Below are positions 1 to 32,000 of a stretch of 32,000 bases of DNA, piece by piece. The notes beneath the pieces were generated by a model that saw only the letters and a program-made list of their open reading frames with translations, had not been told where the DNA came from and made no database searches. Location: NCBI GenBank assembly GCA_016432445.1, contig CP066689.1, forward strand, positions 660,001-692,000. Reading direction: 5' to 3'. Every line of letters begins with the position of its first letter. Position 1 is the first letter of the stretch. This DNA is from Candidatus Saccharimonadota bacterium (lineage in GTDB: Bacteria > Patescibacteriota > Microgenomatia > UBA1406 > GWC2-37-13). Made by a program: the position numbers and the translations under genes.

Positions 1-2
1 TT

Positions 3-1298
3 GAATTATTAAATCTCCTCGACAATCTTAAACCTTTTTCTTACAAACTAGTAGAAAAAATATTTATTGAAGAATTAGGCGCAACTCCCAATAAAATCTT
101 CAAGACATTTGAGAGTGAACCTTTTGCATCTGCTTCTTTTGGACAAGTGCATGGAGCTAAACTTAAAGATGGCACTGTTGTAGTTGTCAAAGTGTTAAGA
201 CCTGGAGTTGAATCAAAAGCGAAAATTGATTTTTTGGTTGTTGATTTTCTTGCTTTTATCGCAGATCTCTTTTTCAAGATAGAAGCTTTACCTTGGAAAG
301 AGTTTGCTAAAGAGTTTAAACAATGGACAAAGCAAGAGTTTGATTATCGGATTGAAGCTTCAAATGGTGAAAGACTTTACAATAATAATGTTAAAAATTC
401 AAGCATTGTTATACCCAAGATCTATCATCATCTGACGACAAAAAAAATATTAGTTGAAGAATATATGGAAGGACTTCATTTAAGCCGAGTTCTTAAAAGG
501 TTAAGAGATGGAAGGCTAGACGAAAAAAAACTAAAAAAATTAGGAATTGATTTAAAAAAAGTCCCAAGGATTCTTGTTTCTGAACTTCTTAAACAGTTTT
601 TTATCGACGGTTTTTTTCATGCTGACCCTCACCCTGGAAATATAATTCTTCTTCAAAACGGTAAAATCGGACTTATTGATTTTGGTATCGTAGGCGGTAA
701 AGATCCAATGCCCAATATTGATCATTTTATGAAATGGGCTAAAGCCACAGGAGATATGAACTTTGAGGATGCTGCTTTTCATGCTGCAAATTATGCTGGA
801 GAAGACATAAAAGTAATGATAAGAAGCGCTCTGCCTGCAACTGTTGATCAAAAAGATATTGATGAGTTTACGCATTTACTGGCAGATAATTATGTACAAA
901 CAGCTAAACATATAATCACTGACAATCTGGAAAATTTAAAGACTTTAAAAAGAGATTACATGACAGTATTTTTACAAGTTATTAAAGCAGGTAATAAATA
1001 TAATGGCAAAGTGCCAAAAGAATTTGTAATTCTAAGCAGAGGTCTCGCTGTTCTTGGTCTTATGGCAAAACTCATGGATAGCGATTTTCGCATTACAGAA
1101 GAACTGAAAAGCTTTTTTCAAACTTACCCGGAAGTAGAACTATTAAAAAATTATGTACCGCCTGCAATTAAAAGAATAAATCGGGAGGTAGCAATAGAGC
1201 GATTAACAAACTGGTTATCATCTCTCTTTGAGGTCGATCCTCAGCTTTATCATCTTGTACAAAAATATTTAAGAAAGTACAATATAGTTGAAACTTAA
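3..1298 (+). CDS. ABC1/UbiB-family atypical protein kinase, 5' end outside the window
   Basis: The frame is open from nt 3. Nt 3-146 translate to ELLNLLDNLKPF...FASASFGQVHGAK, an ABC1 N-lobe motif, so the GTG at 147 in the ORF track is internal. FFHADPHPGNIIL and LIDFG kinase-like motifs follow. Confidence 0.85.
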   Translation, partial: ELLNLLDNLKPFSYKLVEKIFIEELGATPNKIFKTFESEPFASASFGQVHGAKLKDGTVVVVKVLRPGVESKAKIDFLVVDFLAFIADLFFKIEALPWKEFAKEFKQWTKQEFDYRIEASNGERLYNNNVKNSSIVIPKIYHHLTTKKILVEEYMEGLHLSRVLKRLRDGRLDEKKLKKLGIDLKKVPRILVSELLKQFFIDGFFHADPHPGNIILLQNGKIGLIDFGIVGGKDPMPNIDHFMKWAKATGDMNFEDAAFHAANYAGEDIKVMIRSALPATVDQKDIDEFTHLLADNYVQTAKHIITDNLENLKTLKRDYMTVFLQVIKAGNKYNGKVPKEFVILSRGLAVLGLMAKLMDSDFRITEELKSFFQTYPEVELLKNYVPPAIKRINREVAIERLTNWLSSLFEVDPQLYHLVQKYLRKYNIVET

Positions 1299-1301
1299 AC
1301 T

Positions 1302-1490
1302 ATGTTAGATAAATTTTTGAATTTTTATACAAAGTATCCGTGGGTTGCAATTATTATACTAGCTCAGTGGTTTGCGACAACCTATATCATCATCAACACA
1401 AATGCTAGTGACAAAACCACCATAATGGGAATAACATTTTTATCAACGGTGCTCTATGCCTATTTTGGCTTCAAAGCTCCCAAAGGATAA
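1302..1490 (+). CDS. small hypothetical membrane protein (two hydrophobic segments)
   Basis: 62-aa ORF starting 3 nt after the kinase stop, with two hydrophobic stretches (WVAIIILAQWFATTYIII, IMGITFLSTVLYAYFGF). No recognisable family. Confidence 0.45.
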   Translation: MLDKFLNFYTKYPWVAIIILAQWFATTYIIINTNASDKTTIMGITFLSTVLYAYFGFKAPKG

Positions 1491-1506
1491 ATTGCTGTTA
1501 ATTAAG

Positions 1507-1535
1507 TTGAAAAAAACTATGTTTAATGTTATAAT
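1507..1535 (+). promoter_or_regulatory. sigma70-type promoter TTGAAA-17 nt-TATAAT
   Basis: TTGAAA at 1507-1512, a 17-nt spacer, then TATAAT at 1530-1535. It lies directly upstream of the Thr-rich leader ORF. Confidence 0.6.
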
Positions 1536-1545
1536 GTATCTGGAA

Positions 1546-1593
1546 ATGAGAAAAATATCAAGTTACGAAACCACTACAACTACTTTCTCCTAA
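1546..1593 (+). CDS. putative thrS leader peptide MRKISSYETTTTTFS (five consecutive Thr codons)
   Basis: ATG at 1546. Codons 1570-1584 are ACC ACT ACA ACT ACT. The TAA stop at 1591-1593 lies in the loop of the first hairpin. The ORF is absent from the ORF track because it is under 60 aa. Confidence 0.6.
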   Translation: MRKISSYETTTTTFS

Positions 1594-1646
1594 AAGGAGG
1601 GTTAGTGATGTGGTATACATTAATCCTCCGAATAGGAGGTTTTTTT
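1586..1646 (+). promoter_or_regulatory. transcription attenuator with mutually exclusive hairpins (1:2, 2:3, 3:4)
   Basis: UCUCC 1586-1590 pairs with GGAGG 1596-1600. GGAGGGUUA 1596-1604 pairs with UAAUCCUCC 1621-1629. CCUCC 1625-1629 pairs with GGAGG 1635-1639. Confidence 0.55.
1625..1646 (+). terminator. intrinsic terminator of the thrS leader
   Basis: CCTCC-gaata-GGAGG hairpin followed by seven T (1640-1646), 40 nt upstream of the thrS ATG. Confidence 0.6.
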
Positions 1647-1685
1647 ATACCTTAAAATTAATTAATAGTTATATATAATAAAAAA

Positions 1686-3473
1686 ATGGAACAAAAGGAA
1701 GAATTAAAAAAAATGAGACATTCTTGCGAGCACGTCTTGCATCAAGCCATGGTGGAACTTTTCCCTGGCTTAAAAAGAGCCATGGGGCCAGCGACAGATG
1801 AGGGATTTTATCTTGATTTCGATTATGACGGAAGAATTTCCGAAGAAGATTTTCCTAAAATTGAAAAAAGGATGCAAGAACTTATAAAAGCCAATTTACC
1901 TATTGTCCGCCAAGAGATCTCTATTGAAAAAGCCAGAGAAATGTTTAAAAATAATCCGTATAAACTGGACTGGGTTGACCAAATTGAAAAAAAAGGTGAA
2001 AAAGCTATTGTTTATTGGAATGGAGAACCCGAAAAAGAAGGCTCAGATGTAGATCTTTGTAAAGGTCCTCATGTAGAATCTACTGCAAAGGTGGGTCATT
2101 TTAAACTTCTTTCTATTGCCGGCGCCTACTGGCACGGCAATGAAAAAAATAAAATGTTAACAAGAATTTACGGTACTTGTTTTCAAACTAAAGAAGAACT
2201 AGATAAATATCTATGGCAGATTGAGGAAGCAAAAAAAAGAGACCACCGAAAACTCGGTCAAGATCTGGAACTTTTTACCACATCTAATGAAGTTGGCTCG
2301 GGACTGATTTTATGGCTGCCCAAAGGAACTGTTGTTAAAGAAGAACTTGAAAAATTAGGAAAAAAGACAGAAAGCAGAGAAAATTATTTAAGAGTATCAA
2401 CTCCCCATATAGCCAAAGATTCGCTTTATTATCTTTCCGGCCATTTGCCTTATTATGCTGCAGATATGTATCCGCCAATGAAAGCCGAAGACGGAACTTA
2501 TTACCTTAAACCGATGAATTGCCCTCATATGCACATGATTTATTCATCTAAGAAACATTCGTATAAAGAACTCCCAATAAGATACGCTGAATTTGGCACA
2601 GTCTATAGATACGAAGACAGCGGTACTCTACAAGGACTTTTAAGAGTAAGAGGCATGACCCAAAATGACGCTCATATTTACTGCACTGAAGAACAAGCCC
2701 TTAGTGAATTAACCAAAGTTATGAAACTCCACGATTATTACTATAAAATATTTGGTCTAAAAGATTATTACATTGAATTGGCTCTGCCGGACTTTGAAAA
2801 AAAGAAAGATAAATACTTTGATAATCCTCAAGCGTGGGAAAAATCAATAAACATATTAAGAGAAGCAGCCAAGCAATTAAACGTGGAAGTGGTTGAAAAT
2901 GTAGGAGGAGCCGCTTTTTACGGGCCAAAATTCGATTTTAATGTTAGAAGCGTTACAGGAAAAGAGTTTGGCGCTTCCACCAATCAACTTGATTTTGGAT
3001 CAGGAGAAAGATTCAATCTCAATTATACAGATAATGACGGATCTGAAAAAATTGTTCCTTATATTATTCATAGAGCACCACTTGGATCAGATGAAAGATT
3101 TATAGGCTTTTTAATTGAACATTTTGCCGGAGCTTTTCCTTTGTGGTTAGCCCCAACTCAAATTAAAATCTTACCTATATCTGAAAAGCATTTGGAGTTT
3201 GCTAAAAAAGTAAATTCTATCTTAGTTGAACAAGATATAAGAAGCGAGGTTGATGAGAAAAATACGACGGTCGGACATAAGATTAGAGAATCTACATTGC
3301 AAAAAATCCCTTATATGGTTATAATAGGAGATAAAGAAATTTCTTCATCGGAAAATTCTGGCAGAAAAAAGTTAATTATCTCAGTCAGAAGTAGAGAAGG
3401 TGAAGATCTAGGTCAAATAAATATTTATGAGTTTGTTGACAAATTAAAGGCAAAAATTGAGAACTACGAATAA
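1686..3473 (+). CDS. thrS: threonyl-tRNA synthetase (no N-terminal TGS domain)
   Basis: HSCEHVLH (HxxxH editing-domain motif) lies at residues 12-19. Class II core segments are present (YRYEDSGTLQGLLRVRGMTQNDAHIY) with a C-terminal anticodon-binding domain. The gene sits in conserved thrS-infC-rpmI-rplT-pheST synteny. Confidence 0.95.
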   Translation: MEQKEELKKMRHSCEHVLHQAMVELFPGLKRAMGPATDEGFYLDFDYDGRISEEDFPKIEKRMQELIKANLPIVRQEISIEKAREMFKNNPYKLDWVDQIEKKGEKAIVYWNGEPEKEGSDVDLCKGPHVESTAKVGHFKLLSIAGAYWHGNEKNKMLTRIYGTCFQTKEELDKYLWQIEEAKKRDHRKLGQDLELFTTSNEVGSGLILWLPKGTVVKEELEKLGKKTESRENYLRVSTPHIAKDSLYYLSGHLPYYAADMYPPMKAEDGTYYLKPMNCPHMHMIYSSKKHSYKELPIRYAEFGTVYRYEDSGTLQGLLRVRGMTQNDAHIYCTEEQALSELTKVMKLHDYYYKIFGLKDYYIELALPDFEKKKDKYFDNPQAWEKSINILREAAKQLNVEVVENVGGAAFYGPKFDFNVRSVTGKEFGASTNQLDFGSGERFNLNYTDNDGSEKIVPYIIHRAPLGSDERFIGFLIEHFAGAFPLWLAPTQIKILPISEKHLEFAKKVNSILVEQDIRSEVDEKNTTVGHKIRESTLQKIPYMVIIGDKEISSSENSGRKKLIISVRSREGEDLGQINIYEFVDKLKAKIENYE

Positions 3474-3990
3474 ACGGACATCTCAAAGAAAATTTTATTA
3501 TCTTAATCAGAATATTCCAGCTAATTCTCTGAGAGTTGTTGATTACGAAAGCAAGCAGGTTGGAATATTGGATAAAGCGGAAGCGCTAAGACAAGCTCAG
3601 GAAGCAGAATTGGATCTAGTATTAATTGCGCCAAACGCAAAGCCGCCTGTCGCAAAAATTATTGACTTTAGAAAATTTCTTTATCAGGAAAAGAAAAAGG
3701 AACAGGAAGCTAAAAAAGGAATTAAGAAAAGCTCAGTTAAAGATATCAGTTTATCTTTATTTATCGCTGACTCAGATTTACAGCGGTTTGTAGAAAAAGG
3801 TAAAGAATTTCTCGATGAAGGCAATCAGTTAAGATTAAATCTGGCTTTAAAAGGAAGAGAAATGGGAAAAGTACCTATGGGCTATGAACGAATTAAAAAA
3901 TTTATAGCCGAACTTGGAGAAGTAACCATAGCCAAAGAACCAAGACTTGAAGGCAGAGTCATCCGGGCAGTAATATTTAGAAAAAAATAA
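3457..3990 (+). CDS. infC: translation initiation factor IF-3
   Basis: LDLVLIAPNAKPPVAKIIDFRKFLYQEKKK and the C-domain pattern LKGREMG are present. The longest in-frame start is TTG at 3457, overlapping thrS by 17 nt. There is no in-frame ATG near the expected N-terminus. Confidence 0.9.
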   Translation: MRTTNKRTSQRKFYYLNQNIPANSLRVVDYESKQVGILDKAEALRQAQEAELDLVLIAPNAKPPVAKIIDFRKFLYQEKKKEQEAKKGIKKSSVKDISLSLFIADSDLQRFVEKGKEFLDEGNQLRLNLALKGREMGKVPMGYERIKKFIAELGEVTIAKEPRLEGRVIRAVIFRKK

Positions 3991-3991
3991 T

Positions 3992-4186
3992 ATGGGAAAA
4001 CAGAGAACTAGAAAGGCAGCTCTTAAAAGATTTAAGATAACCAAAAACGGTAAAGTATTGCACCGTTCACATTATATTAGACATCTTAGATCAAAAAAAG
4101 GTAAATCTCAGTTAAGAAGGCTCAAAAAAATGAAAACAGTCGAAGGAGTCTTTAAGAAAAAAATAAAGAAGATGGTAGGAAAGTAA
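3992..4186 (+). CDS. rpmI: ribosomal protein L35
   Basis: 64-aa basic protein, MGKQRTRKAALKRFKITKNGKVLHRSH.., starting 1 nt after the infC stop. Confidence 0.93.
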   Translation: MGKQRTRKAALKRFKITKNGKVLHRSHYIRHLRSKKGKSQLRRLKKMKTVEGVFKKKIKKMVGK

Positions 4187-4206
4187 TTATTAAGTTCAGG
4201 ATGAAT

Positions 4207-4260
4207 GGTTAAGGGCTAAGAGTTAAAACCCTAAAACCCTCAACCCTTAAACTCTAAAAC
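4207..4260. repeat. intergenic inverted heptad-word element (GGTTAAG GGCTAAG AGTTAAA / ACCCTAA AACCCTC AACCCTT AAACTCT)
   Basis: Three tandem 7-mers are followed by four roughly complementary 7-mers. TTAAGGG (4209-4215) pairs with CCCTTAA (4244-4250), and AGAGTT (4219-4224) pairs with AACTCT (4250-4255). It is related to the element at 12777-12819. Confidence 0.6.
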
Positions 4261-4265
4261 TAAAT

Positions 4266-4610
4266 ATGGTTAGAATAAAAGGCGGAACAACAACTAGAGC
4301 AAAACATAAAAAAACTCTAAAATTAGCCAAAGGCTATTGGATGACTCGAAGCAAGCATATTAAAAAAGCTAAAGAGGCGGTACTTCATGCGGGGGAGTAC
4401 GCTTTTGCAGGAAGAAAAAGAAAGAGGCGAGATTTTAGAGAACTATGGATTATAAGATTAAACGCCGCAGTCCGTCAGTCTGGATTAACCTACAGTCAGT
4501 TTGTAAACAAACTTAAAACTAAAAATATTGCTCTCGACAGAAAAGTTTTAGCTCAAATTGCGGTTGAGTATCCTAAAGCTTTTGAAAAGATAGTGGAAAA
4601 AGTGAAATGA
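4266..4610 (+). CDS. rplT: ribosomal protein L20
   Basis: [16 protein letters not shown]...[17 protein letters not shown] is a typical L20 sequence. Confidence 0.95.
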
Positions 4611-4629
4611 ACTTCGTATAATCTAAGTC

Positions 4630-5625
4630 ATGGACGATCCGGGAAAACTTTTAGACAATCTCCGTGACAAACTTAATAATGTTAAATCTTCTACCGATAT
4701 TGAAAACCTTCGCATTGAGTTCTTGGGCAGAAATGGATTAGTTAATCAGCTCTTGCAAAAAATTAAAGACGTCGCTCCAGATCAAAAGAAAGAATACGGA
4801 CAAAAAGTCAACACACTAAAATCTCAAATAGAAGAATTACTTCAAGACGAAGAAAAAGAGTTTAAACAAACAACTACATTAAATATTGATATCACTTTAC
4901 CTGGAATCAAACCCAAAGTGGGCAACCTTCATCCAACAACAATAGTCATAAGAAAAATCAATCAGTTCTTCCGTTATTTAGGCTACAGCGTTTACGAAGG
5001 CCCAGAGATTGAAACCAATGAATTTAACTTTGAAAAATTAAATCTCCCAAAAGACCATCCAGCTCGAGAACTTGCCGACACTCTTTATATACAAGAACCC
5101 GAATATCTTTTAAGAACTCATACCTCTTCTGTTGAAACAAGAGCTATGACCCAGGAAAAACTTCCATTAAGGATTGTTGTTCCTGGTAAGGTTTACCGAA
5201 ACGAAACCTCAAATCCTACCAATAATTCCATGTTTTATCAGTATGAAGGACTTATTGTTGATAAAAATATAAGTATGGCTGATTTAAAAGGTACTCTTAT
5301 TGCTTTCGTAAAGTTTCTTTATGGACAAGAAACAAAAACCAGATTCAGATGTAAATATTATCCTCAGGTTGAACCTGGTGCAGGACTTGATGTAGAATGC
5401 AAGTTTTGTCAGGGAAAAGGATGCTCAGTATGTAAATATCGCGGCTTTATTGAGGTCTTAGGTTCAGGTATGGTTCATCCTAACGTTTTAAAAAATTGCG
5501 GTATTGATCCAAAAGTTTGGTCAGGATTTGCTTTTGGTATGGGTCTAGACCGTTTAGTAATGCTTCAATATGGAATTAATGATATTAGAAAACTTTATAG
5601 CGGGGAACTAGTTTATAAAATATGA
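4630..5625 (+). CDS. pheS: phenylalanyl-tRNA synthetase alpha subunit
   Basis: DHPARELADTLY, the CKFCQGKGCSVCKYRGFIEVLGSGMVHPNVL zinc-knuckle segment and GFAFGMGLDRLVML are present. Confidence 0.95.
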   Translation: MDDPGKLLDNLRDKLNNVKSSTDIENLRIEFLGRNGLVNQLLQKIKDVAPDQKKEYGQKVNTLKSQIEELLQDEEKEFKQTTTLNIDITLPGIKPKVGNLHPTTIVIRKINQFFRYLGYSVYEGPEIETNEFNFEKLNLPKDHPARELADTLYIQEPEYLLRTHTSSVETRAMTQEKLPLRIVVPGKVYRNETSNPTNNSMFYQYEGLIVDKNISMADLKGTLIAFVKFLYGQETKTRFRCKYYPQVEPGAGLDVECKFCQGKGCSVCKYRGFIEVLGSGMVHPNVLKNCGIDPKVWSGFAFGMGLDRLVMLQYGINDIRKLYSGELVYKI

Positions 5626-7505
5626 AATTACCAATAAACTGGCTTAAAGAGTACGTCAAAGTCGATAATCCTCAAGAATTGATTGAGAAAATGACCTCAA
5701 TCGGTCATATGCAGGATGGCTCTCCAAAAAATGTAAATGGAGATATTGTTTATGATCTGGAGATACGTCAAAATAGACCGGATTGTTTATCTATCATTGG
5801 CTTGGCAAGAGAAGCTGCCGCAATTTTAAATAAAAAATTAAAAAATCCTCTAAATGAGTTTTCTGAAATAAATATTCATGACAAAAAAATAGATGTAACT
5901 ATTGACGATCCGTCACTTTGTTATCGTTTTAAAACATTCGTTATTGAAGGAATAAAAATTCAACCTTCGCCAGATTGGTTAGTAAATAAATTAATCGCTT
6001 ACGGAATTAAGCCTATTAATAATATAATTGATATAACAAATTATGTAATGGTTGAAGTTGGAGAACCTCTTCATGCTTTTGATATCAGAGACATTACAGA
6101 AAACAAAATAATTATTCGCAGAGCCAAAAAAGGGGAGTCAATTATAGTTATCGGTGGAAAGAAAGTAGCTCTTACGGAAGATGACCTACTGGTAACTGAT
6201 CCTCAAAAACCGCTTGGACTTGCCGGCATAATTGGGGGCGATAAAACCGGAGTAAAAAATGACACAACAACTATTGTTTTGGAAGGCGCAACCTACAATC
6301 AAGCCACAATCAGAAGATCATCAATAAGACATTCTTTACGTACTGAAGCTTCAACTAGGCATGAAAAATTCCTTCACCCTCATTTGGCAGAAATGGGATT
6401 AAGAAGAGCTGTTCAGTTAATTGAAAAGCTAGCTGGTGGAAAAGTTACAGGTCAAACTGATTGTTATCCCACTCCTGAAAAAGATATCTCAATAGCGGTA
6501 AGTTTGGAAAACATTAATAAAACTGGAGGAATTAATATTGATGTTAAAAAGTCTGTTAATATTTTAAAGTCTTTAGAAATAGATACGGAAGATGAATCAA
6601 ACGGTACAATCTCAACCAAAGTTCCTTATTTTAGAACTGATCTTATTCAGGAAGCAGACATAGTTGAAGAAGTTCTTAGACTTTTTGGTTATGATAATAT
6701 TCCTGAGCGCCTTCCTTCACTGCCTCCGCCAAAATACATTCAATCAAAAACTTATGATTTAGAGGAAGAAATAAGAGATATTCTGGTCGCATGCGGTTTT
6801 GATGAAGAAATAACTGAACCGTTAACTAATGAGGAAAATCCTGCATTAAATCCGGTTAAACTGGAAAACTCATTAAGCAGTGAAAAAATAATGCTCCGTA
6901 CTACTTTAAAAGAAAGTTTGCTTAAAGCATTTGGTGAACAGCAAAAACACAGAAAAAATGTTATTGAAGTTTTTGAAGTCGGAAAAATTTATTTTATGGA
7001 GAGTGAAGAATATAAAGAACAAAGAATTGTTGGAGGAATAAGTTCTTATAAAGATAATTCATATACCCACTTAAAAGGTGTTATTGAGCTTTTGTTTGCA
7101 AAATTAGGTTATGAATATAATGAGAATGTTATAACAATTGAACCAATTAATAATAATAGTTTTTTCTTCCAGATAAATATTGATCAGTTATTATCAGGGA
7201 AAAAAGTCACAACTCAAAAAGTTTTAACTTCACCACCTCAACTAAACCTTCAGGATATATCAATTGTTGTCGAAAAAGCAGTGCCGGTTGGAAATATTGT
7301 TGGTGAATTAAAAGATATATCTCCTTTAGTTTATTCTGTTTCCTTGGGTGAAGAACCTCAAATGATCAATGAAAATGAAAAAAGTGTTTTCCTACATATT
7401 GCTTTCAGCTCTCCTGATAAAACTTTAACAAATGAAGACGTTGAACCTATAAGAGAAAGCATTATTCAACTTCTTAAAGATAAACATCACGCTAGATTAA
7501 GATAA
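5622..7505 (+). CDS. pheT: phenylalanyl-tRNA synthetase beta subunit (short form lacking the OB-fold tRNA-binding domain)
   Basis: The start overlaps the pheS stop (ATGA). MKLPINWLKEY (B1) is followed almost directly by LEIRQNRPDCLSIIGLAREAAA. B3/B4, B5 and C-terminal anticodon-binding-like regions are present. Length is 627 aa. Confidence 0.9.
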   Translation: MKLPINWLKEYVKVDNPQELIEKMTSIGHMQDGSPKNVNGDIVYDLEIRQNRPDCLSIIGLAREAAAILNKKLKNPLNEFSEINIHDKKIDVTIDDPSLCYRFKTFVIEGIKIQPSPDWLVNKLIAYGIKPINNIIDITNYVMVEVGEPLHAFDIRDITENKIIIRRAKKGESIIVIGGKKVALTEDDLLVTDPQKPLGLAGIIGGDKTGVKNDTTTIVLEGATYNQATIRRSSIRHSLRTEASTRHEKFLHPHLAEMGLRRAVQLIEKLAGGKVTGQTDCYPTPEKDISIAVSLENINKTGGINIDVKKSVNILKSLEIDTEDESNGTISTKVPYFRTDLIQEADIVEEVLRLFGYDNIPERLPSLPPPKYIQSKTYDLEEEIRDILVACGFDEEITEPLTNEENPALNPVKLENSLSSEKIMLRTTLKESLLKAFGEQQKHRKNVIEVFEVGKIYFMESEEYKEQRIVGGISSYKDNSYTHLKGVIELLFAKLGYEYNENVITIEPINNNSFFFQINIDQLLSGKKVTTQKVLTSPPQLNLQDISIVVEKAVPVGNIVGELKDISPLVYSVSLGEEPQMINENEKSVFLHIAFSSPDKTLTNEDVEPIRESIIQLLKDKHHARLR

Positions 7506-7577
7506 ACTCATATAAATACTTAATTTTGTTGTTTATAATCCATTGTTTATCTAATCTTCACTTACTAAAATAGTTTT

Positions 7578-7895
7578 ATGTTAACTAAGGACGATTTATT
7601 GCAAATTAAAGAACTCATAGTTGAAGTCGTTCAAACTGAGACCAGAAGAATTGTAAAGGAAGAACTTGAACCTTTTAGAAAAAGTGAAGATGTTCAATTT
7701 ACAAAAATTAATGAGCGTTTTGATAAAATTGATAGGCATTTTAAAAGAATTGATTCTAAATTCTACAAAGTAGATGCTACTTTTAGGAAAGTTGGCAGAA
7801 GTATAAATATTGTAATTAAGGGATTTGATACAACATACCTAGATCTAGAAAAGAGAGTGAGTTCTATAGAAAATCATAGAAATCTTATTCCATAA
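7578..7895 (+). CDS. hypothetical coiled-coil protein with 7-residue repeats
   Basis: 105-aa ORF preceded by TTGTTT-17-TAAAAT-6 nt-ATG. It contains an internal repeat ERFDKID RHFKRID SKFYKVD ATFRKVG. Confidence 0.6.
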   Translation: MLTKDDLLQIKELIVEVVQTETRRIVKEELEPFRKSEDVQFTKINERFDKIDRHFKRIDSKFYKVDATFRKVGRSINIVIKGFDTTYLDLEKRVSSIENHRNLIP

Positions 7896-7905
7896 TTTTG
7901 TCCAC

Positions 7906-7991
7906 AAAAAAAGCCCTAAGTGATTATCGTTGAAAATTGCGTGTTACGCAAGTGGGGAGCAACGTTGCTCCCCTGTGAAAACCACTAGGGC
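7906..7991 (-). terminator. compound (three-way-junction) intrinsic terminator of the minus-strand island operon
   Basis: On the minus strand GCCCUAGUG (7983-7991) pairs with CACUUAGGGC (7913-7922), followed by U7 (7906-7912). Enclosed are a perfect 8-bp hairpin GGGGAGCA-ACGT-TGCTCCCC (7954-7973) and TGCGT-gtt-ACGCA (7938-7950). Confidence 0.55.
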
Positions 7992-8029
7992 TGGATTACG
8001 CACGTCATTGTGCGCTTCGCGGAAAGCCT

Positions 8030-8281
8030 CTACCTGTGGCGTCGGCATAGACGTGGTAGTTTTAACGGTTGTCCGCTGCCAGTGGTCATCATGACCTTAG
8101 ATGACAATAGAAACAGCGTTATCACCAAGATGATTATCACGATGTCAGTCAACCCAATAACGGATGTTTGTATGGCATGAGCAATGTAAACGCCGGCCAC
8201 AACACCCGCCACCCAGAACACTACAACCGAGCCAAAGAATGGTCCGATGATCTGCCAAAATGAATCGTTTGGCTTTTTCAT
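8030..8281 (-). CDS. small membrane protein (2 predicted TM helices, strongly basic C-terminal tail)
   Basis: The preferred start is ATG at 8281 (MKKPNDSFWQ..), 5 nt after a strong SD AGGAGGTGA. The ORF-track start at 8317 has no such signal. The C-terminus is KLPRLCRRHR. G+C is well above the flanking genome. Confidence 0.65.
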   Translation of the reverse strand: MKKPNDSFWQIIGPFFGSVVVFWVAGVVAGVYIAHAIQTSVIGLTDIVIIILVITLFLLSSKVMMTTGSGQPLKLPRLCRRHR

Positions 8282-8285
8282 TTTC

Positions 8286-8507
8286 TCACCTCCTTTCTGC
8301 GTGAACAGATTGCCCACAAAAGATCAAAACCGAACCTGGCATTAAAATAACTAATGCTACTAGAAATAACTCATCAGGACTTATACCGGAAACGGTTACG
8401 ATCCGCGCGATCCGCAAAATTATTGCCACACCCATGATTAGCAGACTAATCCAGGTCAACACCTCTCCTACACGAAACATTCTTGACACCAAGCACGCTC
8501 CCTTCAT
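8286..8507 (-). CDS. small membrane protein (2 predicted TM helices), start uncertain
   Basis: Hydrophobic ORF whose TGA stop is embedded in the SD of the downstream ORF (AGG AGG TGA). Alternative starts are ATG 8480 or TTG about 8453 (preceded by AGGAGAGG). It has the same elevated G+C. Confidence 0.55.
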   Translation of the reverse strand: MKGACLVSRMFRVGEVLTWISLLIMGVAIILRIARIVTVSGISPDELFLVALVILMPGSVLIFCGQSVHAERR

Positions 8508-8547
8508 TTAGTCAATCTTCGAGTGAAGACTGCCAAACAAAGGATAA

Positions 8548-8624
8548 TGAATCGATTCACGATTCAAGAAGCAAGATTCATGAATAAAACATTTCGTGAA
8601 TCCTGAATCATGAATCTTGAATCA
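8548..8624. repeat. inverted arrays of heptad repeats (GATTCAN x4 facing TGAATCN x4)
   Basis: The left array is GATTCAC GATTCAA GAAGCAA GATTCAT (8554-8581). The right array is TGAATCC TGAATCA TGAATCT TGAATCA (8597-8624). The 12-nt palindrome TGAATCGATTCA lies at 8548-8559. Confidence 0.85.
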
Positions 8625-8669
8625 TTGTGATATATTATCTTCTATTTAGCAATCTCCACTTTGCTTTCC

Positions 8670-8707
8670 GCCAAGCTTAGCTTGGCTAGGGCAAGCTCAG
8701 CTTGCCC
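8670..8707. repeat. two tandem perfect palindromes sharing the core CAAGCT-N-AGCTTG
   Basis: GCCAAGCTTAGCTTGGC lies at 8670-8686 and GGGCAAGCTCAGCTTGCCC at 8689-8707. Their centres are 20 bp apart. Confidence 0.85.
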
Positions 8708-8776
8708 GCCAATTGTAAAAGTGCAAAGAAATTTATCTTAAACGGCTTTTGCTTAAGATAACTTATTTCCACAGAT

Positions 8777-8785
8777 ATTATAGCA
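8777..8785 (-). promoter_or_regulatory. candidate extended -10 (TGcTATAAT) for the minus-strand island transcript
   Basis: The reverse complement of 8777-8785 reads TGCTATAAT. The -35 is weak (TATCTT). This would give a leader of about 260 nt before the first island ORF. Confidence 0.35.
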
Positions 8786-8815
8786 AAAGACTATCGGGTA
8801 AGATAAAATTTAAAA

Positions 8816-9367
8816 ATGGACAAATTAAAAAAACTTGAAGCAATAGCAAAGAAGATTGAAAATTGTGACGAATGTAAAATAGGAAAAATAGGCAAAGCCG
8901 TTGTTGGTGAAGGTAATCCAGATGCTGATATTATGTTTATTGGTGAAGCTCCGGGAAAAGAAGAAGCCAAGGTTGGCCGGCCATTTATTGGCCGATCTGG
9001 AAAACTACTTCGGTCGTTAATCAGAGAAGCAGGATTAAAAGAAGAAGATGTTTATATTACTAGTCCAGTTAAGTATTTACCCGAAAGAGGCACTCCCACA
9101 AAAGAAGATATTGTCCATGGACGGAAATATTTGTTTGAGCAAATCAATATCATCCAACCAAAAATTTTAGTGCTTTTAGGAAGAGTCGCTACAGAAGCTG
9201 TAATTCAAGAGAAATATCCTGTGATGAAAATGAGGGGAAAGATAATTGAGAAAGATGGAAGAAAATATTTTCTCACTTTGCACCCAGCTGCAGTTTTAAG
9301 AAACCCCCCAAATAGAAAATTCCTCATCGAAGACTTCCAAAAACTCAAAAAACTACTAAATAGTTAA
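8816..9367 (+). CDS. uracil-DNA glycosylase, family 4
   Basis: GEGNPDADIMFIGEAPG and GRPFIGRSGKLL motifs, an N-terminal CDEC, and HPAAVLRN near the C-terminus. Confidence 0.9.
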   Translation: MDKLKKLEAIAKKIENCDECKIGKIGKAVVGEGNPDADIMFIGEAPGKEEAKVGRPFIGRSGKLLRSLIREAGLKEEDVYITSPVKYLPERGTPTKEDIVHGRKYLFEQINIIQPKILVLLGRVATEAVIQEKYPVMKMRGKIIEKDGRKYFLTLHPAAVLRNPPNRKFLIEDFQKLKKLLNS

Positions 9368-9413
9368 TAGTCCACTTCCATTTTACGGCTAATCAACCTA
9401 CGCGGTTGCCAAT

Positions 9414-10178
9414 TCAGGAAAAATAACTTAAGACTTCTTGGTGCAATAAGCCATTAGTGGCAATTATTGACTGACTTTCAATAGTAAACGGTTTTCCTTC
9501 TATATCAGTAACTTTCCCACCAGCTTCATGGATAATGCATGCAACTGCCGCAACATCACAGATTTTAGTATAAGCTTCAACGACAACATCAATCTTACCC
9601 GAAGCTAAAAAATGAAATGGCCAAAATTCTCCATAACACCGGCAGGCTTTGACCTTACTCGCCAGCTTTGTGAGCTGTGATAAATTACCTCTTTCGTTAA
9701 AATATTTAATATTTCCATAACTCAAGTAAGCGTTTTCTATATTACTTATTGATGAAACATTAACTTTTCTTTTATTTAGATAAGCGCCTTTACCTTTTTG
9801 AGCATACATTAATTCTCGAAGAGCCGGAGCATTAGATACTCCTACAATAAACTCATTATTTTTTACTAAAGCAATTTGTGTTCCGAAAAATGGTAACTTC
9901 CTTATGTAGTTTTTGGTTCCATCTATAGGATCGATAATCCACACGTACTCCGATTCTTTATTACTAACTCCTGTTTCTTCTCCTAAAAATCCATGATCAG
10001 GGAATACTTTTCTAATAGTTTCAATAATTACTTTTTCTGATTCAGTATCAGCTAGCGTTACTGGAGTAGAATCAGTTTTATAACCTACTTGCGTACCTTT
10101 TTGATAGTAATGAAGAATAATCTCCTCGGCTTTTTTAGCTGCATTAAGAGCTACTTTTAAAAATTCATCGTTTTCCAT
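9414..10178 (-). CDS. suhB: inositol monophosphatase family protein
   Basis: FLGEE and WIIDPIDGTKNY motifs. It starts 2 nt after the PBP1A stop. The symbol is family-level only. Confidence 0.8.
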   Translation of the reverse strand: MENDEFLKVALNAAKKAEEIILHYYQKGTQVGYKTDSTPVTLADTESEKVIIETIRKVFPDHGFLGEETGVSNKESEYVWIIDPIDGTKNYIRKLPFFGTQIALVKNNEFIVGVSNAPALRELMYAQKGKGAYLNKRKVNVSSISNIENAYLSYGNIKYFNERGNLSQLTKLASKVKACRCYGEFWPFHFLASGKIDVVVEAYTKICDVAAVACIIHEAGGKVTDIEGKPFTIESQSIIATNGLLHQEVLSYFS

Positions 10179-10180
10179 AA

Positions 10181-12754
10181 TTAAGGAATAGGGGAAGAAG
10201 TAATGGTAACTGTTTGAGTTGGAGTGGGAGTAACTGAATCCCAGGCTACATTAACTCCAAACTTAACTGCCGAATCTGCAGATTTATCTTTTTCATTACG
10301 AGCAACAATTTTTACTTCATGCACTCCTGTTGAAATATTTATCGGTTCAATAATCTCATTTCTATCGCCGTCATATTCTTTGATTTTATTATTATCCAAG
10401 AAGACCTCTACTTTTTTTACAGCTGACAAAGATGTGATTCTGGCTCTTATCTCCACATTGTTAGAATCAAGATTTGATTTATCAGAAGGAGATTTAATTG
10501 AAACAATGATATCTTCTGAAAAGCTATCTGATACTTCTGTCGGCGGCTTCATTTTATCATCGCCCTGACCTCTCATCCAAGCATCAATTGCTTCCTGCCA
10601 GCGGTTTCTACCATCAGTTGAAACCGGGTCATTTTCTGTAAACAGAACGTACTCTTTTTCTTCGTAATTGCCTTGTTTAATCTCAACTTCATTGGCTAGT
10701 TTTGCCATATTAGATCGGGATAATTTTATTTTTTTGTAGAGAGATGATATTTCTTTAGGCTCTGTCCCTTCGATAAAATACTCAGAACGGGAAGGAAATC
10801 CATCTCTTGGCAATCCACCCGTAAGTGAATCTATAGTAAAGGCTTTTACTTTCTCAGGTTTATCCATAATACCGTCTTCATATTTTTTAAGAAGTTCAAG
10901 CATTAAATCATGCCATATTGGCGAGGCTCCGGTCACGCCTGATGCGATCTTTGGATTCATCACCGAGTTATCATTGTTGCCAACCCAAGCACCAACAGTT
11001 ACTGACTTTGTAAATCCAACCGCCCAGTTATCTCTTTTATCGTCTGTGGTACCAGTTTTGACTGCTACTGTTTTACCTCCAATTTTTAAATATGAATTAG
11101 GACCAAAAACATCTAGGCGGGCATTATTGTCCGATAAGATATTAGAAACTAAATAAGCCGACTCAGGAGATAGTAATTTTAGCGGGCGTGATTTAACACT
11201 TTTATATATTATCTTACCTTTAAAGTCAGCAACTTCATTTATAGCTTGTATATCTTCTTTTACTCCACCTCTAGCAAATACTGAAAAAGCTGAGGTTAAA
11301 TCAAGCAAGGTCGTTTCTCCGCCTCCTAAAGTAATTGAAAGACCGTATTTTTTTAAATTGTCAGGAGTCGGTGCAAGAGTCTTCAATCCCATTTCATCAG
11401 CTTTACTTAAAAAATCTCTAACCCCAACCATAGCTAAAAGTTTAACTGCAGGGATATTGTGGGAGTTGCCTAATGCAAACCTCAGCTGAACCGGACCTCT
11501 GAATTTTCCATCATAGTTTACAGGAATATAATCTTTATCGCCCTGATTTGGAAATACAGTCTCCACATCCATAAGCACTGTGGCAGGTGTGTAGCCTTTC
11601 TCAAAAGCCAAAGCATAAGTAAGCGGTTTCATAGTAGAACCCGGTTGACGCTGACCTAAAGCAGCATTAAACTTTCCATACTCCTCATTAGAAAAATCAT
11701 AAGAACCGACCATAGCTAATATCTGTCCCGTTTGAGAATCAAGCACGACAACAGCTCCATTGCCTACATCAAGTCCTTCCAAACTTTCAATCTCATTCTT
11801 GACTATTTTTTCAGCTGCTAGTTGAACCTCGAGAGAAAGAGTTGTTTTTATCTTTAATCCTTGATCTAAGATTTTGCTTCCAAACTCTTTTTCAAGAAGA
11901 TCTTTGACATAAAAAACAAAATGAGGAGCTGTAATGCTCAACTTCTGACTGGTAAATTTATAATTTTCAAGATCTTTAATTGTTTGCTGTTCTTGAGCTT
12001 TAGTAATGTATCCATCTTCTCTCATCCGTCTTAAAACACTTTTTGCCCTCCCTCTCCAGGCATTATCTTTTCCAATAAAGGGGGAATAGTAAGTTGGACT
12101 TTGTGGTAATCCTGAAAGTATGGCTGACTCAAGCAGATTCAAATCCTTTGCCTGTTTACCAAAGTAACCGCGTGCGGCTGACTCAACGCCCCAAAAACTT
12201 CCGCCATAGGGCGCCTCGTTTAAGTACATCTCAAGAATTTGATCTTTCGAGTATCTTCTCTCAACCTCAATAGCAAGCATAATCTCTTTGATTTTTCGTG
12301 AGGCTGTTCTTTGTGAATCAAGCAGAACATTTTTAATAAGCTGTTGGGTAATTGTTGAACCTCCTTGAGTACCTCTTCTTAAAACTATACTTAGGAAAGC
12401 TCTGATGATTCCTTGTTCAGAGATGCCTTGGTGCTTGTAAAAATCTTTATCTTCAATTGCAACCGTACCTTTCTTTAAATAATCTGAGATGTTTTCCGAA
12501 ATGACAGGAACTCTGTTTTTATCTTTATACATTTCATAAAGAACCTTGCCTTCTCTATCATAAAATACCGTAGAGTTTATAGTTGACTGCGATAATTTTC
12601 CCGGTGAAGGCAGATCTTTAGCATACCAGGCAAAAATACCTAACGAAAAGATAAATCCAACTATTACGACAGCAATTATTCCAAACATAATACGAAGCAT
12701 GATCTTTTGCCGAAGATATTCTTTCTGAACTCGTGAGCGGCGGGAGGAATACAT
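10181..12754 (-). CDS. bifunctional class A penicillin-binding protein (PBP1A type) with C-terminal extension
   Basis: N-terminal TM segment. GT51 motifs EDKDFYKHQGI, GGSTITQQL and RKIKE. Transpeptidase motifs STMKP, SHN and KTGTT. A C-terminal region of about 200 aa ends in the Thr/Pro-rich TPTPTQTVTITSSPIP. Confidence 0.92.
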   Translation of the reverse strand: MYSSRRSRVQKEYLRQKIMLRIMFGIIAVVIVGFIFSLGIFAWYAKDLPSPGKLSQSTINSTVFYDREGKVLYEMYKDKNRVPVISENISDYLKKGTVAIEDKDFYKHQGISEQGIIRAFLSIVLRRGTQGGSTITQQLIKNVLLDSQRTASRKIKEIMLAIEVERRYSKDQILEMYLNEAPYGGSFWGVESAARGYFGKQAKDLNLLESAILSGLPQSPTYYSPFIGKDNAWRGRAKSVLRRMREDGYITKAQEQQTIKDLENYKFTSQKLSITAPHFVFYVKDLLEKEFGSKILDQGLKIKTTLSLEVQLAAEKIVKNEIESLEGLDVGNGAVVVLDSQTGQILAMVGSYDFSNEEYGKFNAALGQRQPGSTMKPLTYALAFEKGYTPATVLMDVETVFPNQGDKDYIPVNYDGKFRGPVQLRFALGNSHNIPAVKLLAMVGVRDFLSKADEMGLKTLAPTPDNLKKYGLSITLGGGETTLLDLTSAFSVFARGGVKEDIQAINEVADFKGKIIYKSVKSRPLKLLSPESAYLVSNILSDNNARLDVFGPNSYLKIGGKTVAVKTGTTDDKRDNWAVGFTKSVTVGAWVGNNDNSVMNPKIASGVTGASPIWHDLMLELLKKYEDGIMDKPEKVKAFTIDSLTGGLPRDGFPSRSEYFIEGTEPKEISSLYKKIKLSRSNMAKLANEVEIKQGNYEEKEYVLFTENDPVSTDGRNRWQEAIDAWMRGQGDDKMKPPTEVSDSFSEDIIVSIKSPSDKSNLDSNNVEIRARITSLSAVKKVEVFLDNNKIKEYDGDRNEIIEPINISTGVHEVKIVARNEKDKSADSAVKFGVNVAWDSVTPTPTQTVTITSSPIP

Positions 12755-12776
12755 GGAGTAAATTATACAATATTTT

Positions 12777-12819
12777 AGTTATGAGTTAAATCCAGAACCC
12801 ATAACCCATGACTCTTAGC
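12777..12819. repeat. intergenic inverted heptad-word element (AGTTATG AGTTAAA / AACCCAT AACCCAT GACTCTT)
   Basis: GTTATGAGTT (12778-12787) pairs with AACCCATAAC (12797-12806) with one mismatch. It shares the words AGTTAAA, AACCCWN and ACTCT with the element at 4207-4260. A T8 run follows at 12820-12827. Confidence 0.6.
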
Positions 12820-12843
12820 TTTTTTTTGGAGTATAATTTGTGT

Positions 12844-12960
12844 ATGAAAAAAATATTAAAGTTTGTAAAAATGAAAACTTTATTAAAAGTCTTGGTCATC
12901 ATATCGGGCATCATGCTTGTCCTTTCAAGTTTAGCTCTACCACTTTTGTCAATACGATGA
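12844..12960 (+). CDS. 38-codon hydrophobic upstream ORF coupled to recG
   Basis: MKKILKFVKMKTLLKVLVIISGIMLVLSSLALPLLSIR. The ATG lies 6 nt after TATAAT (12832-12837). Its TGA (12958-12960) overlaps the recG ATG (12957-12959) as ATGA. It is not in the ORF track (under 60 aa). Confidence 0.45.
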   Translation: MKKILKFVKMKTLLKVLVIISGIMLVLSSLALPLLSIR

Positions 12961-15008
12961 TGTTACATACGCTCATAGAAAAACTACCTAGAACTCATTC
13001 AACTACTATTCGCAAATTTAAATCTCTTGAAATCAAAACTTTCATTGATTTGTTAAACTATTTTCCATCAAGATACGAAAACTACTCACTTGTAACTCCA
13101 ATTGAAAAAATGCAAGAAGGCGAAGTAGTCACAGTAAAAGGACAGATAAACGACGCTAAAAACATCTATACCAAAAGGGGAATTACTATTCAAAAAGTCA
13201 TTCTTATTGACAGCAGTAATAAAATTGAACTCACTTGGTACAAACAACCCTACCTTATTAGAGTTTTCAAAAAGGGTATGTTTCTTTCGGCCGCAGGAGA
13301 AGTAAAAAAATTTCTTCATACATACACAATTGAACCTAAAGAATATGAACTCCTTAATAACTTAAGCAGTCAAACTATCCATACCGGCCGGATTGTTCCA
13401 ATTTATCCTGAAAAGAAAAATTTATCTTCAAGAACTATTAGAGAAAAAATTTATTATCTTTTAAGCAAACTCGTTGAAGATATTGAATGGCTGCCTGAAG
13501 AAATAAAAGTCTCTAATAATCTTGTCGACGAACTTAAAGCTTACCAATCTGTTCATTTTCCTGATTCAATGGATGATGGTGTTAAAGCCCGAACTCGACT
13601 GGCCTTTGATGAGCTTTTCATTATCCAGTTATCAACAGCAATAATCAAAAGACAGTGGGAAAAAGATGTCGTTGGCAACAATTTTAAATACGGCAGTAAA
13701 CAAAATAAATTGGTTGAAGATTTTATAAATAATTTACCTTTTACGTTGACTTCATCTCAGCAAAAAGTTACTGAAGAGATTATTCAAGATCTTACGTTAA
13801 AAAAACCGATGAACCGTTTTTTGCAAGGTGATGTTGGTTCAGGTAAAACCGCTGTTGCTGCCATCGCTAGTTATCTGTCTTACCTTAATGGTTATCAAAC
13901 ACTTTTTATGGCGCCTACTGAAATATTAGCAGCTCAACATTACCAAACCATTAATAGCATTTTTCAAAAATATAATATTAAAGTCGGACTTCAAACCGGT
14001 TCTAAAAAAATTAATAAAAAAGATATCAATCTTATTGATTATGATGTTGTAATCGGTACTCATGCTCTTCTTAATGAAAAACTTAGGTTCGATCATATTG
14101 GTTTAGTTATTATTGACGAACAACACCGCTTTGGTGTAGCTCAAAGAGCAATTCTTAAAAATAAAGGTATCAACCCCCATCTTTTAACTATGACTGCCAC
14201 GCCTATTCCAAGAACGGTGGCTTTAACACTTTACGGCGAACTTGATCTTTCGGTAATTGATGAATTTCCTAAAGGACGACTACCTATTAAAACTTTTCTT
14301 GTACCGAAAGAAAAAAGAGCCTCAGCGTACAATTGGATTCAAACTCAGATACTTCAAAATCAAACGCAGGTTTTCATTATCTGTCCGCTTATTGAAGAAT
14401 CAGAAACAGAAACAATGATATCTGTAAAAGCTGCTAAAAAAGAGTACGAAAACCTAAAAAATAATATTTTTAAATCATTTAAGGTTGGATTGCTTCATGG
14501 AAAAATGAAACCAAAAGAGAAAGATAAAATAATGTCCGATTTTAAAAACAAACTGTATGATATATTGGTTTCAACATCAGTAGTTGAAGTAGGAATCGAT
14601 GTACCAAATGCAAATATCATGGTCATTGAAGGCGCAGAACGCTACGGGCTTGCTCAACTTCACCAATTAAGAGGAAGAGTGGGTAGGGGAGAACACCAAT
14701 CATATTGCTTACTTTTTACAAGCGCAAACAGTGAAGAAGAAAACTTCAGGCTGCAATATTTTGCAAAAAATTTATCAGGAATAAAACTAGCTGAATATGA
14801 TTTTAAAATTAGAGGTCCTGGGGCCATCTTCGGAACCAAACAACATGGCTATCTGAACTTAAAAATCGCTGACCTTTCAGACATTAATCTCATTGAAAAG
14901 ACAAAAAAAGCCGCTAATTATTTCATGAGTCATTACAACATAGAAAATGTTCCATTGGTAAAAGATAAACTTAAAACCTATGAAACATCTCAGATCGCAA
15001 GAGATTAG
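12957..15008 (+). CDS. recG: ATP-dependent DNA helicase RecG
   Basis: The N-terminus LIEKLPRTHSTTIRKFKSLEIKTFIDLLNYFPSRYE matches the usual RecG start. Also present are the wedge domain, GDVGSGKT, DEQHRFG, TATPIPRT and QLHQLRGRVGRG. The ORF-track start at 12840 (GTG) adds an implausible 39-aa extension. Confidence 0.92.
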   Translation: MMLHTLIEKLPRTHSTTIRKFKSLEIKTFIDLLNYFPSRYENYSLVTPIEKMQEGEVVTVKGQINDAKNIYTKRGITIQKVILIDSSNKIELTWYKQPYLIRVFKKGMFLSAAGEVKKFLHTYTIEPKEYELLNNLSSQTIHTGRIVPIYPEKKNLSSRTIREKIYYLLSKLVEDIEWLPEEIKVSNNLVDELKAYQSVHFPDSMDDGVKARTRLAFDELFIIQLSTAIIKRQWEKDVVGNNFKYGSKQNKLVEDFINNLPFTLTSSQQKVTEEIIQDLTLKKPMNRFLQGDVGSGKTAVAAIASYLSYLNGYQTLFMAPTEILAAQHYQTINSIFQKYNIKVGLQTGSKKINKKDINLIDYDVVIGTHALLNEKLRFDHIGLVIIDEQHRFGVAQRAILKNKGINPHLLTMTATPIPRTVALTLYGELDLSVIDEFPKGRLPIKTFLVPKEKRASAYNWIQTQILQNQTQVFIICPLIEESETETMISVKAAKKEYENLKNNIFKSFKVGLLHGKMKPKEKDKIMSDFKNKLYDILVSTSVVEVGIDVPNANIMVIEGAERYGLAQLHQLRGRVGRGEHQSYCLLFTSANSEEENFRLQYFAKNLSGIKLAEYDFKIRGPGAIFGTKQHGYLNLKIADLSDINLIEKTKKAANYFMSHYNIENVPLVKDKLKTYETSQIARD

Positions 15009-15026
15009 GTTGATTAAAGCGACGAA

Positions 15027-15106
15027 GATGTTTGTTTTGAGCAATCGCCTGGGTCCCCTTCCAGGGTGAGGCGGCGAGAAACAAATATCGAGGAGCTACA
15101 ATCCTC
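15027..15106. other. G+C-rich extended hairpin plus a second small hairpin between recG and rpmF
   Basis: GATGTTTGTTT (15027-15037) pairs with AAACAAATATC (15079-15089), TCGCC (15045-15049) with GGCGA (15073-15077), and CCTGG (15048-15052) with CCAGG (15061-15065). A further hairpin is GAGGA (15090-15094) with TCCTC (15102-15106). No T-run follows. Confidence 0.5.
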
Positions 15107-15107
15107 A

Positions 15108-15136
15108 TTGAATCTTCAGATAAACTGTTATATAAT
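15108..15136 (+). promoter_or_regulatory. promoter TTGAAT-17 nt-TATAAT, 6 nt upstream of the rpmF ATG
   Basis: TTGAAT at 15108-15113 and TATAAT at 15131-15136, with the ATG at 15143. The predicted transcription start coincides with the start codon. Confidence 0.6.
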
Positions 15137-15142
15137 TAGCAC

Positions 15143-15295
15143 ATGACTCCACAACCTAAGCGCAAACATTCAACTCAAAGAAAAGGCAAAAGACTAGCGA
15201 CACGCATAGCAAACAATATGCCCAAACTTGTAAAATGCAAACAATGCGGAAACCAGAAATTGCCCCACCGTTTGTGCCGAAATTGCAATAAATAG
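15143..15295 (+). CDS. rpmF: ribosomal protein L32
   Basis: 50-aa ORF MTPQPKRKHSTQRKGKRLATRIANNMPKLVKCKQCGNQKLPHRLCRNCNK with a CxxC...CxxC zinc ribbon. It is not in the ORF track (under 60 aa). Confidence 0.88.
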   Translation: MTPQPKRKHSTQRKGKRLATRIANNMPKLVKCKQCGNQKLPHRLCRNCNK

Positions 15296-15310
15296 GTTCC
15301 CGCGCCTAAT

Positions 15311-15691
15311 ATGGATAAACGTCATTTAGAGAGAATAAAAACTGTTCAAAATCTTTTTGCTGCAAGCTTCCCAGACCTTAAAAATAACCTGCCTTATAAC
15401 AATGACAATCTCTCTAAGGAAATTTTGAAGAATATTAAAAAAATTGACGATTTAATAGCTTTAAATGCACCTAAATATCCTCTTAATCGAATAGCAAAAG
15501 CTGATTTAGCTATCTTACGGCTAGCTGTACATGAACTAATTATTAATCCCACTCAGCCTTATAAAGTAGTTATTAATGAAGCTATAGAGCTTGCCAAGGA
15601 ATTTGGGGGAGAAAGATCATATGCTTTTGTCAACGCCGTCTTAGGCACTATTTTTAAAAATTGTAAACAAGATGATAAAAAAAATGACTAA
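15311..15691 (+). CDS. nusB: transcription antitermination factor NusB
   Basis: 126 aa with ADLAILRLAVHELI...VVINEAIELAKEFGGERSYAFVNAVLG. Confidence 0.85.
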   Translation: MDKRHLERIKTVQNLFAASFPDLKNNLPYNNDNLSKEILKNIKKIDDLIALNAPKYPLNRIAKADLAILRLAVHELIINPTQPYKVVINEAIELAKEFGGERSYAFVNAVLGTIFKNCKQDDKKND

Positions 15692-16379
15692 TAAATATCA
15701 GCCTCTGGAAAATACAATCGGAATAAAGTTTAAAAATAAAAAACTTTTAGAGAATGTCTTCGTTCATAGATCATATTTAAATGAACATAAAAACTTCTAC
15801 CTGCCTTCAAATGAAAAGCTGGAATTTCTAGGAGATAGTGTTTTATCGTTAGTAACTTCCATTTATTTATATAAAAATTATCCTAATCTTGCCGAGGGCG
15901 ACTATACAGACATAAAGGCATCAATCGTACGTACAGAAAGTCTAGGAGAAGAAGCAAAAAATATCCAGATAGGACGCTATTTACTCCTTTCAAAAGGAGA
16001 AGAGAAAGGAAAAGGTAAGGAAAATATCAATATTCTTGCTGACTGTTTTGAAGCCTTAATCGCAGCTATTTTCATTGATAGAGGCTTTGATGAAGCCTAC
16101 GATTTCATACTAAAATATTTATTTAAAGATAAATTGACGTATATTATTGAAAAAAAACTTTATTTATCTCCAAAAAGCCGTCTTCAAGAAATAATTCAGG
16201 CTGAATATAAAATTTTACCTGATTACAAAATACTTGAAGAAAAAGGACCAGAACATATGAAAACTTTTAAGGTTGGCGTTTATCTTCATGATAAAAAACT
16301 CGGTGTTGGCAGTGGAAATTCCAAAAAACAAGCTGAAGAAACTGCCGCCAAAAATGCGCTGGAAAAAACTGCAGTTTAA
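15672..16379 (+). CDS. rnc: ribonuclease III
   Basis: NEKLEFLGDSVL signature, ADCFEALIAAIF, and a C-terminal dsRBD (KKQAEETAAKNALEK). The start is ATG 15672 or 15684, overlapping the nusB end. Confidence 0.92.
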   Translation: MIKKMTNKYQPLENTIGIKFKNKKLLENVFVHRSYLNEHKNFYLPSNEKLEFLGDSVLSLVTSIYLYKNYPNLAEGDYTDIKASIVRTESLGEEAKNIQIGRYLLLSKGEEKGKGKENINILADCFEALIAAIFIDRGFDEAYDFILKYLFKDKLTYIIEKKLYLSPKSRLQEIIQAEYKILPDYKILEEKGPEHMKTFKVGVYLHDKKLGVGSGNSKKQAEETAAKNALEKTAV

Positions 16380-16394
16380 GGTTATAATATTACC

Positions 16395-16634
16395 ATGGCA
16401 GTCACAATCAGATTAATGAGATTCGGAAAAAAGAAATATCCCACTTATAGAGTTATTGCTGTCGACAAAAGGAAAAAAAGAGATGGCAGTTATTTGGAAA
16501 AAATCGGAACTTATAACCCAATGACTAACCCTGCTACATTAGATATAAATAAAGAAAAATTTGATTACTGGTTAGCAAATGGCGCTCAGCTTTCTGAAGG
16601 AATAATAAAACTGCTAAAAAACAGAAAGGTATAA
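16395..16634 (+). CDS. rpsP: ribosomal protein S16
   Basis: MAVTIRLMRFGKKKYPTYRVIAVDKRKKRDG... It is preceded by TGGAAA-17-TATAAT-6 nt-ATG. Confidence 0.93.
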   Translation: MAVTIRLMRFGKKKYPTYRVIAVDKRKKRDGSYLEKIGTYNPMTNPATLDINKEKFDYWLANGAQLSEGIIKLLKNRKV

Positions 16635-16640
16635 TTTTTC

Positions 16641-16659
16641 TAATATAACCGTTATATTA
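16641..16659. terminator. AT-rich palindrome between convergent rpsP and the pilO-like gene (candidate bidirectional terminator)
   Basis: TAATATAAC-c-GTTATATTA is flanked by TTTTT upstream and AAAAA downstream. Confidence 0.4.
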
Positions 16660-16660
16660 C

Positions 16661-17335
16661 TTAAAAAGGATTATCTTTAGTCGTGTAATTTGATACATCT
16701 TCACTGGACGGAGCGACAAAATTTACGCTAACTTTATCTTTGATTTGATCCATAAGCCGTACATCCGCAGGCAATATAGCGTTTATAGATTCTTTTCCCA
16801 GTGAAGTTTTTTTATTATAAAAATTAAGAGATAGTATCACAGTTCTCACACCCGTATTGGGTAAAAAATCTATACTTTCATTGGTTATTAACCTTCCGCT
16901 TCCAAAGTGATATTTCTTTAAGAATGTCAGAAAAGAGTTCATATCTCCTGTGCCTTGAACAGTTAAAGCATACTTTTCTTTTGTAGATGATGATAGCTTT
17001 ATCGTATAATTAGTAACATTAAATCCTGTTTTTTTAGCTATCTGTTCAAAAGCATAAATAATAGAAAAAAAATCTTCACTTTCAGGAATTAACTGATTAA
17101 GCAATCGATTATATTCGTTTATTTTATTTCCTCCCAATTCTTTATTTGCTTTTGAAATTTTCATTCTTGCATCTAATTGTTGAATATCATTATTCAAAAT
17201 TTCAGTTTGAGATTTATCGTCTTGATATGTATTGTAGGATCTAACAATTAAAATAATTAAAATCACTAATACGATCGCCGCTATAAACGACGGCAGATTG
17301 TTTTTTAATATATATTTATTCATCCCAAACATCAT
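16661..17335 (-). CDS. PilO-like type IV pilus assembly protein
   Basis: N-terminal TM helix then a coiled-coil segment. It is last in the pilM-pilN-pilO order. The assignment rests on position and architecture. Confidence 0.55.
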   Translation of the reverse strand: MMFGMNKYILKNNLPSFIAAIVLVILIILIVRSYNTYQDDKSQTEILNNDIQQLDARMKISKANKELGGNKINEYNRLLNQLIPESEDFFSIIYAFEQIAKKTGFNVTNYTIKLSSSTKEKYALTVQGTGDMNSFLTFLKKYHFGSGRLITNESIDFLPNTGVRTVILSLNFYNKKTSLGKESINAILPADVRLMDQIKDKVSVNFVAPSSEDVSNYTTKDNPF

Positions 17336-17912
17336 TGACGGCTAAATTTTTAAATAAACCTTCAAAACTTAACTTATATCCATTGGTATTGCTTGAAGGT
17401 AACTGAGTTAAAAAAAAGGACTTTAAGGTAAGCTCATCAAAATTTTTAGTAAAAGTTTCAGATTCTATATATTTTATGAAATTATACATAGCATCATAAT
17501 CTTCAAAACTCAAAGTAAAAGCTGTATTTTTTTTCTTATCTATGCTTAAAGCTTCTATTTTAGCAGTACTGCTAGCTATGCCAATTGATTCATTCAAAAC
17601 ATTATAGTAAGGCAGAAAACGAGCATCATCTTTCAAGAATTTATTTAATTGATCTTTTTTTAATAAAAAAAATTTGGTCTCTGCATCCTCATTTTGATTA
17701 TCAATAAAGAATTTTAGATATTTTTGTTTTTCTTGAAGCAAAGATTGAATCTTATTCTTTTGAGTAAAGTTAATAAAGTTTAATGACACAAAAATAATAA
17801 ATAACATTATTCCGCTAATAGTTGCATATAAAACTACCTTATCAGTGAAAAACAATGAAAAACTTTTTCGGGAAGTCTTGCTAAAAAGGTTAATTCTTTT
17901 CTTTTTGATCAT
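17316..17912 (-). CDS. PilN-like type IV pilus assembly protein
   Basis: N-terminal RINLFS (compare the INLLP motif) followed by a TM helix. The ATG overlaps the pilM stop (ATGA). A GGAGG SD lies 6 nt upstream. Confidence 0.6.
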   Translation of the reverse strand: MIKKKRINLFSKTSRKSFSLFFTDKVVLYATISGIMLFIIFVSLNFINFTQKNKIQSLLQEKQKYLKFFIDNQNEDAETKFFLLKKDQLNKFLKDDARFLPYYNVLNESIGIASSTAKIEALSIDKKKNTAFTLSFEDYDAMYNFIKYIESETFTKNFDELTLKSFFLTQLPSSNTNGYKLSFEGLFKNLAVNDVWDE

Positions 17913-18931
17913 AGCGATCCTCCAATAACTCCGGAAAAAGATGATAATGTATTTGCAAATGACTGCGTAACAGGATTTTCTACCAATATTTCTTTCAAAT
18001 TAAGAGTTGTTGTTGACAAAGATGTTAACTCAGCTATCTTTTTATCAAAAAAAGAAATATTGTTATCATAATTACAAAGAAGTATCGTGTTTATATCAAG
18101 ATTGAAATGTGATTTGGCTAAAGCGGTAAATTTACTTATCTCTCCAGCAAACTCCTTAAGTACAGGACTTAGAATTACCTCCGTATCATAAGATCCTCCT
18201 TTGGCAAAACCTACGGTCTTTAGAATTTCAAGACTTTTTTTCTCATCTATATTAAGATTAACATCTAAATCCTTCCTAAATAAATCTAATCCAATCTTAA
18301 AGTTACGAGTTAATATAATAAAAGAACTCTGTGGATTTATTAAATATAAGGAGCTTGATGAAAAACCAAAATTAACAACTAAAACTGTTTTGTCTTTATA
18401 TAATTTGCTTAATTTTTCTTTATAAAGCCTTCCTACAGCTGATAACTCATTTTCAAGATTTCCTGCTCTTAAGCCAGCTAATTCTATTATTCTTTCAATA
18501 CGTGTAACTAACTTTTTGGGAGCGGCCACTATAAGCACTAAAAAATTTTTAGTAATTGGATCTTCGCTTAAAATTTCTATATCCAGTTCTGTTTCATCAA
18601 GCGGCATAGGAATAAACTCATCTGATTGATAGCGGATGGCTGATAATAATTCTTTTTCTTTAAGAGACGGCATTTGAATTATTTGAGAATATGTATAAGT
18701 ATCAGGAATCATAACATTGATCACTCTTTTTTTTATTTTCAAGCTTGTGTATAGTCTCATTAATATTTCTGCCTGTTTATCAATGGCTTGAGGACTTTCA
18801 GAGTTGAAAAAAAAGGGTATTGTATCGGCAACTCCAAGCGAAGTTATTTCTATTTTGTCTCCTGATGACTTTAAGTCGCAAATACGGGTATATTTTTCTT
18901 GTAAATCTAGACTGAAAGCAGTATCTGACAT
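17909..18931 (-). CDS. pilM: PilM-like actin-fold type IV pilus assembly ATPase
   Basis: 340 aa, cytoplasmic, with an FSLDL... N-terminus typical of PilM/FtsA-like proteins. It lies directly upstream of the pilN/pilO-like genes. Confidence 0.7.
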   Translation of the reverse strand: MSDTAFSLDLQEKYTRICDLKSSGDKIEITSLGVADTIPFFFNSESPQAIDKQAEILMRLYTSLKIKKRVINVMIPDTYTYSQIIQMPSLKEKELLSAIRYQSDEFIPMPLDETELDIEILSEDPITKNFLVLIVAAPKKLVTRIERIIELAGLRAGNLENELSAVGRLYKEKLSKLYKDKTVLVVNFGFSSSSLYLINPQSSFIILTRNFKIGLDLFRKDLDVNLNIDEKKSLEILKTVGFAKGGSYDTEVILSPVLKEFAGEISKFTALAKSHFNLDINTILLCNYDNNISFFDKKIAELTSLSTTTLNLKEILVENPVTQSFANTLSSFSGVIGGSL

Positions 18932-18981
18932 GAGATTAAGTATTAAAAAAAATCACCATTAAGTCAAGAGAATAATGGATC

Positions 18982-19560
18982 TTAGTTCTCTATATTTCTA
19001 AGTTTAAAATTTGTTTTATAGCTTAAGGACGCCTGTTCTTCAACTCTAGCATTTGAACAGCTATTTGTACCGTAGCAGATATCAAAACTCACTGAAATAA
19101 TAGGACCTGAAAATTGAGCTGATCTTTCACAGGAAATAGCAAAATTCTCAACTTTAATTTTGCTTGTTGATAAAAAACCTGATTGGTAAGAGGCATTTGT
19201 GCTTATCAGGTTCATTCTGTCAAAGCTAAGTGCAAACTGAAAATAATTATTATTCTTATCCTTTAAATAGAAATCGCTACCTCCTGTACTTGAGTAAGAG
19301 TTATTGCCTAAAGTATTTGAACATTTAACTGTGGCCAATCCTGAATCAGAATATATTCCAACAGCATTGCTTCTAATCATAGAATCCATTTTTCCTAAGA
19401 TATAATCTCCTTGTCTTTTTACCTCGGTCAAGCGATAAACCTTTATCTGTTGGTTTAAGATGACATAAAATATAGAAAAAAGTGCAGGTAAGGTAAGTCC
19501 AATGGCGCTGATTACAATAAGCATCTCAATTAATGTAAATCCTAGTCTTTTCTTTTTCAT
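18982..19560 (-). CDS. prepilin-type minor pilin/pseudopilin
   Basis: MKKKRLG|FTLIEMLIV class III signal peptide with Glu at +5. Confidence 0.8.
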   Translation of the reverse strand: MKKKRLGFTLIEMLIVISAIGLTLPALFSIFYVILNQQIKVYRLTEVKRQGDYILGKMDSMIRSNAVGIYSDSGLATVKCSNTLGNNSYSSTGGSDFYLKDKNNNYFQFALSFDRMNLISTNASYQSGFLSTSKIKVENFAISCERSAQFSGPIISVSFDICYGTNSCSNARVEEQASLSYKTNFKLRNIEN

Positions 19561-19574
19561 TTTAAGTTTTTAAA

Positions 19575-20015
19575 CTATCGCTCATAAATACTAAAAACTG
19601 TTTTAATAAGCACACTGCGGGTTGAACCCAGATCGTCCCATTTAACTGTAATTAACACAGACGAGCTTGTCGGCGGAGAACCGCTATTTGTCAAACTTAC
19701 CTCCCTTTTATATATCTGAGGTATTAGTCCATTACTGGAACACGCTCCTGCAGATGGCCAGATGTTCCCTATTGGAGTCGTATTAAAACAATAAGTATTT
19801 CCTCCTTGACTGGTAAAGATCGTCCAGTCACTATCTTTTTGCGATCTTAGCCAACTTTCAAGCTCTTCTGCATACCTCGCTGCTAAAGTTTTATTTTCAT
19901 TAAACTTTATATTCCTTAAGGCCGCCAAACTGACAGCTATAACAGCTACAAAAAAAATATTTAATATAGTTGTAAAAACCAAGACCTCAATTAAAGTAAA
20001 TGCGTTCTTTTTCAT
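19575..20015 (-). CDS. prepilin-type minor pilin/pseudopilin
   Basis: The start was moved to ATG 20015 (MKKNA|FTLIEVLVF). The longer ORF-track version (to 20096) overlaps the upstream gene. Confidence 0.75.
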   Translation of the reverse strand: MKKNAFTLIEVLVFTTILNIFFVAVIAVSLAALRNIKFNENKTLAARYAEELESWLRSQKDSDWTIFTSQGGNTYCFNTTPIGNIWPSAGACSSNGLIPQIYKREVSLTNSGSPPTSSSVLITVKWDDLGSTRSVLIKTVFSIYER

Positions 20016-20020
20016 AAAAA

Positions 20021-20527
20021 TTACGGTGGAGGACAAGTATCTGTACAACTCAATAAATTTATGAGCCCCGTACTTTGGATATTGATATAAGTGCATTTAT
20101 TAGCGTCTCCTGAGTTTTGAAGTTTAATACACTGCGCTCCTGAAGCACCAATATTAAGACCGCTAAACTGAACGGCTAAGGTAGGCGTTGCAAAAACAAT
20201 CGGACTTTTTAAAGTTGGATAAGGAATTGATGTTGGAACTCCAGTTAAACAAGTAGGTACAAGTTTATACTCTGTACTGCTTGAAACTACCACTGAGTAT
20301 TTATCAACTCTGGGAGTAATACCAACACCTGCACATAGTGAAGAATCACCTGTATCAGCCTTTTTTTTTGCCAATTCCAAAACATCAATAACATTTCTGG
20401 CTATACCATCAAGTTTTTGTTTGTTAGTGAACTCATTAAAATAGGCAATAGATAAGCCTGAAAAAAGCATCATTATGGTAACTACCACCAATAACTCAAT
20501 CAGAGTAAATCCTTTAATTTGCTCCAT
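20021..20527 (-). CDS. prepilin-type minor pilin/pseudopilin
   Basis: MEQIKG|FTLIELLVV. It contains an A9 tract at 20361-20369. Confidence 0.8.
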   Translation of the reverse strand: MEQIKGFTLIELLVVVTIMMLFSGLSIAYFNEFTNKQKLDGIARNVIDVLELAKKKADTGDSSLCAGVGITPRVDKYSVVVSSSTEYKLVPTCLTGVPTSIPYPTLKSPIVFATPTLAVQFSGLNIGASGAQCIKLQNSGDANKCTYINIQSTGLINLLSCTDTCPPP

Positions 20528-20903
20528 AAGGTGTAGTTGAATATGTCGTACCTACATCTAGGATTGCCGACAGAGTGTAGTTTGTGCACGGAGGGGTAGT
20601 GTCGCATCCCGCAGGAAGATATGTATAAGGATATACAGATCCTGTTTTAGGATCAGTAGGTACAGATCTAATGTAATTAGGAGTTAAAGCAGATGTGCTT
20701 GTTGGATAACCTGAAAGACTATCGTTACTTCTATACATTTCCAAGGCCGAGCGGATCTGCTCTATATCAGCTTTTCTAAGGGCATCACGCGAATTAGCAT
20801 TTAGCGCGCTATAAGATACAGCCCCAAGAGCGGCCAGAATCCCAATAATTGTTGCTACAACAAGTATCTCTATCAAAGTAAAACCATCGTTCTTTTTTTT
20901 CAT
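20514..20903 (-). CDS. GspG/PulG-like pilin (tandem paralogue 3)
   Basis: The start was moved to ATG 20903 (MKKKNDG|FTLIEILVV). NSRDALRKADIEQIRSALEMY resembles the T2SS-G/pilin helix motif. Confidence 0.8.
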   Translation of the reverse strand: MKKKNDGFTLIEILVVATIIGILAALGAVSYSALNANSRDALRKADIEQIRSALEMYRSNDSLSGYPTSTSALTPNYIRSVPTDPKTGSVYPYTYLPAGCDTTPPCTNYTLSAILDVGTTYSTTPYGAN

Positions 20904-20904
20904 A

Positions 20905-21315
20905 TCACTGTAAATTTTCAACAACAAAAGTTCCGCCCCCCTCAAGTGTGGCCGTAATTTTATAGAGAGCGGCACTTGTGTTAGTAATAACATATTTATA
21001 AGTAGTAGTATTTATAGGATCAACCACAACTAAAGTTTTACCGCCGCCGCACTGAATTGTGTCGCTGGCATTAAGATCATCTCCATCACTTCCAAGATCC
21101 TGATATTGATAACTATTTGTTGTGTAATACTGCTCCATACAATTTTGCACAGTCTTAAGATCTGATCTTCTTTTTGCATCCCGGGCTTTTTTCTGAGCTG
21201 TTGAGTAGGATACTGCTCCAACTCCAATAAGTACAGCAATAATACCAATAACAACTAATAGTTCAAGAAGAGTAAATCCTTTTTTTAAAAAAATTAAATT
21301 TTTTATTTTTCTCAT
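20905..21315 (-). CDS. GspG/PulG-like pilin (tandem paralogue 2)
   Basis: ..LKKG|FTLLELLVV, with KARDAKRRSDLKTVQNCMEQY. Confidence 0.8.
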   Translation of the reverse strand: MRKIKNLIFLKKGFTLLELLVVIGIIAVLIGVGAVSYSTAQKKARDAKRRSDLKTVQNCMEQYYTTNSYQYQDLGSDGDDLNASDTIQCGGGKTLVVVDPINTTTYKYVITNTSAALYKITATLEGGGTFVVENLQ

Positions 21316-21337
21316 TTAAATAATATCAATTTATAAA

Positions 21338-21811
21338 TCAATCCTGACTAACTACATAACATTTGCGTGGACTGGAGCAAGAATAACTTCCACAATATGA
21401 ACTACAGGTAAGGCCATCAGTATCGGCTGTATTTTCAAGACAGGCGCAAAGAGTAAAAGAAGAACTGCTGGGTCTATTATAATAATAAGGAAAGGGAGTC
21501 AATGTTTGAGGATCACCTGGAGTTTTATTTAAATAGATAGCTGTACTGGTCGGACATGGTGGAGCTCCTGACCCGCCTGAATACCAGCAATTACCAACTG
21601 AAGGCAAGGAAGTCGTCGGATAAGCTTGAGGTGTTTGATCCTGCTGATACATTTCTAAGGCTTTCTGAATCACTCTTAAATCACTTTTTCTTTGAGAATC
21701 GCGGGCTCTTTCACGCGCTCCCATAAAGTTAGGAAGAAGTAAAGCGCTTAGGCCGGCAATTATCGCGATAACTACGAGAAGTTCAATTAATGTAAAAGCC
21801 CGTTTATGCAT
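21338..21811 (-). CDS. GspG/PulG-like pilin, Cys-rich C-terminus (tandem paralogue 1)
   Basis: MHKRA|FTLIELLVV (Ala at -1), [21 protein letters not shown], and ten Cys in the C-terminal half. Confidence 0.8.
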
Positions 21812-21856
21812 TTATCTTAATACTAATATAGAGCTTCATTGAAAGTCAATAGAAAG

Positions 21857-21874
21857 GATCCAAGATGCTGGATC
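21857..21874 (-). terminator. inverted repeat GATCCA-6 nt-TGGATC between the holB-like gene and the pilin operon
   Basis: Perfect 6-bp arms. On the minus strand it is followed by CTTTCTATT and then a TTGACT -35-like hexamer (complement of 21844-21849). Confidence 0.35.
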
Positions 21875-21881
21875 ATAGATG

Positions 21882-22562
21882 TTAGGAATATATTTTATGA
21901 ATAAACAATAAAATATTATCAATCGTTAACTGCGGATTAAGATTATTGTTTTGTAACAAATCTTTAAGACTCATTATCTTTTTTATAATCTTGCTGGCTT
22001 TAACTCCATCAACAGCTAATCGCTGACGATAATAGAATATTATTTCTTCCAAAAGCTGAATTAGATCTTCTTTCGACGGTGATTGAATAACAGATTGATT
22101 AAGAAAACTTAAGCCATCATTTTTTTCTGTTATTTCAAGTAAAGTTTTTGTTGAAGGACTAATTTTATAATTAGTGAAATCATTAAGATTTATGATCTTA
22201 GTTCTCGACCTGATTGTTGGTAATATTTTTTCAATATTTTTTAACGGAAAAATAAATTGATTTTTCACATGGTTTTCCTCAAGAGTTTTAAGAAGAGCAT
22301 TTTGTACTTCAAGCCCGGAAACATCTAGCGCTTCAATAATAAAAAGCCTCTTATTTGAAAAAGAGATTTTAAGTTCTTTCTTTAATAATCTGATTTGATC
22401 AATAGCCAACTCTGTTTTAACAGGCTTAATTGAATAAATAAAATTAGAAAGAAAAGACTCATCTTTAATAATCTTCTTTATATAGTCAGCTAAACGTTTT
22501 TGGTCATTGGAAACAATTATTAGCGGAATCATATTCTCTCTCTTGCATTTTATCACAAACAT
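21882..22562 (-). CDS. holB: DNA polymerase III delta-prime-like clamp-loader subunit (no P-loop)
   Basis: VQNALLKTLEE and LPTIRSRTKII (the SRC-like motif) are present, but there is no Walker A in the N-terminal region. An alternative start is ATG 22532. Confidence 0.7.
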   Translation of the reverse strand: MFVIKCKRENMIPLIIVSNDQKRLADYIKKIIKDESFLSNFIYSIKPVKTELAIDQIRLLKKELKISFSNKRLFIIEALDVSGLEVQNALLKTLEENHVKNQFIFPLKNIEKILPTIRSRTKIINLNDFTNYKISPSTKTLLEITEKNDGLSFLNQSVIQSPSKEDLIQLLEEIIFYYRQRLAVDGVKASKIIKKIMSLKDLLQNNNLNPQLTIDNILLFIHKIYS

Positions 22563-22578
22563 CCCTATATTTTAAATT

Positions 22579-24294
22579 ATGATGATCTCTCCTAAAACTT
22601 TTCTATCAGAACTGGTAAAAGGCGGTATTCTTGACCAATCATCAGCCGATAGATATGAAATAGATTCTATTCAAAAAAATCTGCCTATAGATAATTATTT
22701 GCTTCAACAAACAGAGATTAAAAAAGAAGATATCCTAAAGGTGAAAGCTCATTTTCTTAATGTGCCATATATTGATATCTCCACTGCAGCTGTTGATCCT
22801 CAAGCTCTAGGTTTAATCTCAGAATCAATTGCCAGAAAGGATAATATTCTGCCATACCTTTATGATTCAAAAAAAGAAACTATTTACATCGCCACAGAAG
22901 ATCCTCTTAATCTTTCGCTGGCAGATTTTTTAGAAAGAAAAACAGGGAAAAAAGTAATGCTGGCACTGGGTTTTCTTGATGATATCGGAAAAACCATCGG
23001 TATTTCTTACACTCAAGGATTATCACCGGAAGTTAAAGAAGCATTGCAGGAAGTATCAACTCAATCAACACCTTTAGAACGACAGGGTGACTCAAGTACT
23101 TCAGTCCATGAACCACCTATTGCTAAAATTGTTAATACCATACTTGAGTTTGCGGTAAAAAGCAGAGCTTCAGATATTCATATTGAACCACAGGAAATTA
23201 AGAGCCGTGTCAGATATCGCATTGACGGTATACTACAGGAAAAACTTTCACTTCCACGAGGCTTACATGATTCACTTATTTCAAGAATAAAAATACTTTC
23301 AGAAATGAAGATTGATGAAAAAAGAATACCTCAGGACGGAAGATTTAATTTTAAACTAGGAAATGAAGAGGTTGATCTTCGTGTTTCCTCCCTTCCAACA
23401 GTCAATGGAGAAAAAATCGTCATGAGGCTTTTAAAAAAAACTGGAGGACTACCTTCTTTGACTGAACTTGGCTTAAGAGGAATCCAGTTTAAGGATCTTG
23501 AAGAAAGCTTCAATAAACCTTATGGAATCATTCTTATTACCGGTCCTACAGGATCAGGTAAAACAACTACTCTATACTCAATACTGACAAGACTTAATAA
23601 GCCTGGTGTTAATATTGTTACTCTGGAGGATCCGGTTGAATATCAGATCCCAGGAATTAATCAGGTACAGATTAACCCACAGGCTGGGTTAACATTCGCC
23701 AATGGTCTTAGATCTTTTCTTCGTCAAGACCCAAATATTATACTCGTGGGAGAAATCCGTGATAAAGAAACAACTCAACTGGCAATCCAGGCGGCCTTAA
23801 CCGGTCACTTAGTTTTTTCAACCCTGCATACTAATGACTCTGCGACAGCGATTCCAAGACTTATAGATCTTGGCGGAGAACCTTTTTTAATCGCCTCTGT
23901 AATTAATGCTTCCGTCGCTCAAAGAATTGCCCGCAAAGTATGCACATACTGTAAAGAACTGTACGAACCTGACCCTAAAATTCAGACACAAATTAAAGAA
24001 GGACTTGGAGAACTTTTGCCAAAAATTTATAAAGAAGGACAGCCAATGAAAATTGCTCGAGGAAAAGGCTGTAATGAATGCGGTAACTCAGGTTACTTGG
24101 GAAGAATAGCTATTTTTGAAGTTTTGAAAATTACACCTGTTATAAATAAAATGATTCTGCAGGAATCATCAGCCAAAGAGATTGAAACTCAAGCCAGGAA
24201 AGAAGGATTAATTATCATGCTCCAGGACGGATATTTAAAGGTTTTGGAAGGAATAACTACCATTGAGGAAGTTTTAAGAGTTGCCAATGTATAA
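22579..24294 (+). CDS. pilB: type IV pilus assembly (extension) ATPase PilB/GspE family
   Basis: N-terminal GspE_N-like domain, GPTGSGKTTT Walker A, Asp/His boxes, and a tetracysteine CTYC...CNEC. Confidence 0.92.
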   Translation: MMISPKTFLSELVKGGILDQSSADRYEIDSIQKNLPIDNYLLQQTEIKKEDILKVKAHFLNVPYIDISTAAVDPQALGLISESIARKDNILPYLYDSKKETIYIATEDPLNLSLADFLERKTGKKVMLALGFLDDIGKTIGISYTQGLSPEVKEALQEVSTQSTPLERQGDSSTSVHEPPIAKIVNTILEFAVKSRASDIHIEPQEIKSRVRYRIDGILQEKLSLPRGLHDSLISRIKILSEMKIDEKRIPQDGRFNFKLGNEEVDLRVSSLPTVNGEKIVMRLLKKTGGLPSLTELGLRGIQFKDLEESFNKPYGIILITGPTGSGKTTTLYSILTRLNKPGVNIVTLEDPVEYQIPGINQVQINPQAGLTFANGLRSFLRQDPNIILVGEIRDKETTQLAIQAALTGHLVFSTLHTNDSATAIPRLIDLGGEPFLIASVINASVAQRIARKVCTYCKELYEPDPKIQTQIKEGLGELLPKIYKEGQPMKIARGKGCNECGNSGYLGRIAIFEVLKITPVINKMILQESSAKEIETQARKEGLIIMLQDGYLKVLEGITTIEEVLRVANV

Positions 24295-24303
24295 AACTAA
24301 ATT

Positions 24304-25359
24304 ATGACAGACATAAATCAACTGCTCCAGGTTACTATCGACAGAAAAGCTTCTGATCTTCATATCCTTGACGGTTATTATCCTGCTATTCGTATTCATA
24401 ACGAATTATATGCGATTAAAATTTCTGAGCTTGTTACTAAAGAACTTGCCAGCCAACTGCTTCTTTCAATACTTAACGATGAGCAAAAAGGCAATCTATT
24501 AGCCAATAAAGAAATAGACTTTGGGTATTCAGCGCTTGGATATCGATTTCGAGTAAATATGTATTACACCAAAAATTCGCTGGCCGCTTCATTTCGATTG
24601 ATACCTGCCAGCATTAAAACTATCGATGAATTAGGATTGCCTCCTATTTCTCATGAATTTTGCAATTATAAACAAGGATTAGTTTTAATCACCGGACCTA
24701 CAGGAGAGGGAAAGTCAACCTCCTTAGCATCAATCATCAACAAAATAAATTTAAGCTCGGCCAAACATATTGTTACAATAGAAGATCCTATTGAGTTTAT
24801 TTATCCAAGTGGCAATTCTATTATTTCGCAAAGAGAATTACAGCAGGATACTCACTCATTTAACATAGCTTTAAAATCAGTTTTAAGAGAAGATCCTGAC
24901 ATAATACTTATAGGCGAAATGCGCGATTATGATACTATTCAAGCAGCATTAACTATTGCCGAAACTGGCCATTTGGTTTTTTCAACTTTGCATACATCTA
25001 CGGCTTCTGAAACAGTTAACCGAGTCATTGATGTATTTCCCCCAGCACAGCAAAACCAAATCAGGGCTCAGCTTTCTTCTTCCTTAAAAGCAGTTGTCAG
25101 CCAGCGCCTTATTCCAAACCTCGCACGCAATGGCCGCGTGCTTGCGGCTGAGGTTTTAATAAACACACCAGCTGTCGCATCTGTGATAAGAGACGGCAAA
25201 GCTTTTTTAATTGATAATATTATCGAAACTGGTGAAGAATATAAAATGATGCTTTTTGAAAAAAGCCTAGCTAAACTTTACACAAGCGGACAAATAAGTA
25301 AGGAAACTGCTTATGCTTATGCTTTTAGACAAAACGAAATTAAGAAATTCGTAACTTAA
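24304..25359 (+). CDS. pilT: type IV pilus retraction ATPase PilT family
   Basis: 351 aa with GPTGEGKST, REDPDIILIGEMRD and TGHLVFSTLHT. Confidence 0.9.
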   Translation: MTDINQLLQVTIDRKASDLHILDGYYPAIRIHNELYAIKISELVTKELASQLLLSILNDEQKGNLLANKEIDFGYSALGYRFRVNMYYTKNSLAASFRLIPASIKTIDELGLPPISHEFCNYKQGLVLITGPTGEGKSTSLASIINKINLSSAKHIVTIEDPIEFIYPSGNSIISQRELQQDTHSFNIALKSVLREDPDIILIGEMRDYDTIQAALTIAETGHLVFSTLHTSTASETVNRVIDVFPPAQQNQIRAQLSSSLKAVVSQRLIPNLARNGRVLAAEVLINTPAVASVIRDGKAFLIDNIIETGEEYKMMLFEKSLAKLYTSGQISKETAYAYAFRQNEIKKFVT

Positions 25360-25360
25360 T

Positions 25361-26560
25361 ATGCTTTTTTCTTACAAGGCTTTAAGAGGAAACAAAATTG
25401 TTCAAGGAAAAATTGAAGCTGAAAGCCAGCGTGACGCTCTTGCATTAATTAAAAATAACGGCATGTTTCCTATAAAAATAAATAATCCTGATTCTTCCTT
25501 CTCAGCCTTAACCTCAATCTTCAACAGAGTTTCTTTTAATGACATCGTTGATTTAACCCGCCAACTAGCCATTATGCTTAATGCCGGATTAACTTTGATT
25601 GACAGCTTCGACATTCTTAAAAAACAAACTGCAAACCCGGCAATGCTTAAGATAATAGAGGATGTTGATAAGGAAATAAAAGGCGGTAAAAGCTTTTCGC
25701 TTGCTTTAAAAAAGCACCCAAAATATTTTCCTAATCTCTACATATCCTTAGTTAAATCTGGTGAAGCATCAGGAAAATTAAGTGATATCCTTTTGAAGCT
25801 GGCTGAAAATCTGGAAAAACAAAGAGAGTTTAGAGGAAAAATTAAAGGAGCCTTAATCTACCCGATAGTTGTAATTACCGGTATGTTTGCAGTTATGTTT
25901 ATAATGATTACTTTTGTCATACCTCGGCTTCTGGGTTTATATAAGGATTTTAATATTGATCTTCCAGCATCTACTCAAATTTTAATTGCAGTATCATCAT
26001 TTTCTGTCAAATTCTGGCCATTTATTATAGGAGGAATAGTGGGCGGATTGATCATGTTTCAAAGGTACTTAAAAACTAAAAATGGCAAGCTTAAATATGA
26101 TAAGATACTTCTGAAACTGCCTGCTTTCAGTAATATTATCAAAATGTCTGTGCTTGTTGATTCAACCAGAACCTTATCAATACTTATAGGTTCGGGTATT
26201 TCAATTCTTGAAGCCTTAAACATTATTATTGAAACCACAGATAATATGGTTTACCAACAGGCATTTCAAAATATCTACAAACAAGTGGAGAAGGGAGTCG
26301 CGTTAGGACAATCCATGATTAATGAAGGTATTTTCCCTCCAATTCTTGTCCAGATGACCACAGTCGGAGAACAAACAGGACACCTTGATGATACCTTGAG
26401 CAGAATATCAAAATATTTCGAGATGGAATCAGAACTGGCAGTAAAAACCATGACAACTCTTATTGAGCCTGCTATATTGGTGGTTTTAGGCTTAGGAGTT
26501 GGTTTTTTAGTTCTTGCTGTCATCACTCCTATTTATAACTTAACCAGCTCATTTAGATGA
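25361..26560 (+). CDS. pilC: type IV pilus platform protein PilC/GspF family
   Basis: 399 aa with two GspF repeats and three TM segments. It starts 1 nt after the pilT stop. Confidence 0.9.
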   Translation: MLFSYKALRGNKIVQGKIEAESQRDALALIKNNGMFPIKINNPDSSFSALTSIFNRVSFNDIVDLTRQLAIMLNAGLTLIDSFDILKKQTANPAMLKIIEDVDKEIKGGKSFSLALKKHPKYFPNLYISLVKSGEASGKLSDILLKLAENLEKQREFRGKIKGALIYPIVVITGMFAVMFIMITFVIPRLLGLYKDFNIDLPASTQILIAVSSFSVKFWPFIIGGIVGGLIMFQRYLKTKNGKLKYDKILLKLPAFSNIIKMSVLVDSTRTLSILIGSGISILEALNIIIETTDNMVYQQAFQNIYKQVEKGVALGQSMINEGIFPPILVQMTTVGEQTGHLDDTLSRISKYFEMESELAVKTMTTLIEPAILVVLGLGVGFLVLAVITPIYNLTSSFR

Positions 26561-26591
26561 TAAAAATAGTTTATTTCAAAAAAAATTGCCC

Positions 26592-26621
26592 TTGACAAAC
26601 TAAAAAAGATTATTATATGAT
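26592..26621 (+). promoter_or_regulatory. promoter TTGACA-18 nt-TATGAT (or 16 nt-TATATG) upstream of the pilin gene
   Basis: Consensus -35 TTGACA at 26592-26597, TATGAT at 26616-26621, and the ATG at 26631 with no SD. Confidence 0.55.
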
Positions 26622-26630
26622 GAAATTTAT

Positions 26631-27149
26631 ATGAAAATCACCAAGAAAGGTTTTACTCTAGTTGAATTACTTATCGTAATTGCACTTCTTGGTGCTTTAG
26701 CTGTCGGTTTACTTGCCGCTCTTGATCCATTCGAACAACTTAAAAAAGGCAATGACACTGGAACTAGAAATTTAGTTTCAGAAGTGCAAGGAGCAGTAAT
26801 CCGATATTACGCACTCAAAGGATGGATGCCTTGGTGTACTGCTACAGATACATGCGATGACATAAGTTCTGCTACTAATTTATCAAGTTCTCCAATGGAC
26901 GATGCGATAAGTAGAATCGTGGATTCGGGCGAACTGAAAGCTGATTTCACTTCCTTAGCTGCAAGTAATTTAGGAAAAGTATTTGTGACAGGAGACGCAA
27001 ACAATGCAAAGGTATGTTTTCAGCCAACGTCTAAGTCATTCAAGTGTGATCCCAATACTAAATTTCAGCAAAATGGAGATGCAGCCGCTGACCCAGCTGA
27101 CTGCACAACTAGTTGTGGAACCAACACCTGCTACTGGTGCGTAAAATAA
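26631..27149 (+). CDS. prepilin-type pilin with its own strong promoter (candidate major pilin)
   Basis: MKITKKG|FTLVELLIV, 172 aa. The C-terminal region has 9 Cys (WCTATDTC, KVC, KC, DCTTSCGTNTCYWC). Confidence 0.8.
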   Translation: MKITKKGFTLVELLIVIALLGALAVGLLAALDPFEQLKKGNDTGTRNLVSEVQGAVIRYYALKGWMPWCTATDTCDDISSATNLSSSPMDDAISRIVDSGELKADFTSLAASNLGKVFVTGDANNAKVCFQPTSKSFKCDPNTKFQQNGDAAADPADCTTSCGTNTCYWCVK

Positions 27150-27178
27150 AATAAATGTTTGAGTAAAGCATAATCTGC

Positions 27179-29152
27179 ATGATCAAAAAGAGTTTAGGGT
27201 ATATAGTATTATTGATCGTAGGATTTATACATATTGGATTGCAATCAAAAAGCATCGTTGGCGGAGATGGAGGTGACTTGGTTGCCTCAGCGTTCATAAA
27301 TGGTATTCCGCATGCGCCAGGATATCCTTTATATACATTCTTAGGCTCATTACTTTTAAAACTTGAACTTGTAACGCCTGCTTGGCTAATGAATTTCTTG
27401 TCCTCAATCCCTGCAATCCTACAGCGTCTTATTCTATTCTTTCTGATTTATAAACTTTCAAAGTCTTATCTTCATTCTTTCTCAGGAGTTTTAATATATT
27501 CTTTTTTGTACCCTTCATGGTTATTCGCGGAAATACCAGAAATTCAATCACTCAGCATGCTTTTTTTGACAGGCATATTTTATCTTGTTGTACTGTTTGA
27601 ACAAACCAAAAAAAAAGTTTATTTATATTTCCTCGCTGCAGTTTTTGGCTTTGCCTTTTTCCATAACTATCTTGTAATGTTGGTTATTCCCTCAGTTTTT
27701 GTTTATCTAAAAATAAAAAAAAACATCATCCTTATCAAGGATAACTATAAAACCTTAGTCATATTGTTTTTCACTGGATTGTTGCCTTATCTTTATGCTA
27801 TTTTCGCTTCTTTAAGATATCCGCCCATCGATAATAACCATGCAGCAAGTTTGGACGGATTTGTTTCTCTTGCTACAAGAGCATCTTATGGTTCATTCCG
27901 TCTTTCAAACGATATTTATTTTAATATAAACAATGCTTACTTAAGCGTTTTAAACTTATTTAACTTCATCAGAATTGATTTCAAGATTATTGGAATCATT
28001 TTGATGGCTTTAGGATTTTTTTACCTTCGGAAAAATAATAAAAAACTGTTTTTATTTTTGATAATTAATCTGGTAAGTATAATCATATTTTTTGCTTATG
28101 CTAGTTTTCCCACAACCTTGCCTTTACACTGGGGTATATTTGAAAAATATCTTTTGGTGCCATATTTTTATCTAACAATATTGGTGGTGTTTGGCTTTCT
28201 CTTTCTATTTAAAAAAATACCTGAGATTATTACCAATCCCTTTCTTCAAAAAACTTCGCTTTTAGTTGTAGTTATTGCTGCTTTTTTTTATCCGGTCATA
28301 TTATTTTCTAACAATTATAAAAGAATCTATGTCTTGAAAAATGACTTTACTGCCGAAAATTTGGGAAAGGATCTCCTAAACAGCGTCCCTAAAGACGGTA
28401 TTTTAAACTTGAATGACGATACAGGATACTATAATACCATTTATTCTCAATACGCATTAAAAGTCAGACCTGATGTGAAAATAGTTATGTTTGGAAAACT
28501 AAAAGATAAATATTATCGAGAATACTTGGTGAGAAATTACCCAGAGATTTATCTTCCGGATGTAGAAAAACTTGGGGAAGATTTTGGTTACAAATTTCTT
28601 GAGGAGAATTCCAGGAAATTCGCTATCCTAAGCAGCAAACCTACTTTAAAACCAGAAGTCTGGCTACCACATGGTCTCTTATGGAGATATTACCCAAGTT
28701 ATCAAAAATTACCTGAACCTAATCAGCTGATTTCTCAAAATTTTATACTGTGGAAAAAATATCATTCTCCATTAGCCGGCTCCCTAAGCCGCTATCAAAC
28801 ATTACTGCTTTCAGATGTTTTGAGAATATATGCCTTTGGGCATCAAAGCTTCGGAATGATGCTTTATAGGAACAAACAGTACAGATTAGCTGAAAATGAG
28901 TATAAAGTTGCATTAAACTACCTTCCTGAAGCAATAGACAATCACATTAATCTAACCAAAACCTATATCGATTCAAATCAATGCTCAAAAGCAGAGACAG
29001 TTTTGAATCAGGCAGAGAAGTTTTTCAAAAAAGATAAAAAAATTTATAAAAACTACATTGACCTTTACGCCAACTGTTTTAAAGATGAAGAGAAGGCAAG
29101 CGGTTATATAAAAATTTTCGAAAAATTAAAAGAAGAATCGTCGTTATTATAA
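27179..29152 (+). CDS. DUF2723/TMEM260-like GT-C-fold membrane glycosyltransferase with C-terminal TPR
   Basis: The first loop GGDGGDLVASAFINGIPHAPGYPLY resembles the DUF2723 signature. There are more than 10 hydrophobic segments and a soluble TPR-like C-terminal region. Confidence 0.6.
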   Translation: MIKKSLGYIVLLIVGFIHIGLQSKSIVGGDGGDLVASAFINGIPHAPGYPLYTFLGSLLLKLELVTPAWLMNFLSSIPAILQRLILFFLIYKLSKSYLHSFSGVLIYSFLYPSWLFAEIPEIQSLSMLFLTGIFYLVVLFEQTKKKVYLYFLAAVFGFAFFHNYLVMLVIPSVFVYLKIKKNIILIKDNYKTLVILFFTGLLPYLYAIFASLRYPPIDNNHAASLDGFVSLATRASYGSFRLSNDIYFNINNAYLSVLNLFNFIRIDFKIIGIILMALGFFYLRKNNKKLFLFLIINLVSIIIFFAYASFPTTLPLHWGIFEKYLLVPYFYLTILVVFGFLFLFKKIPEIITNPFLQKTSLLVVVIAAFFYPVILFSNNYKRIYVLKNDFTAENLGKDLLNSVPKDGILNLNDDTGYYNTIYSQYALKVRPDVKIVMFGKLKDKYYREYLVRNYPEIYLPDVEKLGEDFGYKFLEENSRKFAILSSKPTLKPEVWLPHGLLWRYYPSYQKLPEPNQLISQNFILWKKYHSPLAGSLSRYQTLLLSDVLRIYAFGHQSFGMMLYRNKQYRLAENEYKVALNYLPEAIDNHINLTKTYIDSNQCSKAETVLNQAEKFFKKDKKIYKNYIDLYANCFKDEEKASGYIKIFEKLKEESSLL

Positions 29153-31340
29153 TTAAATAAACAATACTCCGTATTAAAATAGTATATCTAAGTATAGGAA
29201 AATCATATTCTAGCTTTACTATGTGTTTTCCCTGCGGCACAAGAACTGATTGCATCTTCCAATTAGTCCTATAGATATTTGTATTTTCACCGTCTACGAA
29301 GGCTTTCCAATGTAGAGAAAATGAACGATTGAAAACCAAAAGCTTTGGTCTAGCCGTGCTACTAACGATTTCTATTTGTGTGGGCTCGTTCTTTCTAACA
29401 ATTAACTCCTTTTTCAAGCCTCTTTCTATGGAGATTCCCTTACTTAATTTACTATCACTTTCCACCAATGCCACGTCGTTTCCTATATCAGACATTAAAT
29501 CCTTGAATTCATCAGTATTACTATAACTTTTAATATCTTTTGCAAAGTAAATATCGCTATGACCATTATTAAACTTGTATATTTTATAAGTCATTCCTAA
29601 TTTATTATTTTTTGGAGTTTCGTAAACCTTAGCTAACTTTTCCGTAGATACTTGGTCGAGTACATAAGGTGTAATAATATAATTAACTCCTGCCATTTCT
29701 AAAAAAGAAAGCGATCTATTTGAAAGAGTAACCTTCAAATCAGTATATTTAATCCCATCATTAATTAACGAAAGGAAATAATAATCATCTTTACTGGAAA
29801 AAAAAGATGATGTAAAAGTTTGAACTGAAGGAATTTTATAAATTAGATTCAATTTAGGATCAATCGAGTTTTGAAGGAATTTATACACATTAATATCATC
29901 CCACCCCTTCTTTGTAAAATAATCGAGCCAGATGTAATTCAAACCCAGAGAAAAATATTTATTGTCGTTTGTTTTTTTTAAATAACTAACTGTATGCGGT
30001 TCTTCAATCCAGCTTTTATATTCGACAATCGGATGATAATTAAAAAAATTTAGAAATAGATCAAATACAGTTATTGATATGACTAAAAAAGGCAGAAAAG
30101 GAAGTTTTTTTTTAATTATTTTTTTTGTTTTTAAATCTTTGAATGCAAAACCTGCCATGAGACTAACGAAAATAACAACCACTACCATAAATCGTGTCGG
30201 TCCCCTAAATAAGCTAAATGGAAACATGTATGAAATTAAATAGAAAGGTGAATTTTTTCCAAGAGCAAGAACAAAAAAAAATACAATTAAAATTGTAATT
30301 AACTTCATGAATTTATTTTTTTTCAAAACAAACAACGAATAAACAAACAGTAGAAACGGCAATATTCCAATATATAAATTACTCTCCCAAAAAATATCAC
30401 CATCAACCCCGTTTGTGACGTAACTGCCATTTTTAGGACTACCAAAAATATAAGGATTAATGAATGTTAATAAGTTTCTGATAGGAAAAGAAGGAAATAG
30501 ACTATTTAAAGAATTTAATCTGCTATTTCTCACCGAATTAAGAAACAAATCACCTACCGAAACAATTTCAGGTAAAGACAGAATGAAAAAAAGGATTAGC
30601 GATCCAATCATGTTCCATATAGTGAATGAATCAACTTTTCTTAGTTTTAATATTCTTGAGATTAGAACATAAACCAGCAGTGCCACAAAAGTAATGAAAG
30701 TCAATTGAAACTGACCGTTGGAAAATTGAAGATTGAGTAATATAACGAGAATCAAAGACATTGTAATCTTTTTTACTTTATTTTCTGCAATGATTACCGT
30801 ATCTAAAACAAACATTATTAAGGGGATGTAGGCTATGTTTTGCAATAAAGTATAATGGGAAATTTTAAAAATCATTAGGCCTGAAAACATAAATGTAATG
30901 GCACTAAAAAATGATGAAATTCTATCTAGTTTCATTCTTCTTCCCACTAAAAATACCCCCACTCCAGCAATAAAAAAAGCCAAGACATAACCTAAATTAA
31001 AAGCAAAAGGCATTGGAAAAAACTTATAAATTAAATAATTTATTGGATTCAGGTAGGCAATTTGACCATCGGCCGTTAATGACATTCCATTAAGAAGCAG
31101 GTCTGTATATTCTTGAAATGTCGAATGCTTTAAACCGTCAGACAGAAAATATTTCTCAGCAAAGGTATAATGCCATAAATCAGATGTTTGAAAATCAGGA
31201 GTAACGATAACCTTTTGGCCAGAAATAAATAACTTATTGAAAAAGATTAACGATAAAACAAAAATAAGTAGTAAAATTAAGAAGGTTTTTAGACTAGTTT
31301 CTCTTTTTTTTACCATCTGCCAAATTGACATAGGTGACAT
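29079..31340 (-). CDS. large polytopic membrane protein, YfhO-like GT-C glycosyltransferase candidate
   Basis: 753 aa with many TM helices in the N-terminal two thirds, a large extracytoplasmic C-terminal domain and a final TM anchor. TATAAT lies 7 nt upstream of the ATG. The family call is tentative. Confidence 0.45.
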   Translation of the reverse strand: MSPMSIWQMVKKRETSLKTFLILLLIFVLSLIFFNKLFISGQKVIVTPDFQTSDLWHYTFAEKYFLSDGLKHSTFQEYTDLLLNGMSLTADGQIAYLNPINYLIYKFFPMPFAFNLGYVLAFFIAGVGVFLVGRRMKLDRISSFFSAITFMFSGLMIFKISHYTLLQNIAYIPLIMFVLDTVIIAENKVKKITMSLILVILLNLQFSNGQFQLTFITFVALLVYVLISRILKLRKVDSFTIWNMIGSLILFFILSLPEIVSVGDLFLNSVRNSRLNSLNSLFPSFPIRNLLTFINPYIFGSPKNGSYVTNGVDGDIFWESNLYIGILPFLLFVYSLFVLKKNKFMKLITILIVFFFVLALGKNSPFYLISYMFPFSLFRGPTRFMVVVVIFVSLMAGFAFKDLKTKKIIKKKLPFLPFLVISITVFDLFLNFFNYHPIVEYKSWIEEPHTVSYLKKTNDNKYFSLGLNYIWLDYFTKKGWDDINVYKFLQNSIDPKLNLIYKIPSVQTFTSSFFSSKDDYYFLSLINDGIKYTDLKVTLSNRSLSFLEMAGVNYIITPYVLDQVSTEKLAKVYETPKNNKLGMTYKIYKFNNGHSDIYFAKDIKSYSNTDEFKDLMSDIGNDVALVESDSKLSKGISIERGLKKELIVRKNEPTQIEIVSSTARPKLLVFNRSFSLHWKAFVDGENTNIYRTNWKMQSVLVPQGKHIVKLEYDFPILRYTILIRSIVYLIIITTILLLIFRKFLYNRLPSLHL

Positions 31341-31387
31341 AGGTAAGATTATACATTAAAATGATCAATCTTAATTTAACTTAAAAA

Positions 31388-32000
31388 ATGAATTTCTTCG
31401 GAGAAAATTTATATAAAAAAGCCAGAAAACTTAACCTTAAAGAATTTGATCAATTCAATAAAGACTACTATAGATTGATCGAGGACTACGATTGGGTAAA
31501 AGTAATAAAAAATTTTAGTGGACCGGAATCCATATATCATAAATTAAGAGAAAAAACCGCGATGGCATATATATCTCTTTTTATCTCGGATAAAAAAAAT
31601 CGAAAAATATTAGATGCAGGATGCGGCACCGGTTTAATCTTAAGACACCTACCCAAAAATTCTGTCGGAATAGACATTAATCCTCGACATATAGAAAAAA
31701 CAAAAAGAAATACTCTGTCTAATAAAATTGTTTTAGGAGATATTGAAAAAACTCCTTTTAAGAAAAATACTTATGATATAGTTGTTTGTTTCGAAACCTT
31801 GGAACATCTTCTTTTTCCTGAAAAAGCTCTCAGTGAATTTAAAAGAATTCTTAAAAAAGGAGGATTGTTCATCGGAAGTGTACCAAGAAAATCTATGCTC
31901 TGGTATCTTCGAGCTTTAAGCAAATCTCATCCTCATAACGAACCTTTTCATCGCGAATTTAGTGAAAAAGAAATTTTCTTACTTGTGTCAAAATCGTTTA
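31388..32000 (+). CDS. class I SAM-dependent methyltransferase, 3' end outside the window
   Basis: Hand translation from ATG 31388 is open to the window end. Motif I is ILDAGCGTGLILRHL, with post-I IDIN and YDIVVCFETLEHL. It is absent from the ORF track because no stop is reached. Confidence 0.75.
   Translation, partial: MNFFGENLYKKARKLNLKEFDQFNKDYYRLIEDYDWVKVIKNFSGPESIYHKLREKTAMAYISLFISDKKNRKILDAGCGTGLILRHLPKNSVGIDINPRHIEKTKRNTLSNKIVLGDIEKTPFKKNTYDIVVCFETLEHLLFPEKALSEFKRILKKGGLFIGSVPRKSMLWYLRALSKSHPHNEPFHREFSEKEIFLLVSKSF

Follow-up and report, generated by a model that had tools for sequence, protein, structure and literature searches.

What does the array of promoter, short open reading frame (ORF) and hairpins immediately ahead of a threonyl-tRNA synthetase gene do in Candidatus Saccharimonadota bacterium? 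The question arises within a 32-kb stretch of contig CP066689.1 (positions 660,001-692,000, forward strand; hereafter the window), where a first-pass annotation had read positions 1507-1685 as a leader-peptide attenuator of the trpL/thrL/pheM class. With high confidence, we regard this element as a ribosome-mediated (leader-peptide) transcription attenuator of thrS, most likely one that boosts synthetase production when charged tRNA-Thr is low. The analysis supports the sequence elements themselves and shows them to be conserved and covarying; it also supports the correspondence of the codon run with the synthetase downstream and a switch that is thermodynamically feasible.

The thrS locus and its predicted tandem starts

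The thrS gene is the first in the order thrS-infC-rpmI-rplT-pheS-pheT, and its product carries the tRNA_SAD, class II core and anticodon-binding domains, with no match for a TGS domain. The rplT-pheS gap in the window is 19 nt and holds no pheM. The upstream neighbour of the leader is a 62-aa ORF at 1302-1490. The features of the element are as follows, and everything that the first-pass annotation had reported here was found in the sequence at the positions it had been given.

1507-1535, forward strand: promoter P1 by promoter match, with -35 TTGAAA (1507-1512), a 17-nt spacer and an extended -10 TGtTATAAT (1527-1535)
1546-1593, forward strand: leader ORF of 15 codons plus TAA, MRKISSYETTTTTFS, from sequence reading and homologous mini-ORFs in relatives
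1570-1584, forward strand: five consecutive Thr codons (ACC ACT ACA ACT ACT), proposed sensor of charged tRNA-Thr, from a codon-run count
1570-1591, forward strand: segment 1, the Thr codons plus UUCUCCU, pairing with 1595-1614 in a constrained fold
1595-1614, forward strand: segment 2, AGGAGGG plus the anti-Thr-codon motif UUAGUGAUGUGGU, partner of segment 1 or 3 in folds
1618-1629, forward strand: segment 3, CAUUAAUCCUCC, antiterminator with segment 2 and terminator with segment 4, from folds and covariation
1635-1646, forward strand: segment 4, GGAGG (1635-1639) and U7 (1640-1646), the 3' arm and U tract of the terminator, from folds
1652-1679, forward strand: candidate promoter P2, TTAAAA, a 16-nt spacer and TATAAT (1674-1679), a 10/12 promoter match
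1686-3473, forward strand: thrS, threonyl-tRNA synthetase (ThrRS), 595 aa, from domain and neighbourhood analysis

P1 matches the consensus at 11 of 12 positions and has a TG (1527-1528) ahead of its -10 hexamer (TATAAT, 1530-1535); it is the top promoter match within positions 1-8000, so the consensus promoter proposed earlier (TTGAAA-17-TATAAT) stands. The leader ATG lies 10 nt past the -10 box, so a 5' untranslated region of about 2-4 nt is expected, and relatives likewise place a -10-like hexamer 4-13 nt ahead of the leader start codon. With starts within 6-13 nt of the -10 box, the leader ORF is, judged by its sequence, leaderless or nearly so. The ORF ends at TAA (1591-1593), and the earlier description of 15 codons including five Thr codons is accurate. 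Five ACN codons in succession occur once in the window, against 0.02 expected. Across 121 non-redundant loci, the sequence ahead of thrS shows an excess of in-frame ACN runs, runs of at least five occurring for AC in four loci and for every other mixed dinucleotide in none; the reverse-strand control for codon runs says nothing, ACN runs returning there as GTN runs.

The second TATAAT noted earlier is also present, ending 6 nt short of the thrS ATG (1686), and it is conserved: among loci of the window type, an exact TATAAT precedes the thrS ATG by 6-8 nt in six of seven, with TATTAT in the seventh. A TATAAT-like box also lies about 5-8 nt ahead of the ATG of several other genes in the window, a Shine-Dalgarno sequence is almost absent from the window's genes, and leaderless starts appear to be widely used in this genome. 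By its placement, P2 probably gives thrS mRNA that is leaderless and escapes the attenuator, and P2 could provide most thrS expression, leaving the attenuator a minor contributor.

Alternative helices and the predicted ribosome response

The core elements downstream of the Thr run are UCUCC (1586-1590), GGAGG (1596-1600), UAAUCCUCC (1621-1629), GGAGG (1635-1639) and T7 (1640-1646), and folding of 1540-1690 gives z = -2.5. Helix 1:2 was described earlier as a 5-bp UCUCC:GGAGG pairing; this pairing is upheld, but its restriction to 5 bp is not, the helix reaching over the Thr codons (1570-1574/1610-1614, 1579-1582/1603-1606 and 1585-1591/1595-1601; -16.8 kcal/mol). Helix 2:3 also exists as proposed, but by folding it comprises 12 bp rather than 9 (1596-1607 with 1618-1629; -16.6 kcal/mol). 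The 3:4 hairpin of CCUCC and GGAGG followed by U7 is as first described, a terminator of the form CCUCC-GAAUA-GGAGG plus U7 at 1625-1646, with a stem of only 5 bp and -8.4 kcal/mol. Helices 2:3 and 3:4 share 1625-1629, and 1:2 and 2:3 share 1596-1607, making each pair mutually exclusive. The free leader is predicted to be most stable with 1:4 nested around 2:3 (-26.8 kcal/mol), a structure that ends at the U tract. On these models, RNA that is not translated would terminate too, and could do so through nested 1:4 plus 2:3 as well as through 1:2 plus 3:4.

Folding with a masked ribosome reproduced, as predicted structures for the window, the stall and readthrough logic put forward earlier. As the A site advances along the ORF, the series runs from terminator to antiterminator and back to terminator: with the ribosome stalled at Thr codons 3-5 the sole remaining helix is the 2:3 antiterminator, and with it on the Phe, Ser or stop codon the 3:4 terminator forms. 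Among relatives, the same procedure left L007 with a readthrough window that is only narrow, was ambiguous for L010 and showed no readthrough state in L030. The pairing of Thr codons with a GUAGUGUUGUGG-like motif is also predicted in L161, L165, L166, L007 and L010, and the TAG..GTGG motif of segment 2 is kept in six leaders; the duplex between Thr run and downstream sequence is of moderate strength relative to shuffles, 2 to 331 of 500 being equally good per sequence.

The terminator is the cleanest in the window, and its pattern (CCTCC-N3-8-GGAGGTTTTT) occurs there once against none expected. It could be a plain terminator or insulator serving the 62-aa ORF and P1, with thrS transcribed essentially from P2 alone as a leaderless mRNA and with the Thr run and alternative pairings having no regulatory role. 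The quality of the terminator is compatible with this, as are the good promoter match, leaderless placement and conservation of P2 and the apparent spread of leaderless starts in the genome. However, a strong promoter stands between the 62-aa ORF and the terminator, and a plain terminator leaves unexplained a Thr run retained in divergent peptides, a covarying 2:3 helix, Phe-rich leaders built on the same scaffold ahead of pheS, and the mutually exclusive T-box-like leaders (the last four described below). We consider this account very unlikely.

The GGAGG segments might alternatively act in translation, as Shine-Dalgarno sites that the folds hide or expose, for instance for a second small frame, ORF2 (1608-1655, MWYTLILRIGGFFIP), or for a start codon just past the U tract. 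In 10 of 19 related elements the U tract is followed by an ATG that lies 7-8 nt past GGAGG; the tiny ORF that it opens ends beside or overlaps the start of the next gene, and that of L161 shares the thrS reading frame. In the window, the GGAGG at 1596-1600 lies 7 nt before the ATG at 1608. Against these points, the window has ATA rather than ATG past the U tract, followed by a stop codon; its genes almost never have a Shine-Dalgarno sequence; and a hairpin with an immediate U7 is the signature of transcription termination. ORF2 was also considered as a conserved gene and rejected, since in relatives the equivalent frame has anything between 2 and 25 codons; the start codon of ORF2 arises incidentally from the GUG/AUG-rich anti-Thr motif. 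Control at the level of translation is given a very low probability, below that of the plain terminator and of the small gene considered below.

The preferred reading, attenuation by a translating ribosome, would proceed as follows. Transcription would start at P1, about 2-4 nt ahead of the leader AUG, and a start so close to the AUG implies that the ribosome loads at the 5' end and trails the polymerase. When charged tRNA-Thr is plentiful, the ribosome would reach the Phe, Ser or stop codons (1585-1593) and cover segment 2; 3:4 would then pair and transcription would end at U7 (1646). When charged tRNA-Thr is scarce, the ribosome would stall with its A site on Thr codons 3-5 and cover segment 1, the 12-bp 2:3 helix would form and leave the GGAGG of segment 4 single-stranded, and the polymerase would continue into thrS-infC-rpmI-rplT-pheST. 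Basal leaderless thrS mRNA would probably come from the conserved -10 box of P2, and the attenuator would add an inducible share. We infer the transcription start, the translation of the leader, the coupling of ribosome and polymerase, and termination or readthrough in vivo from the arrangement of the sequence.

Thr, Phe and T-box-like leaders among relatives

The closest ThrRS relative is that of L161, at 79% identity, and none above this value was found in any collection searched. A short ORF precedes thrS in L161 and in at least eight further Patescibacteria loci, with only the Thr run conserved. Mini-ORFs homologous to the leader were identified in L161, L165, L166, L007, L010, L093, L134, L095 and L167, and a Thr run is present in at least ten related thrS leaders, those of L161, L165, L166, L007, L010, L134, L095, L167, L114 and L030. 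Five of the leader peptides illustrate the variation (L161, MKIFRAVLTTTTTYL; L165, MKLNVFTLTTTTSS; L166, MKINFIINCTTTISS; L007, MNIDMIQNILTTTTYLL; L010, MNLVTTTTTVAL). The alignment of relatives that the first-pass annotation had proposed thus finds a conserved Thr-run mini-ORF in an otherwise variable peptide. In each relative with a Thr mini-ORF, the four-segment hairpin set recurs, together with a terminator that has a U6-8 tract. In L093 the scaffold is present, yet the peptide has just two Thr codons (T-A-T). Gene callers have over-extended ThrRS into the leader region in relatives, as in P0001 (607 aa, starting just past the U tract), and annotation of ThrRS starts in relatives improves once the leader is recognized.

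A covariance model, R1, was built from six Thr leaders and matches 19 elements, all 19 with the hairpin and U6-8. In the 19-element alignment of the nested structure, 88.9% of cells are paired compared with 74% in shuffles, 13 of 15 pairs change on both sides, and the covariation score is 0.458 compared with 0.219 when shuffled and 0.09-0.17 with the partner slid, pairing figures that are inflated because the alignment is fitted to the model structure. Compensatory change, for which a search across three helices had been suggested, supports 2:3 and, in addition, 1:4; column-wise pair counts are unusable for 1:2 and 3:4 in both MAFFT and model-fitted alignments because of 1-nt differences in stem length and register shifts. 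Helices 1:2 and 3:4 were assessed instead by constrained folding of each sequence. The cores of the four segments also co-vary across loci, as GGAGG, GGGAGC, GCGGGG and CGGGGG types, in a comparison for which the automatic segment finder was unreliable for L166 and L029.

R1 also matches between rplT and pheS in relatives, where the mini-ORF is Phe-rich (for example MKIKKITFSFFFTFA, MNRVYQKFFFFSFSS and MPLSTSHLFFFFT on the same scaffold). The codon run is Phe before pheS and Thr before thrS, a correspondence that links the codons of the leader to the synthetase under control. Ahead of thrS, sister lineages instead have a T-box-like leader whose specifier is ACC, and T-box-like and Thr leaders were never found together. 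One example, L164, matches the T-box model (RF00230) with 23.6 bits and E = 0.001, compared with a gathering score of 93.

With a promoter and terminator of its own, the stretch from P1 to the terminator might instead constitute an independent small gene beside thrS, specifying a small RNA of about 100 nt or a functional 15-aa peptide, and terminated leader RNAs do act in trans elsewhere, as in the case of rnTrpL (PMC6614838). The comparative data speak against this: the peptide is unconserved outside the Thr run, what directly follows the element is always thrS or a small ORF and then thrS, and the codon run becomes Phe upstream of pheS. A role in trans would in any case supplement attenuation, not substitute for it. 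Such a gene seems very unlikely, slightly more so than a plain terminator.

No Rfam family reached its gathering score anywhere in the window, and a permissive scan of 1300-1800 (E up to 10) returned nothing apart from noise and a Phe_leader match (RF01859; 20.3 bits, E = 0.65, at 1564-1649), which is below the gathering score of 55; the Phe-type relative L104 scores 24.1 bits with the same model (E = 0.034), also below 55. Thr_leader (RF00506) had no match at the gathering threshold, and the permissive scan of 1300-1800 returned none for it either. The T-box model, named in the first-pass annotation as a negative control, behaved as one: neither it nor any other Rfam model matches the window, and the TGGNACC core is absent within 300 nt upstream of thrS. 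A T-box or riboswitch reading of the window was rejected on these scans.

These scans bear on whether the leader binds tRNA or protein directly, either as a T-box or as a ThrRS operator mimicking the tRNA-Thr anticodon arm, as at E. coli thrS. The 2:3 loop contains U-GGU-A (1611-1615), resembling the tRNA-Thr(GGU) anticodon loop, and T-box-like leaders do occur at thrS in relatives. However, even at E up to 10 the window has no match to a T-box or other Rfam model, the GGU-A is unconserved (GGC-A in L161, GGC-U in L007), and no hairpin adjoins the thrS start, where 1647-1685 is nearly all A/T and forms no stable hairpin. The operator mimic was rejected, the unconserved loop being accounted for by complementarity to ACC Thr codons. 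A directly binding leader is scarcely credible for the window.

Relation to known synthetase controls and wider meaning

The attenuator reading assigns the element to the trpL/thrL/pheM class, as first suggested, with the ORF, cognate codons, terminator, mutually exclusive helices and stall geometry of that class all present as predicted features. E. coli pheM, the pheST attenuator, likewise combines a short ORF of cognate codons, alternative hairpins and an intrinsic terminator with a synthetase target; it lies in the same thrS-infC-rpmI-rplT-pheST neighbourhood, and the Phe-rich leaders of relatives sit at exactly its rplT-pheS position. Unlike pheM, the window element precedes thrS, carries Thr codons and has a (near-)leaderless ORF, and its segments 1/3 and 2/4 are near-repeats, which makes the nested 1:4 plus 2:3 fold possible. 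E. coli thrL (thrABC) shares Thr-codon sensing of charged tRNA-Thr and the four-segment terminator/antiterminator logic, but its target is threonine biosynthesis rather than a synthetase, its Thr codons are mixed with Ile codons, and it is translated from a leadered mRNA. The Bacillus subtilis thrS T-box has the same gene, signal (tRNA-Thr charging) and output (antitermination), but it senses tRNA directly, whereas the sensor proposed here is the translating ribosome. The E. coli translational operator also acts on thrS, through ThrRS binding, but the anticodon-arm mimic is missing at the window thrS start.

Leader-peptide control of synthetase genes is already known, and the thrS element adds another case. 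Published descriptions or predictions of such attenuators cover pheST, leuS, trpS, a hisS paralogue and alaS, with a weak case for thrS of Streptomyces lividans (PMC1262725, PMC2965389, PMC8079986). The Streptomyces leuS and trpS attenuators have leaderless leader peptides (PMC1262725), and in S. lividans leaderless mini-ORFs precede synthetase genes as leuL2-leuS, trpL2-trpS, alaL-alaS and thrL-thrS (PMC8079986). These actinobacterial cases share with the window element a leaderless mini-ORF before a synthetase gene, in one proposal thrS itself, and the earlier claim of novelty for this gene was too strong. S. lividans ThrL (MKRVRPFLETTPGFVPAR) contains two Thr codons, and its authors report no clear Rho-independent terminator (PMC8079986). 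By comparison, the window element has its five Thr codons in an unbroken run, a terminator of canonical form, alternative helices that are conserved, and support from relatives; it belongs to a different phylum and has no sequence similarity to ThrL.

The part of the literature covered yielded no description of a leader peptide, attenuation or a T-box in Patescibacteria/CPR. On balance, and with some reservation, we favour the view that these bacteria have a modular leaderless-mRNA cassette, in which a GGAGG/CCUCC scaffold is retargeted by a codon swap (Thr for thrS, Phe for pheST) and has been repeatedly exchanged with minimal T-box-like leaders. If so, thrS would gain its first well-supported leader-peptide attenuator, and transcription-translation-coupled regulation would be evidenced for the first time in these reduced, uncultured bacteria. 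The element would represent a third, comparatively well-supported mode of thrS control beside the E. coli operator and the Bacillus T-box, and would extend classical leader-peptide attenuation to a group whose gene regulation is almost unknown. Close relatives with leader-peptide, T-box-like and unregulated thrS genes offer a natural comparison of ribosome-based and T-box sensing of tRNA, and the combination of a leaderless leader ORF with a tandem arrangement of P1, attenuator and leaderless P2 would be testable in vitro even though the hosts are uncultured.

Leader elements and predicted folding

The window is AT-rich (~33% G+C) and carries thrS, infC, rpmI, rplT, pheS and pheT in the E. coli order. 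The encoded ThrRS has tRNA_SAD, class II core and anticodon-binding domains, with no TGS match in the domain search. Its best relatives are Patescibacteria/CPR genomes (labelled WWE3, Microgenomates and Parcubacteria), with top identities of 65% in genome and metagenome collections and 79% in the protein collection. In the first-pass annotation, a promoter, a Thr-run ORF, hairpins and a terminator had been placed upstream of thrS; rereading the sequence confirmed all of them, with every coordinate correct. Helix energies below are from constrained folds of leader segments 1–4.

1507-1535, promoter P1: TTGAAA, 17 nt, TATAAT, with TG just before; top promoter match in the first 8 kb
1546-1593, leader ORF, product MRKISSYETTTTTFS
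1585-1591 with 1595-1601, 1579-1582 with 1603-1606 and 1570-1574 with 1610-1614, upstream helix 1:2, -16.8 kcal/mol
1596-1607 with 1618-1629, antiterminator helix 2:3, 12 bp, -16.6 kcal/mol
1625-1629 with 1635-1639, terminator helix 3:4, -8.4 kcal/mol
1674-1679, second TATAAT
1686-3473, thrS

The 32 kb contain a single run of five ACN codons (0.02 expected) and a single CCTCC-loop-GGAGG-T5 (0 expected), and the leader terminator is the cleanest hairpin with U tract in the 28 kb scanned. Pairings 1:2 and 2:3 were borne out, but not at their proposed extents: helix 2:3 spans 12 bp rather than 9, and helix 1:2 is much longer than UCUCC:GGAGG. Because helix 1:2 reaches 1570-1574 and 1579-1582, the Thr codons are part of segment 1, which matches the placement of the Trp codons in trpL. 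The minimum-energy fold of the free leader nests 2:3 within 1:4 (-26.8 kcal/mol), and it, too, ends at the U tract, so untranslated RNA is predicted to terminate in either conformer. When a ribosome was modelled by masking the A-site codon plus 12 nt, 2:3 alone formed with the A site on Thr codons 3–5, leaving segment 4 unpaired; with the A site on the Phe, Ser or stop codon, segment 2 was masked and 3:4 formed. Masked folding thus reproduces the suggested logic of antitermination by stalling on Thr and termination by a ribosome at the stop.

The mechanism would belong to the trpL/thrL/pheM class of leader-peptide attenuation. The Rfam scan, advised as a T-box negative control, found no family in the window; Thr_leader had no match there, and Phe_leader reached 20.3 bits where the gathering score is 55. 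Among synthetase genes, leader-peptide attenuators are known or predicted for pheST. Others known or predicted are those of Streptomyces leuS and trpS (PMC1262725) and of a hisS paralogue in bacilli (PMC2965389). RNA-seq in S. lividans led to proposed leader-peptide control of leuS, trpS, alaS and thrS, with a ThrL that has two Thr codons and, according to its authors, no clear terminator (PMC8079986). The literature search found no description of leader-peptide attenuation in Patescibacteria. Sequence, folding and comparative evidence together support reading the thrS leader, as amended here, as a leader-peptide attenuator.

Thr-run leaders in relatives

In 160 loci (L-numbers), and in eight contigs that encode the closest ThrRS proteins, the 350 nt preceding thrS were compared. 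Thr-run mini-ORFs with a window-like layout, sought as a sign of conservation, were found; the Thr run is the sole conserved part of their peptides.

L161 (79% ThrRS identity), MKIFRAVLTTTTTYL
L165, MKLNVFTLTTTTSS
L166, MKINFIINCTTTISS
L007, MNIDMIQNILTTTTYLL
L010, MNLVTTTTTVAL
L134, MNLLTTTTTAN
L093, MSKIYFIITATIFS, a weaker case with two Thr only

Attenuators composed of other sequences are present at L114 (MYRVITTTTTTTTPLTR), L030 and L042/L147. In-frame runs of at least five ACN codons occur in 4 of 121 non-redundant thrS upstream regions, and those of every other mixed dinucleotide in 0. Segment 2 of L161 is GGGGGAUUA versus GGAGGGUUA in the window, with segment 3 identical, and both differences preserve pairing (A-U to G-U and G-U to A-U). 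The Thr codons have their complement in a conserved UAGUGUUGUGG-like motif on the 3' side of GGAGG; sequence by sequence, this duplex stands out only moderately from shuffles.

A covariance model, R1, built from six leaders with an RNAalifold nested consensus, had a single match in the window and picked out 19 elements across the loci (E <= 0.02). In an alignment of these 19 fitted to the model structure, which qualifies the figures, 88.9% of cells were paired (74% shuffled, 50-64% with the partner slid), the covariation score was 0.458 (0.219 and 0.09-0.17), and 13/15 pairs showed changes on both sides (6.5 and 3-7). Segment cores vary jointly across loci, as GGAGG/CCUCC, GGGAGC/GCUCCC, GCGGGG/CCCCGC and CGGGGG/CCCCCG.

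Other arrangements occur among the relatives. At L095 and L167 a Thr leader on the window-type scaffold precedes a conserved ORF of ~79 aa, which is followed directly by thrS and may share its regulation; this ORF carries a Shine-Dalgarno sequence of its own and has no Pfam match on record. A second type of Thr leader, ending TTT(T)P-stop, TTTPMGL or TTTTPIRA, is found at thrS of L002 (= L081), L006, L013, L137 and L168; a hairpin (e.g. ACCCC-N4-GGGGT) covers the last Thr and Pro codons and the stop codon, and no clear U tract was seen in these leaders. Stalling at Pro-stop and translation-level control are both possible. Many relatives have a tRNA-Val(GAC) gene directly upstream of the leader promoter, preceded by tRNA-Asp in L007 and L093; in the window a 62-aa ORF takes this place, and no tRNA gene was found anywhere in the 32 kb.

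L095:1408-1516, MNIISVNNQTTTTPAS, and L167:341-452, MNRNFSNNQTRTTSS, Thr leaders before the ~79-aa ORF
L007:2747-2821, L093:554-630, L134:488-564, L030:2690-2765, L110:2263-2339 and L137:2222-2296, tRNA-Val(GAC) region

Several close relatives carry instead a 170-200-nt leader at the thrS position (L162, 73%; L164, L101, L082/83, L089/94/L004, L143, L118); the L106 upstream region is T-box-like as well. These leaders have a specifier-like CUC-ACC-A and a (G)UGGAACC core, followed by a terminator (leaders at L164:666-773 and L162:~300-490). L164 matched the Rfam T-box at E = 0.001 with 23.6 bits, far under the gathering score of 93, and its stem I is very short. Since L162 alone gave no match at E up to 5, the T-box-like reading of L162 and the other loci rests on motifs and the sub-threshold L164 match; a minimal T-box variant in Patescibacteria may be represented. 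The core and a Thr run were not found together, except for one distant motif match in L130 judged spurious, and leader, T-box-like and absent states are interleaved on a rough ThrRS neighbour-joining tree.

Translation starts and a probable second promoter

Shine-Dalgarno sequences are almost absent from window genes, and in several of these genes a TATAAT-like box precedes the ATG by ~5-8 nt (surveyed starts include 4630, 12754 (-), 29152-31340 (-) and 27179), which suggests widespread leaderless mRNAs and Shine-Dalgarno-free initiation inside operons. The GGAGG segments would therefore act in the window as stem elements, not ribosome-binding sites. All Thr leaders have a -10-like box 4-13 nt before their start codon. 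The second TATAAT, proposed as a source of attenuator-independent basal expression, gained from conservation: in 6/7 window-type loci the thrS ATG is preceded, at 6-8 nt, by an exact TATAAT. This box most plausibly yields a leaderless thrS mRNA at a basal level.

In 10/19 related elements the U tract is immediately followed by an ATG, 7-8 nt past the segment 4 GGAGG, and segment 4 may serve there as a ribosome-binding site too; the window has ATA at this place. The ORF so opened has 4-14 codons and stops beside or overlapping the next gene's start; in L161 the ATG is in frame with thrS and was taken as its start by the gene caller (607 aa). Within the window leader, GGAGG 1596-1600 sits 7 nt before an ATG at 1608, whose 15-codon ORF runs through the terminator. 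If translated, it would break both 2:3 and 3:4. Because the equivalent frame varies from 2 to 25 codons in relatives, this ORF probably exists as a side effect of the GUG/AUG-rich anti-Thr-codon motif.

L161:198-246, L166:517-560, L095:1510-1545, L167:446-480, L001:6295-6330, L029:5941-5960 and L144:2746-2765, post-U-tract ATG or ORF
1596-1655, GGAGG and ATG-1608 ORF, MWYTLILRIGGFFIP

Phe-rich leaders before pheS

About half of the R1 matches are away from thrS and lie between rplT and pheS, behind Phe-rich mini-ORFs (MKIKKITFSFFFTFA, MNRVYQKFFFFSFSS, MIFKKASFFQNFFFFRC, MPLSTSHLFFFFT and others). The window's own rplT-pheS gap is only 19 nt and lacks a Phe-type element.

L001:6205-6301, L163:4114-4210, L029:5833-5947, L019:6158-6272, L122:4669-4783, L106:4156-4260, L104:2809-2959, L105:5411-5516, L144:2659-2752 and L141:3333-3391, four-segment scaffold with U tract after a Phe-rich mini-ORF

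These elements look like attenuators of pheS(T), combining the arrangement of E. coli pheM with the scaffold of the thrS leader. With a Phe-rich run at pheS and a Thr run at thrS, the codon run agrees with the amino acid specificity of the synthetase encoded downstream, and we judge this match, seen in sequence comparison, to be the strongest single argument for function.

Follow-up and report, generated by a model that had tools for sequence, protein, structure and literature searches.

The window, i.e. the whole stretch of 32,000 nucleotides analysed here, comes from a low-GC (34%) CPR/Patescibacteria genome and carries thrS, pheS, udg, a PBP1A gene, recG, rpmF, rpsP, several pilus genes (pilM, pilN, pilB, a pseudopilin operon and a pilin), a holB-like gene and a yfhO-like gene. 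The source organism is a small-genome Patescibacteria (CPR) bacterium; contigs from other samples are 100% identical in DNA. The features discussed below are listed as upstream hexamer, spacer (nt), -10 hexamer, gap (nt) and start codon, and were established by a check of the sequence unless noted otherwise.

1507 to 1646, plus strand: thrS attenuator, TTGAAA-17-(TG)TATAAT(1530-1535), 10 nt, ATG 1546 (sequence inspection and MFE folds)
1652 to 1688, plus strand: thrS promoter P2 and start, TTAAAA(1652)-16-TATAAT(1674-1679)-6-ATG(1686)
4594 to 4632, plus strand: pheS promoter within the end of rplT, TGGAAA-17-TATAAT(4617-4622)-7-ATG(4630)
7543 to 7580, plus strand: orf7578, TTGTTT-17-TAAAAT(7566-7571)-6-ATG(7578)
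8804 to 8818, plus strand: udg, TAAAAT(8804-8809)-6-ATG(8816)
12752 to 12789, minus strand: PBP1A, TTAACT-16-TATAAT (complement of 12762-12767)-7-ATG(12754)
12808 to 12960, plus strand: ORF upstream of recG, ATGACT-18-TATAAT(12832-12837)-6-ATG(12844)
15108 to 15145, plus strand: rpmF, TTGAAT-17-TATAAT(15131-15136)-6-ATG(15143); a -10 at 6-8 nt is found in 2/3 rpmF orthologs
16360 to 16397, plus strand: rpsP promoter within the end of rnc, TGGAAA-17-TATAAT(16383-16388)-6-ATG(16395)
18929 to 18967, minus strand: pilM, TTGACT-17-AATACT-7-ATG(18931), a weak -10 (4/6)
21809 to 21849, minus strand: pseudopilin operon head, TTGACT-18-TAGTAT-8-ATG(21811)
22543 to 22597, both strands: divergent holB-like gene (ATG 22562, minus) and pilB (ATG 22579, plus), 16-nt separation
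26592 to 26633, plus strand: pilin, TTGACA-18-TATGAT-9-ATG(26631)
31338 to 31353, minus strand: yfhO-like gene, TATAAT (complement of 31348-31353)-7-ATG(31340)

The start codons with a box

Eleven sets of hexamer, gap and ATG had been named in the original prediction (thrS, pheS, orf7578, udg, PBP1A, the ORF upstream of recG, rpmF, rpsP, holB-like, pilB and yfhO-like) and all were found in place, as were the -35-like hexamers with 17-nt spacing of pheS, orf7578, rpmF, rpsP and pilB. Three further box-bearing starts were added, i.e. pilM, the pseudopilin operon head at 21811 and the pilin at 26631, where the gap of 9 nt would imply a leader of no more than 2-3 nt. All window cases with the box open at ATG.

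The prediction that nearly every transcription unit begins in this way was too strong, since the motif is present at about half of the heads. There is no box before rplT or the ORF at 8507 in the window, and none at 6-8 nt before five heads that lie at its edge or just beyond it on the contig (MTase, T2SSG, Wzy_C, MreB and ubiB). The placement of the box is thus frequent, not universal. By spacing, moreover, neither pheS, 19 nt behind rplT, nor rpsP, 15 nt behind rnc, is an operon head, and their promoters therefore lie inside the 3' ends of these upstream genes. The box before the ATG at 12844 is real, but it does not select the start of recG, as had been proposed; it precedes a separate ORF of 38 codons in another frame, hydrophobic and not conserved in the relatives L009 or L083, the TGA of which (12958-12960) overlaps the recG ATG (12957) as ATGA. 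The holB-like TAAAAT (complement of 22569-22574) and the pilB TATATT (22566-22571) overlap on opposite strands, at 6 and 7 nt from their respective ATGs, and the -35 of pilB (TTGCAT, 22543-22548, 17-nt spacer) lies inside holB. With only 16 nt between the two genes, neither side could accommodate a 5' UTR or a Shine-Dalgarno (SD) sequence.

Positional statistics in the window and in related loci

A strict -10 box was defined by A at position 2, T at position 6 and at least five of six matches. In the window, exact TATAAT at a gap of 6-7 nt precedes 7/37 curated starts vs 1/904 other ATGs (Fisher, 6e-10), which bears out the original estimate that seven exact boxes are far beyond chance; the strict -10 at the same gap precedes 11/37 and 11/904, respectively (4e-11). 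The i.i.d. expectation from the AT-rich local composition is 0.16 (P=5e-10). Ten of the 22 ATGs with a strict -10 at this gap are starts of conserved genes or of sizeable ORFs (50-857 codons) and another is that of the 38-codon ORF before recG, while the remaining 11 open ORFs of 3-28 codons, except for one antisense ORF of 76 codons. We note that TAAAAT or TAGAAT at gap 6 makes an in-frame stop and thereby slightly favours the calling of the 'first ATG', a bias that does not touch exact TATAAT at gaps 6-7. Promoter-like matches of a general kind show no enrichment (52 and 67 in the window vs 57 and 62 expected), and TATAAT occurs 51 times in the window. The signal is a positional coupling to start codons, not a matter of promoter density.

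The same tendency is seen in 46 related CPR loci, where the box peaks at gaps of 6-8 nt before starts (in the order 6>7>8) at about 5-9 times the background. No such peak is found in about 30 non-CPR loci, AT-rich ones and Bacteroidota controls included. Exact TATAAT occurs at gaps 6/7/8 in 12/6/7 instances among 432 CPR-titled genes and 6/2/5 among 144 further CPR-like genes, vs about 0.6 at each other offset, and in 0/0/0 among 476 non-CPR genes. The hexamers most enriched 5-8 nt before ATG in the CPR are TAGAAT, TATAAT, TACAAT, TAACAT, TAAAAT and TATCAT, i.e. all are TANNNT, and those in the non-CPR loci are AAGGAG and similar. Among 117 CPR genes with a box the gap is 6 nt in 49, 7 in 35, 8 in 23 and 5 in 10; the peak at 6-7 therefore brings a purine, the A of the ATG, to the canonical +1. 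These comparative tests support the proposal that the boxes would place the transcription start on this A.

The flanks of the box are of promoter type. In the 117 genes T(-17), T(-15) and G(-14) reach 61%, 67% and 54% (33/34/17% in off-position controls), i.e. a TRTGn extended -10 accompanies the box in the CPR loci, a feature that was not used for selection. TTG at spacer 17, likewise not a selection feature, is found in 14 of these genes vs 0-4 at other spacers, except 18 (6). The -35 elements are weak: no more than about 17% of cases have an exact TTG at spacer 17-18. In the CPR loci the box precedes 11.6% of N-terminal-zone ATG codons, 4.7% of GTG and 2.3% of TTG vs about 1.2% of deep internal codons. 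It is rare or absent before conserved internal cistrons of the CPR orthologs (pheT 0/22, rpmI 0/15, rplT 1/42, nusB 0/7, rnc 0/4). Since it has -35 and extended -10 partners and is missing at internal cistrons, the motif follows the pattern of a promoter, not of a ribosome-binding site, and the hexamers have the appearance of genuine -10 boxes of the sigma-70 type.

Conservation follows the genes. A strict -10 lies 5-8 nt before thrS in 20/46 CPR loci, and in the nearest syntenic relatives, L009 and L083 (protein identity 55-67%), the box persists at thrS, pheS (TATAAT, gap 6) and PBP1A without nucleotide conservation around it; at PBP1A, L083, L009 and L010 have TATACT or TAGAAT at 6-7 nt.

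An SD-like tetramer is found before no more than about 10-13% of genes, both in the window and in the CPR loci, vs 23% in the mixed controls, and two Clostridia control loci have one before 12/20 and 12/22 genes. Clear SDs are few in the window; the two internal examples named earlier are present (GGAGG before pilN and AGGAGGTGA before the ORF at 8281). By crude gene calls, the box is as common before genes with short co-directional gaps (21%) as before 'heads' (18%). Either there are many internal promoters, or the signal is partly of other cause.

The predicted thrS attenuator

The attenuator contains a 15-codon ORF (MRKISSYETTTTTFS*, 1546-1593) with five Thr codons, which would encode a Thr leader peptide. 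Four regions can be recognised, i.e. CUCC (1587-1590), GGAGG (1596-1600), CCUCC (1625-1629) and GGAGG (1635-1639), the last followed by T7. Sequence inspection and MFE folds suggest a terminator (CCUCC-loop-GGAGG-U7) and a mutually exclusive antiterminator, since the GGAGG beside the peptide stop can pair with the terminator CCUCC; together with the ORF of cognate codons these are the parts of a leader-peptide attenuator. The layout is conserved in L009, L012 and L032, and L004, L008, L009, L012 and L032 have Thr-rich mini-ORFs 64-103 nt before thrS. The element resembles E. coli thrL and pheM-pheST in its short ORF with a cognate codon run, four pairing regions and U-tract terminator; unlike the attenuators of biosynthetic operons, it sits before thrS. 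The phyla listed with such leaders do not include the CPR (PMC2965389).

Because the thrS start lies 40 nt past the conserved attenuator terminator, thrS probably has a leadered transcript too, which would be translated without an SD. A -10 box stands 7-10 nt before the leader-peptide ATG in the window, L008 and L032, so placed that the leader peptide itself would be near-leaderless.

Probable leaderless initiation and its alternatives

The positional peak, the promoter partners, the preference for ATG and the absence at internal cistrons make pervasive leaderless transcription in this CPR bacterium well supported, as judged from sequence. It is very likely that about half of the transcription units of this genome are leaderless, with a -10 box 6-8 nt before the start codon. 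The mRNA at these starts probably has its 5' end at the AUG and lacks a leader or ribosome-binding site; where exactly the transcripts begin and how the ribosome is recruited we infer from the geometry.

In the proposed mechanism the housekeeping sigma-70/sigma-A holoenzyme would read the TANNNT/TATAAT -10, often with a TRTGn extension, and a weak -35 (TTG) at a spacer of 17 nt. With the box ending 6-8 nt before the ATG, RNA synthesis would begin on or beside the A of the start codon, and the ribosome would bind the 5'-terminal AUG directly, without SD pairing. This would be comparable to the 70S/IF2/fMet-tRNA pathway for leaderless mRNA, which is known from Actinobacteria and Deinococcus. Promoters would often overlap coding sequence, whether the 3' end of the gene before (pheS, rpsP) or a divergent neighbour (holB/pilB), which is in keeping with a compact genome. 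Downstream cistrons, without a box and mostly without an SD, would probably be coupled via overlapping or abutting stop and start codons, with an occasional SD.

The promoters could be real and many transcripts nevertheless have 1-5 nt of leader or begin a little way into the gene, so that strict leaderlessness is confined to a minority and the true start codon is sometimes a downstream AUG. The gaps do extend from 4 nt (GT) through 8 (pseudopilin head) and 9 (pilin) to 10 nt (Thr leader peptide), codon 10 of thrS is another AUG in frame, and -10-to-TSS distances were reported to be unusually variable in N. lyticus, the sole CPR species with TSS data (PMC12641261). We consider this unlikely, given that the gap distribution is sharply peaked at 6-7 and that the N-termini encoded by thrS resemble one another in length and, loosely, in sequence (MEQKEELKK in the window, MDSKNLEA in L009, MDSSNLGA in L083). 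A very short 5' UTR cannot hold an SD in any case, and would presumably be translated like a leaderless mRNA.

Alternatively, the UAUAAU-like motif could serve leadered RNA as a non-SD, AU-rich site of ribosome binding or standby, as in Bacteroidota (GeneMarkS-2 group B), and not be a promoter. The scarcity of SD-like motifs means that some SD-independent recruitment must exist, the transcript reading through the thrS attenuator must be translated from just such an AU-rich context, and the motif also precedes genes with very short upstream gaps. Nevertheless, A2 and T6 are invariant while G or C is tolerated at positions 3-5 (TAGAAT, TACAAT), which is the sigma-70 pattern; TRTGn and TTG at spacer 17 co-occur with the motif; pheT, rpmI and rplT, which also need ribosomes, lack it; and between holB and pilB, 16 nt apart, a further promoter would not fit outside the coding regions. 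We therefore regard such an element as very unlikely. That the pattern is a chance or compositional artefact of an AT-rich genome, as the count of TATAAT and the ordinary density of promoter-like matches relative to shuffled sequence might suggest, is refuted by the coupling to real starts (P ~1e-9 to 1e-10), its retention at orthologous genes and the peakless AT-rich non-CPR controls, and its probability is negligible.

Leaderless initiation is already a known mechanism in other bacteria, and in 49 bacteria the -10 box generally stands about 7 bp before the TSS (PMC12641261). In the 'group C' genomes of GeneMarkS-2 a Pribnow/TANNNT box lies 6-8 nt before first-gene starts (PMC6028130), and an estimated 25-60% of transcripts are leaderless with a 5' AUG or GUG (PMC6028130; bioRxiv 10.1101/2022.07.25.500264). 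The window and its CPR relatives have the box at the distance seen in M. tuberculosis, M. smegmatis, Streptomyces, Corynebacterium and D. deserti, with ATG > GTG > TTG as the order of start codons. The group C trait that the remaining genes use an SD-type site was not found here: unlike the mostly high-GC Actinobacteria and Deinococcus-Thermus, with clear SDs at leadered and internal genes, this genome is AT-rich and SD-poor, and the Gram-positive-style TRTGn sets CPR promoters apart from theirs. The low-GC group C Mycoplasma share reduced low-GC genomes with a -10 box close to starts; their predicted leaderless fraction is 30-60%, in a study that leaves CPR lineages unmentioned (bioRxiv 10.1101/2022.07.25.500264). 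Mycoplasma, however, belong to another phylum and use genetic code 4, whereas TGA is a stop in the window, e.g. in the ORF before recG.

As in archaeal group D, first cistrons would lack a 5' UTR and SD and internal cistrons are handled differently, but the archaeal TATA/BRE lies about 23-26 nt upstream (PMC6028130; bioRxiv 10.1101/2022.07.25.500264) and the element here is a bacterial -10 at 6-8 nt. Group B resembles the CPR in being SD-poor with AT-rich upstream regions; its motif precedes all genes, internal ones included, and is not a promoter (PMC6028130). By contrast, the CPR motif is missing before conserved internal cistrons and has -35 and extended -10 partners, i.e. the group B arrangement of one motif at first and internal genes without such partners was not found.

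We found no report of leaderless starts in this CPR lineage. It is a serious, if still tentative, possibility that in a large part of the CPR (Microgenomates-type, WWE3/Kazan and several further Patescibacteria lineages) leaderless initiation is the main mode for first cistrons, with SD marginal (less than about 15% of genes). If this is true, a major low-GC radiation with reduced ribosomes would run on leaderless, SD-independent initiation, and CPR regulatory leader peptides, such as that of the thrS attenuator, would themselves be leaderless.

The -10 box and the start codons of the window

When the sites were re-read, all 11 cases of the original prediction, in which a -10 hexamer (box) precedes the start codon of a first cistron, were found exactly in place as to hexamer, gap and ATG. 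The gap, i.e. the distance between box and ATG, is 6 or 7 nt in all 11. The hexamer is an exact TATAAT at seven sites (thrS, pheS, PBP1A, the ORF before recG, rpmF, rpsP and yfhO), TAAAAT at three (orf7578, udg and the holB-like gene) and TATATT at one (pilB). The -35-like hexamers at a spacing of 17 nt are likewise present for pheS, orf7578, rpmF, rpsP and pilB. The box-bearing starts carry no SD, and the SD examples named elsewhere in the window are real (GGAGG before pilN; AGGAGGTGA before the ORF at 8281).

The window has a GC content of 34%. Two scans for generic sigma-70-like matches gave 52 and 67 hits vs 57 and 62 expected in shuffled sequence. A generic promoter/terminator scan is thus uninformative by itself, and what counts statistically is solely how the hexamers are coupled to start codons. 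This was calculated for 37 curated start codons and the 904 other ATG triplets of both strands. An exact TATAAT at a gap of 6-7 nt occurs in 7/37 starts vs 1/904 other ATGs (Fisher 6e-10), with 0.16 expected from the local upstream composition, so that the claim of an excess far beyond chance holds. For a strict box (A2, T6, at least 5/6 matches to the -10 consensus) the figures are 11/37 and 11/904 (4e-11). Of these 22 ATGs, ten start conserved genes or substantial ORFs (50-857 codons) and one starts a 38-codon ORF before recG; the remaining 11 open ORFs of 3-28 codons, save one 76-codon antisense ORF. Three further cases, all with good -35 boxes, add to those originally described:

pilM: TTGACT-17-AATACT-7-ATG
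21811, head of the pseudopilin operon: TTGACT-18-TAGTAT-8-ATG
26631, pilin: TTGACA-18-TATGAT-9-ATG

The statement that nearly every head (the first gene of a transcription unit) has this geometry was too broad. The box is missing from rplT and the ORF at 8507, and from all five heads added from the same contig, i.e. the MTase (window 31388), T2SSG, Wzy_C, MreB and ubiB; this out-of-sample sequence comprises about 4.7 kb following the window (L163) and 1.25 kb preceding it (L001). Of about 23 heads, 11 have a strict box and 3-4 more come near it, roughly half to two-thirds in all. Moreover, pheS and rpsP had been taken for heads, but they start 19 nt after rplT and 15 nt after rnc, and their promoters are internal with no preceding terminator. 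Both -35 boxes, TGGAAA in each case, lie inside upstream coding sequence, and among the relatives the pheS promoter is kept in the two nearest ones only (L009 and L083). Finally, the ATG at 12844, which had been thought to fix the start of recG, is in another frame and opens a separate ORF; the recG ATG is at 12957.

12844-12960: ORF before recG, 38 codons, hydrophobic (MKKILKFVKMKTLLKVLVIISGIMLVLSSLALPLLSIR), with perfect leaderless geometry

As the TGA of this ORF overlaps the recG ATG (as ATGA), the sequence suggests that the two are translationally coupled. In front of recG, neither L009 nor L083 conserves this ORF. Its ATG is directly followed by an A7 run, which could also hide a frameshift.

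Several other features of the window were noted in passing. An element of about 30 nt is common to two divergent envelope gene pairs, PBP1A/recG (window 12775-12808) and MreB/Wzy_C (intergenic region, L163 1357-1431). It consists of TGGGTTATGGGTTCTG and AGTTATGAGTTAAA, of which the latter is in opposite relative orientation at the two sites, and is perhaps an operator or a short repeat. The region 7930-8510 between orf7578 and udg has a GC content of 47% vs 34% and may be a foreign insert. On its minus strand are two small hydrophobic ORFs that overlap (8286-8507 and 8030-8281/8317), one of them with a textbook SD, and the gene calls of contig L001 list nothing across it. At 29079-29152 the 3' end of a TMEM260/PMT_2-like glycosyltransferase gene on the plus strand overlaps that of the convergent yfhO-like gene on the minus strand by 74 nt. 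The longest-ORF rule over-extends two pseudopilin ORFs (19575-20096 and 20514-20993); the prepilin signatures MKKNAFTLIE and MKKKNDGFTLIE place the starts at 20015 and 20903, whereby the apparent 76- and 89-nt gene overlaps vanish.

The box in related CPR loci

The window contains thrS-infC-rpmI-rplT-pheST, PBP1A divergent from recG, rpmF-nusB-rnc-rpsP, a type IV pilus cluster and yfhO. A scan with ThrRS yielded 80 loci of about 20 kb each: 34 CPR-titled, 14 TPA MAGs with implausible labels and CPR-like behaviour, and about 30 non-CPR controls (Bacteroidota, Balneolales, Clostridia and others). Genes in these loci were called naively from the first ATG of every long ORF. The best ThrRS matches (65-56% identity) come from MAGs labelled Parcubacteria SURF_62, WWE3, Microgenomates and Woesebacteria. 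Together with the gene content of the window, these matches indicate a CPR/Patescibacteria origin. The species-representative genome collection includes no genome of the same species; contigs identical to the window occur in several Logan runs (SRR12113384 to SRR12113428), with 100% identity in the six runs compared. A metagenome scan with RecG gave mostly distant, largely gut (non-CPR) relatives. L083 was the one close locus among the results, which served solely for checks on orthologs.

Exact TATAAT occurs at gaps 6/7/8 in 12/6/7 of 432 CPR-titled genes and in 6/2/5 of 144 CPR-like genes, other offsets having about 0.6 each, and in 0/0/0 of 476 non-CPR genes. At 6-8 nt the strict box reaches 5-9 times background in the Microgenomates-type, WWE3/Kazan, 'Patescibacteria group', Saccharibacteria-labelled and TPA loci, and is not enriched in the Gracili/Peregrinibacteria (a small sample) or the non-CPR loci. 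An unbiased count of hexamers 5-8 nt before the ATG returned TAGAAT, TATAAT, TACAAT, TAACAT, TAAAAT and TATCAT in CPR; in the control loci it returned AAGGAG, GGAGGT and similar. Judged by its sequence, the CPR pattern, TANNNT with G/C tolerated in the middle, is a sigma-70 signature and not plain AU-richness.

The flanks, which lay outside the selection criteria, were analysed in 117 CPR genes aligned on the box (gaps 6:49, 7:35, 8:23, 5:10). Upstream of it we found T(-17) in 61%, T(-15) in 67% and G(-14) in 54%, vs 33/34/17% at off-target -10-like hexamers; these positions spell out the extended -10, TRTGn, of Gram-positive-type promoters. The preferred spacer for TTG is 17 nt (14 genes), followed by 18 nt (6), with 0-4 genes elsewhere. 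Among in-frame codons of N-terminal zones the box precedes 11.6% of ATG, 4.7% of GTG and 2.3% of TTG, vs about 1.2% of deep-internal codons.

A gap-based split into heads and internal cistrons proved too crude (box in 18% vs 21%) and was replaced by ortholog-defined internal cistrons. These are almost never boxed: pheT 0/22, rpmI 0/15, rplT 1/42, nusB 0/7, rnc 0/4. The box is present at thrS in 20/46 CPR loci without nucleotide conservation around it, at PBP1A in 3/9 orthologs and at rpmF in 2/3. L009 and L083, which are syntenic with the window at 55-67% protein identity, keep it at thrS, pheS and PBP1A. Taken together, the peak, the hexamers, the flanks, the ATG preference, the ortholog control and the nearest relatives show, at the level of sequence, that the hexamers are promoter -10 elements placed relative to the start codon.

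In L083 (1172-1190) the first ATG of the thrS ORF sits within the TATAATG of the box itself. The true start is likely the ATG 7 nt past the box and 9 nt downstream of the first one (MDSSNLGAMRHSCEH); this second ATG aligns with L009.

The thrS leader and the mode of initiation

A candidate attenuator lies between orf1302 and thrS. Its coordinates, with those of comparable leaders in related loci, are as follows:

Window 1507-1646: candidate attenuator upstream of thrS
L009 9857-9985: thrS leader
L012 9898-10000: thrS leader
L032 3619-3778: thrS leader
L004 9845-9985: thrS leader
L008 9841-9967: thrS leader

Its promoter is strong (TTGAAA-17-TATAAT with TG before the -10; 11/12 consensus positions), and an ATG 10 nt further on opens a leader ORF of 15 codons (MRKISSYETTTTTFS, then stop) with five Thr codons in a row and GGAGG directly past the stop. 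The terminator is CCTCC-GAATA-GGAGG-T7, and the GGAGG adjoining the leader stop can pair with its CCUCC. The layout is that of a candidate ribosome-mediated attenuator with four-region logic. A ribosome stalled at the Thr codons would leave region 2 free to pair with region 3, giving read-through into thrS; a ribosome at the leader stop would mask region 2, and the terminator would form. Thr run, GGAGG and terminator recur in L009 (MIQNILTTTTYLL), L012 (MNLVTTTTTVAL) and L032; L004 and L008 have Thr-rich mini-ORFs only. Searched against Rfam at E<=1, the window as a whole had two sub-threshold chance matches only, with no T-box, L20 leader or Thr leader, and no tRNAs were found in the window.

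The rpmI-rplT spacer (window 4187-4265) contains AAACCCT-like repeats (aaaaccctaaaaccctcaaccctt), no -10 box and no Rfam L20-leader match. In several CPR relatives (L016, L039, L014, L010 and L027) only 0-10 nt separate the pheS ATG from the end of a GC-rich hairpin that has a T-run, e.g. gggagtttttttattatATG. Phe-rich leader peptides upstream of pheS, sought by analogy with thrS, were absent from the CPR loci. In two Bacteroidota loci (L052 and L054, both 12898-12957) a Phe-rich mini-ORF (MTCRLFPFFFYRV...) overlaps the pheS start, a possible pheM-like leader peptide outside Proteobacteria.

Attenuator and box co-occur at thrS in distant lineages (the window, L009, L012), which suggests that both are used; thrS is probably expressed in two ways, from a regulated, leadered read-through transcript and from the promoter whose box lies 6 nt ahead of the thrS ATG. 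This probable leadered transcript is the strongest argument for a rival explanation, namely that an AU-rich box also aids ribosomes on leadered RNA. Against it stand the tolerance of G/C within TANNNT, the TRTGn and the TTG at spacer 17 that accompany the box, and its near absence from conserved internal cistrons; in view of these hexamer, flank and ortholog-position tests we consider the rival very improbable. The leaderless interpretation of the box-bearing starts, supported by box geometry, promoter-type flanks, ATG preference and absence before internal cistrons, we hold with considerable confidence.

CPR relatives conserve a sigma-70-type promoter with the end of its -10 box 6-8 nt away from the ATG, and SD motifs are rare overall (about 10-13% of genes). 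We infer the 5' ends from this arrangement: transcription would start on the A of the ATG, the ribosome would bind the 5'-AUG directly, and internal cistrons would rely mainly on coupling. Their junctions in the window are tight or overlapping:

thrS/infC: -17 nt
pheS/pheT: -4 nt
nusB/rnc: -20 nt
pilM/pilN: -4 nt
pilN/pilO: -20 nt
pilT/pilC: +1 nt

The divergent holB/pilB pair has a spacer of 16 nt, in which the -10 boxes overlap, and the -35 boxes lie within the opposite genes.

Relation to known leaderless genomes

In leaderless bacterial genomes of GeneMarkS-2 group C the box lies 6-8 nt before the start codon (PMC6028130), the same distance as here, and the gap is also in line with the roughly 7 bp that generally lie between -10 box and TSS (PMC12641261). 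Leaderless genes are predicted at 25-60% in group C (PMC6028130; bioRxiv 10.1101/2022.07.25.500264); our share of boxed heads is in or just above this range. In these sources the group is mostly high-GC Actinobacteria and Deinococcus-Thermus, with low-GC cases limited to code-4 Mycoplasma (PMC6028130; bioRxiv 10.1101/2022.07.25.500264). All testable features agree with group C except one, i.e. the non-leaderless genes here are not SD-rich. CPR ribosomes are pared-down, and the anti-SD is absent in some Parcubacteria (PMC9297842).

The literature searched gave no substantive link between leaderless mRNAs and CPR/Patescibacteria. Leaderless starts are a known mechanism, but in CPR they appear to be a lineage-wide and unreported property, which GeneMarkS-2-type annotation pipelines probably model implicitly. 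Of the two results, the Thr-leader attenuator of thrS is perhaps the more original.

Both the annotation and the genetics of CPR can profit from the finding: the box pins start codons which gene finders that rely on an SD may overlook, and the consensus TTG-17-TRTGnTATAAT-6/7-ATG can serve as it stands as a design for expression cassettes in Patescibacteria, whose genetics is now emerging. It is also relevant to initiation by reduced ribosomes. Frequent leaderless mRNAs together with few SD sites would tell how the CPR radiation initiates translation, and leaderless usage in CPR bears on the idea of leaderless initiation as ancestral.

Follow-up and report, generated by a model that had tools for sequence, protein, structure and literature searches.

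A G+C-rich islet with two small membrane-protein ORFs and structured RNA flanks in a Candidatus Roizmanbacteria genome

What is a G+C-rich segment of about 0.8 kb, carrying two small hydrophobic open reading frames (ORFs) and a series of hairpins, doing beside udg in the low-G+C genome of a groundwater member of the Patescibacteria? A preliminary description of this locus had seen in it a foreign-looking, self-contained module, reminiscent of holins and small toxins, and a candidate accessory system. Here, we place the islet in its genomic setting, weigh the evidence that its ORFs are genes, and dissect the predicted RNA structures that frame them. The window to which all positions refer is the whole stretch of DNA that was analysed, 32,000 nucleotides with a G+C content of 0.34. 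We lean, with some reserve, towards reading the islet (~7900-8710) as a horizontally acquired, self-contained bicistronic operon that would encode two coupled membrane peptides and be gated at the RNA level.

Genomic setting and origin of the islet

The islet sits in the gene order thrS-infC-rpmI-rplT-pheS-pheT-hyp105, islet, udg, which is followed by a convergent inositol-monophosphatase-like gene and PBP. It had been placed between pheT and udg, but its left neighbour is not pheT itself: it is hyp105, a gene at 7578-7895 for a 105-aa protein whose sequence is that of QQG43911.1 (NCBI), assigned to a Candidatus Roizmanbacteria MAG. Groundwater runs SRR121133xx-4xx contain the organism. The earlier statement that no lysin, antitoxin or phage gene is adjacent holds: the neighbours are hyp105 and udg, the window contains no phage gene, and no regulator is found close by either. 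The abrupt change in composition is equally real: the G+C content of 7905-8710 is 0.448, the highest of all 806-nt intervals in the window (mean 0.340, s.d. 0.033; second peak 0.401), and the hand counts first given for it are exact (33/60 for 8161-8220 and 29/60 for 8401-8460, against 15/60 for the host line 17401-17460). Within the islet, G+C amounts to 0.49 in the 3' UTR, 0.47 in ORF2, 0.44 in ORF1 and 0.60 in a pair of twin palindromes, while host-like values are found inside it in a 139-nt hairpin (0.32) and beside it in the 105 nt nearest udg (0.26).

The coding signals of the islet set it apart as well. GC3 is 0.55 in ORF2 and 0.42 in ORF1, compared with 0.18-0.28 in eight host genes. 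Essentially none of the ~29 host genes in the window has a Shine-Dalgarno (SD) sequence, and many carry a TATAAT box that ends 5-9 nt before the start codon, in leaderless style. Unlike these, both islet ORFs are led by an SD sequence at the correct spacing (AGGAGGTGA for ORF2; AAGGGAG for ORF1). A host that does not use SD sequences may translate such ORFs poorly.

The strongest evidence for a foreign origin is synteny with a related contig, L177 (JGI 3300027835; udg 67% identical), which shows the order thrS-infC-rpmI-rplT-pheS-pheT, a hyp105 homologue, a 128-bp spacer, udg and PBP. In the homologue, an ORF of 64 aa, it is the N-terminal part that matches hyp105 (pairwise E = 1e-5). The distance from hyp105 to udg is 920 bp in the window versus 128 bp in L177; as 105 nt of the 920 bp are host-like, the comparison points to an insertion of ~0.8 kb, in agreement with the islet borders drawn in the preliminary description. 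On this synteny, the islet is a lineage-specific insertion between hyp105 and udg. In other relatives, pheT is joined directly to PBP or different cargo is found there, including a udg remnant (L007), which makes the pheT-PBP interval a variable hotspot. The remaining udg contexts in the collections are non-syntenic. Since the closest udg match in the collections is only 72% identical and the nearest relatives are distant (udg 67-72%), the borders of the insertion are not fixed to the base.

Could the islet be an artefact of assembly, or simply a set of native housekeeping genes? Both readings have a practically negligible probability in our view. Logan contigs from six runs or samples match the window with 100% identity, three of them across both junctions; a chimera is excluded by these independently assembled contigs, which come from several runs. 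A native origin, in turn, is contradicted by GC3, SD usage and the synteny with L177. How the islet arrived left few traces: at its borders we found no integrase, transposase, tRNA, att site or convincing target duplication, only trivial flank similarity, and no donor is identifiable in any collection scanned. Taken together, the checks of codon usage and G+C content, of relatives and of chimerism that had been proposed at the outset support a foreign-looking, self-contained module, on the basis of its GC3, its SD sites, its own terminator, its absence from the orthologous spacer of L177 and its two independently assembled junctions.

Two apparently coupled ORFs without known relatives

The two tandem minus-strand ORFs of the preliminary description, 8286-8507 and 8030-8281, are present and hydrophobic, two transmembrane (TM) helices are predicted for each, and the second ends in the basic tail KLPRLCRRHR (+6). 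For ORF1, we list a GTG start (Table 1); other in-frame starts are ATG 8507 (73 aa, giving the 8286-8507 frame), TTG 8492 and ATG 8480, and the sequence AAGGGAG is located 5-8 nt ahead of TTG 8492 and GTG 8489. The TGA stop codon of ORF1 (8286-8288) sits inside the SD sequence of ORF2, as had been noted, which indicates translational coupling of the two. In ORF2, the first TM helix is rich in Gly and Ala and the second is very hydrophobic. Both ORFs are basic at either terminus, with loops that are short and neutral or acidic; their charges follow the positive-inside pattern, and both are predicted to adopt an N-in/C-in topology; AF2 models each as a helical hairpin (pLDDT 71 for ORF2 and 76 for ORF1). 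The terminator begins 37 nt past the ORF2 stop codon.

Table 1. Positions of the features of the islet in the window
Feature	Position	Strand	Remarks
Intrinsic terminator	7906-7992	-	outer stem 7913-7925/7980-7992; two inner hairpins form a predicted three-way junction
3' UTR hairpin	7998-8015	-	the region 7998-8027 also holds the 14-nt segment 8014-8027
ORF2	8030-8281	-	83 aa; frame open to 8317; two predicted TM helices (~residues 11-37, 41-61)
ORF2 Shine-Dalgarno AGGAGGTGA	8288-8296	-	perfect; 7 nt ahead of the ORF2 ATG
ORF1	8286-8489	-	67 aa from GTG 8489; two predicted TM helices; SD-like AAGGGAG at 8498-8504
Small hairpin	8508-8538 (about)	-	-14 kcal/mol; abuts the ORF1 start region
139-nt extended hairpin	8522-8660	-	core formed by inverted heptad arrays
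Twin G+C-rich palindromes	8670-8686, 8689-8707	.	common core CAAGCTNAGCTTG, 20 bp apart
AT-rich hairpin	8730-8764	-	arms 8730-8741 and 8753-8764; between and over the candidate promoters
Candidate promoter TTAAGA-18-TACAAT	8712-8741	-	consensus match
Candidate extended -10 TGcTATAAT	8777-8785	-	consensus match, read from sequence; faces the operon

Are these ORFs genes? Their length says little, as it lies within chance: when the islet is shuffled with its dinucleotides preserved, 25% of the shuffles contain an ORF of 95 aa or more (P = 0.25), and 7% contain two of 73 aa or more on one strand (P = 0.07). A pair of ORFs with two TM helices each, on the other hand, arose in 0 of 1000 shuffles of the islet. 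The frequency of T at codon position 2 is 0.44 in ORF2 and 0.50 in ORF1, versus 0.20-0.29 at positions 1 and 3. Excess folding relative to shuffles is confined to the regions outside the ORFs, with RNA-fold z values of about 0 to -2 inside the ORF bodies and about -8 in both flanks and UTRs; this favours coding, since the opposite pattern would be expected of a structured RNA gene. The combination of codon-position structure, TM pattern, SD sites, unstructured ORF bodies and a terminator thus argues for coding, and we consider it quite likely that ORF1 and ORF2 are real, or recently real, genes. Conversely, the reading of the ORFs as accidents within a MITE-like repeat or a structured RNA that is non-coding seems very improbable to us: the very strong folding of both flanks, including the 139-nt hairpin, and the chance-compatible ORF lengths would suit it, but it leaves the codon-position periodicity, the SD sites, the TM pattern and the lack of excess structure in the ORF bodies to coincidence, and the islet matches no Rfam family and has no second copy of any of its elements within the window.

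Two ways in which the pair might be simpler than it looks were considered and rejected. Compared with one another, the two ORFs proved not to be paralogues, and an artificial ORF1-ORF2 fusion, made as a model of a frameshifted gene with four TM helices, has no match in Pfam.

ORF1 and ORF2 are orphans in every database searched. The profile searches against holin and toxin families that had been proposed for them came back negative, with no match for either ORF in Pfam, NCBIfam, PHROGs or PADLOC and DUF7248 and DUF1361 as the only sub-threshold results; Pfam also gave no match for any of the remaining islet ORFs. In a word-indexed search of 5.8 billion protein clusters, both ORFs retrieved only themselves. 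An exhaustive HMMER search with ORF2, covering 1.84 billion representatives, added a single match, a 1009-aa protein of repetitive, low-complexity sequence. As ORFs of this kind can escape gene callers, translated scans of DNA were run as well: JGI metagenomes, IMG/VR, INPHARED phages and PLSDB plasmids contained no relative of ORF1 or ORF2, so that the metagenome search for the two-ORF module suggested earlier also yielded nothing. DNA searches with the whole islet against phages and plasmids were empty, as were a PDB sequence search and a BFVD fold search with the islet peptides. The reason for the translated scans is illustrated by the locus itself, whose ORF1 and ORF2 were found by the gene caller on short contigs and both missed on L001-L003, which are longer; of the genes in this region, the protein collection lists the two flanking ones from NCBI, but neither ORF1 nor ORF2. 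With no homologues at hand, translation of ORF1 and ORF2 draws no support from conservation or selection.

These observations bear on the main rival to an acquired operon, namely that the islet is a functionless relic: a fragment of donor DNA caught in a variable spacer and neutral there, its ORFs and signals being leftovers of the donor that are barely expressed or not at all. Orphan ORFs without partner genes, ORFs that are uncalled on long contigs and not recorded from NCBI, a host without SD usage, and a pheT-PBP interval that is a variable hotspot with a udg remnant in L007 are all what such a relic would look like. It is less easily reconciled with the intact state of the ORFs, of both SD sites, of the coupling junction and of the terminator, or with the strong extended -10 box (a consensus match) that faces the operon. 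The sequence is also identical in all sampled populations, though these are possibly one clone. We judge a relic unlikely, yet still the most serious of the competing explanations.

Predicted structures of the leader and the 3' UTR

The RNA anatomy of the islet, as described here, consists of predictions from one sequence. Two candidate promoters lie in the host-like spacer (8712-8785, G+C 0.26) and are divergent from udg; matches to the promoter consensus are no commoner in this sequence than in shuffles. The leader region 8481-8780 folds far more strongly than its shuffles (z = -8.75). Of the symmetric elements listed in the preliminary description, the AT-rich hairpin, the twin palindromes and the inverted heptad arrays were recovered, whereas the small hairpin, which had been placed at 8530-8545, really lies at ~8508-8538.

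The twin-palindrome pattern matches four times versus 0.05 expected and folds with -25.7 kcal/mol; it had no match among viral contigs. The palindromes could be two RNA hairpins or tandem operator-like DNA sites. Next to them, the 139-nt hairpin is built around two heptad arrays (8554-8584 and 8593-8623), with about four TGAATCN heptads per arm. The 5' arm of the small hairpin (8522-8538) is common to the base of this long hairpin and alternatively pairs with 8508-8521. Owing to this common arm, the small and the 139-nt hairpin are mutually exclusive, which makes them a possible switch.

Several known classes of element were tried on these structures and rejected. Searching the heptad pattern (TGAATCNx3) as the mark of a viral family matched 83 viral contigs, all of them unrelated microsatellite-like arrays. 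An IS200/IS605-like element is not indicated, given that no remnant of a Y1 transposase exists in any frame; an integron attC site would require R'/R'' core sites, and none are present in the hairpin; and a MITE reading of the 139-nt hairpin found no second copy within the window. With gathering thresholds, Rfam gave no match anywhere in the window; with permissive E-values, the islet gave only miRNA-like matches, which fell on the long hairpin and scored far below threshold. The ARAGORN search was likewise empty.

At the other end of the islet, the three-way-junction terminator described earlier is present at 7913-7992. Its inner hairpins occupy 7954-7973 (GGGGAGCAAC/GTTGCTCCCC) and 7937-7951, and on the minus strand a U7 tract (7906-7912) follows directly after the stem. 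With an MFE of -56 kcal/mol (z -5.6), the terminator is more stable than its shuffles, of which 0 of 200 were equally stable, and the interval 7875-8024 as a whole reaches a z of -7.8. Two unrelated phages also carry the 20-nt terminator palindrome, where it forms an ordinary terminator and the flanks show no similarity.

Do the two structured ends interact? Just past the ORF2 stop codon, the 3' UTR segment 8014-8027 is complementary to 8663-8676 in the leader (14 nt, 93%), and the two are paired in the full-length MFE fold, with a P(unpaired) of ~0.1. The predicted duplex of the 5' and 3' UTRs has an energy of -59.3 kcal/mol versus -46.0 +/- 5.4 in shuffles (P ~0.017); by simple counting, a chance 14-nt match between the two ends is expected ~0.3 times for a region this large. 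The modelled 5'-3' pairing is suggestive, not decisive. The SD sequence of ORF2 is likewise predicted to be paired in the mRNA, with 8234-8243 (P(unpaired) 0.13), which fits a translation of ORF2 only by ribosomes that terminate on ORF1.

A working model and its relation to known systems

How might these parts work together? On our preferred reading of the islet as an acquired operon, it would have been inserted, in a Candidatus Roizmanbacteria lineage, into the short spacer that separates udg from hyp105, a small and conserved coiled-coil gene. A promoter in or beside the old spacer would drive a minus-strand transcription unit, starting with a leader of ~200-290 nt that consists almost entirely of hairpins and precedes ORF1. 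The unit would continue with two translationally coupled orphan ORFs, whose peptides, ~67 and 83 aa long, would cross the membrane twice (N-in/C-in), and be closed by the elaborate intrinsic terminator. In silico, ORF2 would be translated only when ribosomes ending ORF1 open the sequestered SD sequence, and the full-length mRNA would close on itself via 8663-8676/8014-8027, in competition with one leader hairpin; this 5'-3' closure could gate expression at the RNA level. The weakest step concerns what the peptides do. That they come together in the cytoplasmic membrane and perturb it, either as a pair resembling holins or small toxins or as a toxin with a membrane-bound partner, rather than being a housekeeping subunit, is doubtful, and we treat the accessory-system reading as a hypothesis.

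Carrying the idea further leads to a selfish or defensive module of an undescribed kind in a CPR genome: a pair of co-translated two-helix peptides (a toxin and its partner, or a two-component pore), whose mRNA would be silenced by the 5'-3' closing helix and by a switchable leader (the 139-nt heptad hairpin versus the small hairpin, with the twin palindromes) and activated by processing or a signal. We mention this scenario as an improbable one.

If the peptides are made, they would represent a new family of small membrane proteins, and the islet would be a clean case of genes recently imported by an episymbiotic CPR bacterium with a reduced genome, in which an SD-led operon of the donor meets the different initiation style of an SD-less, largely leaderless host. 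The islet thereby offers a natural test of the ability of SD-less hosts to decode SD-dependent operons from elsewhere. It also illustrates how small genes of foreign composition are skipped by ordinary gene calling.

Finally, we would like to compare the islet with the systems that it resembles most. Class II holins and pinholins, such as S21-68 of phage 21, are proteins of ~70-85 aa with two TM helices, the first of them rich in Gly and Ala, an N-in/C-in topology and a highly basic C-terminal tail. ORF2 fits this description in its size, topology, Gly/Ala-rich TM1 and highly basic tail, that is, as a small two-TM protein with a charged C-terminus; ORF1 also has two TM helices, and just as class II holins often stand beside a second small membrane gene, the islet is a tandem pair. 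It differs in having neither sequence nor profile similarity to them (no holin family profile in Pfam or PHROGs, no phage-genome relative in IMG/VR, INPHARED or BFVD) and in lacking a dual-start motif that has an SD sequence to itself. The likeness to holins and toxins first proposed is thus upheld for the architecture, but not for a profile match, a homologue or a lysin and phage context, and we take it as a resemblance only. Could the islet nevertheless be what a decayed prophage left of its lysis cassette, a class II holin with an antiholin or a second holin? The tail and Gly/Ala-rich helix of ORF2 and the tandem, coupled arrangement of two small membrane genes would suggest as much. Such a remnant is improbable, however, when no PHROGs or Pfam holin profile matches, when neither IMG/VR nor INPHARED (by tblastn) nor BFVD folds reveal a relative, and when the window has no endolysin, spanin or phage gene: hyp105 and udg flank the islet, and what directly follows ORF2 is the terminator, at the usual place of a lysin gene.

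Type I toxin-antitoxin loci with locked mRNAs (hok/mok/sok, AapA/IsoA, TxpA/RatA) share small hydrophobic ORFs and structured UTRs with the islet, and, as in mok-hok, an islet ORF appears to be coupled to an upstream ORF, with a 5'-3' pairing and an occluded SD sequence that are both predicted. A toxin mRNA locked by such pairing could here be controlled by an antisense RNA, arising by read-through or from a promoter-like site on the + strand (7867-7896); antisense to ORF2, two sites on that strand resemble terminators (8039-8054 and 8254-8273). These antisense elements are weak consensus matches only. Type I toxins are mostly shorter than 60 aa with one TM helix, whereas the islet ORFs, at 67 and 83 aa, are longer and have two apiece, and Rfam contains no matching antisense RNA, antitoxin or toxin-leader family. 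Type I loci are also usually multicopy or plasmid-borne, while the islet is seen once here. Even with its structured UTRs, predicted 5'-3' helix and sequestered SD sequence, we hold a type I-like locus to be quite improbable.

The closest likeness in overall character is to ORFan genomic islets, with which the islet shares its outlying composition, its atypical codon and translation signals, its absence in a relative and its position in a variable hotspot. Small horizontally acquired islets are a familiar class, common in genomes, and ours is a single orphan example. It departs from ORFan islets in lacking an integrase, a transposase, a tRNA target and clear direct repeats, and in being exceptionally small (0.8 kb) and yet a complete operon. 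Unlike that of usual islets, its recipient is a CPR bacterium with a reduced genome that does not use SD sequences, so that what distinguishes it is an SD-led operon in an SD-less CPR host, together with an unusually elaborate RNA framing.

Gene turnover between pheT and PBP

The interval between pheT and PBP is a hotspot of gene turnover. In the contig of the closest GTDB relative (L007; PheT 52% identical), it holds a membrane ORF, an N-terminal udg remnant that is 60% identical, and an ORF that we take to be putatively Nudix-like. A second, syntenic relative (L177) lacks the inositol-monophosphatase-like gene between udg and PBP and carries, at the position after pheT that hyp105 occupies in the window, a 64-aa ORF in which the N terminus of this coiled-coil-like protein (MLTK.DL..IK.L) is conserved; hyp105 itself has no family assignment. 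The end of this hyp gene is overlapped by a 59-aa ORF, probably a chance one, which resembles neither of the two membrane-peptide ORFs of the islet (ORF1 and ORF2).

Coordinates of features in the window, in relatives and in viral contigs
Feature	Sequence	Position	Strand	Remarks
hyp105	window	7578-7895
21-nt tandem repeat	window	7698-7754		inside hyp105
Contig breaks, ORF2/3' UTR	window	8003/8032; 8072/8100; 8140		one set per sample
TATTAT	window	8776-8781	+
TATAAT	window	8777-8782	-	best islet-operon -10 box
Inositol-monophosphatase-like gene	window	9414-10178	-
Host gene starts, examples	window	4630, 12840, 15145, 24304, 27179
Host gene starts, examples	window	10181, 29079	-
64-aa ORF	L177	4678-4872
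59-aa ORF	L177	4813-4992	-	one hydrophobic segment; in hyp-udg spacer
pheT-PBP interval	L007	7853-9650		169-aa membrane ORF, 45-aa udg remnant, 173-aa ORF
Inverted heptad arrays	L117	5910-5994		IMG/VR
Inverted heptad arrays	L141	275-359		IMG/VR
Inverted heptad arrays	L155	4824-4915		IMG/VR

Breaks in independent assemblies

Logan contigs, which are independent assemblies of the same organism, break consistently in the spacer between udg and the inositol-monophosphatase-like gene: in at least seven samples, all contigs carrying udg stop at 9408 and all those carrying the phosphatase-like gene at ~9381. This break in the assembly graph is possibly a population variant. Further breaks fall within 8003-8140, at positions that differ in each of three samples; sparse read coverage or minor variants may account for them.

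Transcription and translation signals

Between the islet and udg, the islet operon has its best candidate -10 box on the same bases as a TATTAT on the opposite strand (8776-8785), so that, judged from the sequence, divergent transcription toward udg and toward the islet would compete for one site. Across the ~30 host genes of the whole window, a Shine-Dalgarno site is almost never present. In at least eight of them, a TATAAT-like box ends 5-9 nt upstream of the start codon, which suggests that initiation in the host is mostly leaderless or Shine-Dalgarno-independent.

Heptad arrays in viral contigs

Direct heptad arrays of variable number occur intergenically in many IMG/VR viral contigs. A single phage lineage in the same collection (L117, L141 and L155) features inverted TGAATCN/GATTCAN arrays on both sides of a terminator-like hairpin. 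This arrangement matches that of the inverted arrays in the islet leader (8554-8623).
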